Of a stretch of 64,000 nt of DNA, positions 1-64,000 are shown piece after piece; the stretch's first letter is position 1; the number at the start of each line of letters is the position of its first letter. The notes under the pieces were generated by a model. The model was not told the DNA's origin. It made no database searches and worked only from the letters and a program-made list of their open reading frames with translations. The translations under genes were made by a program, and so were the position numbers. The stretch covers positions 7,202 through 71,201 of the forward strand of contig JAFRPW010000027.1 in assembly GCA_017428945.1 (NCBI GenBank). The letters run 5' to 3'. This DNA comes from Bacteroidales bacterium. GTDB taxonomy: Bacteria; Bacteroidota; Bacteroidia; Bacteroidales; UBA932.

Positions 1-162
1 AAACTGTCCGCTGTTGGATTGAAGGGAATTGGTGATTCCGTTTCCTGTTCCAAGGAGGCATATAAGGAGAAAGATTCCCCAGCTCACCGCAAAGCCGGTA
101 AGCGCGGTCCGCAGCTTGTTGTTGCGGATAGAGTTGTATATTTCTCCAAAGAGGTCTCTCAT
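1..162 (-). CDS. ABC transporter permease (MacB/FtsX-like), 5' part only, runs off the window edge
   Basis: My translation from the ATG at 162 is [42 protein letters not shown], a typical MacB-type permease N-terminus. It directly follows the ATPase gene and is absent from the ORF track. Confidence 0.8.
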
Positions 163-164
163 GG

Positions 165-890
165 CTACTTGATAAGTGCGGAATCCCAGTTGTCGTGCCT
201 TACATTCTCTTCTATCTGCCCGATGACGCCGTCGCGGATATGGATTATCTTATCGGCCTGGTTGGCCACGCCGCTCTCGTGCGTTACCACTATTATAGTC
301 ATGCCGTCCTCCTTGTTGAGCTTTGTGAGGAGGTTCATCACCTCTACGCTGGTCTTGGAGTCAAGGGCGCCGGTAGGTTCATCGGCAAGGATGATGCGGG
401 GACTGGTGATGAGGGCGCGGGCAATGGCCACACGCTGCTTCTGGCCACCGGACATCTCGTTTGGGAAATGGCCTGCCCAGTCCGTGAGGCCCATCTTGTC
501 AAGGTATTCCATAGCAAGCTGGCGGCGCTTGTGACGGCTCATGCCCTGGTAATAGAGCGGGAGCTCCACATTCTCTACAGCCGTTTTGAAACTGATGAGG
601 TTAAAGCTTTGGAAGATGAAACCGATCATTCGGTTGCGGTAAGCCGCCGCCTGCTTCTCACTAAGATCCTTAATGAGCGTACCGTCAAGATGATAAGTGC
701 CAGTATCATAGTTGTCAAGAATGCCAAGAATGTTCAAAAGCGTGGATTTCCCGCTTCCGGACGCCCCCATGATGGAAACGAATTCTCCTTTCTCTATGTC
801 CAGGTTAATCCCCTTGAGGACATGAAGCGGCTGTGCTCCCTGGTAGGTTTTGTTTACGTCTTTGAGCTCTATGAGCGCCATATTATTCAC
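165..890 (-). CDS. ABC transporter ATP-binding protein (LolD/MacB ATPase family)
   Basis: Walker A GASGSGKS, signature [15 protein letters not shown], Walker [10 protein letters not shown]-loop VVTHE. TATCTTTG -7 box on the minus strand at 914-921. Confidence 0.95.
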
Positions 891-1135
891 TGTATTAGTA
901 TCCTATTACACTGCAAAGATATAACGGATTTTTCTTTCCTCCAAATCTTTTTTAAATTTTTTGCAAGATTCTTGCCGCGTACTCTATTAATGACGAACTT
1001 CTTCCAATAATGTTAACACAGCACCGCCACGGCAGCAATTTCAGGCATTTTTGCTACCTTGGCAGTGCTATTAGTGGCCCGCCGGCCGCTATTTTGGCCC
1101 TTTTCGTAGCCCTCGCGTGACACGCTTGCACCCGC

Positions 1136-1224
1136 GGCCACGTTTTCCCGCGTTTCCGTGGCCTGGGGTGACGTGCCGGTCATGCGAGGCCACGTTTTCC
1201 CGCGTTTCCGTGGCCTGGGGTGAC
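1136..1224. repeat. Two 37-bp direct repeats (1136-1172, 1188-1224), each with a GGCCAC-N16-GTGGCC hairpin; diverged member of REP family A
   Basis: ggccacgttttcccgcgtttccgtggcctggggtgac occurs twice with a 52-bp period. Arm spacing and the tttccgtgg 3' end match family A. Confidence 0.8.
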
Positions 1225-1234
1225 AAGGGCTATG

Positions 1235-2563
1235 CTAGCTGTTGGGTTTGTCAAGACACAGCTCCGGATGTTTGCGGGAGATGCCGGCAAAGACCAGGGC
1301 AGTGACAAGGGCGGCGACGCAGAGCAGCACGAACATGAGTTCCACGGACACGGGTCCGGAGCTTTCAGACTTGCCAAGAATGACGCCGGCAACCCACTTG
1401 AAGCTCATGAGACCGAGGTTCTGCACCCAATAAATCAAGGCGAACGTGGTTCCCAGCACCTTGTCCGGGACAATTTTGGGGACCGATGGCCACAGTGCTG
1501 CGGGCACCAGAGAGTAGCCAAAGCCAAGGAACACCATGGCAAGGTATCCCCAGAAAGGAACGCCCTGTGGCGCAAAAGCCAAAAGCAGATGCGCAACCAG
1601 TGCCAGGATTGCGCCGATGACCATCCACCGTGTTCCACGGCCGGCCTTGTCCACAAGCATGCCGAACAGCGGTGCAAAGATTACCGTGGAGAACGGCAGC
1701 ATGGAAACCATCCAGCCTGCTGCCTGGGCGGGAATGTCAAAGCGTGGTATCAGAATAGCCCCCGCAAACTTCTTGAAAGCTATGATGCTGCTGTAAAACA
1801 GCACGCACAGAAGCCCCAGGAGCCAGAAATTGCGGTTCCCCAGCACGCCAAGGACGTCCTTGAAGCGGAAAGCATCGCTGTCAGCTTCGGAGGCAGCGGC
1901 TGTTTCTGGAGCTTCTGCCTTAGCGTCAATTGCCACAAAAACGCCCCACAGGATGAGCCCCAGGGCCATGAGGGCCATGCCGACCATGGCGGGACGGGCG
2001 GTTGATGCCAAAGAATACACGTGGCCGTCAAGCTGCTGCACAAGGCGGGGGCTCAGCACCAGGGCGAAGGCGGTGCCAAGACGGGCGATGGCAAGCTGGA
2101 GGCCCATTGCAAGGGCCATGGGGCCGCCGCGGAACCATTTGGCAATGCTCCGCGTCACGGCAGTGCCTGCAATCTCGGATCCCAGGCCAAAGAGCATCAC
2201 ACCCACATAGGCCACAGTAAGGGCCGATGACCCGCCACGAAGAAGTGCAACGGTCACAAGGCCGGCGCCAAGCACCATCATGCCCACAAACAGGGAGCCG
2301 CTCACGCGCACACCCCACTTGTCCAGCAGTATGCCACCAATCACCAGGCCGCCGAACACGCACAGCACGCTGTAGCCGCTTGCATATAGTCCATAACCGG
2401 CCGAATCCCACCCCAGAGCCGTAAGTGACGGGTTCTCAAAGAGGTAAGATATGCTGGAGAACATGTCGTCAAAGTAGTACGATGCGAACATCGGCACTAC
2501 TAAACAAGCAAGCGCGGCCCACGGGAGCCACGCATGCTTTTTCTTAGCGGTATTTGCTACCAT
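1235..2563 (-). CDS. MFS transporter (12-TM, MFSD1-like)
   Basis: Hydrophobic helices, motif GGILLDKWGVR, WFRGGPMALAMG. Paralog of the upstream MFS gene. Confidence 0.85.
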   Translation of the reverse strand: MVANTAKKKHAWLPWAALACLVVPMFASYYFDDMFSSISYLFENPSLTALGWDSAGYGLYASGYSVLCVFGGLVIGGILLDKWGVRVSGSLFVGMMVLGAGLVTVALLRGGSSALTVAYVGVMLFGLGSEIAGTAVTRSIAKWFRGGPMALAMGLQLAIARLGTAFALVLSPRLVQQLDGHVYSLASTARPAMVGMALMALGLILWGVFVAIDAKAEAPETAAASEADSDAFRFKDVLGVLGNRNFWLLGLLCVLFYSSIIAFKKFAGAILIPRFDIPAQAAGWMVSMLPFSTVIFAPLFGMLVDKAGRGTRWMVIGAILALVAHLLLAFAPQGVPFWGYLAMVFLGFGYSLVPAALWPSVPKIVPDKVLGTTFALIYWVQNLGLMSFKWVAGVILGKSESSGPVSVELMFVLLCVAALVTALVFAGISRKHPELCLDKPNS

Positions 2564-2565
2564 TA

Positions 2566-4191
2566 TCAGTCTTCTTTAATGTTGGGGAGTTCCAGGCCAA
2601 GGCCTTTCTTGCGGTCTACCACCTTGAGCACCAGGCCAAGGATAAGGGCGGCCACGCCAAGGCAGGCAAGCATCACCAGCGGGGCGGTGTAGTTGAACTG
2701 GGTAGGATCAGTTACGCCGGGGTTGGTCTTGTCCAGAACCTTGCCGATGAGAAGAGGGAAGAGCCACAGGCCGATATTCTGAATCCAGAAAATGAGCGCG
2801 TATGCACTGCCGATAACCTTTGCATCCACCAGCTTGGGAACTGAAGGCCACAGCGATGCGGGAACCAGCGAGAAGCTTGCACCCAGCACCAGGATAGTCA
2901 CGTATGCGACGATGGCTCCGCCGATGGCATTACCCTTGAATGCAGGAAGCACGAACGCGAAGGTAAGGTGGCATGCAATGAGCAGGATTGCGCCCAGCAC
3001 AAGCATGGAAGCGCCTTTACCCTTCCTGTCCAGATAATTGCCCAGGATGGGGGTGATGAGGACGGCCAGCAGCGGGAACACCGCAAAGATGGACTCCGCA
3101 CTCTGGCGCATGTAACCCATATAGCAGTAAGCAATCAGGGCCACGATGGAAATAGCCAGGAAAATATACTGGCGGGACTTCACCTTCTGGAAATTGCTGA
3201 TGAATCCGGCGGCGGCCACAACCAGCATTATCACATACTGGACGATGGTTACGCTGGACCCGGCCCAGAAGGAGTCTGCGGCAGGCGCAGTGAGCGTAAG
3301 GTTGCACTGGAGCATGTTCACGGCATACTTCTGGAACGGGAAAATTGCGCTGTAGTAAAGCACGCACAGAAGGGCCACAATCCAGAAACCGCCGTCGGAA
3401 AGGATCTTGCCGATGTCGGAGACCTTGAAGGGATCGTCCTTCTCCTCTGCCTCTCCGGTCTGGGCGTCCAGCTTCTTGTCCATGAAGAAGTAGACGATGC
3501 ACATGATGAGGGCGATGCACATGAGGACTACGCCGAAGGCAACGCTGCGGGACACCTCAACGTGACCGCCAAGCTTTGCGAAATAGGGGCTGAAGATCAT
3601 GCAGGTGGCGACGCCAAGGCGGGCAAGGGCCATCTCGGAACCCATTGCCAGGGCCATTTCCCTGCCCTTGAACCACTTGACGATACCGCGGCTCACGGTG
3701 ATGCCGGCCATCTCACAGCCGCATCCGAAGATCATGAAGCCGCAGGCGGCGAATTTTGCCGATGCGGGCATGCCCCGGTAGAACGGAGACACTCCAAGCT
3801 CGTCGAACAGCGGTATATAATTGAGGTTGTTTGTGAACCATGCCTCAAGGCTGCTTCCCATGAAAGCAGGACTAACGGCATACCATTTAATAACGGCACC
3901 CACCAGCATCACGCTTGCGGAAAGGACAGCCGTGAAGCGCACTCCCATCTTGTCCAGGATGATACCTGCAAAGATGAGGAAGAACACAAACACGTTCAGG
4001 AACACTTCCGAGCCCTGCATTGTTCCGAATGCCGTGGAATCCCAGCCGCGGGTCTCCTGCATCAGGTCCTTGATGGGGGACAGGATGTCCATGAATATGT
4101 AGGAGCAGAACATGGCCAGGGCAAGCAGCAGAAGTGCCGTCCAGCGCATTGCAGCCGAGTCACGAAGGGTTTTCTTAACAGTATCTGACAT
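2566..4191 (-). CDS. MFS transporter (MFSD1-like)
   Basis: AGIILDKMGVR motif A, KWFKGREMALAMG, ASLWPSVPKLV; many TM segments. Confidence 0.88.
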   Translation of the reverse strand: MSDTVKKTLRDSAAMRWTALLLLALAMFCSYIFMDILSPIKDLMQETRGWDSTAFGTMQGSEVFLNVFVFFLIFAGIILDKMGVRFTAVLSASVMLVGAVIKWYAVSPAFMGSSLEAWFTNNLNYIPLFDELGVSPFYRGMPASAKFAACGFMIFGCGCEMAGITVSRGIVKWFKGREMALAMGSEMALARLGVATCMIFSPYFAKLGGHVEVSRSVAFGVVLMCIALIMCIVYFFMDKKLDAQTGEAEEKDDPFKVSDIGKILSDGGFWIVALLCVLYYSAIFPFQKYAVNMLQCNLTLTAPAADSFWAGSSVTIVQYVIMLVVAAAGFISNFQKVKSRQYIFLAISIVALIAYCYMGYMRQSAESIFAVFPLLAVLITPILGNYLDRKGKGASMLVLGAILLIACHLTFAFVLPAFKGNAIGGAIVAYVTILVLGASFSLVPASLWPSVPKLVDAKVIGSAYALIFWIQNIGLWLFPLLIGKVLDKTNPGVTDPTQFNYTAPLVMLACLGVAALILGLVLKVVDRKKGLGLELPNIKED

Positions 4192-4239
4192 TTTTCAATA
4201 AGTTTTGAGCTGCTAAGTTAATAATAATTTTTAATATTA

Positions 4240-5865
4240 CTATTTCATATAACTGTACCTGTAGTCCGTGGGGCTCACAAGGGTTTCCTTGATCACTCTG
4301 GGGATGACCCAGCGGATGAGGTTGAACTCTCCGCCGGCCTTGTCGTTGGTGCCGGATGCACGGGCGCCGCCGAAGGGCTGCATGCCAACCACGGCTCCGG
4401 TGGGCTTGTCGTTGATATAGAAGTTGCCGGCGGCATAACGGAGGCCGTGGGCAATCTTCTCCACGGCAAGGCGGTCACGGCCGAACACCGCGCCTGTGAG
4501 GCCGTAAGGAGAAGTTTCGTCGCAGAGCTTAACGGCTTCGTCCACCTTGTCATCGTCATAAGGATAAACGGTGAGGACGGGGCCGAAGATCTCCTCTTCC
4601 ATGCTCTTGAAATGAGGGTCCGCGGTCTCTATGATGGTGGGTTCAACGAAGTAGCCAACGCTCTTGTCCCTCTTGCCGCCCATCACGATCTTTGCGTCCG
4701 GGGACTGCTCCGCGTAAGTGAGATAGCCGTCGATGTTGTTCCAGGAGGCCTCGTCGATTACGGCGTTGATGAAGTTGGAGTGGTCCATGACGCCTCCCAT
4801 CTTCACCTCGGATGCATACTGCTTCATGATGCCCAGCACTTCCGGCCACAGGCTCCTGGGAACGTACATGCGGGATGCGGCAGAGCACTTCTGGCCCTGG
4901 AACTCGTATGCTCCGCAGAAGGCGGCGGTGGCGACGGCTTTTGCATCGGCAGAAGGATGGACGAAGATGAAGTCCTTGCCGCCGGTCTCTCCCACCAGAC
5001 GGGGATAGCTCACATACTTGCCCAGGTTCTCCCCTGCCTGCCTCCAGAGGCTGTTGAAAGTGCCGGTGGAGCCGGTGAAATGGATGCCGCTGAACCACTT
5101 GGACTCAGTTGCGATCTTGCCGATGAGGGCTCCGCTGCCGGGCAGGAAGTTGATGACTCCGTCCGGAAGACCGGCCTCCTTGTACAGCTGCATGAGGTAA
5201 TAATTGCTTAGCGTAGAAGTGGTTGACGGCTTCCAGAGGGCAACGTTACCCATGAGGACGGGAGTCATGCAGAGGTTGGAGGCGATGGAAGTGAAGTTGA
5301 ACGGGGTCACTGCCAGCACGAAGCCTTCCAGCGGGCGGAACTCCGTATTGTTGATGTTTCCGGCGCCGTTCTTGGGCTGCATGTTATAGATCTTGGAGGC
5401 GTAGTGGACGTTGTAGCGGAAGAAGTCTATGGTCTCGCAGGCGCTGTCTATCTCTGCCTGGTAGATGTTCTTGCTCTGGCCCAGCATGCAGGCAGCGTTC
5501 ATGATGGGACGATATTTTGTGGCCAGCAGCTCCGCCATCTTCATGACTATGGCAGCGCGGGTTGTCCAGGGGGTCTCGCTCCAGATCTTGTGGGCCTCCA
5601 TGGCTGCGTCGATAGCCATCCGGACCTCTTTTTCGCCAACCTTATGGAAAGTTGCCAGTACGTGGCCGTGCTCGTGGGGGCACACCACCTTGCCGGTGTT
5701 CCCGGTGCGGATTTCCTTTCCGCCGATGATGATGGGGATATCCAGAACGGTGTTATACTGACGTTTGAGTTCTGCGTCCAGGGCTATGCGCTCCGGAGAA
5801 CCTTCCAGATAGGATTTCACCGGCTCGTTGGCGGGCACGGGAAAATTGATGATGGCATTGTTCAT
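4240..5865 (-). CDS. pruA: L-glutamate gamma-semialdehyde (P5C) dehydrogenase
   Basis: ALDH motifs PFNF, GETGGKDF, FQGQKCSAASR, EEIFGP, QPFGGARASGTNDKAG. Start reassigned to MNNAIINFP (5865). Confidence 0.92.
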   Translation of the reverse strand: MNNAIINFPVPANEPVKSYLEGSPERIALDAELKRQYNTVLDIPIIIGGKEIRTGNTGKVVCPHEHGHVLATFHKVGEKEVRMAIDAAMEAHKIWSETPWTTRAAIVMKMAELLATKYRPIMNAACMLGQSKNIYQAEIDSACETIDFFRYNVHYASKIYNMQPKNGAGNINNTEFRPLEGFVLAVTPFNFTSIASNLCMTPVLMGNVALWKPSTTSTLSNYYLMQLYKEAGLPDGVINFLPGSGALIGKIATESKWFSGIHFTGSTGTFNSLWRQAGENLGKYVSYPRLVGETGGKDFIFVHPSADAKAVATAAFCGAYEFQGQKCSAASRMYVPRSLWPEVLGIMKQYASEVKMGGVMDHSNFINAVIDEASWNNIDGYLTYAEQSPDAKIVMGGKRDKSVGYFVEPTIIETADPHFKSMEEEIFGPVLTVYPYDDDKVDEAVKLCDETSPYGLTGAVFGRDRLAVEKIAHGLRYAAGNFYINDKPTGAVVGMQPFGGARASGTNDKAGGEFNLIRWVIPRVIKETLVSPTDYRYSYMK

Positions 5866-5972
5866 AGTTATAGTGTTAATTTTTGTGGTTTTTGTCCTTG
5901 CGGGTTTCAAAGTTAACAAAAAAACGCGTGATAACCTATATTTTTTGACTACCTTTGCGAAAACGCTTAAAG

Positions 5973-6938
5973 ATGATTTCCGATACCCTTATAGATTCCG
6001 CTGTAAGACAGCTCTTTGAAGGAATCAAGTTCCAGGACCAGCCCGCCGGCCTGTACGATCCCCTGCGCTACATGATAGCCATCGGCGGAAAACGCATCCG
6101 TCCCCGCCTGTGCCTCACAACCTACGGCATCTGGGCCGATGAGTTTGGCCCCCACATCCTGGAGCCGGCCGCCGCCCTGGAGGTCTTCCATACCTTCACC
6201 CTCATCCACGACGACATCATGGACCGCAGTCCCCTCAGGCGCGGAAATCCAACGGTGTGGAAAAAGTGGAACGAGGACACCGCCATCCTCAGCGGCGACG
6301 TCATGTTCATAGACTCCTACCGCCGCATTGCCCAGGCCCCTGCAGCCATGCTGCCCCAGGTCCTGTCCCTGTTCTCAAAGACCGCCAGCGAGGTCTGCGA
6401 CGGCCAGCAGCTGGACATGGACTTCGAGAAAAGAGACAGCGTATCCATGAATGAGTACATGGAGATGATCGGCCTCAAGACCGGCGTCCTCATTGCCTGC
6501 GCAGCGCAGCTTGGCGCCATGATAGGCGGTGCCGATGAAAAGAGCCAGGAGTGCCTGTACCAGTACGGCTACCAGCTTGGCCTTGCCTTCCAGGTTGCCG
6601 ACGACTATCTGGACGCGTACGGGGACCAGAAGGTCTTCGGCAAGCCCATCGGCGGGGACATCCTCAACTGCAAGAAGTCCTGGCTCACGGTAAAGGCATA
6701 TGAAAAAGGTGCCACGGAGATAGTGGAGGCCCTGAACGACACCGACCTCGCCCCGGAGAAAAAGATCGCCCGCGTGATGGACATCTACCGTGCCGCAGGG
6801 GTTGCCGATGAGGCAAGGAAGGCAATATCGGACCTCAGCGCCGGCGCCATTACCAAGGGGTCGGACGCCGCCATGGACACGGATGGCAAGGAAGCCCTGA
6901 AACGTTTTGCAGACTCACTCGTCGGCCGCACCGTATAA
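5973..6938 (+). CDS. Polyprenyl diphosphate synthase (IspA/GGPP synthase family)
   Basis: GGKRIRP, FARM LIHDDIMDRSPLRRG, SARM FQVADDYLD. -7 box TACCTTTG at 5950-5957 supports a start at 5973. Confidence 0.93.
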   Translation: MISDTLIDSAVRQLFEGIKFQDQPAGLYDPLRYMIAIGGKRIRPRLCLTTYGIWADEFGPHILEPAAALEVFHTFTLIHDDIMDRSPLRRGNPTVWKKWNEDTAILSGDVMFIDSYRRIAQAPAAMLPQVLSLFSKTASEVCDGQQLDMDFEKRDSVSMNEYMEMIGLKTGVLIACAAQLGAMIGGADEKSQECLYQYGYQLGLAFQVADDYLDAYGDQKVFGKPIGGDILNCKKSWLTVKAYEKGATEIVEALNDTDLAPEKKIARVMDIYRAAGVADEARKAISDLSAGAITKGSDAAMDTDGKEALKRFADSLVGRTV

Positions 6939-8230
6939 TGGACAGGAAAGAACTTGAAATAATGGCCCCTGCGGGCAGTTTCGACTGCCTGCTTGCCGCA
7001 ATACAGGGCGGAGCGGACTCAGTCTACTTTGGCATAGGCCACCTCAACATGCGGTCGCACTCGGCAAACAACTTTGCCCGCGAAGACCTGCCGGAGATAA
7101 TCCGTATATGCCGCGCATACGGCGTAAAGGCGTACATGACGCTCAACATCACCCTGTACGCAGAGGACCTCCAGGCCGCATACGACACCCTTGACGCCGC
7201 CAAGGCCGCCGGGGTTGACGCCATCATCGCAACGGACATGGCCGCAATCCTCTACTGCCGAAGGATTGGCCTGGAGGTGCACATCTCCACCCAGCTGAGC
7301 ATTTCCAACATCGAAGCCCTGCGCTTCTACTCCCAGTTTGCCGATGTGGTTGTTCTGGCCCGCGAACTGAACCTGTTCCAGGTAAAGGAAATCCATGAGG
7401 CAATACTGCGTGAAGGCATTGTGGGCCCCGCCGGAAAGCCCGTGCGCATAGAGATGTTCGCACACGGAGCGTTCTGCATGGCCGTTTCCGGGAAGTGCTA
7501 CCTGTCGCTGGCTGCGTGGGGAGCTTCCGCCAACCGTGGCGCCTGCCTGCAGGTTTGCCGCCGCGGCTATCTGGTCACGGATTACGAGACCGGCAACGAG
7601 ATCCATATAGACAACAAATACCTCATGTCCCCCAAGGACCTCTGCACCATAGAATTCATGGACAAGTTCGTGGAGGCCGGCGTGAAGGTTTTCAAGATAG
7701 AGGGCCGCGCCCGCAGCGCAGAGTACGTGAGGCGTGCCGTGGAATGCTACCGCGCCGCAGCTGACGCCGTAGCGGACGGCACATACAGCCAGGAAAAGGC
7801 CATTGAGTGGAAGTCCCGGCTGGCTGAGGTCTTCAACCGAGGCTTCTGGGACGGCTACTACCTTGGTGCCAAAATGGGCGAATGGAGCTCCATCTACGGC
7901 TCCCAGGCCACAAAACGCAAGGTTTTCGTTGGCAAGGTCACCAACTGGTTCAGCCGCCTTGGCGTTGCGGAAATCGAAGTCCAGGCCACGGAACTCCGGA
8001 GGGGCGACGAACTCATGTTCATCGGCAATTCTACCGGAATAGTCCAGATAACCGTGGACGATTTACGCGTAGACTACAACCCTGCCGACGTCTGCCCCCA
8101 GGGACAGCGCTGCTCGGTTGCCGTTCCGCTTGACTCCATGCCCGTAGACCACGCCAACCAAAGCCCGGACATGGCTCCCGGCGAGCGTTTCCACCCCCGC
8201 CGCGGCGACAAAGTCTACATCTGGCGCTAG
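6938..8230 (+). CDS. U32 family protein (TrhP/collagenase-like, Fe-S-dependent RNA hydroxylation family)
   Basis: MAPAGS, HGAFCMAVSGKCYLS, NRGACLQVCRR, FKIEGRAR. Confidence 0.88.
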   Translation: MDRKELEIMAPAGSFDCLLAAIQGGADSVYFGIGHLNMRSHSANNFAREDLPEIIRICRAYGVKAYMTLNITLYAEDLQAAYDTLDAAKAAGVDAIIATDMAAILYCRRIGLEVHISTQLSISNIEALRFYSQFADVVVLARELNLFQVKEIHEAILREGIVGPAGKPVRIEMFAHGAFCMAVSGKCYLSLAAWGASANRGACLQVCRRGYLVTDYETGNEIHIDNKYLMSPKDLCTIEFMDKFVEAGVKVFKIEGRARSAEYVRRAVECYRAAADAVADGTYSQEKAIEWKSRLAEVFNRGFWDGYYLGAKMGEWSSIYGSQATKRKVFVGKVTNWFSRLGVAEIEVQATELRRGDELMFIGNSTGIVQITVDDLRVDYNPADVCPQGQRCSVAVPLDSMPVDHANQSPDMAPGERFHPRRGDKVYIWR

Positions 8231-9366
8231 ATAAGGGAGATCAGCAAATACGTGAAGTGCGCTATGACACCGGCGCAGAGACCGGCTATAGCATGGGAGC
8301 CGAGGGCCTTGGAGATGACCTTGCGGTAGCCCATGGAGTCCAGCATGGCGGTGTGGGTGGAGAGGAAACCGCTCCAGCACATGCCTATGGCAGTGAATAC
8401 CGCAATGGCATTGCCGTCAAGGATGCCGGCTGCATTGAACGTGGGAAGAAGGCCAAGGGCTGCTCCCACTGCGCCAAGGGCTGTCATGGGGAAGGCGATG
8501 AGCTCCATGTGCTCGAAGCCGAAGAGCCACTCAAACACCCAATGTACTTTCTGTGCCAGCCAGGGCAGGACCGGAACGCCCTGCGAGGCGCCGCCGTCGT
8601 AAATGCCGTCAGGACCCGCGCCGAAGGTGAGCATGATGACGGCCGTGGTTATGATAAGAACGCCGGGGATAATCTGAAGGCCAAGTTCCACGCCGTTCTT
8701 TCCGCCGTCCAGGAGGGCGTTGAGGAAACGCATGAAGATGCTCTTGTCGCTGCTCTCTTCAGGAAACTCCATGGTACCTTCTTCCTGGACGTGGTCCAGT
8801 ACGGGGGAATCAAGCTCCGGATATGCCTTGAGGCACCTTTTCTGCATGAGGCGCGTAGAGATTATGGAACCGCAGAAAGCTCCGAAAAGCCCTACCAGCG
8901 CACCTGTTATCTGCACATAACCGACCATGGTTATTATTACCACGAATCCCATTCCGAATGCCGTTCCAAAATTGCACAGGGATATCAGCTGGTACTTCTT
9001 GAAGTAGGAGCTGAAACGTCTGTCCTTGGACAGTGAAATAATGGCCGGGTTGTCTGACAGGAAGGTCATCACCCCTCCGAGGGCAGCTACGCCCGGAAGG
9101 TTGTAAAGGGGCTTCATGAGAGGCCTCAGCAGCTTTCCAAGCACCGTAACCACGCCAAACTCGCTCATGAGTTTGGAAAGGGCGCCGGTAAGCACGGTAA
9201 TGCCCATGAGGTAGAAGACAGTGTTCAGAAGGAGGTCATGGGCTGTGTTCATGATGGTCTTTATCATGTTGGCACCGCCCATGCGTGAACCCAGCAGGGT
9301 GAATATCAGCACCATTACCGCCAGAAGCACAAGGGCCTCTATAGTAGACCTGGAACGTTTTTTCAT
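8227..9366 (-). CDS. Polytopic membrane protein, probable transporter (resembles the CD0519/CD1768-type gate-domain family)
   Basis: Many TM helices. The stretch LMKPLYNLPGVAALG-TFLSDNPAI-YFKKYQL-NFGTAFGMG is recalled from clostridial family members; not verified by search. Confidence 0.55.
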   Translation of the reverse strand: MKKRSRSTIEALVLLAVMVLIFTLLGSRMGGANMIKTIMNTAHDLLLNTVFYLMGITVLTGALSKLMSEFGVVTVLGKLLRPLMKPLYNLPGVAALGGVMTFLSDNPAIISLSKDRRFSSYFKKYQLISLCNFGTAFGMGFVVIITMVGYVQITGALVGLFGAFCGSIISTRLMQKRCLKAYPELDSPVLDHVQEEGTMEFPEESSDKSIFMRFLNALLDGGKNGVELGLQIIPGVLIITTAVIMLTFGAGPDGIYDGGASQGVPVLPWLAQKVHWVFEWLFGFEHMELIAFPMTALGAVGAALGLLPTFNAAGILDGNAIAVFTAIGMCWSGFLSTHTAMLDSMGYRKVISKALGSHAIAGLCAGVIAHFTYLLISLI

Positions 9367-9402
9367 TTTAAGTCAGTGGTTAGCGGGCACAAAGATACAA
9401 CT

Positions 9403-10053
9403 TTATCTGTAAAGTTCTCTCAATACGGCAAGGGATTTTACGCGTATGGGCTGCTCTGTGTGGAACTCCAGATACCGCACCAGGCTCTCTGCCATGGAGT
9501 TTCTTACCGCTCCGCTCAGCGGCAGCAGCATGCTCTCCCCAAAATCCGATGTAAGCATCTGCCTGAGCGCCTGTGCGTTATCCCCGGCAAAGGGAGCCAC
9601 ATCTTCCCACGACGGCCGGAAGCCCAGCGCTCCCGCCAGTTCAAGGAGCCACCTTATATGGAAGTTTGCAAAATCTCCCTCAAGGGCATTCAGCGTAAGG
9701 ATACTGCCGATGCACCACTCGTACAGGCCGTCCTCCAGAACCCCCTCCCGCAGCGTCCGGAAAAGGACCTCGGAAAGGAAAAGGGTCATCGTATTCTTAT
9801 GGATGTTCCCGCGAATCCCCTCCAGCGAGTCCTTGGCCGATATGTTCCTGAGCCCCCAAAGTTCGCTTTTGGGATTTTCCACCACATCGGCCTCCAGTAT
9901 GCTCAGGGGCAGGAAAAGCGAGGCCGATGCCTTTTTCCCGGGACGGACGATGAACCCGCGCCGCCCCATCTCACGGGAAAGCGTGTGAAGCACCAGGGCA
10001 CCTTCGCCAATCTTGGTGGTTCCCAGGACTATGAGCTCAATGCTCCCGTTCAT
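9403..10053 (-). CDS. recO: DNA repair protein RecO
   Basis: N-terminal OB region (LIVLGTTKIGEGALVLHTLSREMGR, FLPLSILE), IHKNTMTLFLSEVLFR, C-terminal LKSLAVLRELY-like end. Start reassigned to MNGSIEL. Confidence 0.85.
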   Translation of the reverse strand: MNGSIELIVLGTTKIGEGALVLHTLSREMGRRGFIVRPGKKASASLFLPLSILEADVVENPKSELWGLRNISAKDSLEGIRGNIHKNTMTLFLSEVLFRTLREGVLEDGLYEWCIGSILTLNALEGDFANFHIRWLLELAGALGFRPSWEDVAPFAGDNAQALRQMLTSDFGESMLLPLSGAVRNSMAESLVRYLEFHTEQPIRVKSLAVLRELYR

Positions 10054-10666
10054 GAAGGAAGGCGGCCATGGCCCTGAGGGCCTTTCCGCGGTGGGAAATG
10101 GTGTTTTTGAATGCTTCTCCAAGCTCACCGTTGGTCTGGGACATGCCCTCCGGGATAAAGACTGGATCGTACCCGAATCCGCCGTCGCCGCGCCTTTCCC
10201 TGGCTATGGAACCCTCCATTACTCCGTCGAAAAAGTGCTTTTCGCCGCCGATGATAAGGGTTACCGATGTGCGGAAACGCGCTTTCCTGGTGGCACGGGG
10301 CGTGGATATGCCCATCTCCCTCATTACCGATGCCTCCCTCTCCCGCCTGCCCATCTCCCAGAGGAGTTTGGACATGTTGCGGTCTGCGTCGTGGGCCACG
10401 CCGCCGTAGCGGGCGGTATGCACGCCGGGCTCCCCGCCCAGGATGTCTACCTCCAGGCCGGAGTCATCGGCAAAACAGTCCAGGCCGGTGCGCTCGTAGA
10501 TATACTGCGCCTTCTGGAGGGAGTTGGCACGGAGGGAGTTGCCCGTCTCGGGGATGTCCTCCGAGATGCCTGCCTCTGCGGCGGTTATTATCTGGAAGCC
10601 TGGGCCCAGGATTTCCGCAGCCTCGCGGACCTTTCCGGGATTGGCCGTTGCAAATACAAGTTTCAT
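10037..10666 (-). CDS. rdgB: Non-canonical purine NTP pyrophosphatase (RdgB/HAM1)
   Basis: MKLVFATANPGK, ADDSGL, GFGYDPVF, KNTISHRGKAL. Confidence 0.95.
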   Translation of the reverse strand: MKLVFATANPGKVREAAEILGPGFQIITAAEAGISEDIPETGNSLRANSLQKAQYIYERTGLDCFADDSGLEVDILGGEPGVHTARYGGVAHDADRNMSKLLWEMGRREREASVMREMGISTPRATRKARFRTSVTLIIGGEKHFFDGVMEGSIARERRGDGGFGYDPVFIPEGMSQTNGELGEAFKNTISHRGKALRAMAAFLHEREH

Positions 10667-10687
10667 GATGGTACGACTTTTGCCCCG

Positions 10688-10716
10688 CAAATTTAGTCAT
10701 TTTTTATGTATCTTTG
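10688..10716. promoter_or_regulatory. Back-to-back Bacteroidetes -7 promoter boxes for the rdgB/recO and S41 peptidase genes
   Basis: TAAATTTG on the minus strand (10688-10695) and TATCTTTG on the plus strand (10709-10716) match TAnnTTTG. Confidence 0.6.
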
Positions 10717-10720
10717 TATC

Positions 10721-12334
10721 ATGAAGAGAATCGTATATGCCCTTTCCGTGGCGGTATTTATGGCCGCGGGGGCTTCCGCACAGGCACAGAGCAAGGAATT
10801 CACCCTGGGACAGTGGGTGGAACTGCATAACGCAATACTGAAGGAGCTTAACCGCTCATATGTAGACTCGCTGGAAGTAGGCCGCATAGAGAGGGAAGGC
10901 GTGGACGCCATGCTTGGGGCCCTGGATCCTTATACCATGTATGTTCCCGAAGAGGAGCAGGAAGATTTCCAGATGATGCTTTCAAGTGCCTACGGCGGCA
11001 TAGGTGCGCTCATATACAAACCGGAGACCGACGGCAATGTGTTCATAAACGAGCCCTACGCCAATTCCCCCGCAGCGAAGGCCGGCCTCCGCTGCGGAGA
11101 CCAGATTCTTTCCATCGACGGCGTCTCCACGCACGGTCTCACTGCCTCCGAGAGCTCGGAGAAAATGAGGGGAAAGCCCGGAACAAGAGTTACCTTCAAA
11201 GTAAAGAAAGTATACACGGGGGACACTGTGGAAGTGAAAGTTCTCCGCGAAAGGATAGTACTCCCTTCCGTAGAGTATGCCGGAATGCTGGACAGTGGCG
11301 ACGGCTACATAATGCTTACAAAGTTCACTGACGGCGTCTGGAGGGACGTCAGAAATTCCGTCATGAAACTGCGTTCCAAAGGCATGAAACGCCTTGTCAT
11401 TGACCTTCGAGGCAACGGCGGCGGCCTGCTGGCGGAAGCCGTCAACATTGTGTCGCTGTTTGTTCCCAAAGGCTCCGTGGTGGTTTCATCCAAGGGCAAG
11501 ACTCCCGGCAGCAATGCCACATACTGTACTTCGACGGACCCTGTCGATACGGAAATACCCATAGTTGTACTGGTGGACTCCGGCAGCGCATCGGCCTCCG
11601 AGATAGTGTCCGGAGCGCTTCAGGACCTTGACAGGGCAACCATAATAGGCACCCGCACTTACGGAAAGGGGTTGGTCCAGAGCATAAGGCCTCTCCCGTA
11701 TGACGGCCAGATCAAGGTGACCACTGCAAAATACTACACTCCCTCAGGCCGATGTGTGCAGGCCATAGACTACTCCCACCGCAACGAGGACGGCTCCGTG
11801 GGCCACATCCCGGACTCGCTTACCCATGAGTTCAAGACCCTCCACGGACGCACGGTACGCGATGGCGGCGGCATTACCCCGGACTTCGAAGTAAAGCCCC
11901 ATAAGTATTCCCGTCTCACGTACTCCCTGGTGCTTGGCGGCATTGTGGAGCAGTATGCCCTGGATTACGTCATGCGCCACCAGTCCGTACCCGAAGACTT
12001 CCACTTCACGGAATTCGAAGACTTCGTGGCATTTGCGCAGGACAAGGAGTTCGACTACCGTTCCACCGCCCGCGCCATGTTTGACCAGATGCGCGGCACC
12101 CTTAAGGAAGACGGTCTTGAAGAGGCCATGATGCCTCAGCTTGACGCTCTCCAGAAGGCCCTGGAAATGGACAAGGCCACATTCCTCAGTCTCAAGAAAG
12201 AGGAGATTGTGCCGTTCATTGAAGAAGAGATCGTAGTGCGCTACTACTTCCAGGAAGCCGGGATCCGTATCCGGCTCCGTTACGACGAGCAGCTTCACCA
12301 GGCCCTCCTTCAGCCCTCCATCACCCTCCCGTAA
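10721..12334 (+). CDS. S41 family C-terminal processing peptidase (PDZ plus catalytic domain)
   Basis: Signal peptide, LDPYT, GIGA PDZ, DLRGNGGGLL, SASASEIVSGALQD, GKGLVQ, TTAKYYTPSGR. Confidence 0.93.
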   Translation: MKRIVYALSVAVFMAAGASAQAQSKEFTLGQWVELHNAILKELNRSYVDSLEVGRIEREGVDAMLGALDPYTMYVPEEEQEDFQMMLSSAYGGIGALIYKPETDGNVFINEPYANSPAAKAGLRCGDQILSIDGVSTHGLTASESSEKMRGKPGTRVTFKVKKVYTGDTVEVKVLRERIVLPSVEYAGMLDSGDGYIMLTKFTDGVWRDVRNSVMKLRSKGMKRLVIDLRGNGGGLLAEAVNIVSLFVPKGSVVVSSKGKTPGSNATYCTSTDPVDTEIPIVVLVDSGSASASEIVSGALQDLDRATIIGTRTYGKGLVQSIRPLPYDGQIKVTTAKYYTPSGRCVQAIDYSHRNEDGSVGHIPDSLTHEFKTLHGRTVRDGGGITPDFEVKPHKYSRLTYSLVLGGIVEQYALDYVMRHQSVPEDFHFTEFEDFVAFAQDKEFDYRSTARAMFDQMRGTLKEDGLEEAMMPQLDALQKALEMDKATFLSLKKEEIVPFIEEEIVVRYYFQEAGIRIRLRYDEQLHQALLQPSITLP

Positions 12335-12344
12335 CCTCTCTCCC

Positions 12345-12473
12345 GTCCACCAAAATGCCGTTTTTGGTGGACAAGTTGACGTTTTGGCCGGTTTGTCCAC
12401 CGATTTGGCGTTTTTGGTGGACAAGTTGGCGTTTTGGCGGGTTTGTCCACCGAAATGGGGTGTTTTGGTGGAT
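12345..12473. repeat. REP family A array, 3 hairpin units, 50-bp period
   Basis: GTCCAC at 12345, 12395 and 12445, each closed by GTGGAC/GTGGAT 16-17 nt later; conserved 22-nt linkers aagttg(a/g)cgttttgg(c)cgg(g)ttt. Confidence 0.92.
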
Positions 12474-12503
12474 GGGTGAGGTTTTTTTTTGTATTTTTGT
12501 ACC

Positions 12504-14558
12504 ATGTCAAAGAGAAAATCCAAGAGCCGCGGCGGCGAAAAGCGTGGCGGAAAGAAAAAAGCCCGTAAGTTTGTTCCCGAGTACATAGGAACGGCAAGAA
12601 TGTCCCGTGAGGGATTCATCTTCGTGGCCGTAGAAGGCCAGGAAGAGGACATCTACGTAAAAGCGTCCAAGACAAGGGGCGCGCTGAACGGGGATATCGT
12701 CAAGGTTGCCGTGACCCAGGAGAAGGACGGCCGGGCCAAGAAGCGCAGCGGTGAAATCATTGCCATCGTAGAGCGTTCCACTAAGCCGTTTGTGGGTATC
12801 CTTCATATTGTGGGAAAGCAGGCATGGGTGCTTATGAGCTCCAAGACCATGCCGTACGACATTGAGGTTCCCGTTCCGGAAGGCGCCGTCAAGGGCATGA
12901 AGGTAGCGGCCGTGGTGGACGGCTGGGAGCGCGGTGAAAGCGCTCCTCACGGGCACGTGGTGGACATCCTTGGCATGCCCGGGGAGAACGAGACGGAGAT
13001 GCACGCCATCCTGGCGGAGTTCGGCCTCCCCTACCGCTTCAGCAAGGAGGTGGAAGACGCGGCCGACGGCATTTCGGAAGAGATTACGGACAAGGACCGC
13101 GCCCACCGCAGGGACTTCCGCGGAACCCTCACTTTCACCATCGACCCCGCAGATGCAAAGGACTATGACGATGCCCTGAGCTTCCGCAAACTGGAAAACG
13201 GCAACTACGAGGTAGGCGTCCACATTGCCGATGTCTCCTGGTACGTCAAGCCCGGCAGCGCGGTGGACAAGGAGGCGCAGGAAAGGGGAACATCGGTCTA
13301 TCTTGTGGACCGCACCGTGCCCATGCTGCCGGAAAAACTGTCCAACAAGCTCTGCTCCCTGCGCCCCGGGGAGGAGAAACTCACCTTCAGCGCCGTCTTC
13401 GAGATTACCCCCCAGGCCAAGGTCTTCAACCCCTGGTTCGGCCGCACCAACATAGTCTCCGACTACCGCTTCGCCTACGAGCTGGCGCAGGAAATCATCG
13501 ACGCCGGACCCAAGGAGGCGATGGAGCGGGACTTCGGGGAAGGCAGCGAATGCGGCATAGTTCCGCCGGAGGTGAAAGAGGCCATCCTCGTACTGAACGA
13601 TATTGCCCTGAAGCTCAGGGAAAGGCGCTTCAAGGCCGGAGCGGTGAACTTTGACAGGCCGGAGATGAAGGTGGACATAGACGCCGACGGCAAGCCCGTG
13701 GGCGTGCACCAGAAGTTCTCCCGCGAGGCCAACTGGCTCATAGAGGAGTTCATGCTCCTTGCCAACCGCAATGTGGCGGAATACGTGGCCACCGGCGGAA
13801 AGATGGGCGGGAAAGCCCTGTCAAAGGCCAAGACCTTCGTATATCGTGTGCACGATGAGCCCAACATGGAAAAGATATCGGGCCTGAGGGACTTCGCCGG
13901 GCACTTCGGTTACAAAGTGGGCCAGCTGCAGGGAGGACGCGACGTTGCCGTGGCGCTGAACGGCCTCATGAAAGAGGCCGACGGCAAGCCGGAACTGGCC
14001 GCAATCCAGATCCTTGCCCTGCGCTCGATGGCAAAGGCCTGCTACAGCACGGACAACATAGGCCACTACGGCCTTGCGTTCCGCTTTTACACGCATTTCA
14101 CATCGCCTATCAGGCGATATCCTGACCTCATGGTGCACCGCCTCCTTGCCAAGTACATGGCCGGGGCCGATTCCCAGGACCTGGACTACTACACCCAGCA
14201 GTGCAAGCACGCCTCGGAGCGCGAGGTGGTGGCAGCGGAAGCAGAGCGTGAAAGCACCAAGTACAAGCTTGTGGAATTCATGCAGGACAAGATTGGCCAG
14301 GAGTTCGACGGCCATGTGTCCGGAATAACGGAATGGGGTATCTACGTTGAGATAGAGCCCACCAAGATCGAGGGCATGGTCCCCTACCGCACCATCCGCA
14401 GCGACTTTTACGACTACGACCCGGACAACTACCGCGCCGTGGGCAGGCGTACAAAACGCAAAATCCGCCTGGGAGATCCCCTGCGGATTCGCGTAAAAGG
14501 TACTTCTCTTGAGCAGAAACTGCTTGACTACGAGCTTGTAGAAGACAACATTTCCTAA
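12504..14558 (+). CDS. rnr: Ribonuclease R
   Basis: CSD N-terminus, RNB motifs FTIDPADAKDYDDALS and HFTSPIRRYPDL, C-terminal S1 domain. Confidence 0.95.
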   Translation: MSKRKSKSRGGEKRGGKKKARKFVPEYIGTARMSREGFIFVAVEGQEEDIYVKASKTRGALNGDIVKVAVTQEKDGRAKKRSGEIIAIVERSTKPFVGILHIVGKQAWVLMSSKTMPYDIEVPVPEGAVKGMKVAAVVDGWERGESAPHGHVVDILGMPGENETEMHAILAEFGLPYRFSKEVEDAADGISEEITDKDRAHRRDFRGTLTFTIDPADAKDYDDALSFRKLENGNYEVGVHIADVSWYVKPGSAVDKEAQERGTSVYLVDRTVPMLPEKLSNKLCSLRPGEEKLTFSAVFEITPQAKVFNPWFGRTNIVSDYRFAYELAQEIIDAGPKEAMERDFGEGSECGIVPPEVKEAILVLNDIALKLRERRFKAGAVNFDRPEMKVDIDADGKPVGVHQKFSREANWLIEEFMLLANRNVAEYVATGGKMGGKALSKAKTFVYRVHDEPNMEKISGLRDFAGHFGYKVGQLQGGRDVAVALNGLMKEADGKPELAAIQILALRSMAKACYSTDNIGHYGLAFRFYTHFTSPIRRYPDLMVHRLLAKYMAGADSQDLDYYTQQCKHASEREVVAAEAERESTKYKLVEFMQDKIGQEFDGHVSGITEWGIYVEIEPTKIEGMVPYRTIRSDFYDYDPDNYRAVGRRTKRKIRLGDPLRIRVKGTSLEQKLLDYELVEDNIS

Positions 14559-15523
14559 CAGCGGCTCACAAGGAGCTTCAAACCCTCTGAAGAGGGAATG
14601 CAACTGGCAGCAATGCGGCATGCGGGGACCAGGAGGGTCTCGCCTGCGTGGATGTGCTCGCCGTCAACAAGGCCGGAGCCCTGGACGCAGATGACCGTGA
14701 GGAAAGAGTCGTCCGTGGGCACGTCAAACGGCCTGGTAAGGTCATATAGCGTTGTTGTGAAGTACTTGCATTTCACAAGCTCCACCGGAGTATCTTTCAG
14801 AGGCTGGTAAGAGGTCTTGTAAGTTGGCAGGACACGGAAATCTATGGCCTGCAGGGCAAGCTCGGTATGCAGCTGGCGGGGCTTTCCGTCAAGGCCCGGC
14901 CGGCCGTAGTCCCAAATGCGGTAGGTAAGGTCCGATGTCTGCTGGATCTCTGCCAGAAGGCAGCCGCTGCATATTGCATGGATTCGGCCTGGGGGCAGGA
15001 AAAACACGTCCCCGGGCTGCACCTCATATCGGGCAAGTATATCCGTGATGGTGCCGTCGGCAACGCGCTGCTGGTACTCCTCCCGGGTAACATCCCTGGA
15101 GAGGCCGCAGTAAAGGGCGGCACCCGGGGCAGCGGCAATCACATACCACATTTCCGTCTTGCCACGGAACTCAGGGCCATGGACGCGCTTTGCCATTTCA
15201 TCGTCAGGATGAACCTGGATGGAAAGGTCGGAGTGTGCATCTATGAATTTTATCAGAAGCGGGAACTGGTCTCCGTACTCCTTGTAGACATGTTTTCCAA
15301 GCAACTGCTCCTTGTACACAGAGCCCAGCCAGATGGTACTGTGACCACGCAGAGGGCCGTTATCAACCAGAGTAAGGTGCTCCCCGTAACCGGAGATTTC
15401 CCAACTCTCCCCTATCTTTGGAAGGTTTCCGGAGACGCCTTTCCAAGGCAAAATTCTCTCCCCGCCCCACACCATGGTGCGGAACCAGGGAGAGAACCTG
15501 AGAGTGTAAAGCGGTGTCTCCAT
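14555..15523 (-). CDS. manA: Mannose-6-phosphate isomerase, class I
   Basis: VWGG, ESWEISG, FPLLIKFIDA, LSIQVHPDD, GKTEMWY, EIQQTSDLTYR. Confidence 0.9.
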   Translation of the reverse strand: METPLYTLRFSPWFRTMVWGGERILPWKGVSGNLPKIGESWEISGYGEHLTLVDNGPLRGHSTIWLGSVYKEQLLGKHVYKEYGDQFPLLIKFIDAHSDLSIQVHPDDEMAKRVHGPEFRGKTEMWYVIAAAPGAALYCGLSRDVTREEYQQRVADGTITDILARYEVQPGDVFFLPPGRIHAICSGCLLAEIQQTSDLTYRIWDYGRPGLDGKPRQLHTELALQAIDFRVLPTYKTSYQPLKDTPVELVKCKYFTTTLYDLTRPFDVPTDDSFLTVICVQGSGLVDGEHIHAGETLLVPACRIAASCIPSSEGLKLLVSRC

Positions 15524-15524
15524 C

Positions 15525-17513
15525 CTATTTGAGCCCCCTTGCCCTCATGAGTGCTTCGGGATTGGGCTCAGAGCCGCGGAAACTCTTGTAAAGGACCATG
15601 GGTTCCTCGCTGCCGCCCTTCTCAAGGAAGGTCTCGCGGAAAGCCTTTGCGGTAGCCTTGTTGAAGACACCGTCGGCCAAGAATTTCTCCCATGCGTCTA
15701 CAGCCAGGACCTCGCTCCAGAGATAGCCATAGTAGCCTGCGCTGTAACCGCTGTTGAAGATATGGTTGAAATAGGTTGTGCGGTAACGGGGGATAATCTC
15801 GTCCACAAGACCCATTTCCTTGCACACCTTTGCCTCGAAGTCGCGGATATCCTGCGGGCCGTTGAAGGCTGCAAGCTGCTCTGCGGAAAGCTCGTGCCAT
15901 TTCATGTCAAGGATGGAGGCGGCGCAGAGTTCTCCCGTAGTGAAGCCCTGGTTGAACTTGAGGGCTTTCTGAATCTTTGCAACAAGCTCTGCCGGGATGG
16001 GCTCCCCGGTCCTGTAGTCGTTGGCGTAGGCCGCCAGGATTTCCGGCACGAAGGCAAAGTTCTCGTTGAACTGGGAGAACATCTCAACAAAGTCGCGGGC
16101 AACGGAAGTGCCGCTGACGCTCTTGTAGTTACACTTTGTGAGGAAACCGTGAAGGGCGTGGCCAAACTCGTGGAAAGCGGTCTGGACATTGTCTATGGTA
16201 AGGAGACTGGGCTTGGCGTCGGTGGGATCCTCCCCGGGAGCCGGGAAGTTGCACACATTGACTATGACAGGACGCACGTCGCCGGCCTGGTCCCGGAAAT
16301 TGTTCATCCATGCACCGCCCCTCTTGGTGGGTCTCACATAATAGTCCTTGTAGAATATGCCGATGAGGCTGCCGTCCGGCTCGGAGAGCTTCCAGGCGCT
16401 TGCGGCGGGGTTGTAAACCTCAACCTCCGGAGCGGGTTCTATCTTTATCCCGTAGATGGTCTCGGCGGCGGTGAATACGCCCTTGAGGACGCTGTCGGCC
16501 TGGAAATAGGGCTTGGTAACGCTCTCGTCAAGGGCAAATTTCTGCGCACGGACCTTTTCTGCATAATAGCTGTAATCCCAAGGCTCTATCTTGTGGCCGG
16601 CAATCTTCTGCATGTCCTTCATCTCTTCCTTCGCCTTTGCCATGGCGGCGTCCATTATGGGCTGAAGGAAGTTGTCAACGGTCTCCGGAGTTCCGGCCAT
16701 CTTGTTGGAGAGCTGGTAGGCCGCAAAGTTGGGATAGCCAAGAAGCGCGGCCTGCTCTGCACGCAGTTTCAGGATTTCCAGCACTATTGCATTGTTGTCC
16801 TTGTCGTTTGCGTTGTTTCCGCGGGCGCTGTAGGCCTTGAACACCTGCTCGCGCTTTGCGCGGTCAGGGCAGGAGCTCATGAAGTCGTAATACTCGCTGA
16901 CGGTAATTCCGGTTGCATCCTTGAACGCGTTGTTCTCTGCCAGGAGGTTCTGACCGAACTTCTGGGACAGGGATGCCAGGCGGGTGGAAATCTCCGCAAA
17001 ACGCTTCTTGCCTTCTGCATCCAGACCCACGCCATTGCGCTCAAAAGCCTGATAGAGCTTCTTTGTAACCATCTGCTGCTCGCGGGTAAGGCCTTCCATA
17101 TTGTCATAAACGGCCTTTACGCGCTTGAACAGGTCCTCGTTCATGAGTATCTCATTCTCCGCCTCGGTAATGAGGGGCATCACTTCCTCCTCTATGGCCT
17201 GCATCTCGGGCGTGGAATCGCTCTCCGACAGGTTGAAGAACACGCCGGAAACCTTTGCCAGAAGTTCCCCCGCACGGTCATATGCCGCAACGGTGTTCTC
17301 GAATGTGGGGGCTTCCTTACAGTCTATGATTGCCTGGATTTCCGCCTTTTCCTGCTTTATGCCTTCCTTGAATGCCGGGAGGTAATGCTCTGTCCTGATC
17401 TGTGAGAACGGTGCCGTTCCGTAAGGGGTGTCCCATTCCTGGTAGAATGGATTCTTTTCTGTACATGCCATAGCCATAAGTGCCGTGCAAGTTAAAACAA
17501 ACAGTTTACGCAT
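15525..17513 (-). CDS. M3 family metallopeptidase (Dcp-like), lipoprotein
   Basis: Lipobox LMAMAC, zinc motif FHEFGHALH, RDFVEMFSQ, GYSAGYYGYLWSEVL. Confidence 0.92.
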   Translation of the reverse strand: MRKLFVLTCTALMAMACTEKNPFYQEWDTPYGTAPFSQIRTEHYLPAFKEGIKQEKAEIQAIIDCKEAPTFENTVAAYDRAGELLAKVSGVFFNLSESDSTPEMQAIEEEVMPLITEAENEILMNEDLFKRVKAVYDNMEGLTREQQMVTKKLYQAFERNGVGLDAEGKKRFAEISTRLASLSQKFGQNLLAENNAFKDATGITVSEYYDFMSSCPDRAKREQVFKAYSARGNNANDKDNNAIVLEILKLRAEQAALLGYPNFAAYQLSNKMAGTPETVDNFLQPIMDAAMAKAKEEMKDMQKIAGHKIEPWDYSYYAEKVRAQKFALDESVTKPYFQADSVLKGVFTAAETIYGIKIEPAPEVEVYNPAASAWKLSEPDGSLIGIFYKDYYVRPTKRGGAWMNNFRDQAGDVRPVIVNVCNFPAPGEDPTDAKPSLLTIDNVQTAFHEFGHALHGFLTKCNYKSVSGTSVARDFVEMFSQFNENFAFVPEILAAYANDYRTGEPIPAELVAKIQKALKFNQGFTTGELCAASILDMKWHELSAEQLAAFNGPQDIRDFEAKVCKEMGLVDEIIPRYRTTYFNHIFNSGYSAGYYGYLWSEVLAVDAWEKFLADGVFNKATAKAFRETFLEKGGSEEPMVLYKSFRGSEPNPEALMRARGLK

Positions 17514-17529
17514 CTTGTATTTGGGTTTT

Positions 17530-17628
17530 TGTAAAAGGTTCGGTTTTATTGGCCGAACCTTCCACGTTATTTGCTTTGCAGTGCCGTTTTATGTAAATGG
17601 TTCGGCAAAAAATACCGAACCTTTTACA
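17530..17628. repeat. REP family B element (REPIN/MITE-like), copy 1
   Basis: Perfect 15-bp terminal inverted repeats tgtaaaaggttcggt / accgaaccttttaca; each end also forms its own hairpin. Near-identical copy at 60329-60428. Confidence 0.88.
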
Positions 17629-17629
17629 T

Positions 17630-18793
17630 TTAATAGACCTTCACTGAAGTTTCCGGAGCATCCACCAGCGTAAACTGGGCCGCACCGGAGTAGATTGTCA
17701 TGATACCGGTTATGTCGGCCGATTTGCCTCCGGAGAGAAGTCCGGCGTCAAGAACCTGGTCCGCAAACTTTGCGTATCCGCTGGTTCGCACCTGGATATC
17801 CGTGGAGCCAAGTTTGAAGTAGTGGGAGACGTAGTTTGCGGTGGCATATTTCTTCATCACCTCTTTATATGTCAAGTCTGCATCCATGCCAAAAGCTTCG
17901 ATTCTGCTTTCCTGTGCTGTACCGGTAAGGGCCTTGCGCACCACGAAGCAGACAGATCCGGGGCCGTAACGGGTAGCACCGGAGCCAACTTCTGCCTGGT
18001 CAAGGGCGCCGCTGTCCAGCATTTCAATGTACTTGGCCTTAGACAGCGACCATGTCTTGATACCCCATGTGGACTCAGAGAGGAACACGCGGTTCTCCGG
18101 GTTGGCGCTCTTGTGAGGAAGGTTGGGGTTGGGATAGACCAGTGCAAAAATCTGGTTTCCGTACTTGAGGCCCTTGATGGTGACAAGTTTGCCCCAGAGT
18201 TCTCCGGTAAAACCGGCGGAGATGGCTGCCTTTACTTTAGCCTCATCGACAACCTCTGGAGCAATGGGAGTTCCCACCTCTCCTTTAAAGACATGCTGGT
18301 CGATGATGGTCTGAAGGTCTATGTACGATGTCTCGTACTCGTTGCTGGAGGTCTCGTCAGCAGCCAGGCCAAGCTGAGGCATGCCGTTATATGCACCAAG
18401 CGTGAGGTCGTCACAGTACACATAAAGTGTCTGGCCAAGAGCGTACTCGCTGTAAAGGGAGGACTTGCCCAGTTTGAGGTCGATACCACCGGTTTCATCC
18501 TGGATGTACACTTCACGGTAAATATTGCCGGTGACATCCGAGGAAATGACTTTACCCTTTATCCAGACATTGCCGCTTACGGAAAGAGGAGTACCCTTGT
18601 ACAGGGTCTTAAGCTCCTTGATAGTCTTGTAGCTGCCGATGGCCGGAGAGTTGGGGGGCAGGTTGGAATCCGTGTATGGAACGTACTGTGCCGACGGCTT
18701 CGGATCACCAAGCACTGGCTGCCATTCTTCTATCAGACTCCGGCAGGAAACGAGGGCGGCTGCAGCCGCAAGGATTACGATAATCTTTTTCAT
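17630..18793 (-). CDS. Surface lipoprotein with OB-fold-like DUF5689-type domain
   Basis: Lipobox ALVSC. WIKGKVISSD-GNIYREVYIQDETGGI and VRTSGYAKFA are typical of this Bacteroidetes family; last gene of the TBDT/nuclease cluster. Confidence 0.65.
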   Translation of the reverse strand: MKKIIVILAAAAALVSCRSLIEEWQPVLGDPKPSAQYVPYTDSNLPPNSPAIGSYKTIKELKTLYKGTPLSVSGNVWIKGKVISSDVTGNIYREVYIQDETGGIDLKLGKSSLYSEYALGQTLYVYCDDLTLGAYNGMPQLGLAADETSSNEYETSYIDLQTIIDQHVFKGEVGTPIAPEVVDEAKVKAAISAGFTGELWGKLVTIKGLKYGNQIFALVYPNPNLPHKSANPENRVFLSESTWGIKTWSLSKAKYIEMLDSGALDQAEVGSGATRYGPGSVCFVVRKALTGTAQESRIEAFGMDADLTYKEVMKKYATANYVSHYFKLGSTDIQVRTSGYAKFADQVLDAGLLSGGKSADITGIMTIYSGAAQFTLVDAPETSVKVY

Positions 18794-18798
18794 GGCTC

Positions 18799-21717
18799 TT
18801 AGAATCTGAAGTAAATGTTAAGCATGTAATTGGTTCCCGCCATATAGAAATACTTGGGGTCGAAACGGTAGAAACGTTCCTTGGAGACGGTGTTGTCCAC
18901 AAGTCTTGTCTGCTCATAACCGCCTGTCTTCACACTTCGGTTATTAAGAAGATTCTTTCCGTTGAAGGAGAAGCCAAGCTGGTACTTTCTCTGAATAAAC
19001 CAGGATTTACCCACGGAAATGTTGAAAAGCACCGCCGGGGCAAATCTCTCCTGCTCTGTCATGTATTCAATCTCCTCGTTTGTAATTGCGTTGTCCAGAC
19101 CAGCCACGGCATAATCTGTACGGTACAGAGGGTTCATGTCAAGATATGCGCGGTCGAAGTACTCTACGTCCCCGTCTATGAACCAGTAATTATGGTTCCA
19201 GGCCAATCCCAGGGAAATGGCGGTCTGGGGAGTAGTGGGTACGTAATGCTGCTTTTTGGTGCCATCCATCAGATTGGTCTGTGCCCAATAGCGCACTGGG
19301 ACAACAGTAGAATTAGTCCAGCCGTCAGGGGAGATTATGGGGTACTGGATTATTTCTGCATTGTTGTCTACGGTCTGGGTCATCACAGGGTTGGAAGTAT
19401 ATACATACTGGCCATACGCGACAACGCCCTGCAGACTTAGGTCAGGGATAATATAGGTAGGGAACTTGAATCCGAGTTCAACACCCATATGCCTCTGGTT
19501 TATACCGCTCAGTGCGAAGTTGGAGAAAGCGTTCTGAAGGTCATCGAACGCACTCATCACCTTGCTCTGATCCTTGATTGTAGTGTAGTATGCGGTTGCG
19601 CGTACGTTTATCCCCTGGGCGCTATACTGCCAGTTGACATCGGAAGAGAACGTCTTCACGGTCTTGAGATCCTGTACCATGGAGTTGCGGGTACGCGGAC
19701 TCAGGAACACCTGGTTGAATTTGGGCGCATCGGAGAAATAACCCACATTGGCGTACATGCGGCGGTTGCCGCCTATGACATAATTGAGGTTGAGTTTACC
19801 TGCATACGTGATGAACTTTGCCACATTGGACTTTCCGTAGGAGGTCTCTGCGGTGGGTTCTATGCCTTCATTTATCCATTGAGCTGCCATGGCGTCGTTC
19901 TCCGGCTGCCCGGGGAAGAGACCCTTTCTCATGAGGCCTTCCCTCCAGAAACTCTCATAGCCCAGACGTCCGCCGGCGGCAATGCTGAGTTTGCCAAGGA
20001 CGGTGGTTCCGGTGACCCAGCCGCCAAAGCTGCGAACTTTGGCCATGTAGTCATATCCGTATTTGTCTCCCTCGTGAAGGGTACGGGCCTGACCGTTTGC
20101 AAGATAGTAGTCAAGGTCATTCTGGAGTTTGTAAGGAGTTGCGGCAAACTCACGCTCGGCAAAATTATCCACATCCACAAAGTACTCGCCACCAAGGAGA
20201 TCGGCCACCTTCTTATAATACTCGGTATTATTGATTCTGGCGCTGAGGCCACCGGCCACATCCACATTGGCGAGAGGACGATACTTGAAGGAGTAAGCCA
20301 TATTGAGATCACTCTGGTCTACGTGACGCTGCTCCTGAATATACTTGGAACGGCCACCCTGAAGGTAGTTCACGTTGTAGAGGCGGTCCCAGTTAATGTG
20401 AGTAAGCTCCGGGTACTGCCCTGAGTGCTGCCATACCCACTGGCTCCAACCGTACTTCATGGGGTTGTTACGGTTGAGGTCGTCATTATACACACCACCT
20501 ACAGTCCCATAGAAGTAGCTTGGAAGGTTGCGGTAGTAGTCCGGACGCGGATCCTGGGCATCGTACCAGTCAAGGGCGGTGTAACCGTTCTTGCCAAAAC
20601 GATACAGCAAAGTAAGGTTGCTCTCGAATTCCTCGCTGGGTTTGTACTCCCATTTCACAAAAGCGATGGGCTCGTTGGTCTTGCGGACACGGGCATTGCG
20701 GACCTTGCCGCCCTGGTAACCCCAGTTGCTATTGTACATGTTGTCACCCATGAGATCATACACCTCCTGGGTAGATGCATTCTGTGCGCCTCGCTCGCCG
20801 GGAGTGGCGAAGAAGACGAAACTGAGCATATTGGCATCGTCAAAGACCTTGTCTGCAGCAAGGTAATAGGCAAGAGACTTATAGTAAACACCGTCTATCC
20901 AGTCGTTGCCGCCAAGACGGGCGCTGACGTTTACGGCGAAAGCCCAGCCATTGTCCTGCATGCCCGTGGCATAAGAGCCCATAAGACGCAACCTGTACAG
21001 GGTGCTGTTGGTAAGAACGCTTCCGCGAAGGCCTTTACGCATCTGTGATGCGGTACCGAATATATTGGTGGCTCCGTTATATCCGCCAAAGCCAAAATCT
21101 GCGAACTCAGCGCCGTTTACCGTGTCCTTGCTGCGGGTGGCCTCGTTAAGGCCGCTCCACAGGGAGAAAGGACCGTAACCGGTAATTGCGTCATTCAGCT
21201 TTACGCCTGCAAGATAAACTTCCTGGCTCTCTGAGGCATAACCGCGGGCGCGGAAACGCACGGAGGAGAAATTGTATCCGGCGATATTGTTGAATACGTC
21301 GTTACTGCCGAAAAGGATTGTGGGGTTGTCGTTGAAGCCGCTGTCGTCCATATCGAAGGCAGCGAATGAATCATCGTCAAGGTCGGTCACGTGCTGGATT
21401 GAGGTAAGGCCAACATTGAACAGGTTCTTTACCAGGCCGTCAACAACGGCAAAATCTATCTGGGTCTCCAGAAAATCTGGGGCTGTGACAACCAGTGAGT
21501 ACATGCCGTCCGGGAGCCCTCTGAAAACGAACTCGCCATCCTTGTCAGAAACCGTTGTCCCAATGGTGGCGGCATCTTTCAGAAGCACCAGTTTGGCTTT
21601 CTCAACTCCCTGACGCCCGTTACGGTTTATGACCGTTCCCTTCACGCCTCCAGTCTGTGCAAACAGGAGGGCTGCAGAAAACATGGCCGCTATAGTGAGT
21701 AGGATTCTCTTGGCCAT
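18799..21717 (-). CDS. TonB-dependent receptor-like outer-membrane protein with N-terminal carboxypeptidase-regulatory-like domain
   Basis: Signal peptide, GGVKGTVIN domain, alternating beta-strand pattern, C-terminal YMLNIYFRF ending in Phe. Confidence 0.8.
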   Translation of the reverse strand: MAKRILLTIAAMFSAALLFAQTGGVKGTVINRNGRQGVEKAKLVLLKDAATIGTTVSDKDGEFVFRGLPDGMYSLVVTAPDFLETQIDFAVVDGLVKNLFNVGLTSIQHVTDLDDDSFAAFDMDDSGFNDNPTILFGSNDVFNNIAGYNFSSVRFRARGYASESQEVYLAGVKLNDAITGYGPFSLWSGLNEATRSKDTVNGAEFADFGFGGYNGATNIFGTASQMRKGLRGSVLTNSTLYRLRLMGSYATGMQDNGWAFAVNVSARLGGNDWIDGVYYKSLAYYLAADKVFDDANMLSFVFFATPGERGAQNASTQEVYDLMGDNMYNSNWGYQGGKVRNARVRKTNEPIAFVKWEYKPSEEFESNLTLLYRFGKNGYTALDWYDAQDPRPDYYRNLPSYFYGTVGGVYNDDLNRNNPMKYGWSQWVWQHSGQYPELTHINWDRLYNVNYLQGGRSKYIQEQRHVDQSDLNMAYSFKYRPLANVDVAGGLSARINNTEYYKKVADLLGGEYFVDVDNFAEREFAATPYKLQNDLDYYLANGQARTLHEGDKYGYDYMAKVRSFGGWVTGTTVLGKLSIAAGGRLGYESFWREGLMRKGLFPGQPENDAMAAQWINEGIEPTAETSYGKSNVAKFITYAGKLNLNYVIGGNRRMYANVGYFSDAPKFNQVFLSPRTRNSMVQDLKTVKTFSSDVNWQYSAQGINVRATAYYTTIKDQSKVMSAFDDLQNAFSNFALSGINQRHMGVELGFKFPTYIIPDLSLQGVVAYGQYVYTSNPVMTQTVDNNAEIIQYPIISPDGWTNSTVVPVRYWAQTNLMDGTKKQHYVPTTPQTAISLGLAWNHNYWFIDGDVEYFDRAYLDMNPLYRTDYAVAGLDNAITNEEIEYMTEQERFAPAVLFNISVGKSWFIQRKYQLGFSFNGKNLLNNRSVKTGGYEQTRLVDNTVSKERFYRFDPKYFYMAGTNYMLNIYFRF

Positions 21718-21720
21718 AAG

Positions 21721-22797
21721 CTATTTCTTTTTGATTATTATATAAGTGGGATAGTGGTCCGAGTATCCGCCTACGAACGCACCGTTTGAGAAGGTGCGGA
21801 ACGGAGTACCCTTGTACTGGCCGGTCTGGTTGGTCATGAAAGGCTTGTTGAAGACACGTCCGTAGAACTTCTTCTTGGTAATCTTCTGGATCTGGAAGGT
21901 CCCCTTAGGGGCATGGGCCAGCGCATTGTTGACCAGGATGCAGTCATAAATATTGCCTTCTCCCCTGTAATACAAAGAGCTGTAACCAGCGTCAAGCATG
22001 CTCCAGAAAGGCGCAAAGTAATCCTGATCTGTTACTTTGTTTATATCCTTCTGACCATGCATGTACTTTGCCATGGAAGGGTCGTAGGGGTTGTCGTTCA
22101 TATCGCCCATAATCACACACTTGATGCCGGGATACTTCTGCATCATCTTGCGGGAGTGCTCGTAGGCAATCTCTCCGCCGCGGGCACGGTTGTCGGCACC
22201 CTTGCCGCCAAGACGGGAAGGCAGGTGGCAAACGTAGAAGGCAAAATGCTCACCGTCGATTATGCCGTGTACCATGAGGATGTCACGTGTGCGGAAGTTG
22301 TCCTGCTCCTCCTTGGTCATGTCGAACTTGATGGCCGACGGAGCGAAGGTGAAGGGAATGGACTCGCTCTCCACCAGGGTCATCTTGGTGGGGTCGTACA
22401 GGAGGGCGCAGTCTACGCCTCGGCGGTCCGGGCCGTCGTAGTGGACAATCTGGTAATTGGCCTCTGCGATTGCGGGTTCCATCACCAGGTCTTCCAGGAC
22501 ATGGCGGTTTTCAATTTCCGATACGCCAAGCACCGTATGCCATACGCCATTGTCCTTCTTCATGGACTGGATTACGCGAGCCATGTTGCGGAGCTTCTTG
22601 GCATACTTTTCCGGAGTCCACTGATTGGCACCGTCAGGAAGGTACTCATAGTCGTTCTTCCCGTCATCGTGGAAAGTGTCGAAGAGGTTTTCCAGATTGT
22701 AAAAGCCAATCACGTGGGAACGGTTCTTCTTCTGTGCATCCAGATTAAGCGGAAGCAGCAGGAGAATGGCCAGAAGAGTGATCAGGTATTTTTTCAT
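21721..22797 (-). CDS. Secreted endonuclease/exonuclease/phosphatase (EEP, DNase I-like) family protein
   Basis: Signal peptide, GFYNLENLFD, LGVSEIEN, GDMND, GYSDHYP. Confidence 0.9.
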   Translation of the reverse strand: MKKYLITLLAILLLLPLNLDAQKKNRSHVIGFYNLENLFDTFHDDGKNDYEYLPDGANQWTPEKYAKKLRNMARVIQSMKKDNGVWHTVLGVSEIENRHVLEDLVMEPAIAEANYQIVHYDGPDRRGVDCALLYDPTKMTLVESESIPFTFAPSAIKFDMTKEEQDNFRTRDILMVHGIIDGEHFAFYVCHLPSRLGGKGADNRARGGEIAYEHSRKMMQKYPGIKCVIMGDMNDNPYDPSMAKYMHGQKDINKVTDQDYFAPFWSMLDAGYSSLYYRGEGNIYDCILVNNALAHAPKGTFQIQKITKKKFYGRVFNKPFMTNQTGQYKGTPFRTFSNGAFVGGYSDHYPTYIIIKKK

Positions 22798-22822
22798 ATG
22801 GATCTGATATTAATTGCTGTGT

Positions 22823-24049
22823 CTATTTCCACCATGAGAGTACTGTAGACTCCACGGCATCGGCGGTTTCCTTGCCAACTGCTGTGACAAGGTTGGGGAA
22901 AAAGTCTATACCTGTCTTTTCCTCCAACTGGTCAATGGACATAATATACTCCTTGTAATTGCCTTCGGAGATGTTGGAGGTGTGGGGAAGCAGGAATCCC
23001 GCAGACATATAGCCCTTTGTACCTGTGGCGGCCGACTGGTTTCCACGGTACAGCAGAGCCTTGAAGTAGTAGGTGGGAATCTTTACGGCAAAGCCGCTCT
23101 TTGTTCCGCTTGTGGTTGTGGAATTGTCAAACAGACAGCCTGTAACCACGTATAATGTATCAGATTTGTCCGAGTAATTCCTCACTGCCTGCTCCAGGTT
23201 AGCCCAGATCCCGCAGTTGAAATCATAGTCCTGAGGAGTCATATTGGTAGGGACAAAGGTGGAGATGTTTGCCGATTCCGGTTTAAGCCGGTCTGCCGAC
23301 GGCAACTGATGGCCACGGGTCCAGCCCCCGCCATATGAGCCCTGGACGATATTGGGCTGTATGGAAACGGGCAGAAGGGCATCGTAACCCCAGGTGTTGG
23401 TACGGCTTCCGCTTCCCCTCAGAGACTTGTTCAAGGGATATGCGACCCATAGGGACATGTGCTCATCGTAATCCCAGTAGCAGGACCAGTTGCGCGTGCC
23501 GTCGACACCTTTGGAAGAGTATTTTCCGCCCGTCATGCTATGGACAAGCACATCGCGCCCGTCTCCGGCCTTGCATGCCGGCAACTCAAGCCAGTCCATA
23601 GGTGCCACATCATAACCATATTGTCCGATACTCTGCTGCTGTTCATCCTTCCCCAACTGCTTTATCACCGCTGTTGCTCTGACGCCGCCGGATGTGGCAA
23701 GGGCCAGGGTAACGCTGCGTGAAGCTCCGGGGTTCTCCCCATAGCGGAAACGGATATCGCCCTTGGAGCCGGTGCCTTGGGCGGGCTCAAGCGTAACCCA
23801 CGGTTCCACATCGGCAGGGTATTCCGTTTGCAGTGTCCACTCTCCGGAAGCGGTTATGGACACAAACATGCTGCCAGCCCCTGGTTCAAGGGTGGTTTTT
23901 CTGGGGACGACTGTTTCCTCCACCATATCATCGCCACCGCTTCCGGAGGTGCCATAAAGCAGCTCCGGAAGCTTGTCGCAGGAAGATATGCAGGCTGCCA
24001 TAGCCAATACCATGGCAGCCTTTAGGAGTTTAGACATGAACTTACTCAA
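22823..24049 (-). CDS. Lipoprotein: BACON domain plus DNA/RNA non-specific (NucA/EndoG-type) endonuclease
   Basis: Lipobox CISSC, BACON-like ITASGEWT..W, His-Me motif TRGHQLPSADR, NMTPQ, FNCGIWANLEQAVR, IPTYYFKALL. Confidence 0.9.
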   Translation of the reverse strand: MSKFMSKLLKAAMVLAMAACISSCDKLPELLYGTSGSGGDDMVEETVVPRKTTLEPGAGSMFVSITASGEWTLQTEYPADVEPWVTLEPAQGTGSKGDIRFRYGENPGASRSVTLALATSGGVRATAVIKQLGKDEQQQSIGQYGYDVAPMDWLELPACKAGDGRDVLVHSMTGGKYSSKGVDGTRNWSCYWDYDEHMSLWVAYPLNKSLRGSGSRTNTWGYDALLPVSIQPNIVQGSYGGGWTRGHQLPSADRLKPESANISTFVPTNMTPQDYDFNCGIWANLEQAVRNYSDKSDTLYVVTGCLFDNSTTTSGTKSGFAVKIPTYYFKALLYRGNQSAATGTKGYMSAGFLLPHTSNISEGNYKEYIMSIDQLEEKTGIDFFPNLVTAVGKETADAVESTVLSWWK

Positions 24050-26519
24050 AGAAGACTTCTACATTTACCAGACGGGTCTGGCCGGCAGCAGCCTGCAGAA
24101 TGACGGTGCTTGCACTTCCTTCCCATTTGATGGTCTCGTCAGATTTGGATGCAACTGCAGTACCTTCTGTGCCCTCAACTCCTGTCAAGTCAAGAATATA
24201 CTGGCCACTGTTCAGATTGTTAGCCTTGAAGGAAAGGGCCTTGATGGTCTTTCCTGAAGGGGCTTCAATGAAGAACACTGCGCTCTTATATACCCTCATG
24301 CTGTACTGGTCAGGAGTGACAGGATTTGAAGTGCTCTTATACTTGTAAGTGGCCACCTTGAATCCCTCAACAGTTGCAGAGAAGCCATTCTTGAGCACAT
24401 CGCCGCCGTTATCCTCTGCAAAAGAAGTCTCGTTGTTGAGTGGTATGACTATGGAACTGGCATTGCCGGAACTTGCCTTGGCCTGGACTATCATAACCTC
24501 GATTTCCTTGGTTGCCACATCTGCATCTGTCTTCACGATGAGATTATAGGTCACGACATTCTCCGTATCAGTATTGGCGGGGAAATTTGCAGTGATCTCA
24601 CCGGCGCCCTGACCTGAAGCGGGAGACAGAGTCAAAGCGTTAATGGCAGTACTGGCCGTCCAGGCAACGTTGCCGGTAACCTTGATCACCGCGCTGGTTG
24701 CACTTGCAGAAACGCTGATCTGTGCCTTCTCAACGCCGAATACGGGACCCTGGTCAATGCTGGTCTGGCCGTTGAGGCTGTAGATATAAGCCTCCTTGCT
24801 GGAGGTTTCGGGAGTTCCGCCATAGTTGGTGAGCTTACCGCAGATAATCACTTCGTCACCTACGGCGACCTGTGCATCTCCGTCTACCCAGGCACGATTG
24901 CCAAGATAGTAGACGCTATATACCTGGAACTGGGTTCCGTTGGTAGAGCCGTCTTCGGAGATGTAGAACGTAGCAGTGCCATACTGGGCGCTGAAGGTGT
25001 ATTTTACAGAGGAGATTTTACCCTTTACGTACACATCATCAGTCTTGCCCTTGTCTTCAAGTGCGGAAGCCACGTCGGAAGCGGCCTTGGGGTTATAAGG
25101 ACTCTCAAGTGTGCCGTTGCCGGTTGCAGTCTCATCCTGGGTCTGACCTTCGGTGAAGGAAAGAATGTAGGCATTTACGACCTCGTGCTGCTGTTTGTTA
25201 GCATAGTAATCATACTTGCCGGCCAGCGTTACGGTACCGCCGTCCTTAATCTTGGAGCTCCACTCTGACTTGTTGTCAACGCTATACACGTAGATAAGAC
25301 CGGTTGCGTCAGTGAGGTCGAAGCTGCAGTAATTGGCGTTAAAGCCGGAGACCTTACCGGAAAGCTTGTAATAGTTATCTTTATCGGCAGCAGAAATAAA
25401 CTCTGCGACAGTCTTGGCGGGAACATTGTTGTAGTCGATTTCCTCGCCGCCCTGTACGTCAAGGATGTAGCCGTTTACCATTTCAGGAGTACCGTTGTAA
25501 TCCTTGAATACGCCAGCAATGGTGACGATGCTACCCTTCTTGACCTTATCCTGAACGGCAGACCAGTTGGATACACCGTAAATCTTAACTGTACCGGTAG
25601 CATCCTTGAGGTCGAAGTTGCCATACTGGGTATTGATACTGCCGGTAACTTCACCGGTAAGCTTATAAGGAGTCTTGGTATCTGCAAGTGCAATGAATTC
25701 AGCAACGGTCTTGGCCTCAGCCTTGGTGTAGTCTACCTCCTGACCACCAGTTGCCACGGTTTCACCATTGAGACTGTAGAGATAAGAACCCTTCTGTACT
25801 GTCTCCGGAGTGTTGCCCATATAGTTCATGACCTCGCCATAAACCACGGCTACATCACCTACAGCAATCTGGGTGTTGCCTTCCTGCCACTTCTTGTTTT
25901 CAAGATAGTAAACCCTGTAAGCAACAAACTTGGGGTCGGTAGCGTTTCCGTCATCAGTAATGGTGAAATTGCCATTGCCGTATTCCGCTCCGAAGGGCTC
26001 CTTTATGGAAGCGATCTTGCCCTTTACATAGAAAGGACCAACCTTATCGTACTCAGTAGTGCTGGTCCATGTGAGCCTTGATACAACTTCAGCAATCTGG
26101 GCTACATTGTAAGGCTTTTCCTTGGAGCCGTCGCCTTCTTCAGCAACGAATGTGCCCTGGCTGCCCTTCTGCTTTACCTTCAGGGTTGCCTTGACCATGC
26201 CGCCGCCGGCTGCAAAGACGATATCAATCTCGCGGTCAAAGCCGGTATTCTCTTCAACGGACACGGAAACGGTCTGAGGATCCTTGGATGCATTGCCGCT
26301 TTCCTGACCAAGGGCTACCCACTTGCCGGCAAGGTCTGTGGTTACGCTCCAGTTAAGGGTTGCATTCAGAGTAATTGTCTGGGAGCCCTCACCTGCCTCA
26401 AAATTGAGTTCGGTAGGATTGATATTGATCATGGGGGCACCAAGTTCCTCAATCTCCTCGCAGGCTGTGAACGCAAAAGCGCCCGCAATCACTGCCATGA
26501 ATAAATGTCTCAGTTTCAT
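24042..26519 (-). CDS. Surface lipoprotein: BACON domains plus four OB-fold-like repeats
   Basis: Lipobox AFTAC followed by acidic EEIEE. Repeats of (Y/V)KG(K/E)..QYG..F.(I/L).D..G....Y.V. Start reassigned to MKLRHLF. Confidence 0.75.
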   Translation of the reverse strand: MKLRHLFMAVIAGAFAFTACEEIEELGAPMININPTELNFEAGEGSQTITLNATLNWSVTTDLAGKWVALGQESGNASKDPQTVSVSVEENTGFDREIDIVFAAGGGMVKATLKVKQKGSQGTFVAEEGDGSKEKPYNVAQIAEVVSRLTWTSTTEYDKVGPFYVKGKIASIKEPFGAEYGNGNFTITDDGNATDPKFVAYRVYYLENKKWQEGNTQIAVGDVAVVYGEVMNYMGNTPETVQKGSYLYSLNGETVATGGQEVDYTKAEAKTVAEFIALADTKTPYKLTGEVTGSINTQYGNFDLKDATGTVKIYGVSNWSAVQDKVKKGSIVTIAGVFKDYNGTPEMVNGYILDVQGGEEIDYNNVPAKTVAEFISAADKDNYYKLSGKVSGFNANYCSFDLTDATGLIYVYSVDNKSEWSSKIKDGGTVTLAGKYDYYANKQQHEVVNAYILSFTEGQTQDETATGNGTLESPYNPKAASDVASALEDKGKTDDVYVKGKISSVKYTFSAQYGTATFYISEDGSTNGTQFQVYSVYYLGNRAWVDGDAQVAVGDEVIICGKLTNYGGTPETSSKEAYIYSLNGQTSIDQGPVFGVEKAQISVSASATSAVIKVTGNVAWTASTAINALTLSPASGQGAGEITANFPANTDTENVVTYNLIVKTDADVATKEIEVMIVQAKASSGNASSIVIPLNNETSFAEDNGGDVLKNGFSATVEGFKVATYKYKSTSNPVTPDQYSMRVYKSAVFFIEAPSGKTIKALSFKANNLNSGQYILDLTGVEGTEGTAVASKSDETIKWEGSASTVILQAAAGQTRLVNVEVFFE

Positions 26520-26593
26520 AGTATAGATTAGTGTTGATTGTTTCTGATTCACAAATATAACAATCTTTTTCGGTTATTCAATTTTTACATAGT

Positions 26594-26622
26594 AAAAACG
26601 GCTCCCGGAGTCCGGGAGCCGT
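26594..26622 (-). terminator. Intrinsic terminator inside the TBDT/nuclease cluster
   Basis: 11-bp perfect stem acggctcccgg/ccgggagccgt with a 3-nt loop, followed by a T-run on the minus strand. Confidence 0.75.
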
Positions 26623-26644
26623 AGAAAGAGAGTTCTAAAGACTC

Positions 26645-29600
26645 TTACTTCAGAGCAATTTTTTCCGCGTTGGTAGGATAGTACTGAACAGCCGTCTTAA
26701 CGGTTATTTCAGCTCCTGATGCGGGTGAACCAAGAGCAGAGCGGGGGACGCTCACCTCGATATAAGCGAAATCTCCAGAGATGGTTCCGCCGACTTTCAG
26801 CTTGGCACCGTCAACCTTGGTACCCACAGGATTGTCAATCCAGCTTGCAGGGTCCTCTCCGGCAGTAATTACCGCATTGGCAGCAGACGTCCAAGGATAG
26901 AAATACGCAAGAGCCTCGAGGCCGGCATTGTTTCCGGCTGCACCATGCTCTCCCTGACTGCCAGTAGAGGCATCGTTGTCAAGATTGAAGCCGATGTAGA
27001 ACGATGAAGAACCGTCGGTCTTGATCTTCTCTGCTGTCATCTTGTAATAGAAGTACACGTTGCTGGCATCGGAAGTGGCCTTCCACTCAACTATACGGTT
27101 GTTAACGCCTTCAAACTTGGTCTCAACAGCATCCCAGTCGCCAAGGTCACCGTCGATGGTGATGCCCTTGGGGGCGACAGCTATCTCCTCAGTGGAGGCC
27201 TGGATGCCGAAGATGATGGCCCTCTTGCCGTTGTTGGTTCCTTCGTAGGTCTCAACAGTGACAGGGGTATCCTGAGGAAGGGCTCCGCCAAGGTTGAAGG
27301 CATACTTGTCACTGTCAGTAACAGTGATGGTATAAGGGCTGCTGCCCGTTGCGCCATCATTTGCTGCGATGTCCACAGGTATTACGTTGCTGCCCAGCGT
27401 GAGCTTGAGGGATGCCGGAGCGCCTTTCCAACCTACGGCATAGAAAGATACGGACTTGGTGCCGGCAGGAAGAGTGACAGTTGCGCTGCCAAACTTGGAG
27501 CTGGTGCCAAGTTTGAGGGTAAAGACGTCCGCAGTACCGTTAACGGTGGCTACGCCGTCAGTGTAGGCACTGCTCACGGTGACTATTCCGTCCTTTACAT
27601 TGGTGTCATACTCACCAAGTTCTGCCGGAGGATTGGAAGATCCGTTTGCTGCGCCGATGGTAGGAGTGTCGAAGATGACAAACTTATCGGCACCGTCGGT
27701 TTCGCGGCCCCAGGACTTGCCGTCCTCGATAGTAACGATATTGGTCAGGTTATCAACCTCATCCACAACTGCATCTCCCTTCTTGAGGGCGATCTTGAAG
27801 CCCTTGGTGCCGCTTAGGCCGAACACAGGGCCGTTGGCGGCATCGGTCTGCTTGCAAGTGAATACTGCATAACCCTTTGCAGGAACCTTTGCGAGGGCGG
27901 CCGGGATAGAGAAGGTATCCTTCTCGCCTTCTTCGCCGTCGTTCTTGAGGATTATCCAACCGGTCATATCCACTTCTGCGTCGGTGGCATTATAGATCTC
28001 GATCTGCTTGTTCTGGCAGTCGAACTCGTTGAGATACAGCTCGGGAACCACCTCTGCAGGAGTAGCCTCGGTTACGCCGTTGAGGCTGTAGACATAGGCC
28101 TTCTTGCTGGAGGTCTCGTAAGTGGACTTGTAGAGAGTGAGCTGGCCCTTGATGATGACCTCGTCACCGACGGCCACCTGGGCATTGCCTTCTTCCCAAG
28201 GCTTGTTCTCAAGGAAGTAGGCGCTGTAAACCTCGAAGTCCTTGGCGGGCTCTGTGGTGCTCTTCTTGTCGTCAGATACACCGTAGGCGGTGCCATCGTC
28301 AGAAATCCAGAAGGTACCGGTACCATAATTGGCGCTGAACTCATAGAGGACCGCGGAAACCTTACCCTTGACGGCTACGTCAGGGAGAGTGAGCGTAGCA
28401 CCGGCATCACTGGCTGCCTTGACGGCGGCCTGGGTGTCGTCGATGAACTTCTCAGCACCGGCAATGTTGAAAGGATAGTCAACGCTGCCAAGACCGTTGG
28501 CATCGGTGGTTGCCCAGTTGATGCTGTAGATCTTTGCTTTCTTGCTGGCGGTCTCGTATGTGGTGACGTCGTTCTTGGTATATGCAGTGACTGCACCGAA
28601 GAGGATGACTTCGTCGCCTACGGAATAGTTGCCCTTTATGTCTGCTGCAGCGACGGGAGCGTCAAGGCTACCGCCGAGCCAGTACACGCTGTAAGCTTCG
28701 AAGTCCTTGTTGAGGTCATCGTTGAAGACGCCGTCGTCAGAAATCCAGAAGGTGCCGGTGTTGTAGCTTTCGCTGTAGGTATAGACAGCCTTGGAGACGA
28801 TACCCTTAATGTATACGTTACCGGCTGCACTATTATTCTTGATGGCCTCGATAACCTGAGCTACTGTGTAAGGATTGTCAAGAGTACCAACTGCGGAATA
28901 TCCGCCCTGCTTGAGGGTAAGGGTAATATCCTTGGCACCGGCGCTCTTCACCGTGAAGGTAGCCTCGCGGGCCTCGGTCTCAGTATTGGCATCGAAGGAA
29001 ACCCTGATCTCAGTGGCATCCTTGGCGCCGGACTTGGTGTAGTCCTTGATCCAGGAAGCATCGGTGCTTACGGTCCAGCCCTCGGTGAGGTTCTTGGGAG
29101 CGATGGTGAAGGTGGCTTCGGTCTCGGAAGCGGCTACAACCTTCTCGGGCTCCTTGCAGGAGATGGTGGGAGCGGTGTTGGCATCCAGCTTGACGAGGTA
29201 AGCGGCATTCTGGCTGGTTTCTGCCTGGCCGCCATAATTCATAAGGACACCATAGATTACAACGTTGTCACCTTCGCTGATGTTCTGCTTGGTGGGATCG
29301 TCATACTTGACATTGTCGAAGTAGTAGATACGGTAGGCTTCGAAAGTCTTTTCGCCCTCGGCGTCGCCCATCCAGAAGGTGGCGTTGCCATACTGGGTGC
29401 CGAATTCTTCGACAATAGCGGTGATGATACCCTTGACATAGTACTTCTTGGGCGTTGTGGCCTTGTCTGCCAACTTGCCGCAGAGCACTACAGCCTCTGC
29501 ACAGGTAAGAGGATCATCCTCGGTGAGGCCGTGAGGGTCACCGGTCTGAACTACGGTAATGAGCTTTTCCAGTTTGCCGGCCTGGAGGGAAACCTCTCCG

Positions 29601-29881
29601 GTACGGTCTTCGTCGGATGCTCCGACGGTAATGGTAACCTTTGTGGTACCGCTGCCGGTGGCAGGGGTGAATGCGATCCAGTCGGCGGAGGAAGTGGCCT
29701 TCCATGTGATGTCGCCGCTGTTGACCTCAACGGTTGCGCTGCCGCCTTCAGAACCAACTGCCACGATGCTCTTGTCAAGGTCTATGGCAAGGTTGTAGGA
29801 TGCCACGGGCTCTTCCTCTATACAGGAGGCAAAGAGCGAGACACCTGCGAGCGCAGAAAGAATATATCTGAACAGTTTCAT
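26645..29881 (-). CDS. Large surface lipoprotein: BACON, three OB-fold-like repeats, lamin-tail-like domain, C-terminal beta-sandwich
   Basis: Lipobox LFASC followed by IEEE, three G(T/S)..(N/D)P..YVKG..YG..TFW(I/M)..D repeats, LYLNEF..IEIYN..VDMTGW (LTD-like), ITIDGDLGDW domain. Confidence 0.72.
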   Translation of the reverse strand: MKLFRYILSALAGVSLFASCIEEEPVASYNLAIDLDKSIVAVGSEGGSATVEVNSGDITWKATSSADWIAFTPATGSGTTKVTITVGASDEDRTGEVSLQAGKLEKLITVVQTGDPHGLTEDDPLTCAEAVVLCGKLADKATTPKKYYVKGIITAIVEEFGTQYGNATFWMGDAEGEKTFEAYRIYYFDNVKYDDPTKQNISEGDNVVIYGVLMNYGGQAETSQNAAYLVKLDANTAPTISCKEPEKVVAASETEATFTIAPKNLTEGWTVSTDASWIKDYTKSGAKDATEIRVSFDANTETEAREATFTVKSAGAKDITLTLKQGGYSAVGTLDNPYTVAQVIEAIKNNSAAGNVYIKGIVSKAVYTYSESYNTGTFWISDDGVFNDDLNKDFEAYSVYWLGGSLDAPVAAADIKGNYSVGDEVILFGAVTAYTKNDVTTYETASKKAKIYSINWATTDANGLGSVDYPFNIAGAEKFIDDTQAAVKAASDAGATLTLPDVAVKGKVSAVLYEFSANYGTGTFWISDDGTAYGVSDDKKSTTEPAKDFEVYSAYFLENKPWEEGNAQVAVGDEVIIKGQLTLYKSTYETSSKKAYVYSLNGVTEATPAEVVPELYLNEFDCQNKQIEIYNATDAEVDMTGWIILKNDGEEGEKDTFSIPAALAKVPAKGYAVFTCKQTDAANGPVFGLSGTKGFKIALKKGDAVVDEVDNLTNIVTIEDGKSWGRETDGADKFVIFDTPTIGAANGSSNPPAELGEYDTNVKDGIVTVSSAYTDGVATVNGTADVFTLKLGTSSKFGSATVTLPAGTKSVSFYAVGWKGAPASLKLTLGSNVIPVDIAANDGATGSSPYTITVTDSDKYAFNLGGALPQDTPVTVETYEGTNNGKRAIIFGIQASTEEIAVAPKGITIDGDLGDWDAVETKFEGVNNRIVEWKATSDASNVYFYYKMTAEKIKTDGSSSFYIGFNLDNDASTGSQGEHGAAGNNAGLEALAYFYPWTSAANAVITAGEDPASWIDNPVGTKVDGAKLKVGGTISGDFAYIEVSVPRSALGSPASGAEITVKTAVQYYPTNAEKIALK

Positions 29882-29896
29882 GATATTACGCTGTTA

Positions 29897-32800
29897 TTAA
29901 TTGAACAAGTACTTGAGACCCAGCTGGAGGTACCATGCCTGACCGATGGTCTTTAAAGGCATGAAGGACTTGGCGCCTTCCTTCAGAGGAGTGGAGAATA
30001 CGGGCTGGCCGTCAGAGTTGAAGTGGTCAAGCGTCAGGATCTGGCCGTTGTTGGCGGTATCGGACCAGGTGGTCATGACACCCCAGCTGTCGTTCAGGAG
30101 GTTGCCCACGTTCATGATGTCGCAGCTGAGCTGCAGGGTATTGGTGGTGTTGCCGATACGGACCTTGATGTCCTGGGCGACCTTCATGTCGAAGTAGTGC
30201 ACCATGGGCCTGTGAGCGCCGTATGCCTGTGCATACTTGCCCTTGCGGGAAGACAGGTATGAATCCTGCTCCACGAAAGCCCAGAAAATGTCGCGGTTGG
30301 TGTCGTCGGTGAACAGGATCTCGTCCTTGGTAGCAGGAATGTAGATGAGGTCCGTGATGTTGGAGTCGCCGTTGACGTCGCCGTCGAACTTGAAGGTGCC
30401 GTATGCGTCACCGCTGTTGCTGGGGACGAAGGCATTGTAAAGGAGGCTCAGGCTGGTTCCCCAGGGCATCCTGTAGGAGACGGAGGCCATGAGGCGGTCC
30501 GGGCTCACGTACTGTGAAGGCTGCAGGGTTGCAAATGCGGGACCGTCAACAGTAGGAAGGCCCTTGAAGACGGACTCCGGGTCGGAGCCGGGCATACCCG
30601 TAACCTCGTACTGCTCCGTATGCGTGTAGGATGCGTTTACACGGAGATTCTTGATGGGCTGTGCGTTGGCGCTGAGAACGAATATCCAGCCATAACCCTT
30701 GTTGGTGTTGGTGAGGTAGTATGCAGGAGTACCCGTGTAGTAAGCGTTGGAAGGATAGACGTGACGATTGTCCGGACCTGCCCACTGGGACCAACCGGCG
30801 TTGCTCTTGGTGTTGATATCCTTGATGAGGTTTGCGTTCACATTCTTGTTGAAGGTGTACTCGGCAGTCATGTTGAACGGGAACTCGGTGGGGAGCTGCA
30901 TGTCAAGGGCGATGGAAGACTTCCAGATCTGGGGCATCTTGAAGTTGGGATCGACGCCTGCAATCTTGGATGACAGCTGTCCTTTGTCGGGAGAAATCTC
31001 GTAAGGGTTCTTATCCGGGTCAATGGCATTGAGGGCGGCGAGGATGTCTTCAGTGGTGACGGGAAGCTTTCCGTCAGGACCAACTGCAAACTTATCCAGG
31101 CCGGCATTGCGGAACTCCACGTTTCCGTTCTTCCACTGAGTGGTGATGACGGACAGGTGCTGGAACATGGCTGCGTTGGTAGGCATGTTTGTCATGAACA
31201 CCAGGGGGAGACGGCCTGCGAACAGACCGGTGCCGCCGCGGATCTTCATGCTCTTGTCTCCGAACACGTCATAGACAAAGCCGATACGGGGGGATACCTG
31301 GATGTTGGTCTTGGGCCAGTAGCCGGTGTCGATGCGGAGGCAGCCGTCACCGTCGGCGTGACCGCCCTCGGGTTCCTCGCCGAAGTGGAGAGCCTTCACG
31401 GCGTTGTTGGTCATAAGGTCCTTGCTGTTGTACAGGATGGTATCGAAGCGGACGCCTGCGGTGACCTTGAGTTTCTCGTTCACGTCCCACTCGTCCTGGC
31501 CGTAGAGGCCGATCTGGTTGAACTGGATACGTGCGGACGGGGTGTCACCCATACCGTTGTTGGTGTAGCCGTAGGTGAGGGCCACGGTTTCAGGGGCCGC
31601 GCCGTTGATGAAGTCGTCGACGCTCTTGAAGCGGTAGTAACCGGTACCTTCACGCATATAGGCGTTGTCTGCGAACTGGTATTCGTTGGAGATGCCGGCG
31701 GTGATCTTGTGGGCGCCGAGGAAATAGGTGAGGTCGTCCTTGACGGTGAACACGCGGTTGTGAACGCCGTTGTACCAGGTGAAGAGCTCGTAACCTGCGC
31801 TGATGTAAGGCTCAAGGATCTGGGTACCGTCCGAGTTGGAGCCCTTCATAATGTCGATGAAGGGGAACTTGTCAGAATCGGAACCACGGACGTCCTCGAT
31901 GTTGGAGTAGGTGACGAGGAGCTGGTTGGAGAGGTCGTTGGTGAGACGGCTGTTGAGGTCCAGGGAGTAGGTCCTCACGTTGTTCTCCATCGAGTACATT
32001 GAATTGTAGAAGGCCATCGAGTATTCCGACATACGGTTCAGGGACAGGCGGGTACCCTTGAGGGATTCCTGGGTGCCGTCCTTGGTTGAACCCCAGTCAC
32101 CGGAAGAACCGTTGGTGCCTACCCAGTGCTTTGAAGTGGTGTAGTTGAAACGGAATGCGAGATGGTGCTTGTCCGTGATGTTCCAGTCCAGGCGGCCCAG
32201 GAGCTTGATGGTGTTGGATTCCTTGCCGTAGTCGTCCCAGCCGCCGGTGTCGTAGCCGTAACGGTTCTTGAGGTGGTCCGAGACACGCTGCATATCGGAA
32301 TTCAGGGTACGGGCGATGGAGCCGTTCTTGTAACCTTTTTCCAGGATGGTCTCGGGGCCGACAGTCACATCGTTGCCATTGTCATCCTTGTAGGTATAGG
32401 AGGAAGTACCGTCATATGCACGGTATGCAAATACCTGGTTTGCAGGCTCTCCCTGATACTCTACGCTTCCGAAGAAGAAGAGTTTGTTCTTGATGATGGG
32501 GAAGCCAAGCGTTGCACCGTAGACAGTGCTCTTTTCAGCCTGGTTAGCCTCCTTGTTGGGGATTTCCTGGCCGCCGTTGAGGGTGGAGCCGCGGAGCTTG
32601 CCGTTCTGGTGGTAGACATAGGCGGTTCCCTTAACGGTGTTGGTACCGGACTTGGTAATGGCGTTGATACCGCCGCCGATGAAGTTGGTCTGCCTTACGT
32701 CGAACGGGGAAACCACAACCTGGAGTTCCTCGATGGCGTCCATGGAGACAGGGTTGCCGCCGCCGGGAAGGCTTGAGGAAAGACCGAAGTTGTTGTTGAA

Positions 32801-33367
32801 GTTTGCACCGTCGATGGTGAAGTTGGTGCTACGGCCGTCGCCACCTGCGATGGACATTCCGTTACCGCCGTAAGGAGAAAGCTTGGCGATATCGGAAACG
32901 CTGCGGTTTGCGGTGGGCAGTGCCAGGATTTCCTGCTGGGAAACGTTGGTTGCGGCACCGGTCTTCTCCTGGGCGGCGAACTTGGAAGTGGGCGTTGCCA
33001 CAACCACCACGGCCTCAAGGAATTCCGCAGACTCCTGCAGCCACACGTTCAGGTTATAAGCCTGACCCAGCTGGAGGGTGATGTCCGTGTAGTTGACGCT
33101 CTGGTAACCCAGGTTGGAGAACTCTACGGTGTAAGGACCGCCGGTACGCATACCCTGTATGGTATAGCGGCCTTCCACGTTAGTCACGGCGCCGTAAACG
33201 GTACCGGAGGGTTCATGCTGCGCAAGGATGGCGGCGCCGATGACCGGCTCGCCATTCTGGTCAACCACGCGGCCCTGTAGGGTTGATGTGGTGACCTGCG
33301 CAAACGCAGACACGCCCGCAATCAGCGTAGTGAAAGCGAGCAGAAAGCTTTTGAAAGCGTTTTTCAT
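29897..33367 (-). CDS. TonB-dependent receptor (Oar-like, carboxypeptidase-regulatory N-domain)
   Basis: AQVTTS..GRVVDQNGEP, IDGANFNNNFGL, DVRQTNFIGGGINAITKSGTN, C-terminal LQLGLKYLFN. Start reassigned to MKNAFKS. Confidence 0.9.
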   Translation of the reverse strand: MKNAFKSFLLAFTTLIAGVSAFAQVTTSTLQGRVVDQNGEPVIGAAILAQHEPSGTVYGAVTNVEGRYTIQGMRTGGPYTVEFSNLGYQSVNYTDITLQLGQAYNLNVWLQESAEFLEAVVVVATPTSKFAAQEKTGAATNVSQQEILALPTANRSVSDIAKLSPYGGNGMSIAGGDGRSTNFTIDGANFNNNFGLSSSLPGGGNPVSMDAIEELQVVVSPFDVRQTNFIGGGINAITKSGTNTVKGTAYVYHQNGKLRGSTLNGGQEIPNKEANQAEKSTVYGATLGFPIIKNKLFFFGSVEYQGEPANQVFAYRAYDGTSSYTYKDDNGNDVTVGPETILEKGYKNGSIARTLNSDMQRVSDHLKNRYGYDTGGWDDYGKESNTIKLLGRLDWNITDKHHLAFRFNYTTSKHWVGTNGSSGDWGSTKDGTQESLKGTRLSLNRMSEYSMAFYNSMYSMENNVRTYSLDLNSRLTNDLSNQLLVTYSNIEDVRGSDSDKFPFIDIMKGSNSDGTQILEPYISAGYELFTWYNGVHNRVFTVKDDLTYFLGAHKITAGISNEYQFADNAYMREGTGYYRFKSVDDFINGAAPETVALTYGYTNNGMGDTPSARIQFNQIGLYGQDEWDVNEKLKVTAGVRFDTILYNSKDLMTNNAVKALHFGEEPEGGHADGDGCLRIDTGYWPKTNIQVSPRIGFVYDVFGDKSMKIRGGTGLFAGRLPLVFMTNMPTNAAMFQHLSVITTQWKNGNVEFRNAGLDKFAVGPDGKLPVTTEDILAALNAIDPDKNPYEISPDKGQLSSKIAGVDPNFKMPQIWKSSIALDMQLPTEFPFNMTAEYTFNKNVNANLIKDINTKSNAGWSQWAGPDNRHVYPSNAYYTGTPAYYLTNTNKGYGWIFVLSANAQPIKNLRVNASYTHTEQYEVTGMPGSDPESVFKGLPTVDGPAFATLQPSQYVSPDRLMASVSYRMPWGTSLSLLYNAFVPSNSGDAYGTFKFDGDVNGDSNITDLIYIPATKDEILFTDDTNRDIFWAFVEQDSYLSSRKGKYAQAYGAHRPMVHYFDMKVAQDIKVRIGNTTNTLQLSCDIMNVGNLLNDSWGVMTTWSDTANNGQILTLDHFNSDGQPVFSTPLKEGAKSFMPLKTIGQAWYLQLGLKYLFN

Positions 33368-33444
33368 AAAGTTTTGATGATAAATATTGATACGATAGTA
33401 TATTTCTACCAAAAAACCGTTGCGAAGTTACTACTTTTTTATGA

Positions 33445-33474
33445 ATAAAAAAACGGAACCCGTTCAGATTCCGT
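33445..33474 (-). terminator. Probable intrinsic terminator of metK
   Basis: Minus strand acggaatc-tgaac-gggttccgt followed by T7, just after the metK stop. Confidence 0.6.
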
Positions 33475-33484
33475 AAAAAAGTTT

Positions 33485-34789
33485 TCAACTGATTTCGAAT
33501 GCCTTCTTCACAGCGGGCACGCTGTCAAGGAGTTCCCATCCGAAGAACTGGACTATCTTGTCCTTTCCCTGCACCTTCACGGCCTTCCTGAAGGGTTTTC
33601 TGCCCATATGACCATAAGCCGCGGTGGGAGCATAGATGGGATTCTTGAGACCGAATTTCCTTACAATGGCGGCCGGAGTAAGCGGGAAAATCTTCTGGAT
33701 CTTTTCCGCTATCTCCGAATCCGGCACAATGCCGGTTCCGTAAGTATCCACGAAAACGCTCACGGGCTTTGCAACGCCGATCGCATAGGCAAGCTGGACA
33801 AGGCACTCCTGGGCAACGCCCGCGGCAACCAGGTTCTTGGCGATGTAACGGGCGGCGTAGGCGGCGCTGCGGTCCACCTTGGAGGAATCTTTCCCGGAGA
33901 AGGCACCGCCTCCGTGCGCACCCTTTCCGCCGTAAGTGTCCACGATTATCTTGCGGCCGGTGAGACCGGTGTCCCCGTGAGGCCCGCCGATGACGAATTT
34001 ACCGGTGGGATTCACGTGCAGGATGAAGTCATGGATAAGCGCGGAAGTTTCCTCGGGAAGAGAAGCCTTTAGCCTGGGAATCAGGATGTTGCGGACATCG
34101 TCCTCTATCTTTTCACGCATGGCTTCATCCACCTTGGCCTGGCCGTACTGAGCCACCGCCTTGGCGTATGACATGCGTCCCAGGGAGGCGGGTACGAATT
34201 CATCGTGCTGGGTGCTCAGGACTATGGTGTGAACCTTTACGGGACGATGCGTCTCGCCGTCGTACTCGATGGTGAACTGGCTCTTTGCATCCGGGCGCAG
34301 ATACGGCATGAGGCCAATCTCATGGTGCCTTATGCGGGCAAGGATTTCAAGAATCCTGTGGCTGAGGTAAAGGGGCAGCGGCATGTAGTCTTCCGTATCC
34401 TTGCAGGCATAGCCGAACATCATGCCCTGGTCTCCGGCGCCCTGCTCCTCAGGAACGGCGCGTTCCACGCCGCGGTTGATGTCTGCCGACTGCTCGTGAA
34501 GGGCGCTCAGAACGCCGCAGGACGATGCGTCGAACATGTACTCCGCCTTGGTGTAACCAATGCGGCGGATGGTGTCGCGGACGGTGTTCTGGATGTCTAC
34601 GTAGGCTTCTGCCTTCACTTCACCCATTACCACCACCATGCCCGTCGAGCAGAAGCTCTCGCAGGCTACTTTGGATTCGGGATCTTGCCTGAGGAACTCG
34701 TCCAGGATGGCGTCCGAAATCTGGTCCGCCACTTTGTCCGGGTGGCCTTCAGACACACTCTCGGACGTAAAGAGATAATTCTTTAGCAT
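33485..34789 (-). CDS. metK: S-adenosylmethionine synthetase
   Basis: [45 protein letters not shown]. Confidence 0.98.
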
Positions 34790-34858
34790 TTTTTAACGCG
34801 TGGTTGCAAGTTAATTATAAATCTGTCCACAATATGTTTGGGGCCGCAAATATACGGC

Positions 34859-35674
34859 TTATTTTTGATTTGGCAAAACCCAGTGTATGGTTACTCCGTC
34901 CCTTTCCATTCCGCGGAACCATGTCATCTGCCGCTTGGCAAACTGATGGATGGCGTTTCCAAGCAACATGACCATGTCATCGTAACTGTACTTGCCAAGA
35001 AGATACTCCGTGACAAACTTGTACTCAAGGCCATAGTATATCAGATCCTCCGCGGGGATAGTTTTCATCAGATTCTCCACCTCTTCCACCAGGCCCTCCT
35101 TCAGGCGCTCTTCCAGCCTGACGTCAATTCTCCGAACCCTTTCTTCACGGGAGACGAGAGTACCTATAAAAAATGTTTTCCCGGGCAGCCGTCCCGGATC
35201 CACTCCGTTACCTTTCTCAAACTTATACGCACGTGTAACCGATTCTATATAAAGGCCGGAGCCGCCGCATATGATAGGGATGACACCCCTGTCTTTCACC
35301 TCTTGGAAAGCCCTGGCAAACGCCTCCTGATACTGATAGATATTAAACTTTGCACCTGCGGGAGCAATGTCTATGAGGTGGTATGGAACATCACCGTACT
35401 CGGCCAGGTCTTTCCCCGTGCCGATATCCATGCCACGGTATACCTGCCTGGAGTCTGCAGAGAGAATCTCCCCGCGCAGTTCCTTTGCCAGCTGCACGGC
35501 ATACCTGGTCTTGCCGGAAGCAGTGGGGCCAAGGACACAGATGCAATCATACTCACCAGCCTGCAGTGAGCGGTGCAACGCCTCGATGTCTATGGTTTCA
35601 GGCTCCGGCATCCTGGCCATAGGGGGAATCCCAGGCCTGTCCGGCAAGAGCTGTGTCCTGTTCCACTTGTTCAT
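34859..35674 (-). CDS. miaA: tRNA dimethylallyltransferase family protein (MiaA paralog, internally shortened)
   Basis: P-loop GPTASGKT, ADSRQVYRGMDIGTGK, CGGSGLY, HQFAKRQMTWFR. TATTTTTG -7 box at 35679-35686 on the minus strand. Confidence 0.85.
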   Translation of the reverse strand: MNKWNRTQLLPDRPGIPPMARMPEPETIDIEALHRSLQAGEYDCICVLGPTASGKTRYAVQLAKELRGEILSADSRQVYRGMDIGTGKDLAEYGDVPYHLIDIAPAGAKFNIYQYQEAFARAFQEVKDRGVIPIICGGSGLYIESVTRAYKFEKGNGVDPGRLPGKTFFIGTLVSREERVRRIDVRLEERLKEGLVEEVENLMKTIPAEDLIYYGLEYKFVTEYLLGKYSYDDMVMLLGNAIHQFAKRQMTWFRGMERDGVTIHWVLPNQK

Positions 35675-35714
35675 GCCACAAAAATACCAAAAAAACCACT
35701 ATCTTTGCAATCCC

Positions 35715-35793
35715 ATCCACCAAAACACCCCATTTCGGTGGACAAACCCGGCAAAACGGCAACTTGTCCACCAAAAACGCCAAATCGGTGGAC
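35715..35793. repeat. REP family A array, 2 hairpin units (opposite orientation to the 12345 array)
   Basis: ATCCAC 35715..GTGGAC 35743 and GTCCAC 35766..GTGGAC 35793. Confidence 0.9.
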
Positions 35794-35803
35794 AAGCAGC
35801 ATT

Positions 35804-36259
35804 ATGCCTAAGGCAAAGAGCAGCATACAGGTAAAAAACCGCAGGGCCTCGTTCGACTACGAGTTCCTGGAGACCTATACGGCCGGAATCCAGCTGGTGG
35901 GGACGGAAATCAAATCCATCCGCGCCGGCAAGGTGTCGCTACAGGATGCGTATTGCTATTTTGCAGGCAATCAGCTGTTTGTGAGGGGCATGAACATTGC
36001 CCAGTACCACTGGGGCAGTTGGGGACAGCATGAACCGGCACGTGACCGCAGGCTGCTTCTTACAAAGCGCGAGCTGCGTCACCTTTTCCAGGCGGACAAG
36101 CAGAAAGGTCTTACCATAGTTGCCGTAAAGCTTTTCATTGCCGACAATGGATATGCAAAACTTGTGATTGCCTTGGCAAAGGGCAAGCATGAGTGGGATA
36201 AACGCCAGTCCATTAAAGAAAAGGATACCCGCAGGGAGCTGGAGCGCAGCGGTTATTAG
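35804..36259 (+). CDS. smpB: SsrA-binding protein SmpB
   Basis: KNRRASFDYEFLETYTAGIQLVGTEIKSIR, RRLLLTKRE, KGKHEWDKRQSIK. The true start is 35804; the longer ORF call is a read-through of the REP array. Confidence 0.96.
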   Translation: MPKAKSSIQVKNRRASFDYEFLETYTAGIQLVGTEIKSIRAGKVSLQDAYCYFAGNQLFVRGMNIAQYHWGSWGQHEPARDRRLLLTKRELRHLFQADKQKGLTIVAVKLFIADNGYAKLVIALAKGKHEWDKRQSIKEKDTRRELERSGY

Positions 36260-37161
36260 TCCATAGACTGGCTGGTGTTCACAGAGATCATCATCATCCT
36301 GGCGTACTCCTCGGGAGAGAGGGAGGCAAACAGGTAATTCACAGGGTCAAGGACAACGGTGTCGCGAAGCACTTCGTAATGGAGGTGCGGCGCAGCAACC
36401 TGCGTGGAGATACCCACGCTGCCAATCTTCTGTCCCCTTTTCACGCTCCTGCCCTGAACTGCGTTCACCTCTCCAAGGAGGCAGTAGCGGGTGAAGTATC
36501 CGTTCCTGTGGTCTATAGTAACCGTGTTTCCCAGGCCCTTGCGGGAAGAAGTGACCCTCGTCACTATTCCGTCGGCAGATGCATATACCGGGGCGCCCTG
36601 GGGCACTACGAGGTCAAGGCCGTCGTGCTGGATTTCAACCTTGTAGACAGGGTTGTGACGGAGGCCGGTGGAGGCTCCGGTCTGAACATAGGAAACGCCT
36701 TTCAGAGGCATCGAGAGCGGGGGTACCACCTCCCGTTTTTCGCTTAGGATGCGGAAAATCTCCTCCCAGTTGCGGTCTACGTTGGAGGCCATGCGCATAA
36801 GGCTTCCGGACTTGGTTGCGGCCGATGTCAGGTAGAAACTCTCCGACAGGGAATCGCTGTCCGCGATGAGCTCCGCTGCGGTAACGGCGTCAATCATCGG
36901 AGGAGCGGCCTCGAAGAGCGTACGGTATATGGCATCGTCCTTGTCCAGGAGCCCTTCTATAACATCGCCGATGAGCTTTTCCTGCGCTTTCATCTCCTTG
37001 TACCTGGCGGCGTAAAGGCGGTTTTCCTTCTGCAGGAGACGTTCTTCCTGGGAAGAGAACACCAGCGCAAACAGCAGGTACAGGACGATGGCCATGGACG
37101 CCGATGCTATGAGATAGCGCACTGCACTGCCCGCAAGGGCTTTGAAATCTATCTTTTTCAT
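36256..37161 (-). CDS. M23 family peptidase
   Basis: HDGLDL and HLHYEV zinc motifs, N-terminal TM helix plus coiled coil. Confidence 0.85.
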   Translation of the reverse strand: MKKIDFKALAGSAVRYLIASASMAIVLYLLFALVFSSQEERLLQKENRLYAARYKEMKAQEKLIGDVIEGLLDKDDAIYRTLFEAAPPMIDAVTAAELIADSDSLSESFYLTSAATKSGSLMRMASNVDRNWEEIFRILSEKREVVPPLSMPLKGVSYVQTGASTGLRHNPVYKVEIQHDGLDLVVPQGAPVYASADGIVTRVTSSRKGLGNTVTIDHRNGYFTRYCLLGEVNAVQGRSVKRGQKIGSVGISTQVAAPHLHYEVLRDTVVLDPVNYLFASLSPEEYARMMMISVNTSQSMD

Positions 37162-38120
37162 TGCTCGGGCCTCCTCACTATTTCATAATAGTCCTTTGCC
37201 TCTATGGAAAGGTCCATGTACAGGGCGGGGTTCACGTAATCCTGGCGGTAGAGCACCTCGTAATGAAGGTGCGGTCCGGTGCATCGTCCGCTTCGTCCGC
37301 TCTTGCCAATGCAGTCCCCGCGTGTAAGCACCTGGCCTTCCTCCACAAATATCTCGGACATATGCGCATAGCGCGTCTTGTAGCCGAATCCGTGGTCCAC
37401 TATCACGTGGTTGCCGTAGCCCTTGCGCTCGTGTGCCACCTTTACGACGACGCCGTCGCCGGTGGTGTAGATAGGGTTACCCGGAGGGCAGGCGAAGTCC
37501 ATGCCGGTATGGCGCTTGGTGAAGCCCAGGATAGGGTCAGACCTGTATCCGAAGGGGCTGGACAAGTGGAAACTGCCCTTCTCCGTGGACATCGGCGGAA
37601 TTGCGGGAATATGGGCGGCCATGTCGCCGGCCGTGCGCTGCAGGGAGGTGACATCGTCAAAGGACATGGTCTGGATATAGGCTCGTTTTTCCAGGATGTC
37701 AAGACGGGTGACAATGCCCTTCAGGGAGGTTCCTTCCAGGTCTGCATAACGGTTTTCCCCGCCAAACCCGGAGAGTCTCACGGCCTTGGGGATCTCGTCC
37801 ATGCCGTAGACGGAGCGGTATATCTTGTCGTCCCTGACTTCCAGCAGATCAAGGAGTTCCTCGTAGCGGTCCAGCTGGCCGGCCATGCGGTCCACACGTG
37901 TGTTCCAGTCGGCGTTGCGGCGGCGCAGGATAGCCGTTTTGGGAAGGTCCCTGCCAAGGACGGAAACGGTAATCCAGACATACAGGACAAAGAGAACCAC
38001 CCCCGTGACGGCCTCTACGGCAATCTTCCACAAGGGACGGCCGGACTCTTCGTGGAGCTCGTCAATGAGGGTCCTTGGATTGAGGATATATTTCTCTAAT
38101 TTTCCTGCCACAGTTTGCAA
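37158..38120 (-). CDS. M23 family peptidase (start uncertain, GTG at 38111 plausible)
   Basis: HTGMDF, YAHMS, GPHLHYEV. Confidence 0.88.
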   Translation of the reverse strand: MQTVAGKLEKYILNPRTLIDELHEESGRPLWKIAVEAVTGVVLFVLYVWITVSVLGRDLPKTAILRRRNADWNTRVDRMAGQLDRYEELLDLLEVRDDKIYRSVYGMDEIPKAVRLSGFGGENRYADLEGTSLKGIVTRLDILEKRAYIQTMSFDDVTSLQRTAGDMAAHIPAIPPMSTEKGSFHLSSPFGYRSDPILGFTKRHTGMDFACPPGNPIYTTGDGVVVKVAHERKGYGNHVIVDHGFGYKTRYAHMSEIFVEEGQVLTRGDCIGKSGRSGRCTGPHLHYEVLYRQDYVNPALYMDLSIEAKDYYEIVRRPEQ

Positions 38121-38183
38121 AGATAAGTATTTTAGGAAAAACGCCCAAAAGTCACTATCTTTGTAGGCTATAAATATATTTAT

Positions 38184-40796
38184 ATGACATCGAAAGAAAT
38201 AAGGCAGAAGTTTCTGGACTTCTTCGCTTCAAAGGGACACACCGTTGTTCCCTCCGCCCCCATGGTCATAAAGAACGACCCCACCCTCATGTTCACCAAC
38301 GCTGGCATGAACCAGTTCAAGGATATATTCCTGGGCAACGCCGCCCCCAAATTCCCGCGTGCGGCAGACTCCCAGAAGTGCCTCCGCGTGAGCGGCAAGC
38401 ACAACGACCTTGAGGCAGTGGGCCATGACGGACGCCACCACACCATGTTCGAGATGCTTGGCAACTGGAGCTTCGGAGACTACTTCAAGACAGAGGCCAT
38501 AGACTGGGCATGGGAACTCCTCACGGAGGTTTACAAGATAGACAAGACAAAGCTTTACGCAACCGTATTCGAGGGCTCCGAGGAAGACGGCACCGCCCTT
38601 GACACGGAGGCCCAGGCCGCATGGCTGAGGCATCTCCCCTCAGACCACGTTCTCACCGGAAACAAGCACGACAACTTCTGGGAAATGGGCGACACCGGCC
38701 CCTGCGGCCCCTGCAGCGAGATTCACATCGACCTCCGTCCCGACGAGGAAATTGCGAAGATTCCCGGCCGCGAGCTCGTGAATACGGACAACGACGACGT
38801 CATAGAGATATGGAACCTGGTGTTCATGCAGTATGAGCGCAAGGCCGACGGTCACCTGGAATCCCTCCCGGCAAAGAACATCGACACCGGCATGGGCTTC
38901 GAGCGCCTCTGCATGATTCTCCAGAACAAGAAGAGCAACTACGAGACCGACGTCTTCAGCGGCCTCATCGGCAAGGTAGAGGAATTCTCCGGCCACAAGT
39001 ACGCAGAGGGCGGCAACGTAGAGGTTGCCATGCGCGTGATCGCAGACCACATCCGCGCCATCGCCTTCTCCATCGCCGACGGCCAGCTGCCTTCCAACGT
39101 GAAGGCCGGCTACGTCATCCGCCGAATCCTCCGCCGCGCCGTCCGTTACGGCTACACCTTCCTTGGATTCACGGAGCCTTTCCTCTGCCGCCTCATCCCC
39201 CAGCTGGTTGCCGATATGGGAGAAGCCTACCCGGAACTCCCCGCCCAGGAAAAACTCATCGTCAGCGTAATCCGCGAAGAGGAAAACGCCTTCCTGCGCA
39301 CCCTGGACCGCGGTATCCGCATGCTTGAGGACAACATGGCCCGCAACGCCGCCACCAAGGTGGTCTCAGGAGTGGACGCCTTCGTCCTTTACGACACCTA
39401 CGGCTTCCCCATCGACCTCACCGAACTCATCGCCGCGGAAAAGGGCTACACCGTAGACCTTGAAAGCTTCAATGTAGAGCTCGGCAAGCAGAAGGAGCGC
39501 GCCCGCAACGCTACCGCCAACGAGTTCGGAGACTGGACCGTCTTCTCCGATGACACCGACGTCGAATTCCTCGGCTACGATGTTCTCTCCGTAGAAGGCG
39601 CACGCCTCCTCAAGCAGCGTACCGTGAAGCAGAAGAACAAGGAGCTCTTCCAGCTGGTCTTTGACCGCACCCCCTTCTACGCAGAGATGGGCGGTCAGGT
39701 AGGCGACACCGGCTACATCCAGGGCGCCGACGGCGAAAAGATAGCCATCCTCAACACCGTCAAGGAGAACAACCTTACCATACATCTGGCAGAGCGCCTT
39801 CCCGAAGAGGGCGGCATCTTCACCCTTGTAGTGGACCAGGAGCGCCGCCAGCGCATCATGAACAACCATACCGCTACCCACCTTCTCCACCAGGCCCTCC
39901 GGGAAACCCTGGGAACACACGTGGAGCAGAAAGGCTCCTTCGTGGGACCGGACTATTTCCGTTTCGACTTCTCCCACTTCCAGAAAGTCACGGACGATGA
40001 GCTCCGCACAGTAGAACGCCGTGTCAACCAGCTCATAAGGGCCGATTACCCTCTCTGCGAAAAGCGTGACGCCCGCCTGGAAGAAGCCCGCGCAATGGGT
40101 GCGATGGCCCTGTTCGGAGAAAAGTACGGCGATGTTGTACGCGTAGTGCGCTTCGGAGACTCCGTAGAGCTCTGCGGCGGCACTCACACCCGCAGCACCG
40201 GCACCATCGGCCTGTTCAAGATCAAGGCGGAAAGCGCTGTGGCTGCCGGCGTACGCCGTATCGAGGCTCTCACCGGCGCAGGCGCGGAGCAGGGCGTCGA
40301 GGTCATGGAAGACCTCCTGAAAGGCCTTAAGAGCCTGTTCAACAACGTCCCGGACCTCACCGGTGCCATAGAGAAGCTGGTTGCAGAGAATGCCGAGGCC
40401 AAGAAACAGCTGGAAGAGGTTGCGAGCGAGAAGGCCGCAGCCCTTGCAGCCCGCCTGGAGGCCGCTGCCGTCGAGATGAACGGCATCAAGGTGGTCCGCT
40501 TCGACAGCTCCATTGACCCGGCCATCGCCAGGAACGTGGCACTCATGTTGCAGAAAAAGATGGAGAACTTTGTGCTGGCAGGCGCCTTTGCATACGCAGA
40601 GAAGCCAAACCTGGTGCTCATGTACTCCAACGACCTCGTTGCCAAGGGCAAGAACGCCGGTAAGGACATCCGCGAAGCCGCAAAGCTCATTCAGGGCGGC
40701 GGCGGCGGCCAGCCCGGTCTTGCCACCGCAGGCGGCCGCCTCACCGAAGGACTCCCTGCCGCACTTGACAAACTTGTAGAAATCGCCATAGCTTGA
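38184..40796 (+). CDS. alaS: Alanine--tRNA ligase
   Basis: [28 protein letters not shown], editing motifs HTATHLLH and ELCGGTH, DHHA1 GGGGG end. -7 box TATCTTTG at 38156-38163. Confidence 0.98.
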
Positions 40797-43297
40797 AGAA
40801 ATTAGACCAGTTCTTGTTGAAGTCTTTCGTAGGACCGTTCATCGCGATCCTGGCGATTGTTACGTTCATACTGGTCTTGCAGTTTCTTTGGCTGTACATA
40901 GACGAGCTGGTTGGTAAAGGCTTGGAGCTCAAGGTTATACTTGAGTTCCTCATGTGGGGTAGCTGCCAGACCCTGCCGCTGGCCATACCGCTGGCAACGC
41001 TGCTCAGCTCCATGATGACGCTGGGGCAGATGGGAGAGCAGTTCGAGCTCACCGCCATCAAGGCATCGGGCATTTCCCTCACGAGGGTGCTCTTCCCCAT
41101 GGTCATAGTGGCCATCCTCATTTCCATCGGCGCCTTCTACATCACGGACCGCCTGGTTCCCTATTCCATCAACCAAATCTACACCATGAGGGACGATATC
41201 GGCCGCACAAAGTCGGAGATAAAAATCCCCACCGGAACCTTCTACGACGGCATCGAGGGCTACATCCTCCGCGTCGAGGACAGGGACAAGAGCACCGGCA
41301 TGATGTACAAGATACAGGTTTACGACCACACCGTGGGCAAAGGCAACACCCGGATAACGGTAGCGGACAGCGGCGTCATAAAGATGTCCAAGAGCAAGGA
41401 CTACCTCACTTTCCAGCTCTACGACGGCACCAACTACCAGGAGGACAACAAACGGAAGTACAGGGACACCACCCTGGCGCTCCAGAGGGTACATTTCCGC
41501 AGCCAGGAACTGGTGATTCCGCTGGAGAACTACGCTTTCCACCACTCCGACAGCGCCCGGTACGGTGAACAGGTCCGCTCCATGAGCCTCAAGGATCTCC
41601 GGCACGGGCACGATTCCCTGTCCAATCTGGTGGCAGAGGGTGCAGACAAGCATCTGAAGGAGTTCTCCAACCAGAACAGCCTCACCTACCGCGCCCAGCT
41701 GGACACATCATGGCGGGAGAAGGCATCGACAACCCTGCCGCTCCCCGGAGAGAGGAAGTGGACATCCCTGAAGGATAAGCTCAGGGGCTACGAGAACGCC
41801 GCCACCGCCGCCCGCCAGTTCGAGAACCTCCTCCACAGCCAGGGCATGGAAGGCTACAATTACACCAACCTGATTCGCCGCACGGACGTGGAGATTTGGA
41901 AGAAGTACGCCACGGCGCTCGCCTGCCTGCTGCTGTTCTTCATCGGCGCACCGGTTGGAGCCATCCTCAAAAAAGGCGGTCTGGGTACTCCTGCCATTAT
42001 CTCACTGCTGTTCTTCGTGCTGTACTGGGTGGTGGACATCACCGGCGAGCGCCTTGGAAACAACGGCACCGTGACGCCATTCGTGGGCAAATTCATATCG
42101 GCCTTCGTGCTGGCGCCGATAGGAGGGCTGCTTACTGTCAAGGCGGTGCAGGACAAGAGCATCTTCAACGTTGACGGCCTCAAGATATGGATAAGGAAAG
42201 CCAAGAGTAAACTCATTCGCATGTTCAGGAAAACAAGAATAGTGTACATGGGCACTCCGGAGTTCTCCGTAGGCCCTCTGGACGGTCTTCTGAAGGCCGG
42301 ATACAAAGTAATCGGAGTAGTTACCGCCCCGGACAAACCTTCCGGACGCGGTCTCAAGGTCAGTGAATCGGCGGTGAAGAAATACGCCGTGGAGAAAGGC
42401 ATTCCGGTTCTGCAGCCGGAAAAACTCAAGGATCCGGAATTCCTCATGGCCCTGAGCAACTGGAAGGCCGATCTGTTTGTAGTGGTAGGCTTCAGGATGC
42501 TGCCGGAAGCGGTCTGGAAAATGCCCAAGCTGGGCACATTCAACCTCCACGCCGCCCTGCTTCCGCAGTATCGCGGCGCCGCCCCCATCAACTGGGCCGT
42601 CATAAACGGAGAGAACATCACCGGTGTAACCACCTTCATGATAGACAGCAGGATAGACACCGGCGGCATCATACTCCGTTCAGAATGCCGCGTGGAGCCC
42701 ACGGACACCGCCGGAACCCTTCACGACAAGCTCATGGCAATAGGTACCGACCTGGTTGTCGAGACTGTCGAGGGCATAATCCAGCACAATATTGAGCTCC
42801 GCGTCCAGCGCAGTTTCATCCAGGGTGACGAGCTCCTCAAGCCCGCACCCAAGCTCACCCGGGAACTCCAGCACATAGACTGGAATGCCCCCACCCGCAC
42901 CGTTTACAACCTTGTCCGCGGCCTTTCCCCCTTCCCCTGCGCTTTTACTGAGTTGGTACCTGGAGGAGAGGCTGCGCCCTCCGTCATTCCCGGCTCCGCT
43001 TCCTCCGTCATTCCCGGCTCCGACCGGGAATCTCCCCTCCAGCTGAAGGTGTACTTCGGAGAGATGCGCTATGACCTCCACGCCGCCCCCGGAACCGTGC
43101 TCAGCGACGGCAAGACATACTTTGCCATAGCCACCCAGGACGGGGCCCTGGCCATCACGGACCTCCAGCTCGCCGGCAAGAAGCGCATGGACGTCAAGTC
43201 CTTCCTCCTTGGCTTCCGTAACCCCACATCGTACACCACCACCCCCGGCACCTCCTCCTCCGAGCTCGCCAAAGCCGCCCCCGTGGAGGACAATTAA
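40793..43297 (+). CDS. fmt: LptF/LptG-family permease fused in frame to methionyl-tRNA formyltransferase
   Basis: Residues 1-~476 are YjgP/YjgQ-like ([44 protein letters not shown]). From codon 477 (ATG 42221): [37 protein letters not shown]. No stop codon between them. Confidence 0.88.
42978..43031 (+). repeat. In-frame palindromic insertion in Fmt (24-bp tandem duplication plus ATTCCCGG-N6-CCGGGAAT hairpin)
   Basis: cctccgtcattcccggctccg at 42978 and 43002; 8-bp perfect stem 43010-43017/43024-43031; encodes [18 protein letters not shown]. Confidence 0.7.
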
Positions 43298-43305
43298 CCC
43301 CCCTT

Positions 43306-43515
43306 CCGTAGACAAACCCCGGTTTTCGCCTACTTATCCACCAAAAACGCCAAATCGGTGGACGAACCCGGCAAAACCCCGACTTATCCACCAAAACACC
43401 CCTTTTCCGTGGACAAACCTGGCAAAACGTCAACTTATCCACCAAAACACCCCATTTCCGTGGACAAACCCGGCAAAACCCCAACTTGTCCACCAAAAAC
43501 GCCAAATCGGTGGAC
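43306..43515. repeat. REP family A array, 4 full hairpin units plus a half unit
   Basis: (A/G)TCCAC at 43336, 43386, 43437 and 43488, each closed by GTGGAC; 50-51-bp period. Confidence 0.93.
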
Positions 43516-43545
43516 GGATGGGGGAAAATGATTATCTTTGCTGAT

Positions 43546-44187
43546 ATGAAACGCATTGTCATATTATGTAACGGGGCTTTCCCCACGGAACCGTTTCCGC
43601 TGTTCCTTCTGGACAATGCGGAAGGCGTGGTTTGCTGCGACGGCTCGGTCATCAAGTGGCTGGCGTACAATCCCCAGGCTGCGCCTATGGTGATTGTCGG
43701 GGATATGGACTCTCTGCCTGAGGAACTGAGGGTGCGGTTTTCCGGCATTGTTTACCATGAGACAGAGCAGGACTACAATGACCTCACAAAAGCCATGCGT
43801 TGGGTTCTCCGTGAGCATCCGGAGGTTCAGGAAATAACCATCCTGGGCGCAACTGGCCTTAGGGAAGACCACACCATCGGCAACCTTGGCCTTCTCATGG
43901 AATACACCCGCCTCTTTGACCTTGGGGACCGCAAGGTGACCATGGTGAGCGACTTCGGGACCGCCTTCGCCATAACAGACAGCTGCGACCTCCACCTGGG
44001 TGAAGGCCGCAGAGTATCGCTTTTCAGTGCCGACAATACGTTGAAGATATCCTCAACGGGGCTTCAGTGGCCCACGGACGATGTTGTCTTTGACGCCTGG
44101 TGGAAGGCAACCTTGAACCGGACTACGGAACCAATCGTCATGCTGCGGTTCAATCACCCTTCCGCGGCACTTGTAATTACAGACTGA
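43546..44187 (+). CDS. Thiamine pyrophosphokinase
   Basis: VVCCDG, IVGDMDS, EQDYNDLTKA, GATGLREDHTIGN, GLQWP. Start MKRIVIL follows TATCTTTG (43533-43540). Confidence 0.88.
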   Translation: MKRIVILCNGAFPTEPFPLFLLDNAEGVVCCDGSVIKWLAYNPQAAPMVIVGDMDSLPEELRVRFSGIVYHETEQDYNDLTKAMRWVLREHPEVQEITILGATGLREDHTIGNLGLLMEYTRLFDLGDRKVTMVSDFGTAFAITDSCDLHLGEGRRVSLFSADNTLKISSTGLQWPTDDVVFDAWWKATLNRTTEPIVMLRFNHPSAALVITD

Positions 44188-45037
44188 AATTCCGGCTGGC
44201 AAACGGCAGGGCGGTTCTGAGAGATACGTGCCAGTACTCCCAGTTGTGTACTCCGTCCCTTACACGGAATTCCGCCTTTACTCCTTTCTCACGCATCTTG
44301 GCATAGAAGGCTGTGCTGAGATCGAAGATGAAGTCGTCGTCTCCGCAGTCCACGAACCACTTTACTGTTCGCAGGTTTTCGAGGGTGGCGTCATCGGCCT
44401 TGTCAAGGAAATCTATGGCAGAATGCCGGCTCACTGCGCGCTGGGTGAAGGTGAACTTGGTGGTGGGCTGCTTCTGAGTGCCTGAACTGACCTCATTCAT
44501 CTTATTATCCAGCCACGGGCTCATTGCATAGCAGCTGGAGAACATGTCCGGATGGCGCTGGCAGTACACTATTGAGCCGCCGCCTCCCATGGAAAGACCC
44601 ATTATCGCTCGCGCCTGCTTGCTTCCGCCGCAATTGAATTTTTCCTCTACATTTGGAAGGAATTCAGTGAAGAAATAGTTCTCATACGGCCATTCAGGCA
44701 TGTTGAAGTATCCGTTGGGATAGTTGTGGATGTCCTTGTCTCCGGCATTGGGCATTACAATCACAACTGGCACGAGTTCTCCTGAGCGGATTAGCTCATC
44801 GGCAACCCAGCTTATCCTGCCAAGATTGTCCCAGGCGGTGTAGTCGTCCGAGAGACCATGGAGGAGGTATATCACGGGATAGTGATTGGCGGCATCGTAC
44901 CCTTCGGGCAGATACACGTTGTACTTCTGGTCTGCATCCAGCTTGCTGCTGTGGATGCTCTCCGTAACGATACGGCTCTGCGCCGCGGCAGCAACTGCCG
45001 CCGCCAAAAGCGCCACAATGACGATAATGCGTTTCAT
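44177..45037 (-). CDS. Secreted alpha/beta-hydrolase esterase (CE1/Fes-like)
   Basis: Signal peptide, YPVIYLLHG, nucleophile elbow GLSMGG, DCGDDDF, GVHNWEYW. The true start is MKRIIVI (45037); the longer ORF call is REP read-through. Confidence 0.88.
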   Translation of the reverse strand: MKRIIVIVALLAAAVAAAAQSRIVTESIHSSKLDADQKYNVYLPEGYDAANHYPVIYLLHGLSDDYTAWDNLGRISWVADELIRSGELVPVVIVMPNAGDKDIHNYPNGYFNMPEWPYENYFFTEFLPNVEEKFNCGGSKQARAIMGLSMGGGGSIVYCQRHPDMFSSCYAMSPWLDNKMNEVSSGTQKQPTTKFTFTQRAVSRHSAIDFLDKADDATLENLRTVKWFVDCGDDDFIFDLSTAFYAKMREKGVKAEFRVRDGVHNWEYWHVSLRTALPFASRNFSL

Positions 45038-45104
45038 ATCAGCAAAGATAATCATTTTCCCCCATCCGTCCACAGATTTGGCGTTTTTGGTGGATAAGTT
45101 GGGG
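45026..45104 (-). repeat. 79-bp inverted copy of 43479-43557 (REP hairpin, -7 box and start codons)
   Basis: The reverse complement matches 43479-43557 with 2 mismatches. Confidence 0.92.
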
Positions 45105-45310
45105 GTTGGTGGATACAAAAGCCAAAGTATCAAATCCGGAACCTTCAGAAACGTATAATTTTTTCGCAATGCCCTACAGATATCCAGGAGAGCGTTTTTG
45201 ATAGTGTTTCTGAATTTCAATCGGTGGAAAGACACACAATCGTTTAAAAAGATTATACGAATCTGAAGGTGAGTTTTCCGGAGAGCTTTTAAATTTGGCA
45301 AAAACTGCTT

Positions 45311-46222
45311 ATGGCAACGATACAAGAGGAACTGTTCCAGCGTTCCAAACCATTTTTCCACTATTGTTCCCTGCCATTCGAGGATGCTCTTCTATACGAT
45401 GACGACAAACAGATGGGCGCAGTCCTGAACTTCATTGCTGTGGCGCTGATGCATGTCCCGGGCTGCAGGCTTCTGGCTTTTGCAGTGATGTCAAACCACA
45501 TTCACCTGGTGGTGGAGGGAGAACGTCCTTACTGCGACGTCTTTATAGGAAAGCTTACCGAGTTGCTGGATAATTATTATCGATATAACGGGAAGGCCCG
45601 TCTTAGCGGGCACATCGAATTTGAGGCAATCCACATTGACTCTTTAAGGATGCTTCGGGCAGAGATAATTTACACTATCCGCAACCCGTTCGTCGTAAGG
45701 ACCGATGTGAATGTATTTGCTTGCCCTTCCACCAGCGGATATCTGTACTTCAACCCTATGCTTAAGCGTGAAGGCATACCCGCTTCGAACCTCCGGGGAA
45801 GGGCCCTGAGGGACTTCCTGCATACACGCAACGTGATTGCGCTGACTGACAGGTTCTATGTAAAAGACGGCGCTGCGCAGCCCTGGAGTTTCGTGGATTA
45901 TGAAAGAGCAATGTCGTTCTTCCCCAGCGCCAGGGACTTCGTACTAGGGACCATAAGAAATGTCGAAGGACAGGTAGAGATAGCCAACAGGCACGGAGAA
46001 CCAGTCTCTCTTGCCGACCAGGAAGTTCTTTCACTGGCATATCGTCTGTGCGGAGAACGATATGGTAATGTGAAACTCTCAAACCTTGGCACCACGGAAA
46101 GAATGCAGCTTGGCCTGAAGTTGAAAAACGAGTACCGCGTCTCCAACGGCCAGATTGCCCGTACTTTGGGGCTGTCCCTCAAGGACGTGAACGCCATGTT
46201 CCCCCTTTCCGCCAAGATTTAA
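45311..46222 (+). mobile_element. HUH/Y1 tyrosine transposase, REP-associated (RAYT/TnpA-REP-like), with a C-terminal HTH
   Basis: FAVMSNHIHLVV (HUH), IIYTIRNP (catalytic Tyr, YxxxNP), STSGY, C-terminal VSNGQIARTLGLS helix-turn-helix. Flanked by family A hairpins on both sides; TAAATTTG -7 box at 45290-45297. Confidence 0.82.
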
Positions 46223-46230
46223 GCCAGGCC

Positions 46231-46359
46231 ATCCACCAAAACCCCGCATTTCCGTGGACAAACCCGCCAAAACGCCAACTTGTCCACAAAAAACGCCAAA
46301 TCCGTGGACAAACCCCGAAAAACGGGCACTTGTCCACGGAAAACGTCATTTTGGTGGAT
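46231..46359. repeat. REP family A array, 3 hairpin units, directly downstream of the RAYT-like gene
   Basis: ATCCAC 46231, GTCCAC 46282 and 46332, closed by GTGGAC/GTGGAT at 46254, 46304 and 46354. Confidence 0.92.
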
Positions 46360-46367
46360 GGTAACGG

Positions 46368-47732
46368 CTACTTGTTCAGCTGGTCGGCGCTCTGGATGAA
46401 CTTGGCCAGGTCTTCGTCGGAGACGTGGTAGTTCTGCATCTCGCCGGAGAAGTAGCTGTCGTAGGCGCTCATATCCACGAAGCCGTGGCCGGAGAGGTTG
46501 AAGAGGATGGTTTTCTTCTCGCCTGTTTCTTTGCACTTCAGGGCTTCCTGGATGGTGGCGGCAATGGCATGGCAGCTCTCTGGAGCGGGGATGATGCCCT
46601 CTGTCTGGGCAAACAGCACTCCCGCGGCGAAGGAATCCTTCTGCTCGATGTCCACGGCCTCCATGAAGCCGTCCTTCATGAGCTGGGAAAGGATGACGCC
46701 TGCGCCGTGGTAGCGGAGACCGCCGGCGTGGATGGAGGCGGGCTTGAAGGTATGTCCAAGGGTGAACATGGGGAGAAGCGGTGTCATGCCGGCCTCGTCA
46801 CCAAAGTCGTACTCGAACTTGCCCCTGGTGAGTTTGGGGCAGGAGTACGGCTCGGCTGCGATGAAACGGGTCTTCTTGCCTTCCAGGATATTGTGGCGCA
46901 TGAACGGGAATGCAATTCCGGAGAAGTTGGAGCCGCCTCCGAAGCAGGCAATCACTATGTCCGGGTACTCTCCCGTCAGTTCCATCTGCTTCTCCGCCTC
47001 AAGGCCGATGACCGTCTGGTGCATGCACACGTGGTTCAGGACCGATCCCAGTGCGTATTTGCAGTTGGGGGTGGAGACGGCCAGTTCGATGGCCTCGGAG
47101 ATGGCGCAGCCAAGGGAGCCCTTGTCGTTGGGGTTACGGGTGATGATGTCCTTTCCGGCGCGGGTGGACATTGAAGGGGAAGGAGTGATGGCGGCGCCGA
47201 AAGCCTGCATGATGGAGCGACGGTAGGGCTTCTGCTCATAGCTTATCTTTACCATGTAGACAGCGCAGTCAATGCCGAATTTCTTTGTGGCATAGCTCAG
47301 TGCACCGCCCCACTGGCCGGCACCGGTCTCCGTGGTGAGGTTGGTGATGCCCTGCTCCTTGGCGTAGTATGCCTGGGCTATTGCGGAGTTCAGCTTGTGG
47401 CTGCCGGCGGGGGATACGCTCTCGTTCTTGAAATAGATGTGGGCGGGAGTGCCAAGGGCGGCTTCAAGCTCGTATGCGCGCACAAGTGGTGTGCAGCGGT
47501 ATGCGGCATACTGCTCGCGTACGGGCTCGGGGATGGGAATCCACTGGTCGGTCTGGTTCAGCTCCTGGTCTGCGCAGGCCTTGCAGAAGATGGGGTAGAG
47601 GTCTTCCGGCTTAAGCGGCTGGCGCGTTGCGGGATGAAGGAACGGCAGCGGTTTGTTGGGCATTATGGCCTGGATGTTAAAATAATGGGTGGGGATTTCG
47701 CTCTCCGGGAGCATGTATTTTTTCTGTCTCAT
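46368..47732 (-). CDS. trpB: TrpB2-type tryptophan synthase beta-like PLP enzyme (stand-alone)
   Basis: GSHKLNSAIAQAYY (PLP Lys), TETGAGQWG, GGGSNF, HAGGLRYHG, FNLSGHG. Confidence 0.92.
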   Translation of the reverse strand: MRQKKYMLPESEIPTHYFNIQAIMPNKPLPFLHPATRQPLKPEDLYPIFCKACADQELNQTDQWIPIPEPVREQYAAYRCTPLVRAYELEAALGTPAHIYFKNESVSPAGSHKLNSAIAQAYYAKEQGITNLTTETGAGQWGGALSYATKKFGIDCAVYMVKISYEQKPYRRSIMQAFGAAITPSPSMSTRAGKDIITRNPNDKGSLGCAISEAIELAVSTPNCKYALGSVLNHVCMHQTVIGLEAEKQMELTGEYPDIVIACFGGGSNFSGIAFPFMRHNILEGKKTRFIAAEPYSCPKLTRGKFEYDFGDEAGMTPLLPMFTLGHTFKPASIHAGGLRYHGAGVILSQLMKDGFMEAVDIEQKDSFAAGVLFAQTEGIIPAPESCHAIAATIQEALKCKETGEKKTILFNLSGHGFVDMSAYDSYFSGEMQNYHVSDEDLAKFIQSADQLNK

Positions 47733-47764
47733 GGTTCGTTTGTATTAAGTGTTGATAAATAATC

Positions 47765-47830
47765 AAAAAAAATGGCCTGCTGTAAGTCAGCAGGCCACTA
47801 TAATAATAACTACGGCAAAGCGACTTACAG
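47765..47830 (-). promoter_or_regulatory. Transcription attenuator (terminator/antiterminator) upstream of trpB2
   Basis: 10-bp stem 47773-47782/47788-47797 followed by U8 on the minus strand. An alternative 9-bp pairing (47822-47830 with 47780-47788) overlaps it. Confidence 0.85.
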
Positions 47831-47875
47831 TTTTGAGCTGCAAGTGCGCCACCAGCTATTGTTGTTCTTTCTCAT
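47825..47875 (-). CDS. trpL: Trp leader peptide MRKNNNSWWRTCSSKL
   Basis: 16-codon ORF with tandem TGG TGG, ending in the antiterminator arm; below the ORF-track size cutoff. Confidence 0.85.
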   Translation of the reverse strand: MRKNNNSWWRTCSSKL

Positions 47876-47921
47876 TCTTTTGCAAAGGTGTCAAAAAGAA
47901 TTCTTTAATGCAAGAAATATT

Positions 47922-48683
47922 TTAAAAATTTTCAACAAGTGCCGCCGTGAACTGGTGAGAGGCGGTTACATAGTTGGCCTCGATGAAGGCGTTGATTGCC
48001 GTGGCGACAAACAGAAGGATGATGACTGCCGCTACAATGGTGCCGATTACCTTAAGGCGGACCAGCCACTTCTTGTTGTTCCAGCCGATGGTCTGGAACA
48101 TGCTCCAGAAGCCGTGGTTGATGTGCAGGAAAATTGCGATGAACCACACGATGTAAAAAGCGACCACCCACCAGTTCTTGAAGGTAGTGAGAAGGAGGTA
48201 GTACGGATTCTCCGCCTCGCCGCCAAGGAATTCCTGCAGCTGCATCTTTGCCCAGAAATGGTTGAGATGGAAGCAGAGGAAGCCAAGGACTATCACGCCA
48301 AGGATGGCCATGTTCTTTGCGGCCCAGGAGTCGTTCTTGGCTTTGGAGGGGACCTCGTAACGCTTGATTCCGCCGCGCTTTTTCAGGTTCTCATAGCTGA
48401 GCCAAATACCATATACAATATGAATAAGGAAGCCAAGCGCAAGGATGGGGACCATGATGTCGATGACGGGGGTGGACATGAAGTCGCAGCCAAGCTGGAA
48501 CCAGCCGTCTCCGGTAGAGAAGCGGACGGCGTCATCGGCCACCTTGCCGAATACTCCGTTCAGGGAGTCTATGACGGAGAAGAAGTTGATGGTTCCGTGG
48601 AGCAGCAGGAAGACGATAAGAAAGGCACCGGAGATGCTCTGAATGAACTTCTTGCCGATAGATGAGGTCAGGAAATTAGCCAT
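47922..48683 (-). CDS. sdhC: Succinate dehydrogenase/fumarate reductase cytochrome b subunit (Bacteroidetes type)
   Basis: SSIGKKFIQSISGAFLIVFLLLH, LIHIVYG, LCFHLNHFW, FLHINHGFWSMFQTIGW (heme His ligands). Confidence 0.85.
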   Translation of the reverse strand: MANFLTSSIGKKFIQSISGAFLIVFLLLHGTINFFSVIDSLNGVFGKVADDAVRFSTGDGWFQLGCDFMSTPVIDIMVPILALGFLIHIVYGIWLSYENLKKRGGIKRYEVPSKAKNDSWAAKNMAILGVIVLGFLCFHLNHFWAKMQLQEFLGGEAENPYYLLLTTFKNWWVVAFYIVWFIAIFLHINHGFWSMFQTIGWNNKKWLVRLKVIGTIVAAVIILLFVATAINAFIEANYVTASHQFTAALVENF

Positions 48684-48785
48684 GTATGGTTGTTTTTGCA
48701 ATTATCAATTATGCAAATATAGGAATCTTTCTTGGAAGTTTCCCAATATTTCAATACTTTTGTTTAATCGAATAAACCACACATC

Positions 48786-49490
48786 ATGTATAAGAGAGTA
48801 CTTCTGAAACTTAGCGGTGAAAGCCTTGGCGGCCCTGCCGGAAAGGGTCTCGAAACAGCCTCGCTGGAGGCATATGCAAAAGAAATTGCAGCGGCGGCAA
48901 AGGCCGGCCTGCAGGTAGCCATCGTCAATGGCGGCGGCAATATTTTCCGCGGCCTGCAGGGAGTGGGCAAGGGCTTCGACCGGGTGGACGGAGACAAGAT
49001 GGGAATGCTTGCAACCGTCATCAACTCCCTGGCTCTGTCCATGTTCATCAAGGCCCAGGGCGTTGACGCAGTGGTGTTTACATCCACTCCCATGGAGCCC
49101 CACGCCAAGTACTACATGAGGGACGATGCCGTTGCCGTCATGGAGCGCGGCGGTGTAGCCCTCATAGCCGGCGGAACCGGCAACCCCTTCTTCACCACGG
49201 ATTCCGGCGCAGCTCTCAGGGCCCTGGAAATAGGGGCCGATGCTCTCCTGAAGGGCACCCGTGTTGACGGCGTGTACACCGCAGACCCGGAGAAAGATCC
49301 ATCGGCAACAAAATACGATGAACTCTCCTTCTCGGAGGCCATCTCCAAGCGCCTCAAGGTCATGGACCAGACGGCCTACGCCCTTTGCCAGGACGGCAAC
49401 ATGCCCATCATCGTCTTCGATATGAATACCCCTGGGAACCTCACCCGGCTCCTCAAAGGAGAAAAAGTTGGCACACTGGTACATCCGTAA
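48786..49490 (+). CDS. pyrH: Uridylate kinase
   Basis: YKRVLLKLSGE, GGGNIFRG, GGTGNPFFTTDS, VDGVYTADP. Confidence 0.97.
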   Translation: MYKRVLLKLSGESLGGPAGKGLETASLEAYAKEIAAAAKAGLQVAIVNGGGNIFRGLQGVGKGFDRVDGDKMGMLATVINSLALSMFIKAQGVDAVVFTSTPMEPHAKYYMRDDAVAVMERGGVALIAGGTGNPFFTTDSGAALRALEIGADALLKGTRVDGVYTADPEKDPSATKYDELSFSEAISKRLKVMDQTAYALCQDGNMPIIVFDMNTPGNLTRLLKGEKVGTLVHP

Positions 49491-49523
49491 TGCAAGATTT
49501 GCCCGTCCACGGATTATTAAGGT

Positions 49524-50030
49524 ATGAAAGCAAGAATCAAACATATTTACGAGATCATTGCCGGGGCAATACTCTCGCTTCTGGGGTTCAACGGATGTGA
49601 TGAGAATATCTTTTTAGGCCCCGTGGAGTACGGGATGCCGCACGCAACCTTTGAGGTAAAAGGCACAGTCAAGGCAGAAGATACCGGAGAGTCCGTCAAG
49701 GGCATAAAAGTCAAGTTGCGCCATTACACAGAAGGGATGGAAGACGAGAACGGCAATCCGCGTTACACAGAGTTGGAGATGCAGTCGGACCAGGACGGCA
49801 AGGTGGACGGCTCCTTCGGGGGGTTATGGCCTTATTACGACGATCTTCAGATCACCTTCGAGGATGTTGACGGAGGGGAAAACGGCGGCTGGTTCGCTCC
49901 GGACACAATTAAAGTTTCAGATTTGAATATAACCCTGGAAGAGGACAAGAAGTCAACCTGGAACAAGGGTACATATCATATATCCTTTGACGAAAAACTC
50001 AAAAGGGACTATACACAGCCGGTAGACTAG
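49524..50030 (+). CDS. Radical SAM-associated putative lipoprotein (TIGR04134-like), copy 1
   Basis: Lipobox LGFNGC25 and VEYGMPHATFEVKGTV; abuts the radical SAM gene. Confidence 0.78.
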   Translation: MKARIKHIYEIIAGAILSLLGFNGCDENIFLGPVEYGMPHATFEVKGTVKAEDTGESVKGIKVKLRHYTEGMEDENGNPRYTELEMQSDQDGKVDGSFGGLWPYYDDLQITFEDVDGGENGGWFAPDTIKVSDLNITLEEDKKSTWNKGTYHISFDEKLKRDYTQPVD

Positions 50031-50031
50031 T

Positions 50032-51102
50032 ATGCTTCCGCTCAGGCAGAAAATAGGTCTGGAGCTTACCAAACCCATCATAGACCGCGTGATAAGGGAA
50101 CATCCCCTTACCACGCTGTTTTGGGAATGTACCCTTCGCTGCAACTTAAGGTGCAGGCACTGCGGGAGCGACTGCAAGGTGACATCGGAGCTCCGGGACA
50201 TGCCGCTGGAAGACTTCCTTCCAGTTCTCAGGAGCATAGCCCGGGAAACTGATCCCCACAATGTAATGATAAACGTGACCGGCGGCGAGCCACTTGTGCG
50301 CCAGGATCTGGAAAAGTGCGGCAAGGCCTTCTACGACCTGGAATTCCCCTGGGGCATTGTCACAAACGGCCGCGGGCTCACCCCGCAGCGCTACAAGAGC
50401 CTCCTTGCAAGCGGCCTAAGGGCCGTTACGGTGAGCCTGGACGGCATTGGTGACACCCACGACTGGATGCGAGGCGTTCCCGGAACATTCCCCCTTGCTG
50501 TAAAAGCAATAAGCATGGTTGCAGCCTCCGGAGAAGTGGAGTTCGATGTTGTAACCTGCGTAAACAAGCGAAGCTACAAGGAACTGGAGCAGATCAAGGA
50601 ACTCCTCATAAGCATCGGCGTCAAGGAGTGGCGTCTTTTCACCGTTTTCCCCGTGGGCCGTGCGGCAAATGACCCGGAACTGAAGCTTTCGGGCGATGAA
50701 TTCCGCGGCACCATGGAGTTTATCCGCCGCACCAACAAGGAAGGCCGCATAACCGCCAGCTACGGCTGCGAGGGCTTCCTTGGCAAGTACGAGGGCGAGG
50801 TCCGTGACCACTTCTTCCTCTGCAACGCCGGCATCACCACCGGCTCCGTAATGGCCGACGGTTCCATTGCCGCCTGCCCCAGCATAAGGGCCGATTACAG
50901 CCAGGGCAACATCTACCGCGGAGACGATTTCATGGACGTCTGGAACAACCGCTACCAGATTTACCGTGACCGCACCTGGATGAAAAAGGACGAGTGTGCC
51001 CGCTGCCGCTACTGGCGCTACTGCCGGGGCAACGGAATGCACCTCCGCGACGCCGACGGGAAGCTTCTTTTCTGTCATCTGCACCGTCTGCAGGAAATAT
51101 GA
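50032..51102 (+). CDS. Radical SAM/SPASM enzyme of the rSAM-lipoprotein system (TIGR04133-like)
   Basis: CTLRCNLRCRHC (Cx3Cx2C), TGGEP, SPASM cysteines CNAG..DGSIAACPS..CARCRYWRYCRG. Confidence 0.85.
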   Translation: MLPLRQKIGLELTKPIIDRVIREHPLTTLFWECTLRCNLRCRHCGSDCKVTSELRDMPLEDFLPVLRSIARETDPHNVMINVTGGEPLVRQDLEKCGKAFYDLEFPWGIVTNGRGLTPQRYKSLLASGLRAVTVSLDGIGDTHDWMRGVPGTFPLAVKAISMVAASGEVEFDVVTCVNKRSYKELEQIKELLISIGVKEWRLFTVFPVGRAANDPELKLSGDEFRGTMEFIRRTNKEGRITASYGCEGFLGKYEGEVRDHFFLCNAGITTGSVMADGSIAACPSIRADYSQGNIYRGDDFMDVWNNRYQIYRDRTWMKKDECARCRYWRYCRGNGMHLRDADGKLLFCHLHRLQEI

Positions 51103-51134
51103 GAATGCCCCTCAGACGGTACTGAGAGGCACTC
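51103..51134. terminator. Imperfect hairpin between convergent genes, possible bidirectional terminator
   Basis: 51103-51115 pairs with 51122-51134 at 11 of 13 positions; no clear U-tract. Confidence 0.35.
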
Positions 51135-51163
51135 GGGTTAACAATATTGATACGGTCAGATGA

Positions 51164-51670
51164 TTATTCTTCCTTGTCTGCGAGTTTGAGCTTTGCGGCG
51201 AAGGAGATGGTGTAGTCTCCTTCGTGCCAGCTGCCCTTCTTGTCCTTTTCAAAGTCTATTGACAGGTCCTCTTCCGAGAGCACCACGCCCTGAAACTCTC
51301 CGCCGTTTGCGGCGCCGTCAATGTCCTCAAGGGTGATTGTTATTTCCTTGGGCTCCGTGGACCAGTCATTGGCGCGGGCGTTCACTTTGCCGTCCTTGTC
51401 CGTGAGGAACTCGTTGTCCTCAATCTGGTAGTACTGCTTTACGCCGTTGTCGTCCGTGTACGCAAGGCGGCTGTAGGATACCTTGATTCCGGGAATGGGA
51501 CTGCCGTCCTCCGCGGTGACCTCTCCAATTATCTTGTAATTGGCGTGAGGCATGCCGTATTCGTCCCTGGGCTCGATGATATTGGAGATCTCACTGCAGC
51601 CGCCAAGCCCCAGAAAAGTGAGGATGGCGCCTACAATAAGCTCATAGATATGACGGATTCTTGCAATCAT
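51164..51670 (-). CDS. Radical SAM-associated putative lipoprotein, copy 2
   Basis: Lipobox LGLGGC25 and DEYGMPHANYKIIGEV; clear paralog of 49524-50030. Confidence 0.78.
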   Translation of the reverse strand: MIARIRHIYELIVGAILTFLGLGGCSEISNIIEPRDEYGMPHANYKIIGEVTAEDGSPIPGIKVSYSRLAYTDDNGVKQYYQIEDNEFLTDKDGKVNARANDWSTEPKEITITLEDIDGAANGGEFQGVVLSEEDLSIDFEKDKKGSWHEGDYTISFAAKLKLADKEE

Positions 51671-51715
51671 TCCGGTATTATAGATGCAGGAATCCGCCTT
51701 TTCGTTGCAGAAAAT

Positions 51716-53515
51716 TTATATAGAAAGCGTCATGGCTCGCAGCCACTGCGCAACTTCTGAGGGAAGGCGGGGAGAGAGTACGCTGAAAACATGCTCGTTA
51801 TAGTTATTCAGCCATGTCTTTTCCGCCTCTGTCAATAACGATACATCCAGGCACGATGTATCAAAATGGCAAAGCGTAAGGGGCTCCCAGCCAAGCCAGG
51901 AACCGAACTCGTTATCCCCTACCGGGCGGCACAGGAGAAGGTTTTCGTGCCTCACGCCGTGCATGCCCTCGCGGTAGATTCCGGGCTCGTCCGAGCATAT
52001 CATTCCTGGAAGGAGAGGCTGGGAGTTGAAGTTCTGGCGGATGTCCTGCGGCCCTTCATGAACATTGAGGAAAAAGCCAACGCCGTGGCCGGTCCCGTGA
52101 CCGAAGTTCCTCTTTGCAGCCCATAGCGGCTCGCGGGCAAGAGCGTCTATCTGGCACCCTGCCGTCCCGCGCGGGAAAATGGCCATGGCTAAATCTATGT
52201 GTCCTTTAAGTACTAAAGTATAGTCTTCAACTTCCAGAGGCGTACAGGGCCCCAGGGGCACCGTACGCGTGATGTCCGTGGTTCCAAAGACGTACTGTCC
52301 GCCGGAATCCACAAGGTACAGCCCGTGCGGTTCCAGAAGGGCGGAACCCTCCCGGGGCGTAACGTAATGCGGCAGCGCCGCCCCCGGTCCGTAGGCCGAT
52401 ATGGTCTCAAAACTGTCTCCCCTGTAACCCGGCACCTCTGCACGGAGGCTTCCCAGATACTGCGCGGCCTGCCACTCGTCCACCTGCCCGGCACGGGAGG
52501 AGAGCCAGTAAAGGAACTTCTCCATCACAAGGCCGTCCTCCACATGGGCATCCCGCATCCCGTCTATCTCCGTGGGGTTTTTCACAGCCTTCATGAGCGG
52601 TATGGGAGAGGAGCAGTACTCCACCTGAGGCAGGGAACTCTCGATTGCATCCCTGAGGCACAGGTTAAGCTGCCCCGGGTCCACGCACAGCCTGTCCACC
52701 CCGTCCAGCTTCAGGGAACTCAGTGCAAAGGCGGCATCGGCATAATCCTTTATCTGGATACCGTCCGCGGCCAGTTCTGCAAAGGAGTCTTCCGTCTCCG
52801 GATCAGGGTCTTCGAAGGCGTCCTTGCGGACGAACCAGAAGGCGTCGTCCATGGTTACAAGGAGGTACGATATTACCACGGGATTGTACTCCACGTCGCT
52901 TCCCCTGACGTTCAGAAGCCATGCAATCTGGTCCAGGGAACTGAGGAAAACGGCATCGGCGCCCCGAAGGACCAGCCACTTGCGAAGCGCACGGAGCTTG
53001 ACCTCACGGCTTTCACCCACGGTGTCCTCACCAAGGGTTATCACCGGGGACGACGGCACCGCCGGCCTCCCGGGCCACAGCGGAGAGAGGATATCGGCCA
53101 CAGGGACGATGCGGGCTCCGGGCACGGCCTCCTGAAGCTCCTGCGCCTGAGCCACGCTCTGGCAGAGACCGTCCACGGCTATTACCGGCTCTTCCAATCC
53201 AAGGGTGGCTATCCACTGCGGGATGGGAACCTGTTCCGGGACCCTCATCTTGTGAAGCTCAACCCCGGTGCCCTCAAGCTGGGTGCGTGCCTGAATGAAA
53301 TATCTGGTATCTGTCCACAGACCGGCGTGGCCGGCAGTTACCACCACGTCCCCGGCCTCTCCGGTGAAACCGGTAAGAAAACGCACCTGGGACCATCTGG
53401 TTGCGGGGTACTCGCTGAAATGGGGATCGCTGCCCGTTATTATGAGTATGTCCCATCCGTTTTCCCTCATCAGGGTGCGGACAGCTTCCAATCTTTCACA
53501 AATAACAGCATTCAT
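51716..53515 (-). CDS. Aminopeptidase P (M24 Xaa-Pro aminopeptidase)
   Basis: LWTDTRYF, DSGGQY..GTTDITRT, HGTGHGVG.FLNVHEGP, SDEPGIYREG..GVRHEN. Start reassigned to MNAVICER. Confidence 0.92.
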   Translation of the reverse strand: MNAVICERLEAVRTLMRENGWDILIITGSDPHFSEYPATRWSQVRFLTGFTGEAGDVVVTAGHAGLWTDTRYFIQARTQLEGTGVELHKMRVPEQVPIPQWIATLGLEEPVIAVDGLCQSVAQAQELQEAVPGARIVPVADILSPLWPGRPAVPSSPVITLGEDTVGESREVKLRALRKWLVLRGADAVFLSSLDQIAWLLNVRGSDVEYNPVVISYLLVTMDDAFWFVRKDAFEDPDPETEDSFAELAADGIQIKDYADAAFALSSLKLDGVDRLCVDPGQLNLCLRDAIESSLPQVEYCSSPIPLMKAVKNPTEIDGMRDAHVEDGLVMEKFLYWLSSRAGQVDEWQAAQYLGSLRAEVPGYRGDSFETISAYGPGAALPHYVTPREGSALLEPHGLYLVDSGGQYVFGTTDITRTVPLGPCTPLEVEDYTLVLKGHIDLAMAIFPRGTAGCQIDALAREPLWAAKRNFGHGTGHGVGFFLNVHEGPQDIRQNFNSQPLLPGMICSDEPGIYREGMHGVRHENLLLCRPVGDNEFGSWLGWEPLTLCHFDTSCLDVSLLTEAEKTWLNNYNEHVFSVLSPRLPSEVAQWLRAMTLSI

Positions 53516-53571
53516 GGCATTAGTTTTGACAAATATAGCTATATTTGCATTAATTAAAAACATCTACAATC

Positions 53572-54483
53572 ATGGCAGAAGATCCCCTCGAGAGAATTGA
53601 GCGCCAGGAGCGCGAACGCAAAGCCAACGGCGGTCTCAAGACCACCCTTTGGATACTAATAGTAATTGCACTGGCCCTTGCAGGAGTGCTGGGCTACATG
53701 CTTTACCAGAGAAACAACCTCGTAAACCAGCTTGAAGGAGAAAAGGCAGAGCTTGCACAGCAGATGACAGAGCTCCAGAGCGATTTCGCATCCCTCAGCA
53801 GCGACTACGAGTCCATCAACCACCAGCTGGACACCTCCCGCGAGCAGGTTGCCCTGCTCATAGACAAGCTTTCCAAGACGGAAGCCACCAACCGTGCAAA
53901 GATCCGTCAGTATGAGAAAGAGCTTGGCACCCTCCGCACCATCATGAAGGGCTACATCGTCCAGATCGATTCCCTGAACACCCTCAACAAGAAGCTCACG
54001 GCCGATGCCGCAGCAGCCCGCAGGGAGGCCGCAGAAAGCCGCCAGCGCAACGAGGAACTCACCGCCCAGGTTACAGAACTCTCCTCAAAGGTCAGTTCCG
54101 GAAAAATCCTCAAGGCCCGCGGAATCAGCCTCCAGGCCATGTACAACAACGACAAGCCCGGAGACCGCCACAGCCGCGTACGCTACATGCTTGCCAACCT
54201 CTCCCTGGTGGAGAATTCCCTGGCAGACCGCGGTCCCGTCCGCGTCTATGTCCGCGTCAAGGATCCCGAAGGCATCCTCCTCATGAACAACGAGTCCACG
54301 GAATTCACCTGCGCAGGCCAGACCCTCCAGGCCACAGCCTCGCGCGAAGTAGACTACGAAGGTCAGGAAGTAGACCTCTCCATCTACATCAACGACACCG
54401 GAGAATTCGTAAAGGGCATCTACACCCTTGAGGTTTACACGGAAAAGAGCCTCCTCGGAGGCGCGGAGTGCATGCTCCGATGA
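53572..54483 (+). CDS. Hypothetical membrane-anchored coiled-coil protein with a C-terminal beta domain
   Basis: Single TM helix (LWILIVIALALAGVLGYML), long heptad region, then a beta-rich tail. Confidence 0.6.
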   Translation: MAEDPLERIERQERERKANGGLKTTLWILIVIALALAGVLGYMLYQRNNLVNQLEGEKAELAQQMTELQSDFASLSSDYESINHQLDTSREQVALLIDKLSKTEATNRAKIRQYEKELGTLRTIMKGYIVQIDSLNTLNKKLTADAAAARREAAESRQRNEELTAQVTELSSKVSSGKILKARGISLQAMYNNDKPGDRHSRVRYMLANLSLVENSLADRGPVRVYVRVKDPEGILLMNNESTEFTCAGQTLQATASREVDYEGQEVDLSIYINDTGEFVKGIYTLEVYTEKSLLGGAECMLR

Positions 54484-55556
54484 TTTACATCCACGTACCT
54501 TTCTGCAGAAGTTTCTGCACCTACTGCGACTTCTATTCGGAGATCGCCACAGACGGCCTCGTGCAAAAATACACAGAGGCCGTCTGTGCTGAAATCCGTG
54601 CCCGGCACAAGGAAATAGACCCTTCACTTCCAACCCTGTACTTTGGTGGCGGCACTCCCTCGCTGCTTCCGCTCCCTTCCCTTACAAAGATTCTCCTCAC
54701 CCTGGCGGAATGCGGCCACGGCGGCCCCTGGGCGGAATTCACCATGGAAGTGAATCCGGAAGACATCGTCATAAAAGGCGTACCGTATGTGAAGAGCCTG
54801 AAAACCTTCGGCGTGGACAGGATAAGCATAGGCATACAATCCTTTGACGATGACCTTCTCCGCTGGATGAACCGCCGCCATACCGCAGACCAGGCCCGCG
54901 AGGCCATAAAGATTGTGCGCGAAGCCGGCATAGAGAATCTGAGCATAGACCTCATCTTCGGCCTTTCAAACCTCTCAGACAGCACCTGGGAGGACACAAT
55001 TGACGAGGCCTTGTCCCTTGGCGTAGACCACATTTCCTGCTACCAGCTTACCGTAGAGGGAGACAACGCCCTTACCCACATGCTGGAAAACGGAGACTAT
55101 ACCGAGGCCTCCGACGAACAGTGCTGGCGCCAGTACTACACCCTTTGCCGCAAGGCAGCGGCCGCAGGGTTCAACCATTACGAGATTTCCAACTTTGCAA
55201 AACCGGGCTTCGAGGCCGTCCACAACGGCGGCTACTGGCAGAGAAAGCCGTACGTGGGCTTTGGCCCCGCCGCCCATTCCTTTACCGGACGCGGCCGCGG
55301 ATGGAACAGCCCCGAGATAGAGAACTACACCCACACGGACGAAGCCTTGAGCGTTGAGGACGAGAAGATAGAGACCCTGATGCTGGCCCTCCGCACGTCA
55401 CGCGGCATAGACGAGGAATTTCTCCGCAGCAACTGCAGCGGCAAAACAATAGATTCGCTGCTGGGAGAACGCGCCCTCGTGAAGGAAGGACGCCGTTACC
55501 GCATCCCGGAAGACCATTTCTTCGTATCCGATGAAATAATAAGAGAACTGGTATGA
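54468..55556 (+). CDS. hemW: Radical SAM heme chaperone HemW (HemN-like)
   Basis: IYIHVPFCRSFCTYCDF, YFGGGTPS, RISIGIQSF, HYEISNFA. The start may be 54480. Confidence 0.88.
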   Translation: MHAPMIYIHVPFCRSFCTYCDFYSEIATDGLVQKYTEAVCAEIRARHKEIDPSLPTLYFGGGTPSLLPLPSLTKILLTLAECGHGGPWAEFTMEVNPEDIVIKGVPYVKSLKTFGVDRISIGIQSFDDDLLRWMNRRHTADQAREAIKIVREAGIENLSIDLIFGLSNLSDSTWEDTIDEALSLGVDHISCYQLTVEGDNALTHMLENGDYTEASDEQCWRQYYTLCRKAAAAGFNHYEISNFAKPGFEAVHNGGYWQRKPYVGFGPAAHSFTGRGRGWNSPEIENYTHTDEALSVEDEKIETLMLALRTSRGIDEEFLRSNCSGKTIDSLLGERALVKEGRRYRIPEDHFFVSDEIIRELV

Positions 55557-56020
55557 AACACATCCGCAGAGCCCTCAAATACTTTATTCAGATTACCGTA
55601 ATCTTTACCGTAATCATACTTGCCCTTATGCTGGCCGGCCTTGTGGCAAAGGACGTGAGCATTGCATTCAAGGAAGGATGGAAGTCAATAGGCTACATCG
55701 TTGGCGTGTTCTTCGTCGTGAGTTTCGTATATCCCCTGATGGGCTACGGGAAGCGAAACATAAGGGCCGGCGGAGCCCCCGCAGAGCACCGCAAAGGCAT
55801 AGACAAGGCCATGGAGCAGAGAGGGTATGTCCTGGAAAGCGAGTCCCCGGACGGGGAACTCCGTTACCACCTTGCTTCCCCCGTGGCACGCTTCGCACGT
55901 CTTTGGGAAGACACCATTACAATAAAACCACAGTTTGGCGGCTTTCAGGCGGAAGGCCTCATGAGGGACCTCGCCAGGGTGGTCATGTCAATAGACCGTA
56001 ATATCAACAGCTATGAGTGA
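55553..56020 (+). CDS. Hypothetical membrane protein
   Basis: Two N-terminal TM helices; overlapping start and stop with its neighbours. Confidence 0.6.
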   Translation: MKHIRRALKYFIQITVIFTVIILALMLAGLVAKDVSIAFKEGWKSIGYIVGVFFVVSFVYPLMGYGKRNIRAGGAPAEHRKGIDKAMEQRGYVLESESPDGELRYHLASPVARFARLWEDTITIKPQFGGFQAEGLMRDLARVVMSIDRNINSYE

Positions 56021-56237
56021 TAAACAGGAATTCAAGACCGTGGCAACATTCAACGAGAAGTTCCAGGCAGACATCTGCGCCGCCCTTCTCGGAGACCACG
56101 GCATCCCCGCCGGAGTGTTCGGCGCGGATTCATCGTACCCTTCCCTGGGCTATGTAAGGGAAATTGAGGTCAAGGTGAACGAGAACGACTACGAGGAAGC
56201 CCTCAAGATTCTGGCGGCTTCTTCAAGTGCGGAGTAA
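56013..56237 (+). CDS. Small putative signal-transducing protein (DUF2007-like)
   Basis: VATFNEKFQADICAALLGDHGIPAGV..IEVKVNENDYEEALKIL pattern. Confidence 0.6.
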   Translation: MSDKQEFKTVATFNEKFQADICAALLGDHGIPAGVFGADSSYPSLGYVREIEVKVNENDYEEALKILAASSSAE

Positions 56238-56794
56238 AAATCGGCCCCAAAGGCATCTGTGAGCGGCCCGCGGAGGAATTCGTAAACCCGGATTCCCTCG
56301 CGGCGCCCTTTTTCATATGCATCCTTGCAGATATGCCATCGGTGCAGGTTTAGTCCCTTCCGGCCGCCGCCAAGGTCCACTACGCGAACCGGGTACAGGC
56401 AACATGAAACCGGCTTACGGAAACTGCAGAGTCCCTTCAGGAACTGCGTCTCTATGGTGCAGGTACAGTTGCCGTCAGAGTCTATATGGCAGTATGCACA
56501 TTCCTCCCTTCCCGGCACCACGGGCGTCACTATGTCCCCTTCCCTGTCTATTTCGAAGAAACCCTTTGCAACCACGGCATCCCTGCCGGCCTGGCTCATC
56601 AGGGGGGAAAACACATCGTAGGCGGCCTCCAGAGGTTCCAGTTCTTCTTCCTTTAATGGCGCGCCGCTGTCTCCTATCACGCAGCAGCAACCTTTGCAAA
56701 CCTGGTAGTCGCAGGCAAAGTACTCAGTGACCATATCTTCCGAAACCAGAATGTCGCCTATCTCTATTATGGTGCCGAAATCCCGCTTACTCAT
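56189..56794 (-). CDS. Cys-rich DUF3109-like protein
   Basis: FACDYQVCKGCCCVIGDSGAPL, CAY, CTIE, KPVSCCLYPVR. Confidence 0.75.
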   Translation of the reverse strand: MSKRDFGTIIEIGDILVSEDMVTEYFACDYQVCKGCCCVIGDSGAPLKEEELEPLEAAYDVFSPLMSQAGRDAVVAKGFFEIDREGDIVTPVVPGREECAYCHIDSDGNCTCTIETQFLKGLCSFRKPVSCCLYPVRVVDLGGGRKGLNLHRWHICKDAYEKGRREGIRVYEFLRGPLTDAFGADFYSALEEAARILRASS

Positions 56795-59300
56795 TGACGA
56801 TGTACTCTATCCTTCCGCCGGCAGCCAAGGCTTTCAGAAAGCCCTTCAGCGTATCTGGTGTAATTGAATTGATGCTATCCTGATATTTTGATATATCCTT
56901 GCCGAATGCATACCTGGCCTCAAGGGCGTTTACCGCCCCGGCCGGAGAGGACATGAAAGCCCTGGTCCTTTCGAGATAGGTATCTTTCCATGCCTTGAGG
57001 TCTGCGGCCGCAACCGGCTTGTCGCTAATTTCACGTATTGCAGCGCGAACGGCCGTAATTGCCCTTTCAAGGTCCTGCGGGGTGTTTTCCGGAAGGCCGT
57101 CGGCACTTGCCGGCAAACACGAAATGAAGAAGCGGAAGCGCTCCTGGGGCAGCACCATGAGCGAGGCCTCCACCTCCGCAACGTATCCGTACGTGGCAAG
57201 GTGTTTGACAAGCGAAGTGCGAAGAGCCTCTGCCGCTATATCTCCCATGTAATAGCTTTGGGACGTGACGGAAAACTCCGTGTCCATCATTATGTAAAGG
57301 CCTTTGGCACCGCTCCCTTCCATGGTGCGGGTACCCACTATGGGCCTCAGGTCCACCTGGGGCCTCGCCAGGGAGCCGCGGTCCGTGTCAAAGCCTCCCA
57401 GATGCCTGAGCAGGAGCTTTTTAACCACGCCTTCATCCAGATCTCCGGCAAGGATGAGGATGCCGTCGTTCATGCGGGAGAAGCGGGTCTGGTAGTACTT
57501 ATCGGCCTTCCTGGCGGTGTCCTGGGTGAGTGCGCCGTCACGTTTTGCCGATTCCAGGGGGAAACCGGCGTCCAGAAGGAGGGAAAGCGTATTCTCCGTA
57601 GGGATGTCCCTGAGTTTCTGGCTGTGGGTATAGGCCTCGAAGGCTCCCCAGTTGAAGTTTCGGTCCTTTGCAACAGTTCCCAGGGACTTAAGCAGGAAGG
57701 AGAGCTTTCCGGAAGGGGCATCGCCGCTGAGGCTCATGCAGAACACGCCCACATCGGGCACCATGCTTATTCCCGCCGATGCCAGAATATCCCTGAAAGC
57801 GTAGCAGGAGAGGCCGCCCGCATCGTACAGGCTGAACATGTCGGCAATGTAACCGCCCTCTCCGGGGAGGAGGTCCTCTATGGTGGAAAGTCCTCCGTTC
57901 AGGACCAGGGACCAGGAGAACATCCCGCTGCCGGGTATCTGCTTGTAGGCAACCCTCATCCCGTTGGAGAAGGTCCAGAGCTTGCCGCCGGTCACGGGCT
58001 CCGTCTTCTCGCTGCGGATACGGGCCCTTGGAACGGTGCGCTCCATGCCCAGGGAGTCCCCGGAATGCCAGGAATAGTCTTTTCCGGACGATGCGATGGA
58101 CCCGTACAGGTAGGCCAGGTTATAGTAGAACAGGGCCTCGTCCCTGTCCAGGGAGTCCGCTCCTGTTATATACTTGAGACTCAGGTTTGTAAGCTGCTCC
58201 GCCAGGGCCGATGCAAACTGGTTGAACAACCTTCTCTGGGTGCTGTCCGGAACGTTCCTTCTGGCAAAGAGCGCGGCCTCTTCCGTGAAGGGACTCAGCG
58301 GCGCGCCATAAAGGAAGTGGGCTATGCAGCGGTCCGTATCCTCCTCGTTGGTGGGCATTCGGGCCGCTTTTCTGAGGAAATCCGGGATAAGTATGCGTTT
58401 GGCGTCAGAGAATTCCGCCAGGCCTGCTCCGAAAGAGTCAATCTCGCCGATTGTGGAGGACATGGTGCGCATTGCGGCATCGGTAAACTCCGGAGCGGTA
58501 TTGACGGAGACGCCGTAGCGCTCGTCACCGGCGGTTTCCGAGCTCCTGAGCGAAGAGAAACGGATCTCTCCGTACGGGATTCCTGCGTCCCTGAGATTGC
58601 GCTCCAGGCGGTGACCAAGTATGGTCTGGTACTCTTTGGCAAGGATGTTCGTAGCCAGCGTCTGCGGTGTATTCATAAGCTGCTGGGGTATCCTGGCCGA
58701 TGAATAAGAGACGCTTATCTCCACGTCCTTCTTGCCCGGAACCTCATTTACAACAACATACGGGGCCGGAGACGGCTCCCAGACATAATCCGGCGCATGG
58801 GCCTCCTTGACCAGGATCCTGGGAACCAGCATGGAGAAGATATCCATCTTCTTCTTAAGCTCCACAGGGTCTATGTCTCCGCACACTATTACCGCCTGCT
58901 CGCTGCGGGAAAGGGCCATCTGGCCAAAGGTATACAGAAGAGTGGAGTCCAGAACCGCCTGGTTCACGGTAGATACTTTCCTGTAGCGGAACACCGTGGA
59001 GCCGTCATAGTCCGACATATACCCTTCCGGACCGGGAGCAATGCCCATTCTGGAGAACAAGCCGGCATCCAGAGTGCGCCTGGCCTCATCAGAGGGGTCT
59101 TCCTCCCTTCGGATGACGGCTATGTCCGCGTAACCCTTTTCCGAAGTGTTGGTTACCATATAATATGTGGCACCGCAGCCCAGGGTCCCGCGCAGGATGC
59201 GTTTGTCTACGGGGAGAGTGGGGAGACCGGCTGCTGGCACGGTTATTGAACTAACCACGGCGGCCAGTAGGGAAAGGGCATATTTGGCAAAATTTGTCAT
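56787..59300 (-). CDS. M16 (insulinase/PqqL-like) peptidase homolog lacking the HxxEH motif
   Basis: LPVDKRILRGTLGCGATYY and GGKLWTFSNGMRVAYK echo the PqqL domain starts; no HxxEH anywhere in the translation. Confidence 0.7.
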   Translation of the reverse strand: MTNFAKYALSLLAAVVSSITVPAAGLPTLPVDKRILRGTLGCGATYYMVTNTSEKGYADIAVIRREEDPSDEARRTLDAGLFSRMGIAPGPEGYMSDYDGSTVFRYRKVSTVNQAVLDSTLLYTFGQMALSRSEQAVIVCGDIDPVELKKKMDIFSMLVPRILVKEAHAPDYVWEPSPAPYVVVNEVPGKKDVEISVSYSSARIPQQLMNTPQTLATNILAKEYQTILGHRLERNLRDAGIPYGEIRFSSLRSSETAGDERYGVSVNTAPEFTDAAMRTMSSTIGEIDSFGAGLAEFSDAKRILIPDFLRKAARMPTNEEDTDRCIAHFLYGAPLSPFTEEAALFARRNVPDSTQRRLFNQFASALAEQLTNLSLKYITGADSLDRDEALFYYNLAYLYGSIASSGKDYSWHSGDSLGMERTVPRARIRSEKTEPVTGGKLWTFSNGMRVAYKQIPGSGMFSWSLVLNGGLSTIEDLLPGEGGYIADMFSLYDAGGLSCYAFRDILASAGISMVPDVGVFCMSLSGDAPSGKLSFLLKSLGTVAKDRNFNWGAFEAYTHSQKLRDIPTENTLSLLLDAGFPLESAKRDGALTQDTARKADKYYQTRFSRMNDGILILAGDLDEGVVKKLLLRHLGGFDTDRGSLARPQVDLRPIVGTRTMEGSGAKGLYIMMDTEFSVTSQSYYMGDIAAEALRTSLVKHLATYGYVAEVEASLMVLPQERFRFFISCLPASADGLPENTPQDLERAITAVRAAIREISDKPVAAADLKAWKDTYLERTRAFMSSPAGAVNALEARYAFGKDISKYQDSINSITPDTLKGFLKALAAGGRIEYIVNE

Positions 59301-59383
59301 TGACTTGCTGCAAAAATACAACAATATTTGCTATTTTTGCAATTTGTGAACCAGAATATCTAACATAAAACTTATAGAAGAAG

Positions 59384-60310
59384 ATGAAAAGATTATTTGC
59401 AGCTATCGGAGCTCTCGCACTTGCCGCCACGGTGGCATCTGCACAGGACTACAACGCCGGTATCGAAACCTTCAACGCCGGCGCAACAGCACTTGAGACA
59501 AACAAGACGGAAGCCCTGAACGCCTTCATGAGCGCTCTCGCCCAGTTCCAGGCCTGCGAGGAAGCGGAAGCCGCAGAGATGGTGGCAAAGTGCAAGGAAG
59601 TAATCCCCAGCACCATCCTGTCCATCGCCAAGGAGCAGATCAACGGAGCAGAGTACGACACCGCAGTTGAAACCCTTGCCAAGGCAGAGGCCGTGGCAAA
59701 AGAATATGGCAACGAGGACGTAGCCGCTGAAGCAGCGGGCCTTGTTCCCAACGTTTTCATGCGCAAAGGTTCCTCACTCATCAAGGCAAAGGATTTCGCA
59801 AACGCCATCCCCGCCCTCAAGAAGGTAACCGAGCTCACTCCGGAAGACGGCCAGGCATACCTCCTCCTTGGCCAGGCCACAATGCAGACCGGAAACCTTG
59901 ACGGCGCCATCGAGGCCCTCAAGAAGGCCGCAGAGCTGGGTCAGGAAGCCAAGACAACCAAACTCATTGCCAACTGCTTCCTCAAGAAGGGACAGGGCTT
60001 GTTCAAGGCCGGCAAGAATGCAGAAGCAATCGCAGCCCTTGAAGAGTCCAACACCTATGTGGAGAGCGCCAACGCATACAAGCTCATTGCTGCCGCACAG
60101 ACCAAGAGCGGCAAGAGCGCAGACGCAATCAACACCTACAAGAAGTACCTGGAGGTAGATCCCAACGCAAAGGACGCCGTTGACGTGATGTTCACCATCG
60201 CCGCCACCGCCCAGAAGGCAGGAGACAAGGCCACCGCCAAGGAATACTACCAGAAGCTTGACGGCACCAAGTACGCAGAGCAGGCCAAGGCACAGCTCAA
60301 GACCCTGTAG
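59384..60310 (+). CDS. Secreted tetratricopeptide-repeat protein
   Basis: Signal peptide, Ala-rich helical repeats (AYLLLGQA..GNLDGAIEALKKA, AINTYKKYLEVDPNA). Confidence 0.8.
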   Translation: MKRLFAAIGALALAATVASAQDYNAGIETFNAGATALETNKTEALNAFMSALAQFQACEEAEAAEMVAKCKEVIPSTILSIAKEQINGAEYDTAVETLAKAEAVAKEYGNEDVAAEAAGLVPNVFMRKGSSLIKAKDFANAIPALKKVTELTPEDGQAYLLLGQATMQTGNLDGAIEALKKAAELGQEAKTTKLIANCFLKKGQGLFKAGKNAEAIAALEESNTYVESANAYKLIAAAQTKSGKSADAINTYKKYLEVDPNAKDAVDVMFTIAATAQKAGDKATAKEYYQKLDGTKYAEQAKAQLKTL

Positions 60311-60328
60311 GGCTCATTTTTCTGAGAC

Positions 60329-60428
60329 ATGTAAAAGGTTCGGTTTTTTGTGCCGAACCTTTTACGTTATATGGCCTGTAGTGCCGTTTTGTGTAAATGA
60401 TTCGGTCAAAAAAACCGAACCTTTACAT
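60329..60428. repeat. REP family B element, copy 2
   Basis: atgtaaaaggttcggt...accgaacctttacat; colinear with 17530-17628; sits between convergent genes. Confidence 0.88.
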
Positions 60429-60429
60429 T

Positions 60430-62217
60430 CTATGAGTCTTCTACGGTCATTTCACATGTGGCGCAGTGGAAGACAAGGCGGAAGCGGCGGCCGTTGTTCA
60501 CAAGGACGAGCGGTTCCGGCAGGGTGCCGGGCTTCTGCTTTGGGCACATGCCAAGCTGGTGACGGACGCAGTAGCGTGACCGCATCAGCTCAACGCCGCT
60601 GCGATGGGTGAGCTCGTATGCCTTCTCTATCTCCTTTGCGCCGCGGGAAGAATAGAGTTCCATATCCATGGAGTTTGCCGCATTTGCCTTATAAGAAAGC
60701 CGTGAAGGAGCGGTCACAGACATATCTGGAACTGTTTTACGAAGAGGAAGGGCATTCACCGGCATGGTATCAAGACGTTCCGCGATGTCCCTTCTGATGC
60801 CGTTCAGAAAAGCAGCAGTCATGAACGGAACCTTCTCTGCCTCAATGCCTTCAACAGCAAAACTGTACACGGAGCCGCGCTTTGAGAGCTGCTGCTGCAG
60901 TGTCTGAAGCATTCTTTCCGGGTCCCTGGCCATGTCTCGCGGGGCGTCCAGGCAAACACTTACCTCCCTTCCGTCCTGGCTCACTGCCTTTATCTCAATT
61001 GTGCCGGATATCTTCACCTCCAGTTTCACGGGTATTTCCCTTGACGGGGAGGATGCCTCCACCTGCTTTTCAAAAGCAACGTTGAGGTTGCGGTACAGTT
61101 TTACGCCAGGCACCAGGCCGTCAACTTTCTTGCAGTGAACGGCATACCCTTCGCAGACATCGGCCCTGAAACCGCCGCCGTCAAAGGTGAAGCCGTCGCC
61201 GTTGGAAAGGCGAATAGATGTGTTGGCGGGCTCCAGGACAAAGCCGTCCCTGGTAAGGCGCTGAACCCTGCCAACATACTCTCCGCCGCCTTCTGCAGCC
61301 CAGTTTCCTCGCCGGCCGTCAAGATACAGCTCAGTGTACCCGCGGTTGAATGTCTTGTCCAGATCCGGCACAAAGCCCCCGCGGACTCTCCCGAAAGAGC
61401 TGCGGCGGTATTCTCCGGGATGGGCCTCAACAAGTGAGTCAAGGGCATTGGAATATGCCCTGACGACGTTCCTGACATAGCTCTCTCCCTTAAGCCTGCC
61501 TTCTATCTTGAATGAACAGACGCCTGCCCGGGCAAGTTCTTCCACACGCCCTATGAGATTGTAATCCTTGAGTGAGAGAAGGGCCTTGTTACGGGCGATG
61601 ACCTTTCCGGAGCTGTCTTCCAGGCTGTACAGGCTTCTGCAGGCCTGAGCACATTCGCCGCGGTTGGCGCTGCGGCCGGTGAGACGCTCTGACAGATAGC
61701 ACTGGCCGCTGTAGCATACGCACAGGGCGCCGTGCACGAAGAATTCTATCTCTGCTTCAACGGCTTCGGAAACGGCCTTAACTTCCTGAAGGCTCATCTG
61801 CCTTTCCAGAACTATTCGCCCATAACCCAGGCTCTCTACAAACCTGGCTTTCTCAGGAGTGCACACGGCGCATTGGGTAGATGCATGAAGCGCCATTCCA
61901 AACCCCTCTGCCATGGAAATAACGGCCGGGTCCTGTACTATGAGAGCGTCTACCCCAGCCCCGGCCAAATTGCGGACAAGCTCACGGACAAGGGGCAGTT
62001 CTTCCTCATATATTATGGTATTGACTGTGGCATAGATCCTTACGCCGAAGCGATGTGCGTATTCGCACAGGCGGGCTATGTCCTCTATGGAATTGGATGC
62101 CGCAGCACGTGCCCCGAAACCGGGACCGGCGATATAAACGGCATCGGCACCGCAATCAATTGCTGCGATGCCGACGTCCGCTGTCTTTGCGGGTGCAAGG
62201 AGTTCCAGGGTTTTCAA
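60430..62217 (-). CDS. U32 family protein with C-terminal DUF3656-like extension (RlhA-like)
   Basis: LELLAPA, FGARAAA, HGALCVCYSGQCYLS, NRGECAQACR, FKIEGRLK. Confidence 0.85.
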   Translation of the reverse strand: MKTLELLAPAKTADVGIAAIDCGADAVYIAGPGFGARAAASNSIEDIARLCEYAHRFGVRIYATVNTIIYEEELPLVRELVRNLAGAGVDALIVQDPAVISMAEGFGMALHASTQCAVCTPEKARFVESLGYGRIVLERQMSLQEVKAVSEAVEAEIEFFVHGALCVCYSGQCYLSERLTGRSANRGECAQACRSLYSLEDSSGKVIARNKALLSLKDYNLIGRVEELARAGVCSFKIEGRLKGESYVRNVVRAYSNALDSLVEAHPGEYRRSSFGRVRGGFVPDLDKTFNRGYTELYLDGRRGNWAAEGGGEYVGRVQRLTRDGFVLEPANTSIRLSNGDGFTFDGGGFRADVCEGYAVHCKKVDGLVPGVKLYRNLNVAFEKQVEASSPSREIPVKLEVKISGTIEIKAVSQDGREVSVCLDAPRDMARDPERMLQTLQQQLSKRGSVYSFAVEGIEAEKVPFMTAAFLNGIRRDIAERLDTMPVNALPLRKTVPDMSVTAPSRLSYKANAANSMDMELYSSRGAKEIEKAYELTHRSGVELMRSRYCVRHQLGMCPKQKPGTLPEPLVLVNNGRRFRLVFHCATCEMTVEDS

Positions 62218-62219
62218 TG

Positions 62220-62714
62220 CTATCTCCCGCTATAAGAAGTGCTCTTGAATTCCTTTACCCAGACCTGGCGCTCAATGGGCTGGTCAAGGGAGATCATGGT
62301 ATCCGTGGACTGGATGTATGGGATCTTCTGGATGGTATTGAGGAGGACCTCCATGAGGTGGTCGTTGTCCAGGCAGAAGAGCTTGGCCAGGATGGCGTAG
62401 CGGCCGGTGATGAAATGGCACTCCACAATCTCCGGTATCTTTTTCAGGTTGGCAATTACCTCAGGATACTTGGTGGATTCCGACAGGGAGATGCTCATGA
62501 AGGCGCAGACGTTGAGTCCCAGGGCCTGGGGCTTGACAAGCAGACGGGAACCGGCTATGACGCCGTTTGCCTCGAGTCTCTTGATTCTCTGATGTATGGC
62601 TGCACCGGAAACGCCGCACTCGCGCGCTATCTCCAGGAAGGGCATTCTGGCATTCTTGACAAGAAAGGAAAGAATCTTCTGGTCTATCTCATCAATGTGG
62701 TAATTGCTTGACAT
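62220..62714 (-). CDS. Lrp/AsnC family transcriptional regulator
   Basis: IDEIDQKILSFL..NARMPFLEIARECGVSGAAIHQRIKRLEANGVI; IPEIVECHFITG. Confidence 0.93.
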   Translation of the reverse strand: MSSNYHIDEIDQKILSFLVKNARMPFLEIARECGVSGAAIHQRIKRLEANGVIAGSRLLVKPQALGLNVCAFMSISLSESTKYPEVIANLKKIPEIVECHFITGRYAILAKLFCLDNDHLMEVLLNTIQKIPYIQSTDTMISLDQPIERQVWVKEFKSTSYSGR

Positions 62715-62758
62715 AACTTACACTTTTCAACTGTTTCTGCAAAAATAGTAAAAAAAAC

Positions 62759-64000
62759 TTATTTCTTAATTTTTTTACGATATTTTCCAGTTGGCTGAGT
62801 ATTAGTTATTATGGCCTTGCAATCCGCTTCCGTGAGAGACCCGGCATCCGTACCCTTGGGTATCTTGAAATTGGAATCTCCCTGCTTGATGTACGGGCCG
62901 AACCTCCCGTTGAGCACACGTATGTCTCCAAACTCGGCAATTACCGCCTGCTGAGGCGTTTGTGCTGCCGTTTCACGTATCAGGGCGGCACATTCGTCAA
63001 GGGAGATGGAAAGGGGGTCTTTCCCGCGGGGAAGTTTCACATTTTTATCTCCGTACTTGAGATACGGCCCGAAACGGCCTTTGGTGGCTATTACATCCAC
63101 TCCCTCAAGCGTACCCACCTTCCTTGGAAGTTCCAGCAGGCGAAGTGCTTCCTCAAGGGTTAGCGACTCTATGAGCTGGTCTTTTCCAAGTGATGCACTC
63201 TGGCGGTTCTCCCCTTCCCCTTTCTGCACGTAGGCGCCGAACTTTCCGAAGGAGGCTATGACCTTCTCTCCGTCCGGAGCTATGCCTATCTCACGGCTCA
63301 CCTTGCTGTAGGTGCGGTCTGCCATGACCTCGTTCACATGGGCATGGAACGGGGTGTAGAACACCTCTATGGCCTTGTTCCAGGGCAGCTTGCCCTCCGC
63401 CACCTTGTCAAAGTCTTCCTCTACCGCCGCGGTAAAGCCGTACTCCAGGATGTCCGTGAAATTGTCCACAAGGTAGTCCGTGACCACAAGACCAAGTTCC
63501 TGGGGCAGAAGCTTTCCTTTCTCCGCTCCTACCACTTCTGTCTTTGACGATGTCTTTATGTTGCTCCCTGACAGGGAGAGGTTTGTCACCTTGTACTGGG
63601 TTCCGGGCTTGTCTCCCCTTGCAGCGTAACCGCGGGCCTGGGTAAGGGTACTCACGGTAGCGGCATATGTGGAAGGACGGCCTATCCCCAGCTCCTCCAT
63701 CTTCTTGACCAGCGTGGCCTCGCTGTAGCGCTGGGGCGGCTGGGTGAACTTGCACACGGCGTTCACAGTCTGGGCGTGCATCACGGTCCCTTCCGGAATC
63801 TCCGGCAGGATCACTTCCTCGGGAGCGGCGGAGTCATCGTCCCTTCCCTCCAGATATACCTTCATGAAGCCGTCGAAAAGTATTTCTACGGACTGGACGC
63901 CGTACTTCTCCGGACGATGGTCCTGGCCTATGCGGAGGGTGGTGTTCATGACCCGGCTCTCTTCCATCTGGGATGCCACCGTACGCTTCCAGATGAGCTC
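62759..64000 (-). CDS. topA: DNA topoisomerase I, C-terminal part (5' end outside the window)
   Basis: LIWKRTVASQM, PPQRYSEATLVKKMEELGIGRPSTYA, YGFTAAVEEDFD, three GRFGPY-type C-terminal repeats. Confidence 0.95.
   Translation of the reverse strand, partial: ELIWKRTVASQMEESRVMNTTLRIGQDHRPEKYGVQSVEILFDGFMKVYLEGRDDDSAAPEEVILPEIPEGTVMHAQTVNAVCKFTQPPQRYSEATLVKKMEELGIGRPSTYAATVSTLTQARGYAARGDKPGTQYKVTNLSLSGSNIKTSSKTEVVGAEKGKLLPQELGLVVTDYLVDNFTDILEYGFTAAVEEDFDKVAEGKLPWNKAIEVFYTPFHAHVNEVMADRTYSKVSREIGIAPDGEKVIASFGKFGAYVQKGEGENRQSASLGKDQLIESLTLEEALRLLELPRKVGTLEGVDVIATKGRFGPYLKYGDKNVKLPRGKDPLSISLDECAALIRETAAQTPQQAVIAEFGDIRVLNGRFGPYIKQGDSNFKIPKGTDAGSLTEADCKAIITNTQPTGKYRKKIKK

Follow-up and report, generated by a model that had tools for sequence, protein, structure and literature searches.

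Within the 64,000-nucleotide stretch of Bacteroidales DNA analysed here (the window), we found 13 hairpin units of the form TCCAC-N16/17-GTGGA, every one of them inside one of five intergenic arrays, whereas chance would give 0.12 +/- 0.33 matches (100 shuffles of the window). An initial annotation of this DNA had reported 13 units in the same five arrays and in both orientations, and all of them were found again. It had also described conserved 6-bp arms; the stem is conserved, although in internal units it exceeds 6 bp and reaches 8-10 bp (TTGTCCACC/GGTGGACAA). A single unit folded as single-stranded DNA has a dG of -9.0 kcal/mol (z = -6.35). The gap from GTGGA to the next TCCAC is constant at 24 nt, and the period of 50 or 51 nt, detected by TRF at 12345-12472, 43332-43498 and 46232-46358, is therefore set by loop length.

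Array 1 (12345..12473, - strand) has three units (12346-12371, 12396-12421 and 12446-12472; the C-rich strand is the - strand) with loops of types T2, T1 and T3-like when read on that strand, and follows the stop of a tail-specific protease (S41/PDZ, 10706-12334), with RNase R (12504-14558) starting on its other side. Array 2 (35715..35793, +; units 35716-35742 and 35767-35792, loops T2 and T1) separates the divergent genes miaA (34859-35674, -) and smpB (35804-36259, +), and a TAnnTTTG promoter box, TATCTTTG, at 35700-35707 is directed into it. Array 3 (43300..43515, +) begins right after the stop of an lptFG-fmt open reading frame (40793-43297) with a 3' half unit (about 43300-43336), followed by four units (43337-43362, 43387-43413, 43438-43464 and 43489-43514; loops T1, T2, T2, T1), and ends 31 nt upstream of thiamine pyrophosphokinase (TPK, 43546-44187). 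Array 4 (45068..45117, -) consists of one unit (45069-45094), a linker remnant and a solitary arm, GGTGGATAC, between the start of an esterase gene (45037, -) and a RAYT-like gene. Array 5 (46231..46359, +; units 46232-46258, 46283-46308 and 46333-46358, loops T2-like, T1 and T3) starts 9 nt past the stop of the RAYT-like gene and ends 9 nt short of the stop of a convergent PLP enzyme gene (46368-47732, -). Arrays thus lie between co-directional (1 and 3), divergent (2) and convergent (5) genes, as described before. A sixth array, of a variant subfamily (1133..1224, strand not assigned), holds two units GGCCACG-ttttcccgcgtttc-CGTGGCC with a period of 52 and a mutual identity of about 98%; this period-52 variant, GCCACaaaaacgcccaaat(a/g)cGTGGC, is also present in the related metagenome-assembled genome (MAG) RUI178 (L107, 6757-6834). 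The initial annotation mentioned neither this array, nor the transposase gene at 45311-46222, nor the array-bounded inversion described below. Independent ENA assemblies recovered arrays 1, 2, 3 and 5 with identical intergenic lengths (for array 1, in assembly L194), so the arrays are not assembly artefacts; Logan unitigs break within arrays, and the exact unit counts of the longer arrays therefore rest on short-read assemblies.

The loop caaaaacgccaaatc occurs in 6 of the 13 units, and caaaacacccc(a/t)tttc or a near variant in 5; to these two types, already recognised earlier, we add a third, (c/g)(a/g)aaaacg(g/t)cattttg, in the remaining 2. The earlier view that loops are interchangeable and shuffled between arrays did not hold in full. 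The reverse complement of array 1 is 84% identical to array 5 across 142 nt, and the two are therefore copies of one 3-unit composite; loop order is not freely shuffled, and blocks of several units are copied whole. The two ends of array 5 are inverted copies of each other (32/42 positions). The architecture is mainly head-to-tail at a fixed period, and alternating orientation of the BIME type is not the pattern. With this correction to the arrangement of the units, the proposed BIME/REPIN-like nature of the family is supported by the presence in the window of a cognate REP-type Y1 transposase gene.

This previously unannotated gene (45311-46222, +), flanked by arrays 4 and 5 with their TCCAC/GTGGA stems, encodes a 303-aa homologue of Y1 HuH transposases, and homology suggests that its product is a single-strand DNA endonuclease/transposase of the RAYT kind. 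The HuH motif SNHIH occupies residues 61-65 and the catalytic Tyr121 lies within IIYTIRNPF; H63, H65, Y121 and N125 are invariant across 32 homologues. An extra C-terminal domain of ~150 aa, which is conserved and weakly similar to sigma region-4-like helix-turn-helix (HTH) domains, probably ends in a helix-turn-helix. The AlphaFold (AF2) model (pLDDT 90.5) has as its best PDB fold match 4er8_A, the E. coli RAYT with a REP hairpin (E 6e-4, prob 1.0); the TnpA structures of IS200, IS608 and ISDra2 rank next. Searches with the window protein gave nothing at threshold in Pfam (Y1_Tnp, E 0.14) and no match in NCBIfam; 22 of 32 family members match NCBIfam NF047646 REP_Tyr_transpos (best E 1e-7), all below its cut-off of 80 bits, and one homologue was named RayT by JGI. 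This two-domain family of ~300 aa comprises at least 349 clusters. Synteny around the gene is shared by the window, L202 and L103 (RUI178), and the gene's depth of 23 versus 26 in its flanks indicates a single copy, compared with 314-631 in array bins (run X1). Upstream of it, a block at 45238..45300 (+) conserved in L202 and L195 contains AATCGTTTAAAAAGATTATACGAATCTGAA and then a TAnnTTTG-type box, TAAATTTGGCAAAAA, with a perfect 9-bp palindrome, GAATCGTAA..TTACGATTC, at the equivalent position in L204; this block may be an operator and promoter.

In all nine RAYT clades examined (39-100% identity), tandem hairpin units that repeat every 50-52 nt flank the gene, and the stem sequence differs by protein clade. 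Besides the window gene itself, these comprise P0005 (72% identity, GTCCAC), P0010 (63%, GTCCAC, 9 + 4 units), P0039 (45%, CCGCAC/GTGCGG), P0027 (44%, GTGCAC, 5.6 + 8.9 units), P0041 (44%, AGCAC/GTGC), P0044 (43%, TTCCAC/GTGGAA), P0035 (43%, CGCGTCAG/CTGCGCG) and P0050 (39%, GGTGCA/TGCACC, three arrays). TRF arrays with a period of 48-54 number 12 in 110 kb of RAYT loci, versus 1, unrelated, in 1.33 Mb of Bacteroidales alaS loci. Compensatory stem changes also occur within the repeat family (TCCATC/GATGGA in Muribaculaceae, GCCAC/GTGGC and ATCCAC/GTGGAT).

The last unit of array 3 and the unit of array 4 are parts of an 85-nt inverted repeat whose two arms are 95% complementary. The left arm (43476..43560, +) takes in that unit of array 3, a tail GGATGGGGGAAAATGAT, the promoter box TATCTTTG and the beginning of the TPK gene, with its ATG and first codons (MKRI); the right arm (45023..45107, -) spans the unit of array 4 and the same tail, promoter, ATG and first codons (MKRI), here of the esterase gene. 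The arms enclose a 1.46-kb TPK-esterase segment, which has the opposite orientation in the sister species RUI178: L103 1124-2778 aligns plus/plus with window 43430-45089, whereas both flanks align plus/minus.

The gain and loss of monomers postulated earlier is borne out by exact one-unit (50-52 nt) differences between strains in four systems. At the miaA-smpB site (array 2), two units are present in the window, L108, L110 and L112 and one in L109 and L111, a difference of exactly 50 nt; upstream of the RAYT gene, L195 has nine units versus eight in L197, with the extra unit identical to its neighbour; and the pairs L208/L209 and L210/L211 each differ by one unit. The fmt-TPK site (array 3) holds three units in L202 and two in L103, and is empty in the related species L114 and L115, in which fmt and TPK overlap or lie 8 nt apart. 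A 3-unit array also follows the RAYT stop at the orthologous site in L202/L203. Since arrays occupy shared orthologous sites in species ~80% identical in DNA, their movement must be slow. The expectation of copies beyond the window was confirmed, with the same units on at least seven RUI178 contigs and in five other Bacteroidales MAGs; in metagenomes holding this genome, k-mers of the arrays are 12-30 times as deep as those of the flanks, and loose ends lead into many different flanks. These data point to many genome-wide copies of the hairpin units.

REP/RAYT repeat systems are best known from E. coli and Pseudomonas, and most REPs are marked by a GT[AG]G or CGTC foot, which is absent from the hairpin units of this family. 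Because the hairpin arrays flank a REP-type tyrosine transposase gene, the genome carries a new REP/RAYT variant, distinguished by a two-domain RAYT family of ~300 aa, the lack of a GTAG foot, and mostly head-to-tail periodic arrays instead of BIME/REPIN doublets. We consider it highly probable that a ruminant-gut Bacteroidales lineage has its own native REP/RAYT system ("REPtron") and that the arrays are its REP-type repeats, given the flanking arrays in nine clades with clade-specific stems, the one-unit differences, the empty site and the inversion. The substrate of the protein is likely to be a single-stranded DNA hairpin of the two arms, TTGTCCACC/GGTGGACAA, with binding and cleavage predicted from homology. 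Catalysis itself, the choice of strand, the positions of cleavage, and how far transposition or slippage accounts for the growth of arrays are inferred. In the proposed mechanism, the RAYT-like enzyme would cut and rejoin single strands a set distance away from the hairpin. Intergenic DNA would thereby receive copies of single 50-51-nt units, each a hairpin with its 24-nt linker, or of blocks of a few such units. New copies would often land beside existing units, giving arrays of constant period, and resident arrays could gain or lose single units by slippage, by unequal exchange between 9-nt arms or by further insertion. Arrays in opposite orientation would serve as substrates for inversions.

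We assign little probability to the arrays being plain minisatellites that owe both their origin and their changes solely to replication slippage or unequal recombination, beside a Y1 protein that is unrelated or a regulator rather than a transposase. Slippage alone explains equally well much of the dynamics seen, such as the identical neighbouring units (L195) and exact 50-nt differences; every polymorphism is an exact one-unit difference bounded by the direct repeats GGTGGACAA, and arrays are kept at orthologous sites between species. Slippage is unable to seed new loci, yet the near-identical composites of arrays 1 and 5 lie 34 kb apart, and copies occur on many RUI178 contigs and at a site unoccupied in relatives. 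Nor would it account for nine out of nine protein clades being array-flanked, with stems that co-vary with the protein, against a background of about 1 such array per 1.3 Mb. Slightly less probable still is that the units serve as phased binding sites on double-stranded DNA, for DnaA or for the C-terminal helix-turn-helix of the 303-aa protein, acting in titration, nucleoid structure or regulation. The arm TT(G/A)TCCAC(C/A) resembles the DnaA box, TTATCCACA, which is perfect in some units (L090); conservation across species is much stronger in the arms than in the loops and linkers, a period of ~51 is held even with unrelated linkers, and the protein's C-terminal domain is conserved and weakly HTH-like. 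However, the inter-arm distance varies from 15 to 17 nt, so that half-sites would be rotated on duplex DNA, and the sister-clade stems GTGCAC, CCGCAC and CGCGTCAG are no longer DnaA-box-like while the architecture is unchanged. Arrays are moreover polymorphic among strains, missing in close relatives, and found where two genes converge, a position with nothing to regulate.

Selection of the hairpins primarily as RNA elements (3'-end stabilisers, terminators or 5'-UTR structures) is very improbable, as it leaves the cognate transposase unexplained, the hairpins have loops of 14-15 nt and no U-tract, and an Rfam search gave no match. The arrays also take both orientations to transcription, array 1 being antisense-type and array 3 sense-type, both between co-directional genes. 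In its favour, arrays 1, 3 and 5 start 9-11 nt past stop codons, the promoter box directed into array 2 would place that array in the smpB 5' UTR, and units joined to other flanks occur in metatranscriptome contigs at depths up to 19 (these contigs are unstranded and may contain DNA). An RNA role may still exist as a secondary effect, as with E. coli REPs. An origin of the arrays as artefacts of assembly, or from a degenerate CRISPR-like array, has next to no probability: the breaks of short-read unitigs in arrays, and the superficial likeness of a palindromic 26-28-nt repeat with a 22-24-nt spacer to CRISPR, are set against the same arrays in several independent assemblies from different samples, "spacers" that are conserved while loops inside the "repeats" vary, scattered arrays of 1-4 units each, and no cas gene.

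The proposed system shares with IS200/IS605 elements (IS608, ISDra2) the same catalytic fold and sub-terminal hairpins that would likewise be recognised on single strands. In IS200/IS605 elements the gene is mobile and multi-copy, with a single hairpin on its left and another on its right, whereas the gene here is single-copy and syntenic across species, and its hairpins proliferated without it. The BrickBuilt MITE/minisatellite of Porphyromonas gingivalis (PMC4596501) is likewise intergenic and from Bacteroidales; its tandem array is internal, its inverted ends are small, and it has promoter elements by genes, but it is built of 23-nt bricks without spacers, with no hairpin-per-unit design or cognate Y1 gene reported, and its sequence is unrelated to the window arrays. 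The head-to-tail REP clusters of Di Nocera et al. 2013 (PMC3733652) are among the nearest known systems; their families carry GTAG or CGTC tags, and a fixed period shared by unrelated stems is not described for them. The Bacteroidetes TnpAY1 subclass 2.6/RAYT group 5 (Quentin et al. 2018, PMC6006769) comes from the same phylum and shares the NHxH HuH motif, the YxxxNP tyrosine motif and flanking structures without GT[AG]G that recur in the genome. By its description, subclass 2.6 has about 179 aa, WQ and YIH[QN]NP motifs and 'atypical secondary structures', unlike the ~300-aa family here, which has Y(V/T)IRNP and no W motif, and the GTCCAC-type repeat was not found in the supplementary REP table of that study. 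As with the E. coli REP/BIME and RAYT (TnpAREP, YafM; PDB 4ER8), a single-copy Y1 HuH gene is flanked by cognate extragenic hairpins, which are scattered through intergenic DNA and form clusters with regular linkers; unlike the E. coli RAYT, the window protein has ~300 aa with an extra conserved C-terminal domain and sequence similarity under family thresholds, and its hairpins lack the GTAG foot and have a large 14-15-nt loop. According to PMC2817692, E. coli BIMEs alternate in orientation, whereas the units here mostly run head-to-tail and repeat at a fixed 50-52 nt. A Pseudomonas REPIN is a doublet of inverted REPs forming one long hairpin (PMC3116915, PMC5581495), in contrast to these arrays of 1-10 units, mostly in the same orientation. 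With the Pseudomonas REPIN-RAYT systems (Bertels and Rainey), they nevertheless share a vertically inherited single-copy RAYT, co-diversifying repeats and multi-hairpin replicative units, and the terminal units of the 3-unit composite are inverted.

The five intergenic arrays of hairpin units described in the initial annotation were confirmed in the sequence, at 12345-12473 on the reverse strand (array 1), 35715-35793 and 43300-43515 on the forward strand (arrays 2 and 3), 45068-45117 on the reverse strand (array 4) and 46231-46359 on the forward strand (array 5). The pattern TCCAC-N16/17-GTGGA recovered all 13 units counted there, with 13 matches in 64 kb and none outside the arrays, against a chance expectation of 0.12 +/- 0.33 in dinucleotide-preserving shuffles of the window. 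A sixth array, previously overlooked, lies at 1133-1224 and holds 2 units of period 52 with a compensatory stem (GGCCACG/CGTGGCC); all 6 arrays in the 64-kb window are intergenic. Each unit comprises an 8-10 bp stem (TTGTCCACC / GGTGGACAA) with the invariant core TCCAC/GTGGA, an A/C-rich loop of 14-15 nt and a conserved linker (about ACCCGGCAAAACGNCAAC). Arrays 1, 3 and 5 have a period of 50-51 in Tandem Repeats Finder (TRF), consistent with the 50-bp period first noted, and since the distance from GTGGA to the next TCCAC is a constant 24 nt, the period of 50 or 51 is set by loop length. Both recurring loop types reported earlier are present, caaaaacgccaaatc in 6 units and caaaacacccc(a/t)tttc or a close variant in 5, and a third type that the two-type description had missed, (c/g)(a/g)aaaacg(g/t)cattttg, is found in 2 units. 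Hairpin feet read CTTG-TCCACC and GGTGGA-CAAAC, or CCA-TCCACC at array ends. As single-stranded DNA, a unit with loop type T1 has a folding energy of -9.0 kcal/mol, with z = -6.35; for a two-unit array the energy is -16.8 to -18.6 kcal/mol, with z between -4.1 and -4.8.

The genes beside the arrays serve ordinary housekeeping functions (S41 protease, RNase R, miaA, smpB, an lptFG-fmt ORF, thiamine pyrophosphokinase (TPK), esterase and a PLP enzyme), genes in the window are preceded by TAnnTTTG boxes, and scans of the window for Rfam families (gathering threshold) and tRNAs gave no matches. Several other features were recorded in the same stretch. A second, unrelated hairpin family is represented by a 95-nt element at 17530-17624 and 60330-60424 (copies 84% identical), each copy holding two GGTTCGG-N9-CCGAACC hairpins (4 matches versus 0.03 by chance), possibly a further REP-like family that has a partner of its own. 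Three very large ORFs (836, 1078 and 1171 aa) occupy 24042-33412 on the reverse strand; several repeated segments (D2, D3, D7) occur within both of the first two (24042-29881), and the large ORF beside metK is a TonB-dependent receptor according to Pfam marks of the matching gene in contig L108. At 40793-43297, LptF/LptG permease and methionyl-tRNA formyltransferase domains share one 834-aa ORF, also called in independent assemblies (834 aa in L193, 833 aa in L202), which is either an unusual fusion or a missed internal start. Within its fmt part, a 24-nt segment (TCCGTCATTCCCGGCTCCG...) is directly duplicated in frame at 42980-43036, with a hairpin (ATTCCCGG..CCGGGAAT) at the end of the duplication; the Formyl_trans_C region around it has 122 residues where the model has 100 positions. 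Unitigs are interrupted at this point, where depth goes up 4-8 fold, so the metagenomes contain the sequence at other places too, and the duplication resembles a repeat inserted within the gene.

ENA assemblies made independently from other samples gave identical intergenic lengths at four sites (miaA-smpB, protease-RNase R, fmt-TPK and RAYT-PLP), and the arrays are therefore not assembly artefacts. Nor are the copies confined to the window: a pattern scan taking one genome per species, with about seven chance matches elsewhere, found six Bacteroidales MAGs and one unclassified MAG. These were RUI178, a sister-species MAG in which at least 7 contigs carry units with the same two loop types, Tb.RUG.374, RGIG7459, RGIG7696, Candidatus Cryptobacteroides LOHA39, one Muribaculaceae MAG, and the unclassified "uncultured bacterium" MAG (L098), in which a later, stricter unit scan found no unit. 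Relatives in public data are ruminant-gut Bacteroidales. Many pattern-scan matches lay <=200 nt from a contig end, as expected of repeats that break assemblies. In four runs containing this genome (three metagenomes and one labelled RNA-Seq with flat, DNA-like depth), summed unitig depth in array bins was 12-30x, and up to about 95x, that of unique flanks (631 and 314 versus 26 in run X1), and contigs exit the arrays into many different flanks. Logan unitigs break inside arrays, and for the longer arrays the number of units is therefore known from short-read scaffolds. Arrays of this kind fragment short-read assemblies of rumen MAGs and generate spurious ORFs; such ORFs run through arrays in gene calls and ORF lists at window 43209-43544 and in the 46219-36 region, and a 204-aa 'protein' at L199 4921-5535 consists wholly of an 8.9-unit array. 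A scan of viral contigs with a loose unit pattern gave single chance-level matches and zero arrays, and thus no sign that the element is phage-borne. Runs labelled RNA were available as unstranded Logan contigs, one set of which (X10) was flat and DNA-like in depth, and true metatranscriptomes covered the locus thinly, showing only units of other loci in RNA contigs; the arrays may secondarily affect RNA through termination, stabilisation or 5' UTR structure.

Between arrays 4 and 5 lies a forward-strand ORF of 303 aa (45311-46222), with array 5 beginning 9 nt past its stop, whose product we call the RAYT-like protein. It had no Pfam match at threshold (Y1_Tnp E 0.14, 12.8 bits versus a cut-off of 23) and no NCBIfam match, and a sequence-profile search of the PDB gave weak IS200 TnpA matches alone (E about 0.15), located at the HuH motif. 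Of 54 relatives recovered by homologue search, one is named "REP element-mobilizing transposase RayT" by JGI. The NCBIfam model REP_Tyr_transpos (NF047646) matched 22 of 32 relatives at E <= 0.01 (best E 1e-7), all below its 80-bit cut-off, and the RAYT-like protein is a remote relative of the curated family models, not a member. In an AlphaFold2 model (pLDDT 90.5, pTM 0.84), the top Foldseek match in the PDB was 4er8_A (E 6e-4, prob 1.0, 143 columns), the REP-associated tyrosine transposase of E. coli in complex with a REP hairpin, and the IS200, ISDra2 and IS608 transposases ranked next, all at prob 1.0; for the predicted structure, this match settles the assignment to the Y1 HuH fold. The protein carries ...LLAFAVMSNHIHLVVEG... 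and ...EIIYTIRNPFVV... with the motifs SNHIH and YTIRNP, and an alignment of 32 homologues shows no variation at H63, H65, Y121 or N125. H63/H65 belong to the HuH motif and Y121/N125 to the YxxxNP tyrosine motif of class 2 Y1 transposases, both of which are tabulated as motifs of that class (PMC6006769). The tyrosine motif YTIRNP falls outside the RAYT pattern Y[IVL]x[QNYLA]NP, which accordingly had no match. Residues ~150-303 form a second conserved domain, for which the fold search gave no significant structural match and which ends in a short sigma-region-4-like helix-turn-helix (HTH; 45 columns). A family profile retrieved 349 clusters (50% identity) at E <= 1e-30 and 1069 at E <= 1e-10, nearly all of about 300 aa. 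Under current Pfam and NCBIfam thresholds this clearly defined enzyme family is still "hypothetical". Depth of the gene equalled that of unique flanks in 4 runs (23 versus 26 in X1 and 73 versus 80 in X2), and its neighbours are kept in the window, in L202 (72% identity) and in L103, a contig of RUI178; the gene is single-copy and vertically inherited. Some 50-70 nt before its start, at 45238-45300, stands a conserved dyad block, AATCGT..AAAAAGATT(T)ATACGAAT, followed by a TAnnTTTG-type box; the block also precedes the RAYT-like genes of L195, L202 and L204 (perfect in L204, GAATCGTAA..TTACGATTC) and is a candidate operator through which the C-terminal HTH would regulate its own gene.

As a test for a REPtron, that is a REP/RAYT repeat-plus-transposase system, we set the DNA surrounding homologues of eight additional clades beside that of the window. 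In 9 of 9 clades the RAYT-like gene was flanked by tandem hairpin units of period 50-52, as it is in the window by array 4 upstream and array 5 downstream. The stem GTCCAC accompanies homologues P0005 (72% identity; L202/L203, syntenic with the window; 3 units after the stop) and P0010 (63%; L195/L197; 9 or 8 units upstream and 4 downstream). Other stems are GTGCAC for P0027 (44%; L199/L200; 5.6 units upstream, 8.9 downstream), GGTGCA/TGCACC for P0050 (39%; L204; three arrays), CCGCAC/GTGCGG for P0039 (45%; L205/L206; about 3 upstream, 3-4 downstream), AGCAC/GTGC for P0041 (44%; L207; 3.5 downstream), TTCCAC/GTGGAA for P0044 (43%; L208/L209; upstream and downstream) and CGCGTCAG/CTGCGCG for P0035 (43%; L210/L211; 2 or 1 downstream). 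There are thus seven different stem sequences over nine clades, with one stem throughout the clade of 63-100% identity, and within the GTCCAC family stems carry compensatory double changes (TCCATC/GATGGA, GCCAC/GTGGC and ATCCAC/GTGGAT). TRF arrays of period 48-54 numbered 12 in 110 kb of RAYT loci versus one, unrelated, in 1.33 Mb of background around alaS (80 Bacteroidales contigs), where the unit scan found nothing beyond a 2-unit variant in L124. Flanking repeats with stems that follow the lineage of the protein are the signature of RAYT-REP co-evolution, and the stem swaps between clades offer a ready-made natural specificity experiment. We consider it very probable that a Bacteroidales REPtron of REP/RAYT type, whose transposase gene lies in the window, has the arrays as its REP component.

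The proposal that units are gained and lost as monomers was borne out by exact one-unit differences between strains. The miaA-smpB site has 2 units in the window, L108, L110 and L112 and 1 unit in L109 and L111, a difference of exactly 50 nt between GGTGGACAA repeats; upstream of the RAYT-like gene, L195 has 9 units and L197 has 8, the extra unit being identical to its neighbour; and L208 and L209, like L210 and L211, are one unit apart. Such polymorphisms are possible strain markers. At orthologous sites of arrays 3 and 4, the window has 4.5 units and 1 unit, L202 has 3 and 0, and RUI178 has 2 and 2. The fmt-TPK site is empty in L114 and L115 (AlaRS 85% and 82% identical), where the genes overlap or are 8 nt apart, and array 3 with its promoter-bearing tail was therefore inserted into a former operon junction. 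This tail (GGATGGGGGAAAATGATTATCTTTG), tested as a general part of the element, is common mainly to orthologous or paralogous TPK and esterase starts. Array 1, as reverse complement, is 84% identical to array 5 over 142 nt; the two are copies of one 3-unit composite, so that blocks move as well, and the two ends of the composite are inverted copies (32/42 and 29/42).

Arrays 3 and 4, in opposite orientation, form an 85-nt inverted repeat (43476-43560 / 45023-45107) that is 95% complementary and contains, for both TPK (43546-44187) and the esterase (start 45037, reverse strand), the ATG, the opening four codons (MKRI) and a promoter box. The TPK-esterase segment between them is inverted in RUI178 relative to the window. 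Relatives have MNS(I/V) at the TPK start where the window has MKRI, so the 5' end of the window gene was overwritten, probably by exchange during array-mediated inversion. The window TPK itself had no record in an exact-protein lookup. In a further comparison, L113 (AlaRS 86% identical; 1264-2582) has the divergent miaA-smpB pair inverted as a block relative to its neighbours when set against window 34878-36258, and has no array between the two genes. The arrays split operons and mediate inversions.

Beneath the enzyme family, adjoining substrates, stem co-variation, polymorphisms, insertion and inversion observed here would lie a Y1-type reaction. By analogy with IS200/IS605 and the E. coli RAYT (PMC3479197, PMC6006769), the RAYT-like protein would bind the hairpin on single-stranded DNA, cleave the strand at fixed distances from it with Tyr121 and an HuH-bound metal, and rejoin the strands. 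The 50-52 nt period persists over nine clades with unrelated stems and linkers, and across species with fully diverged linkers, which suggests that the enzyme fixes the length of the unit and points to a structural ruler in the protein. We tentatively entertain a further step, which we regard as somewhat improbable though worth stating: that the unit is an enzyme-ruled mobile module, a minimal single-hairpin transposable element whose length comes from the geometry of the two-domain RAYT, this geometry setting the distance from the hairpin to two cleavage sites. Head-to-tail periodic arrays would then be built by repeated insertion of units beside existing ones, and such ruler-type transposition would explain why nine clades share a period. 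The one-unit differences are accounted for equally well by slippage between the 9-nt arms as by enzyme-driven insertion. If the mobile-module model is true, REPs proliferate here in a way that differs from both REPIN doublets and BIMEs; the family behind it would comprise at least 349 (up to about 1000) unannotated protein clusters, and its side effects would be operon breakage, promoters supplied or adjoined, and mediated inversions.

Readings outside REP/RAYT were weighed against the same observations. An IS200/IS605 element would share the fold, and its transposase gene is multi-copy with one left-end and one right-end hairpin, whereas the RAYT-like gene has single-copy depth, is syntenic and is flanked by arrays rather than single ends; we rejected this identity. 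A CRISPR array has near-identical repeats, unique spacers, a leader and cas genes; this reading was likewise rejected, as here the linkers are conserved, loops within the repeats vary, the short arrays lie scattered, and the genes flanking them showed no cas domain. The DnaA-box consensus is TTATCCACA. In the window's clade, and in no other, the arms agree with it at 7-8 of 9 positions; for the 9-mer arm TT(A/G)TCCAC(C/A) the range is 7-9 of 9 (for example at 43331-43341 and 46279-46288 in the window and at 6179 in L090), and some units are perfect boxes. Since sister clades keep the array architecture with stems unrelated to the DnaA box, we judge the likeness coincidental, though with dozens of near-boxes in each genome DnaA could still be titrated. 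A parS-like reading of the arm was set aside with it, given variable arm spacing and those unrelated stems. MITEs such as BrickBuilt have terminal inverted repeats and a target-site duplication; array ends are often CCATCCAC...GTGGATGG (internal junctions CTTGTCCAC...GTGGACAA), and no target-site duplication was visible in the single filled-versus-empty comparison, between strongly diverged sequences.

REP repeats are extragenic and present in high copy, typically >100 per genome. The system in the window shares most features of REP/RAYT membership, including a protein with the Y1 HuH fold, the HuH motif and a single predicted catalytic tyrosine, and departs from it in two: the GT[AG]G or CGTC tetranucleotide is absent from the hairpin feet of the units, and the protein falls below every curated family threshold. 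The BIME/REPIN-like reading of the initial annotation was supported and extended to a REP/RAYT type with a cognate transposase. In BIMEs, REPs alternate with defined linker motifs, whereas units here share loop and linker polarity within arrays, the inverted reading being limited to the last unit of the 3-unit composite; without alternating orientation, BIME identity was rejected. A REPIN consists of two inverted REPs in one long hairpin; the composite does have inverted ends, yet arrays of 1, 2, 4 and 9 units exist, and the system is probably not a classical REPIN doublet. Few lasting partnerships of a repeat with an enzyme that are inherited vertically are known in bacteria, REP/RAYT systems among them, and the mechanistic work we know of on these systems comes almost entirely from Proteobacteria. 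Bacteroidetes RAYTs of subclass 2.6 with "atypical secondary structures" are described as having about 179 aa and other motifs, and the repeat table of that study lists no repeat like the window units (PMC6006769), while head-to-tail REP clusters are mentioned for GTAG families (PMC3733652). In the literature on RAYT/REP in Bacteroidales we found no account of this protein family or of ~51-nt periodic arrays, and we rate the two together as a new form of the known REP/RAYT systems: a compact one, in a dominant gut order, whose substrates can be read directly beside each gene.

Follow-up and report, generated by a model that had tools for sequence, protein, structure and literature searches.

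A ddb-type locus with multi-OB-fold lipoproteins, probably for nucleic-acid utilisation, in an uncultured ruminant-gut Bacteroidales

Introduction

A seven-gene locus in an uncultured ruminant-gut Bacteroidales, which combines outer-membrane transporters, predicted nucleases and predicted surface lipoproteins, raises the question of whether it captures, degrades and imports nucleic acid and, if so, whether all of its genes take part. Gut and rumen contents are rich in extracellular DNA and RNA, whose fate bears on nucleobase pools, on the cycling of phosphorus and nitrogen, and on how long free genes persist.

The core ddb machinery was defined in 2025 in human-gut Bacteroides (Sharan et al., PNAS 2025; PMC12478041). 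The DNA-utilisation locus ddbABCDEF of Bacteroides thetaiotaomicron encodes SPII nucleases, an SPI nuclease, a TonB-dependent transporter and a DUF5689 protein; it is needed to deplete exogenous DNA, its three nucleases are active in vitro, and its deletion abolished nucleobase production from DNA (PMC12478041). For DdbD, binding to DdbC and a resemblance to the p202 HIN domain are predicted. Four subtypes (Bt1, Bt2, Pv1 and Pv2), assigned by >50% identity and >75% coverage to the reference DdbC proteins WP_008762511.1, WP_055220680.1, WP_005843284.1 or WP_117829583.1, have been distinguished, and the functional differences among them were left unexplained (PMC12478041).

Results

Organisation of the locus

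The locus lies on the reverse strand of a window of 64,000 nucleotides (the whole stretch of DNA that was analysed), with open reading frames at 17630-33412. ORF calls and Pfam domain content bear out the seven co-oriented genes that the first-pass annotation had placed at 17630-33367 (here g1 to g7, in transcriptional order); position 33367 is the likely ATG of g1 (MKNAFKS...), whose ORF itself extends to 33412. Lipoboxes read in the sequence agree with the earlier count of four lipoproteins (g2, g3, g4 and g7), at least two of which carry, as had been noticed, acidic residues right after the cysteine (IEEE in g2, EEIEE in g3), and Sec-type (SPI) signals are found on g1, g5 and g6. The function of the locus was read from sequence, models, synteny and metatranscriptomes, with nucleic acid as its putative substrate.

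As first described, the locus has no SusD, glycoside hydrolase or local regulator, none being found in the seven proteins or in the examined neighbours, which are housekeeping genes. It would resemble a PUL in its logic: a polymer is bound and cut by lipoproteins at the surface, a TonB-dependent transporter with its lipoprotein partner takes up the pieces, and a periplasmic hydrolase completes the process; it is unlike the SusC/SusD type in that neither SusD nor any glycoside hydrolase family is present in the seven proteins and the hydrolases are predicted nucleases. No Rfam match to a riboswitch or other RNA element was obtained in the leaders, and no tRNAs were found in the window. A reading as anti-phage defence was rejected, there being no PADLOC hits.

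The g4-g7 genes correspond to ddbABCD

The first of the two hydrolases, g4 (22823..24049, with an alternative ATG start at 24037), is a lipoprotein (lipobox ...AAC/ISSC followed by DK) in which BACON is joined to a DNA/RNA non-specific endonuclease domain of the NucA/Serratia type, i.e., a DdbA-like predicted surface nuclease. It matches Endonuclease_NS (PF01223, 1.8e-36) and, weakly, BACON; it aligns with Anabaena NucA (2o3b, 2.8e-20), including the RGH and TNMxPQ motifs, and its N-terminus is similar to the BACON domain of g3 (E 4e-9). The second, g5 (21721..22797), is a DdbB-like, presumably periplasmic EEP-family nuclease with an SPI signal (LDA followed by QKK), which matches Exo_endo_phos_3 (PF19580, 2.7e-87), gave no hits in a PDB sequence search, and retains all family-invariant catalytic residues (N34, E96, D232, N234, D347 and H348). 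Judged from their residues, the active sites of g4 and g5 are intact, and both are predicted nucleases.

The transporter g6 (18799..21717; 972 aa, SPI) is of the DdbC type, with a CarboxypepD_reg N-terminus—the sole part recognised by Pfam (PF13620, 1.5e-11)—and a divergent plug and barrel. It has no evident canonical TonB box, and a PDB sequence search with the g6 (DdbC-family) profile returned no hit. Its AF2 model (pTM 0.64, pLDDT 62) matches PqqU, YncD, OprC, FhuA, FecA and BtuB at E values from 4e-21 to 1e-15, which points to a TonB-dependent transporter fold in a model of only moderate confidence. Beginning 6 bp past the end of g6, g7 (17630..18793) encodes a DUF5689 lipoprotein (PF18942, 4.6e-42; C17, lipobox ...LVSC followed by RSL) that lacks an acidic export signal after the cysteine and gave no hits in a PDB sequence search; it is a DdbD-like, predicted DNA-binding partner of g6.

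Taken in order, g4 to g7 match ddbA, ddbB, ddbC and ddbD in domain families and in SPII/SPI signal classes: predicted SPII (g4) and SPI (g5) nucleases lie upstream of a transporter with CarboxypepD_reg and a modelled TonB-dependent fold (g6), and a DdbD counterpart (g7) directly follows it. The surmise that a locus of this type might already have been described was correct, the type being ddbABCDEF (PMC12478041), and this match, together with the retained catalytic residues, supports the initial proposal of SusD-less nucleic-acid capture, degradation and TonB-dependent import. Both systems follow PUL-like logic without SusD, and in both variants are exchanged at a fixed genomic site. In contrast with the described ddb loci, which span about 5.8-8.9 kb (PMC12478041), g1-g7 span 15.7 kb, belong to an uncultured ruminant-gut lineage, have no ddbE or ddbF after g7, and place a four-OB lipoprotein (g3) upstream of the core and, before it, an Oar-like transporter (g1) with an OB/lamin-tail lipoprotein (g2).

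A first-pass suggestion was to search for synteny, and the ddb-type order indeed recurs across related genomes, Bacteroides included. NucA, EEP, transporter and DUF5689 genes are collinear in 28 of the 48 species-representative loci with full flanks, among them those of Alistipes, Rikenellaceae and Muribaculaceae, with a g7-like gene trailing the transporter in every collinear locus; outside this count, the same order is found in Odoribacter (L043) and Bacteroides (L084, L088 and L089). A chance arrangement can be dismissed, as dozens of independent genomes share this gene order. The g6 protein is 42-47% identical to Bacteroides, Alistipes and Phocaeicola homologues, whose loci share its gene order, and 28-30% identical to Prevotella-type homologues. 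The former range falls below the 50% ddb subtype cut-off if the same holds for the reference proteins, and the locus probably lies outside all four subtypes, as judged by these homologues, which are other than the reference DdbC proteins (in ten large clusters found with a Bacteroides ihuae homologue as query, the identifiable members were from B. nordii, B. salyersiae, Bacteroides sp. K03, Alistipes and Phocaeicola coprocola).

OB-fold lipoproteins upstream of the core

Upstream of g4, g3 (24042..26519) encodes an 825-aa predicted surface lipoprotein (C20, ...FTAC preceding the acidic stretch) with the order BACON, OB(A1), OB1, OB2, OB(A2), BACON-like domain and C-terminal beta-sandwich, i.e., four OB-fold modules as against three in g2. 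Pfam identifies PF01336 (44.8 bits) and PF13742 (35.3 bits), against a cut-off of 27, as well as BACON, and nothing in the C-terminal domain; the A modules align with OB1 and OB2 at hhalign probabilities of 99.4-99.7%. The g3 repeats are therefore homologous to PF01336/PF13742 and predicted to be OB-fold nucleic-acid-binding domains, and module HMMs identify the repeated A modules of its paralogue g2 as homologous to them. Foldseek searches with the AF2 model of g3 (pLDDT 82) returned matches including p204 HINab-dsDNA, RADX-ssDNA and Teb1; the top full-length matches are long multi-domain beta-rich proteins with TM ~0.1 and are uninformative, and those to OB/HIN, RADX, Teb1 and BACON are meaningful but weak evidence. 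A derivation of the g2 and g3 OB modules from DUF5689, the family of g7, was rejected (best hhalign probability 33%).

Ahead of the nuclease gene, an OB lipoprotein is encoded in 18 of 21 close-clade loci and in 3 of 7 distant collinear ones; of 18 Prevotella-type loci, 7 contain one internally. In Bacteroides, a protein with DUF5689 occupies the position of g3. Both OB folds and BACON domains can also bind ligands other than nucleic acid. From their domain content, g2 and g3 are likely surface DNA-capture proteins.

Both are members of a large family that has no name; the unnamed homologues of g3 number more than 2700. A broader proposal, which we regard as tentative and somewhat doubtful, is that g2, g3 and these relatives form an unrecognised class of Bacteroidales surface lipoproteins, with variable arrays of 1-10 OB folds acting as extracellular DNA/RNA "flypaper", and that g1 and g2 form a second, SusC/SusD-like nucleic-acid import pair distinct from DdbC/DdbD, or else that g1 exports the nucleases of the locus. 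The surface-exposed parts of the loci are mosaic between congeneric genomes, and if the proposal is true this swapping would mirror selection on exposed receptors, e.g., by phage or host immunity.

Two transcription units

The internal terminator noted in the first reading is present: an intrinsic terminator follows g2 on the reverse strand (26593..26622; ACGGCTCCCGG-ACT-CCGGGAGCCGT then TTTTT), its hairpin (26622-26598) having an 11-bp stem with nine G-C pairs and a T-run, and it ranks first in strength across the 19.5 kb scanned. A hairpin with T-run occurs at the same position, with differing sequence, in eight related loci (L001, L002, L003, L009, L013, L018, L027 and L044). On the same strand, 33 nt upstream of the g3 ATG, lies a Bacteroidetes -7 promoter box (TATATTTG, 26552..26559), likely the promoter of the g3-g7 transcription unit; in relatives a -7 box is found 33-51 nt ahead of the g3-like ATG. 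Across the window the motif TAnnTTTG has 39 occurrences, where 20.9 would be expected.

Transcripts of the locus are present in gut metatranscriptomes, those of sheep among them, and one 4.4-kb RNA contig covers g3, g4 and the start of g5. The RNA contigs of four runs have an end at 26493-26536, shortly downstream of the -7 box, and in the four metatranscriptomes none crosses 26537-26712. The terminator and the -7 box, kept in position among relatives, and the RNA contigs agree, and g1-g2 and g3-g7 are therefore two transcription units. The earlier suggestion that the terminator sets stoichiometry within a single operon does not hold; together with the -7 box, it separates two units.

The g1-g2 module

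The Oar-like TonB-dependent transporter g1 (29897..33367; 1156 aa with the 33367 ATG as start) carries an SPI signal (...SAFAQ followed by V), a TonB-box-like EAVVVVA and the order CarboxypepD_reg, plug and barrel. Its assignment draws on Pfam matches to PF13620 (1e-21) in the N-terminal domain, PF25183 (OMP_b-brl_4, 1.7e-46) and PF00593 (TonB_dep_Rec, 4.4e-9) in the barrel and a weak match in the plug (E 0.0036). Against the SusC/RagA model TIGR04056 it scores 63.6 bits (cut-off 368) with the N-terminal domain alone covered, and the sole match in a PDB sequence search was an N-terminal SusC fragment. The family has more than 8000 members. Recent paralogy of g1 and g6 was rejected, the two giving only a weak N-terminal alignment (E 0.13).

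Its partner g2 (26645..29881) is a 1078-aa predicted surface lipoprotein (C20, ...FASC preceding the acidic stretch) with the order BACON, OB, BACON, OB, OB (BAC-OBa-BAC-OBa-OBa by module HMMs), a lamin-tail domain (aa 613-709) and two C-terminal domains that match no family. Pfam recovers the two BACON domains and LTD (2.4e-8), and nothing in the C-terminal 339 aa; g2 and g3 are 29% identical across ~640 aa. The lamin-tail domain is also found in the extracellular nucleases ExeM and NucH.

In the loci examined, g1-like genes always adjoin metK, and the next gene always encodes a BACON(+OB) lipoprotein. The pair is an autonomous module, present in only some related loci and able to occur without the ddb core: g1, and with it the module, is missing in 13 of the 21 close-clade loci, and in one locus (L091) a g1-g2-like pair stands beside metK though a nuclease core is lacking. 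The putative link of the pair to nucleic acid comes from the OB and lamin-tail domains of g2 and from frequent adjacency, part of which may reflect conserved genome position given the separate transcription, L091 and the 13 absences. The same facts, together with a terminator that belongs to g1-g2 and a separate promoter for g3, favour the strongest competing explanation, namely that only g3-g7 handle nucleic acid and g1-g2 is an unrelated uptake or secretion pair (for peptide, glycan or another polymer) at the metK site; BACON domains are classically tied to glycan systems and an M3 peptidase gene is conserved nearby. Against it, the three OB modules of g2 are homologous to those of g3 and are accompanied by the lamin-tail domain, OB modules are borne by g2-like partners in nearly every locus, L091 included, and in another locus (L039) a g1-like transporter, the sole transporter there, directly precedes NucA and EEP genes with no DdbC/D pair. 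We consider the unrelated-pair explanation rather unlikely.

Compared by architecture alone, g1 shares CarboxypepD_reg, plug and large barrel with Oar of Myxococcus xanthus, on which secretion of the protease PopC depends (PMC6434023), and by this analogy g1 could instead be an exporter of the locus nucleases.

Discussion

With a probability of about 0.75, the region is a ddb-type nucleic-acid utilisation locus in two adjacent units, with g3-g7 as the working core and g1-g2 as an accessory. Extracellular DNA or RNA would be held on the cell surface by g3, with its four OB folds and BACON, and cut there by the NucA-type endonuclease g4; g7 and g6, as a putative complex, would carry the fragments into the periplasm, where the EEP nuclease g5 would degrade them further. 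The g1-g2 module would be an exchangeable accessory pair, most likely a second route of nucleic-acid capture and import. [quoted passage not shown]

The first reading also held that the expanded version might be new, and g1-g3 do go beyond the published description (PMC12478041), which the present locus extends by the OB/BACON lipoproteins g2-g3, the autonomous g1-g2 module and the two-unit terminator/promoter arrangement. Multi-OB surface lipoproteins routinely accompany the ddb core in ruminant-gut Bacteroidales, and a second transporter pair does so in some genomes; the locus shows in vivo expression, and close relatives have swapped its exposed parts. The multi-OB lipoproteins are concrete candidates for the substrate-capture step, and these observations might also account for the functional differences among ddb subtypes.

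A role in natural transformation, with g6-g7 moving long DNA for recombination and the OB lipoproteins as receptors, has a precedent in Riemerella anatipestifer, where RA0C_RS04915 and RA0C_RS04920 (CarboxypepD_reg and DUF5689) are essential for transformation (PMC8459023) and are homologous to DdbC and DdbD (PMC12478041). At the domain level g6-g7 match this pair, a CarboxypepD_reg outer-membrane protein beside a DUF5689 protein, and an EEP nuclease adjoins both (PMC8459023). However, the Riemerella system has no NucA-type surface endonuclease, OB-array lipoproteins or second transporter, whereas here two predicted non-specific nucleases with intact active sites, one of them a putative surface enzyme and the other bearing a Sec signal, flank the transporter; moreover, ComEC, DprA and ComF are all missing from the window neighbours examined, which are housekeeping genes. 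We regard a role in transformation as improbable.

Equally improbable is that the locus chiefly remodels matrices of extracellular DNA, whether in building or dispersing biofilms or in escaping DNA traps, instead of importing and metabolising nucleic acid. In B. thetaiotaomicron a ddbF nuclease homologue has been reported as an extracellular DNase promoting bile-dependent biofilm formation (PMC8851478), but the tight coupling of nucleases to a transporter and a predicted DNA-binding lipoprotein across many genomes would be needless for that purpose, and the loss of nucleobase production upon ddb deletion (PMC12478041) also speaks against it.

The genes downstream of g7 were considered as ddbE and ddbF and rejected; they encode a mannose-6-phosphate isomerase and the M3 peptidase, the latter a conserved neighbour of related loci.

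A ddb-type core within a seven-gene locus

The minus-strand interval 17630-33412 is filled by seven ORFs (g1 to g7 in transcription order), separated by intergenic gaps of 3-25 bp, the g2/g3 gap alone being of 125 bp; the likely true starts of g1 and g3 are ATG codons at 33367 (MKNAFKS...) and 26519 (MKLRHLF...), respectively. Pfam identifies CarboxypepD_reg, an OMP_b-brl_4 barrel (1.7e-46) and TonB_dep_Rec in g1 (29897-33367), two BACON domains and a lamin-tail domain in g2 (26645-29881), BACON and OB folds above the cut-offs (PF01336/PF13742) in g3 (24042-26519), Endonuclease_NS (1.8e-36) with a weak BACON match in g4 (22823-24049), Exo_endo_phos_3 (2.7e-87) in g5 (21721-22797), CarboxypepD_reg only in g6 (18799-21717), and DUF5689 (4.6e-42) in g7 (17630-18793). 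An NCBIfam search added nothing specific. As read from the sequence, g2, g3, g4 and g7 have lipoboxes, followed by acidic residues in g2 (C-IEEE) and g3 (C-EEIEE), and the signals of g1, g5 and g6 are Sec-type. SusD, glycoside hydrolases and regulators were not found at the locus, which is flanked upstream by metK and downstream by genes for an M3 peptidase and mannose-6-phosphate isomerase, with further housekeeping genes (miaA, two M23 peptidases, alaS) farther away. The first-pass annotation is thus confirmed as to the seven co-oriented genes and their domains, the four lipoproteins (at least two acidic after the Cys) and the lack of SusD, glycoside hydrolase and local regulator.

Its suspicion that the locus type had already been described is also borne out: searching full texts for DUF5689 brought up the ddbABCDEF locus of Bacteroides thetaiotaomicron (Sharan et al., PNAS 2025; PMC12478041). 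Its nucleases are DdbA and DdbF, with SPII signals, and DdbB, with an SPI signal; DdbC is a TonB-dependent transporter, DdbD a DUF5689 protein for which docking on DdbC and a resemblance to the dsDNA-binding HIN domain of p202 are predicted, and DdbE an SPII protein whose function is unknown. A ddb deletion strain no longer depletes exogenous DNA or releases uracil and xanthine from it; as the only source of C, N or P, DNA served this species poorly (PMC12478041). In gene order, domain families and signal classes, g4-g5-g6-g7 correspond to ddbA-B-C-D, a match that supports the proposed role in nucleic-acid capture, degradation and import. The window locus is a previously undescribed form of this type, set apart by its OB-array lipoproteins, an Oar-like transporter pair as an accessory, a probable two-operon layout and mosaic surface components.

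Both nucleases look functional, judging from intact catalytic motifs. Alignment of g4 with Anabaena NucA (2o3b, 2.8e-20), Serratia nuclease and EndoG/EXOG shows that the catalytic RGH motif and the Asn that binds the metal (TNMTPQ) are retained. g5, from a family of >4500 clusters at 50% identity, has every EEP catalytic residue that is invariant among 52 diverse aligned members (N34, E96, D232, N234, D347, H348). For g6, neither a Pfam plug or barrel match nor, with the family profile, a solved transporter among PDB sequences was obtained. Its AlphaFold2 model (pTM 0.64, pLDDT 62) nevertheless matches solved TonB-dependent transporters over ~850 columns (target TM 0.5-0.65), with PqqU best (4e-21), followed by YncD, OprC, FhuA, FecA and BtuB. 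The predicted fold is therefore clearly that of a divergent TonB-dependent-type transporter, and g6 looks functional. No canonical TonB box was seen in g6; in the DdbC-type family, which Pfam plug and barrel models and PDB sequence searches likewise miss, the expected position is taken by an acidic stretch that is conserved (DD.xFAxFD).

Distribution of the arrangement

A survey anchored on the conserved EEP gene, with one genome per species, yielded 80 loci, onto which the window proteins were mapped; layouts were counted in the 48 with full flanks. The best match, from a ruminant MAG, reaches no more than 78% identity. Rumen/gut MAGs labelled Bacteroidales or Candidatus Cryptobacteroides make up the relatives, indicating that the host of the window is an uncultured ruminant-gut Bacteroidales; window sequence occurs in DNA and RNA runs that are gut metagenomes of sheep, goat and bovine origin. 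Twenty-one close loci (EEP identity of 50% or more) and seven distant ones (Alistipes, Rikenellaceae, Muribaculaceae) are collinear, and 18 have a divergent, Prevotella-like layout with EEP on one strand and the transporter, DUF5689, OB lipoprotein and NucA genes on the other; a collinear Odoribacter locus with short flanks (L043) was left out. Three Bacteroides loci (L084, L088, L089) have NucA, EEP, transporter and DUF5689 in the same order. Identity of g6 to the transporters of Bacteroides, Alistipes and Phocaeicola is 42-47%, and to the Prevotella-type ones 28-30%. Four ddb subtypes, defined by >50% DdbC identity, replace each other at one genomic site (PMC12478041); the window locus probably belongs to none of them.

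An M3-family peptidase lipoprotein (Dcp-like, 15525-17513, minus strand) lies directly 3' of g7. The same adjacency occurs in 19/21 close loci and in none of the distant ones, the ORF abutting or overlapping the g7 end in several relatives; it is probably lineage-specific synteny, and co-transcription with the locus is possible.

OB-fold arrays and mosaicism

g2 and g3 are paralogues (29% identity over ~640 aa). The g3 model, confident at residues 30-680 (mean pLDDT 82), comprises BACON, module A1, OB1, OB2, module A2, a BACON-like domain and a C-terminal sandwich. Profile-profile comparison relates the A modules to the PF01336-type OB1/OB2 (probability 99.4-99.7%, E 1e-22 to 1e-25), giving g3 four OB folds, and module HMMs detect three in g2, whose lamin-tail domain is also present in ExeM/NucH extracellular nucleases. 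Foldseek matches of the whole g3 model are noisy but include p204 HINab-dsDNA, RADX-ssDNA and Teb1; profile comparison gave no detectable homology of the OB modules to DUF5689.

The >2700 g3 homologues are essentially all unnamed, and a literature search found no paper linking BACON and OB-fold proteins to Bacteroidetes nucleases. OB lipoproteins lie 5' of NucA in 18/21 close and 3/7 distant collinear loci, and between DUF5689 and NucA in 7/18 divergent loci, a slot that matches ddbE in position. Related loci encode 1-10 OB modules per protein, with number and order differing greatly; L024:3437-8674 and L028:653-6172 encode very large arrays, one of 1746 aa with ~nine modules, another of 1840 aa. 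At the g3 position, upstream of NucA, the three Bacteroides loci (L084; L088:4213-6648; L089:4216-6636) have an 810-aa lipoprotein with a BACON-like N-terminus and DUF5689 domains, without PF01336-type OB folds.

Compared with the window, two congeneric genomes show divergence in different segments of the locus. In L001, metK and the M3 peptidase are 93% and 91% identical to the window, and g1 to g7 50, 54, 83, 87, 91, 89 and 87%; in L093, alaS and metK are 92% and 96% identical, and g1 to g6 86, 58, 39, 55, 87 and 75%, g7 not being on the contig. This pattern amounts to piecemeal replacement of the predicted surface parts, with conservation of the flanks and the periplasmic nuclease, and echoes the subtype substitution reported for ddb. 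Housekeeping flanks of both are 86-96% identical to the window.

The g1-g2 module and probable transcription units

g1-like transporters (>8000 members) adjoin metK in the loci examined and are followed by a BACON lipoprotein, nearly always with OB modules. The module occurs in 8/21 close and no distant loci, is duplicated in L004-L006 and L092, and stands without the nuclease core in L091; on direct comparison g1 and g6 are not close paralogues. This patchiness and independence indicate an autonomous accessory pair. That it belongs to the nucleic-acid system, as the domains of g2 and adjacency to the core suggest, is about as likely as not; a rival reading is that of an unrelated neighbour. 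Export of a protein by g1, by analogy with Myxococcus Oar (PMC6434023), is speculation.

Two variants were observed. In L039:5640-13066 a g1-like Oar-type transporter comes directly before NucA, EEP and the M3 peptidase, and the DdbC/DdbD pair and an OB lipoprotein are absent. In L007:7681-9941 the place of g1-g2, 5' of the OB lipoprotein, is taken by a Metallophos phosphoesterase together with an additional EEP protein, a replacement that fits a nucleic-acid or phosphoester theme.

The internal terminator proposed earlier is a real hairpin (26622-26598, minus strand; 11 bp, 9 G-C, then TTTTT), the strongest candidate in the region. Rather than setting stoichiometry within one operon, as suggested, it probably separates two transcription units: a Bacteroidetes -7 box, TATATTTG, follows at 26559-26552 (minus strand), 33 nt 5' of the g3 ATG (TAnnTTTG in the window: 39 observed, 20.9 expected). 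Eight relatives (L001, L002, L003, L009, L013, L018, L027, L044) have a hairpin of different sequence at the same position and a TAnnTTTG box 33-51 nt 5' of the g3-like ATG. The locus is expressed in vivo: in four gut metatranscriptomes RNA contigs end at 26493-26536 and none spans 26537-26712. In one of these runs g3, g4 and the beginning of g5 lie on one RNA contig of 4422 nt (~17x), and the contigs for g2 and g1 have word depths of ~5-8. Contig depths and ends being weak measures, these data agree with, rather than prove, separate g1-g2 and g3-g7 transcription units.

Proposed function

In the best-supported reading of the core (probability about 0.75), the OB arrays of g3, and probably g2, would catch DNA or RNA on the cell surface for cutting by g4, g7 and g6 would import the fragments, and g5 would degrade them in the periplasm. 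If part of the system, g1-g2 would form a second, exchangeable capture-and-import pair. DNA uptake for natural transformation is a less probable alternative, DdbC and DdbD being homologous to two proteins essential for this process in Riemerella anatipestifer (PMC12478041; PMC8459023), although the locus encodes two nucleases and the neighbouring genes examined include no competence genes. Extracellular-DNA matrix remodelling (PMC8851478) is likewise a less probable reading.

Elsewhere in the window, an LptF/LptG permease domain (aa 7-447) and a methionyl-tRNA formyltransferase (aa 483-808) share a single 834-aa ORF (40793-43297, plus strand), which could be a genuine fusion or a pair of genes lacking an in-frame stop codon between them.

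Follow-up and report, generated by a model that had tools for sequence, protein, structure and literature searches.

A putative promoter and start codon shared by two convergent genes in REP-anchored inverted repeats of rumen Bacteroidales

Introduction

How do two unrelated genes come to begin with the same piece of DNA? In the window (the whole 64-kb stretch of DNA analyzed here), a gene for thiamine pyrophosphokinase (TPK) and a gene for a secreted esterase converge on one another, and each is preceded by one arm of an inverted repeat that contains a REP hairpin, a -7 box and the first codons of the gene. REPs are usually discussed as terminator-like, mRNA-stabilizing or selfish elements. 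The locus raises the questions of which gene originally owned the shared start signal, how the signal reached the other gene, and whether the repeats have allowed the segment between them to invert. The history of the locus was drawn from ~170 related rumen Bacteroidales loci, in which L-numbers designate individual loci or lineages.

Results

The inverted repeat and the genes between its arms

The features of the locus are as follows.

43298..43515, + strand: REP array from the fmt stop codon to TPK, made up of about five units of 50 nt whose hairpins start at 43337, 43387, 43438 and 43489
43476..43560, + strand: left arm of the inverted repeat, a REP unit followed by GGATGGGGG, AAAATGAT, the -7 box and ATGAAACGCATT; the exact core of the repeat is 43510-43557 (48 nt)
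43533..43540, + strand: -7 promoter box TATCTTTG of the Bacteroidetes type, 5 nt upstream of the TPK ATG, as read from the sequence
43546..44187, + strand: TPK gene, 213 aa, ATG at 43546, codons 2-3 K-R
44177..45037, - strand: secreted PF00756 esterase gene, 286 aa, ATG at 45037, convergent with TPK
45023..45107, - strand: right arm, with the -7 box at 45043-45050, the ATG at 45035-45037 and a REP hairpin at 45068-45095
45043-45050, - strand: -7 box TATCTTTG on the esterase side
45311..46222, + strand: RAYT-like gene, 303 aa, divergent Y1 HUH transposase-like, with NHIH at residues 62-65 and YTIRNP at 121-126
46229..46361, + strand: array that follows the RAYT-like gene and comprises three REP units, the first two inverted relative to the REP at 45068-45095

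A repeat search identified an 85-nt inverted repeat, 95% complementary, with its arms (43476-43560 and 45023-45107) spaced 1462 nt apart. The preliminary description had reported 79 nt of this repeat with two mismatches, and comparison of 43479-43557 with the reverse complement of 45026-45104 gave exactly two, at 43488 (G/A) and 43509 (G/T). Its account of the content of each arm (one REP hairpin, a TAnnTTTG -7 box and ATGAAACGCATT) and of the layout, with convergent TPK and esterase genes between the arms and a RAYT-like gene adjoining, was also correct. The 42-nt non-REP part of the arm, GGATGGGGGAAAATGATTATCTTTGCTGATATGAAACGCATT, occurred exactly twice in the window with up to three mismatches allowed, against a chance expectation of no copies from 100 shuffles of the window. 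The inverted repeat is real and beyond chance.

The identities proposed for the two genes were upheld. TPK matched PF04263, PF21275 and TIGR01378 (at 1.4e-30), and the esterase matched PF00756 (at 1e-34) and had a signal-peptide-like N-terminus, MKRIIVIVALLAAAVAAAAQS; the 3' ends of the two genes overlap by 11 nt. The MKRI start was indeed common to both, as codons 2-3 of TPK encode the same K-R as those of the esterase, the ancestral TPK having N-S in these positions.

The Bacteroidetes -7 consensus is TAnnTTTG (PMC7366714), and a box at such a spacing from the ATG was conserved upstream of esterase orthologs. Based on this consensus and conservation, we infer that the -7 box is a working promoter; its position 5 nt from the TPK ATG would imply a leaderless or nearly leaderless mRNA. 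The gene caller of the collection placed both the TPK and the esterase start at an ATG internal to the cassette, giving proteins that begin MIIFADMKRI, and exact-protein look-ups with the MKRI-start versions of the two proteins gave no match, while the MIIFADMKRI versions were matched. This upstream in-frame ATG is probably not the start, being missing in orthologs and overlapping the -7 box. A search of Rfam gave no match within 42500-46600.

The junctions are not misassembled, which the preliminary description had named as a refutation: three independent ENA metagenome contigs had the orientation of the window and 0-1 differences from it across 12.7 kb. Samples with this population include the XIEF21-1 metagenomes SAMN15829927, SAMN15829939 and SAMN15829940, and runs SRR12529384, SRR12529069 and SRR12529382. 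The Logan contigs of the locus were short, and in both arms they stopped after exactly 30 nt (at 43528 and 45055). With an assumed Logan k of 31, 30 nt is k-1, and these ends were rejected as a sign of inversion because a stop at k-1 has the look of a repeat-induced break and is uninformative.

REP arrays and the RAYT-like gene

Thirteen REP hairpins were dispersed over five intergenic arrays within the 64 kb. The last unit of the array between fmt and TPK belongs to the left repeat arm and was predicted by folding to have a 7-bp stem and a 14-nt loop (dG -6.2 kcal/mol). The REP of the right arm (45068-45095) doubles as the 5'-flanking REP of the RAYT-like gene, and it is complementary to the REPs at 46270-46309 on the far side of that gene. 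This arrangement resembles that of REP/RAYT (REPIN) systems, in which RAYTs are flanked by inverted REPs (PMC6006769; also Bertels and Rainey 2011, as cited in PMC3390384), as there is a single RAYT-like gene between oppositely oriented REPs and the same REP family is dispersed over the window. Related lineages that have the RAYT-like gene also have the family, which most outgroup loci lack, and the RAYT-like gene adjoined the TPK-esterase segment in 7 of the 8 REP-bearing lineages. The array downstream of the RAYT-like gene was also a rearrangement breakpoint in relatives. Unlike usual REPs, however, the hairpins here are weak and have no evident tag: a conserved GTAG or CGTC tetranucleotide is known at the 5' foot of REP hairpins (PMC3733652), and neither was present beside the stem in the unit ACTTGTCCACCAAAAACGCCAAATCGGTGGACAAACCCGGCAAAACCCCA.

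The RAYT-like protein was divergent. Y1 HUH transposases have an HUH motif and a catalytic Tyr with N/Q-P after it. Residues H63, H65, Y121 and N125 were invariant across 29 homologs, a homolog with 53% identity is named RayT by JGI, and the motifs fit those of the Bacteroidetes subclass 2.6 of PMC6006769, whose secondary structures are called atypical in that paper. In contrast to the 179 aa tabulated for this subclass (PMC6006769), the protein has 303 aa, and its match to Pfam Y1_Tnp (E = 0.14, 12.8 bits) was below the cut-off of 23. This weak Y1_Tnp match fell on the HUH motif, as did the weak IS200 transposase matches. A profile search of the PDB gave E = 0.13 to IS200-like transposases for the HUH region alone, and a single-sequence AlphaFold model was too poor to use (pLDDT 46.6).

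The esterase as donor of the start signal

In ~50 genome loci and ~70 metagenome loci, fmt and TPK were adjacent and on the same strand. Most of these loci have an overlap between the stop of fmt and the start of TPK (gaagATGAATAG), with TPK starting MNS[IV]; the TPK orthologs start with ATGAATAGC (MNSI), which overlaps the fmt stop. TPK was originally translationally coupled to fmt, with an MNSI start.

The preliminary description had proposed that a promoter and N-terminus were donated to a second gene, and had suggested that the donor be sought by comparing orthologs. This comparison gave the direction as esterase to TPK. The -7 box and MKRI are native to the esterase in REP-free relatives, and their presence in relatives without REPs identifies the esterase as the donor. 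The esterases of L009, L049 and L041, which have no REP, carry TA..TTTG and then, 4-5 nt on, ATGAAACG[CTG]ATT, and the esterase of L117, in which TPK is 87% identical and none of the REP family of the window is found, carries aaaatgattatctttgtagatATGAAACGTATT. The claim of a donated promoter and N-terminus was supported by REP-free esterases with the box and ATGAAACG[CT]ATT, by TPK orthologs with MNSI and by a 97% sister strain with MNGI. In addition, local alignment of the TPK-side module with the esterase promoter gave scores of 14-18, whereas the best of 2181 ATG-proximal sites in the window scored 11. This empirical test ruled out the TPK-side promoter being a mere generic consensus, and the TPK-side module is, as judged by these scores, homologous to the esterase promoter.

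Lineage-specific ends of the shared stretch

In the REP-bearing relatives a REP and promoter module precedes both TPK and the esterase, and the end of the shared stretch differs lineage by lineage. In the 97% sister strain the shared stretch halts at the -7 box, and TPK starts MNGI, while in the window it is 17 nt longer and TPK codons 2-3 have been rewritten. Reading outward from the REP, the end point was gactatatttgcggagtATGAACAG in L008, L072 and L150, gattatctttgTGGTGTATGAACGGC in L070, and gattatctttgctgatATGAAACGC in the window, where it is the same as in its own esterase arm. The repeat length also varied by lineage (85, 161 and 63 nt).

Comparison of the two arms within each genome over 44 columns identified 0 differences in the window, 7 in L070, 7 in L072 and 14 in L008. 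The arms of the window, which had 0 differences from one another, had 7-10 from orthologous TPK-side arms, as in concerted evolution; homogenization of the arms was partial in L070 and L072, and weak in L008. Conversion in the opposite direction was seen in L072, whose spacer on the esterase/X side looks TPK-type, and in L166, where gene X has its first three codons fused ahead of the esterase ATG. L117 and L155 were without a TPK-side module, though nested among lineages having one, which requires either loss or transfer between lineages.

In L158 the TPK-side promoter had little specific similarity to the esterase promoter of the same locus.

Recurrent inversion of the segment

Taking fmt and RAYT as the reference, the TPK-esterase segment was inverted in L008, L072/L073/L144, L150/L153/L154 and L166-L170. 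In L008, L072, L150 and L166, colinearity with the window changes inside the arms of REP and cassette. Orientation differed even within sister pairs, namely L008/L117 (92% identical) and L072/L155 (about 92-94%). Fitch parsimony, on a neighbor-joining tree of the flanking lptFG-fmt gene, gave four orientation changes in 100 of 100 bootstraps. On parsimony, the segment must have turned over four or more times during evolution, and the breakpoints lie in the repeats.

The inversion suggested in the preliminary description was supported in part. As an evolutionary event it was recurrent, with at least four changes and breakpoints in the repeats, but a switch within populations was not supported: no mixed orientation was seen, each lineage with 2-5 independent contigs showing a single one. 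Similarly, the suggestion that the REP system rewires expression was supported by the capture of a promoter by TPK and was weak with regard to inversion, because both genes keep an identical proximal promoter in either orientation and only fmt read-through can change.

Array ends at other genes

Two further array ends in the window have GGTGGATGGG, a T-rich tract, TATTTTTG, 4 nt and an ATG. The genes behind them are unrelated, one being RNase R at 12504 and the other a gene starting at 35674 on the minus strand. REP-free L160, a 93% relative, has the same RNase R promoter as the window, and the REP array was rejected as the carrier of this promoter since the promoter exists in L160 without REP hairpins. 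GGATGG adjoins array ends and is found at the same position in REP-free relatives also; such a motif could mark a target site. In another genome (L162/L163; L162 is GCA_017616815.1) RNase R is preceded by a copy of the module, which shows spread beyond the repeat pair that simple local conversion does not account for.

Discussion

Mechanism

The reading that we favor, with a probability of roughly 0.7, is that homologous recombination between REP-anchored inverted repeats led to gene conversion and recurrent inversion, capturing a promoter and an N-terminus. The locus would house the REP/RAYT system of a rumen Bacteroidales clade (Ca. Cryptobacteroides-like MAGs), with oppositely oriented REP units flanking the convergent TPK-esterase pair. 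The native esterase signal is very compact, comprising a -7 box with the ATG 4-5 nt later, and TPK, once coupled to fmt, would have been cut off by the inserted repeats. In an ancestor of the REP-bearing lineages, the REP-proximal part of the esterase signal was copied to the TPK side. Recombination between the arms would then produce conversion tracts starting in REP homology and ending variably on the gene side, and crossovers between the arms would invert the enclosed 1.5-2 kb segment. In the window lineage the latest tract would have extended through the start codon as far as codon 4, leaving an exact core of 48 nt and turning the TPK start from MN(S/G)I into MKRI. We infer that general homologous recombination supplies the machinery and that the inversions are nearly neutral. 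Neither RAYT catalysis nor rapid phase switching is needed to explain the locus. Several points count against this reading. For RecA-dependent exchange, arms of 63-161 nt with 48 nt of exact identity are short. L117 and L155 have no TPK-side module, the TPK-side promoter of L158 has little specific similarity to its esterase promoter, and the copy at RNase R lies outside the repeat pair. With the RAYT-like gene adjoining the segment in most REP-bearing lineages, some part for RAYT keeps a small probability.

The RNase R copy in L162/L163 bears on a wider and rather doubtful proposal, in which REP, GGATGG and 'GGGGAAAATGAYTATMTTTG' would together form a portable, REP-linked leaderless expression module, spread by REP/RAYT or by REP-anchored ectopic conversion and repeatedly re-oriented. 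Such a putative module would drive gene X as well as TPK and the esterase, and would also drive the RNase R gene of another genome.

We consider it unlikely that the RAYT-like Y1 transposase was the agent, moving or copying REPs with adjacent DNA so as to duplicate the promoter, and inverting the segment by cutting and rejoining at REP hairpins. The shared stretch is graded from the REP outward and its ends are lineage-specific, which fits conversion tracts and not cleavage at defined sites, and the copied promoter is not bounded by a second hairpin. It is true that 7 of 8 REP-bearing lineages have the gene immediately next to the segment and that all breakpoints are at REPs, including those of the further rearrangements at the array downstream of RAYT; however, L072 is inverted yet has no RAYT gene at the locus. 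The presence of the module at the unlinked RNase R, which is a REP-array site in the window, and of GGATGG by array ends, at the same position in REP-free relatives, as a possible target, would also suit a transposase, but the protein is weakly recognizable as a Y1 transposase (Pfam E = 0.14) and its activity is putative. The RAYT-linked copying put forward in the preliminary description found no support; the lineage-specific, REP-anchored end points look like ordinary gene conversion.

That REP-array ends bring their own outward leaderless promoter, gained by TPK and the esterase through separate REP insertions, is quite unlikely. The two other array ends of the window, with GGTGGATGGG ... 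TATTTTTG ... ATG ahead of unrelated genes, would be expected on this basis, but REP-free L160 shares the RNase R promoter of the window, which implies that arrays sit upstream of pre-existing promoters. Likewise, L150 keeps GGATGGGTTGGGG and the -7 box before its esterase with no REP hairpin, a point in favor of separate insertion, whereas the esterase -7 box and ATG, with the same spacing, are already present in REP-free outgroups, and the specific AAAATGATTATCTTTGTAGAT sequence is present in REP-free L117. In addition, the identity between the arms of the window extends 12 nt into esterase-specific coding sequence.

An active phase-variable inverton, in which a site-specific recombinase switches at high frequency which gene receives read-through from the fmt operon, is very unlikely. 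Invertible promoters (invertons) driven by site-specific recombinases are common in Bacteroidales (PMC8748976 and PMC4747536). The locus is from the same host order and is similar in having inverted repeats around invertible DNA with -7 box promoters, with orientation having changed at least four times among close lineages, and the fmt-proximal gene is without its own module in L155 and without REP hairpins in L150, which hints that read-through matters. Unlike in invertons, however, the promoters here are in the arms and not between them, so there is no ON/OFF switch, and with a -7 box and ATG inside both arms no gene loses its promoter on inversion. The segment also comprises two whole genes, a domain scan of the five adjacent gene products identified no recombinase domain, and the arms vary between lineages in length and sequence, unlike a conserved recombinase site. 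Assemblies pass straight through the repeat, and the single orientation of each lineage with 2-5 independent contigs also counts against an active switch.

Lastly, it is scarcely credible that the repeat or the opposite orientations in relatives are assembly artifacts, for although every dataset is a metagenome assembly and short-k Logan contigs break at the repeat, the window arrangement was seen again in independent sample assemblies, orientation B was present in 3, 3 and 5 independent contigs of three lineages, and the exact repeats do not exceed 48 nt, which is below both typical read lengths and the k = 141 that the k141 contig names suggest.

Comparison with known systems

We know of no REP/RAYT system in which promoters or start codons are copied to neighboring genes. 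The inverted tufA and tufB genes of Salmonella, with both gene conversion and inversion, are a similar case to the recombination between arms that we favor. Among known systems, inversion by ectopic homologous recombination between short inverted repeats is one of the closest, an example being recombination between the terminal inverted repeats of IS elements in Wolbachia (PMC3004938). As in inversions of the IS and tuf type, related genomes have the bracketed segment in one orientation or the other, the breakpoints lie within the repeats and the arms evolve in concert. In contrast to these, the arms here are made of a host-domesticated REP unit with a captured promoter and start codon, rather than parts of a mobile element or of a duplicated gene, and they lengthen and shorten on the gene side between lineages. 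The promoter-bearing Correia repeat-enclosed elements of Neisseria (PMC2649163) are comparable in that a small dispersed repeat is joined to the promoter of an adjacent gene and different genes get the same upstream signal. However, a Correia promoter is made by the element's own ends on insertion, whereas the promoter core here is native to the esterase in REP-free relatives, and appears to have hitch-hiked next to the REP.

Conclusions

In uncultured rumen Bacteroidales, the locus preserves a natural series of changes that is dated and stepwise. REP homology would have let an operon-orphaned TPK capture the promoter of its neighbor, one lineage also taking the first codons. Among close relatives, the two-gene segment between the resulting inverted repeats has flipped at least four times. 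Where promoters are very compact and apparently leaderless, as in this clade, ~45 nt of conversion tract would suffice to move a complete expression signal. When unrelated proteins have identical N-termini, these may be a footprint of recombination and not a shared targeting signal, and gene callers appear to mis-start TPK and the esterase at the promoter-internal ATG. If the proposal of a portable module is correct, Bacteroidales REP systems would be promoter donors and local inversion engines, not passive extragenic repeats, and, were the module to move throughout the genome, regulatory innovation would have a source in REP systems.

The inverted repeat and the genes it brackets

The 79-nt inverted repeat reported in the preliminary description was confirmed as real. 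Its copies differed at 2 of 79 nt (43488 and 43509) and shared an exact 48-nt core (43510-43557). Three independent ENA metagenome contigs, compared at the DNA level, matched the window across 12.7 kb with an unchanged arrangement. Short Logan contigs ended precisely 30 nt inside either arm, as expected if Logan k = 31. The features of the locus were as follows.

40793-43297, plus strand: LptF/G-Fmt fusion gene (834 aa), upstream of TPK
43298-43515: REP array of about five units, after the fusion gene
43476-43560, plus strand: left arm (repeat search; 85 nt, 95% complementary to the right arm)
43533-43540, plus strand: Bacteroidetes-type -7 box TATCTTTG, left arm
43546-44187, plus strand: thiamine pyrophosphokinase, TPK (TIGR01378, 1.4e-30)
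44177-45037, minus strand: signal-peptide-bearing esterase (PF00756, 1e-34)
45023-45107, minus strand: right arm (repeat search; 85 nt, 95% complementary to the left arm)
45043-45050, minus strand: Bacteroidetes-type -7 box TATCTTTG, right arm
45311-46222: RAYT-like gene (303 aa), downstream of the right arm

Each arm contained one REP hairpin (7-bp stem, 14-nt loop, folding dG -6.2 kcal/mol), followed by GGATGGGGGAAAATGAT, the -7 box TATCTTTG, 5 nt and ATGAAACGCATT. The Bacteroidetes -7 consensus is TAnnTTTG (PMC7366714). The 42-nt non-REP part of the arm occurred only twice in the window with up to three mismatches allowed, and shuffled sequences are expected to have none. Public gene calls placed both starts at an in-frame ATG within the promoter module (43528, plus strand; 45055, minus strand), giving proteins that begin MIIFADMKRI (a 219-aa TPK and a 292- or 318-aa esterase). 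Because this ATG coincides in part with the -7 box region and has no counterpart in orthologs, it probably reflects an annotation artefact due to the shared cassette.

TPK and the esterase are convergent and their 3' ends share 11 nt (44177-44187). No terminator separates them and relatives keep the overlap; transcription started at the two identical promoters must therefore meet head-on. The upstream fusion is a single ORF of an LptF/LptG permease domain and a complete methionyl-tRNA formyltransferase, and is also one called gene in relatives (806-840 aa). Within its fmt C-terminal region, positions 42978-43022 hold a direct repeat of 21 nt, perfect and with a spacing of 24 nt, which duplicates PSVIPGS.

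Origin of the shared promoter

Relatives were collected by scanning genomes once and metagenomes once with TPK and by looking up contigs, which together yielded approximately 170 loci (L-numbers), all from rumen Bacteroidales MAGs or metagenomes. The genes alaS, lptFG-fmt and TPK were colinear in most loci, and the esterase was convergent with TPK in many. In most relatives the TPK start overlapped the fmt stop (gaagATGAATAG) and the TPK N-terminus was MNS[IV]VIL. In REP-free genomes the esterase was already preceded by TA..TTTG and then, after 4-5 nt, ATGAAACG[CTG]ATT. Locus L117 (TPK 87% identical) had none of these REPs and no RAYT; there, aaaatgattatctttgtagatATGAAACGTATT preceded the esterase and nothing similar preceded TPK. 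The presence of the promoter at the esterase in REP-free relatives and L117, and its absence from TPK in L117, indicate that promoter and MKRI belonged originally to the esterase and that TPK received them. TPK-side modules of REP-bearing relatives aligned to the L117 esterase promoter with scores of 14-18; the best window score, across 2181 ATG-proximal sites, was 11. The earlier proposal that one gene had donated a promoter and N-terminus to the other was thus supported, with comparison of ortholog upstream regions and N-termini pointing to the esterase as donor.

L117 had a different palindromic element (GGTGACGTACGTCACC units) at the same two intergenic sites (3877-3990 and 5512-5625), forming a 114-nt direct repeat of 86% identity either side of TPK and the esterase. 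Both sites look like palindromic-element hot spots.

Probable conversion tracts, and inversions

All REP-bearing lineages had the REP and module at one or both sides, and the ends of the shared stretch differed. The TPK-side sequences were:

L008, L072 and L150: gactatatttgcggagtATGAACAG, TPK start MNSI
L070/L071 (97% sister of the window): gattatctttgTGGTGTATGAACGGC, TPK start MNGI
Window: gattatctttgctgatATGAAACGC, TPK start MKRI

In L070/L071 the TPK arm equalled the esterase arm only as far as the -7 box, although towards the REP the repeat reached 161 nt. Arm identity in the window continued 17 nt past this limit, making TPK begin MKRI. Across 44 columns, the arms of each genome differed at 0 (window), 7 (L070), 7 (L072) and 14 (L008) positions. 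Reverse-direction transfer was also observed: the spacer on the esterase side of L072 was of the TPK type, and in L166 codons 1-3 of gene X stood before the esterase ATG (ATGAAAGCAATGAAACGC), giving MKAMKRI... in frame. Repeated gene-conversion tracts would leave such REP-anchored identity blocks with lineage-specific ends. Gene X, a small lipoprotein gene between the cassette and the esterase in some lineages (L072 5483-5995), is paralogous to window 49524-50006; its first three codons are all that remains in L166 (~5480-5500, minus strand).

With fmt and RAYT as the reference points on its two sides, the TPK-esterase segment was inverted in four lineages, with the colinearity break inside the arms in each:

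L008: 1 contig
L072/L073/L144: 3 contigs
L150/L153/L154: 3 contigs (TPK 91% identical to the window)
L166-L170: 5 contigs

The fmt-to-TPK order was found in the window, L070/L071, L158/L159, L155-L157, L117 and all outgroups, and two sister pairs had opposite orientations (L008 versus L117, 92% identical; L072 versus L155, 92-94%). Parsimony on a neighbour-joining tree built from lptFG-fmt, the flanking gene, required four orientation changes in 100/100 bootstraps, and no mixed orientation was seen within any lineage among the independent contigs compared. Based on these four changes and the single orientation within each lineage, we see an inversion that recurred in evolution, with no sign of a fast switch. 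The suggested inversion between the repeats is therefore supported as an evolutionary event and not as active switching.

The RAYT-like gene and other REP sites

The RAYT-like gene lies between oppositely oriented REPs (45068-45095 versus 46231-46309). The Pfam match of its 303-aa product to Y1_Tnp was marginal (E = 0.14). The protein has NHIH and YTIRNP motifs, with H63, H65, Y121 and N125 invariant in 29 homologs; its PDB matches were IS200-like transposases, at the HUH motif, and a 53% homolog bears the JGI name RayT. Its motifs agree with RAYT subclass 2.6, which is found mainly in Bacteroidetes (PMC6006769). Together, these features led us to accept the designation "RAYT-like", at the motif level only. 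The block past this gene (46229-49493: PALP enzyme, 253-aa gene, pyrH) was inverted or rearranged in several lineages (L072, L155 and L166), with the REP array 46229-46361 as breakpoint, and L072 had lost the RAYT gene as well. The entire RAYT neighbourhood is prone to rearrangement.

Two further REP arrays, 12343-12507 (plus strand) and 35674-35795 (minus strand), end in GGTGGATGGG, which is followed by a T-rich stretch, TATTTTTG, 4 nt and an ATG. The gene immediately after the first array is RNase R, starting at 12504, and that after the second is a 271-aa minus-strand gene starting at 35674; the two promoters are alike. The other end of the second array is just 11 nt from a smpB-like ATG (~35805). 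In L162 1440-1500 / L163 1-60 (GCA_017616815.1, JAFZXL010000091), the cassette core GGGGAAAATGATTATATTTG follows cgtGGATGG 18 nt upstream of RNase R, with no REP hairpin near it; the window RNase R has a REP array in this position. Across the 1.34 Mb of fetched loci, no further copy lay away from the TPK/esterase locus. Simple conversion between the two arms does not account for this copy, which would fit a more novel but unlikely reading in which the module spreads between REP sites.

Mechanism

The explanation with most support is general homologous recombination acting on short inverted repeats. Oppositely oriented REPs would seed the inverted repeats, and conversion into the adjacent promoter would lengthen the arms. 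The esterase signal is very compact: only 4-5 nt separate the -7 box from the ATG, which implies a leaderless mRNA, so that a tract of ~45 nt would carry a complete expression unit; in B. thetaiotaomicron only ~3.7% of 5' UTRs are <10 nt (PMC7366714). Insertion of repeats between fmt and TPK cost TPK its translational coupling to fmt, and the gene acquired the esterase expression unit. On inversion each gene keeps the same proximal promoter, confining the effect to fmt read-through. Inversion is probably close to neutral, consistent with drift fixing rare events.

Catalysis of the rearrangements by the RAYT, the agent previously proposed, would account for the REPs at the breakpoints and the persistently adjacent RAYT gene. 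We consider it unlikely and it was not borne out, as the tract ends vary and the inverted L072 locus has no RAYT gene. A promoter intrinsic to REP-array ends is suggested by the two further array ends in the window that adjoin -7 boxes, but those promoters are already present in REP-free relatives, which makes this reading quite improbable. A site-specific inverton is very unlikely, as none of the five adjacent gene products scanned has a recombinase domain, the arms differ between lineages and flipping would give no ON/OFF logic. Misassembly can be virtually dismissed, the arrangement being replicated in independent contigs.

In its setting, a REP/RAYT system, the locus shows inversion and conversion between inverted repeats, as in IS TIR-TIR inversions (PMC3004938), and the outcome is a shared promoter, as with Correia elements (PMC2649163). 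The differences from these known systems lie in the host origin of the promoter and in the co-conversion of the start codon. The initial interpretation is partly supported, in that donation and inversion are supported.
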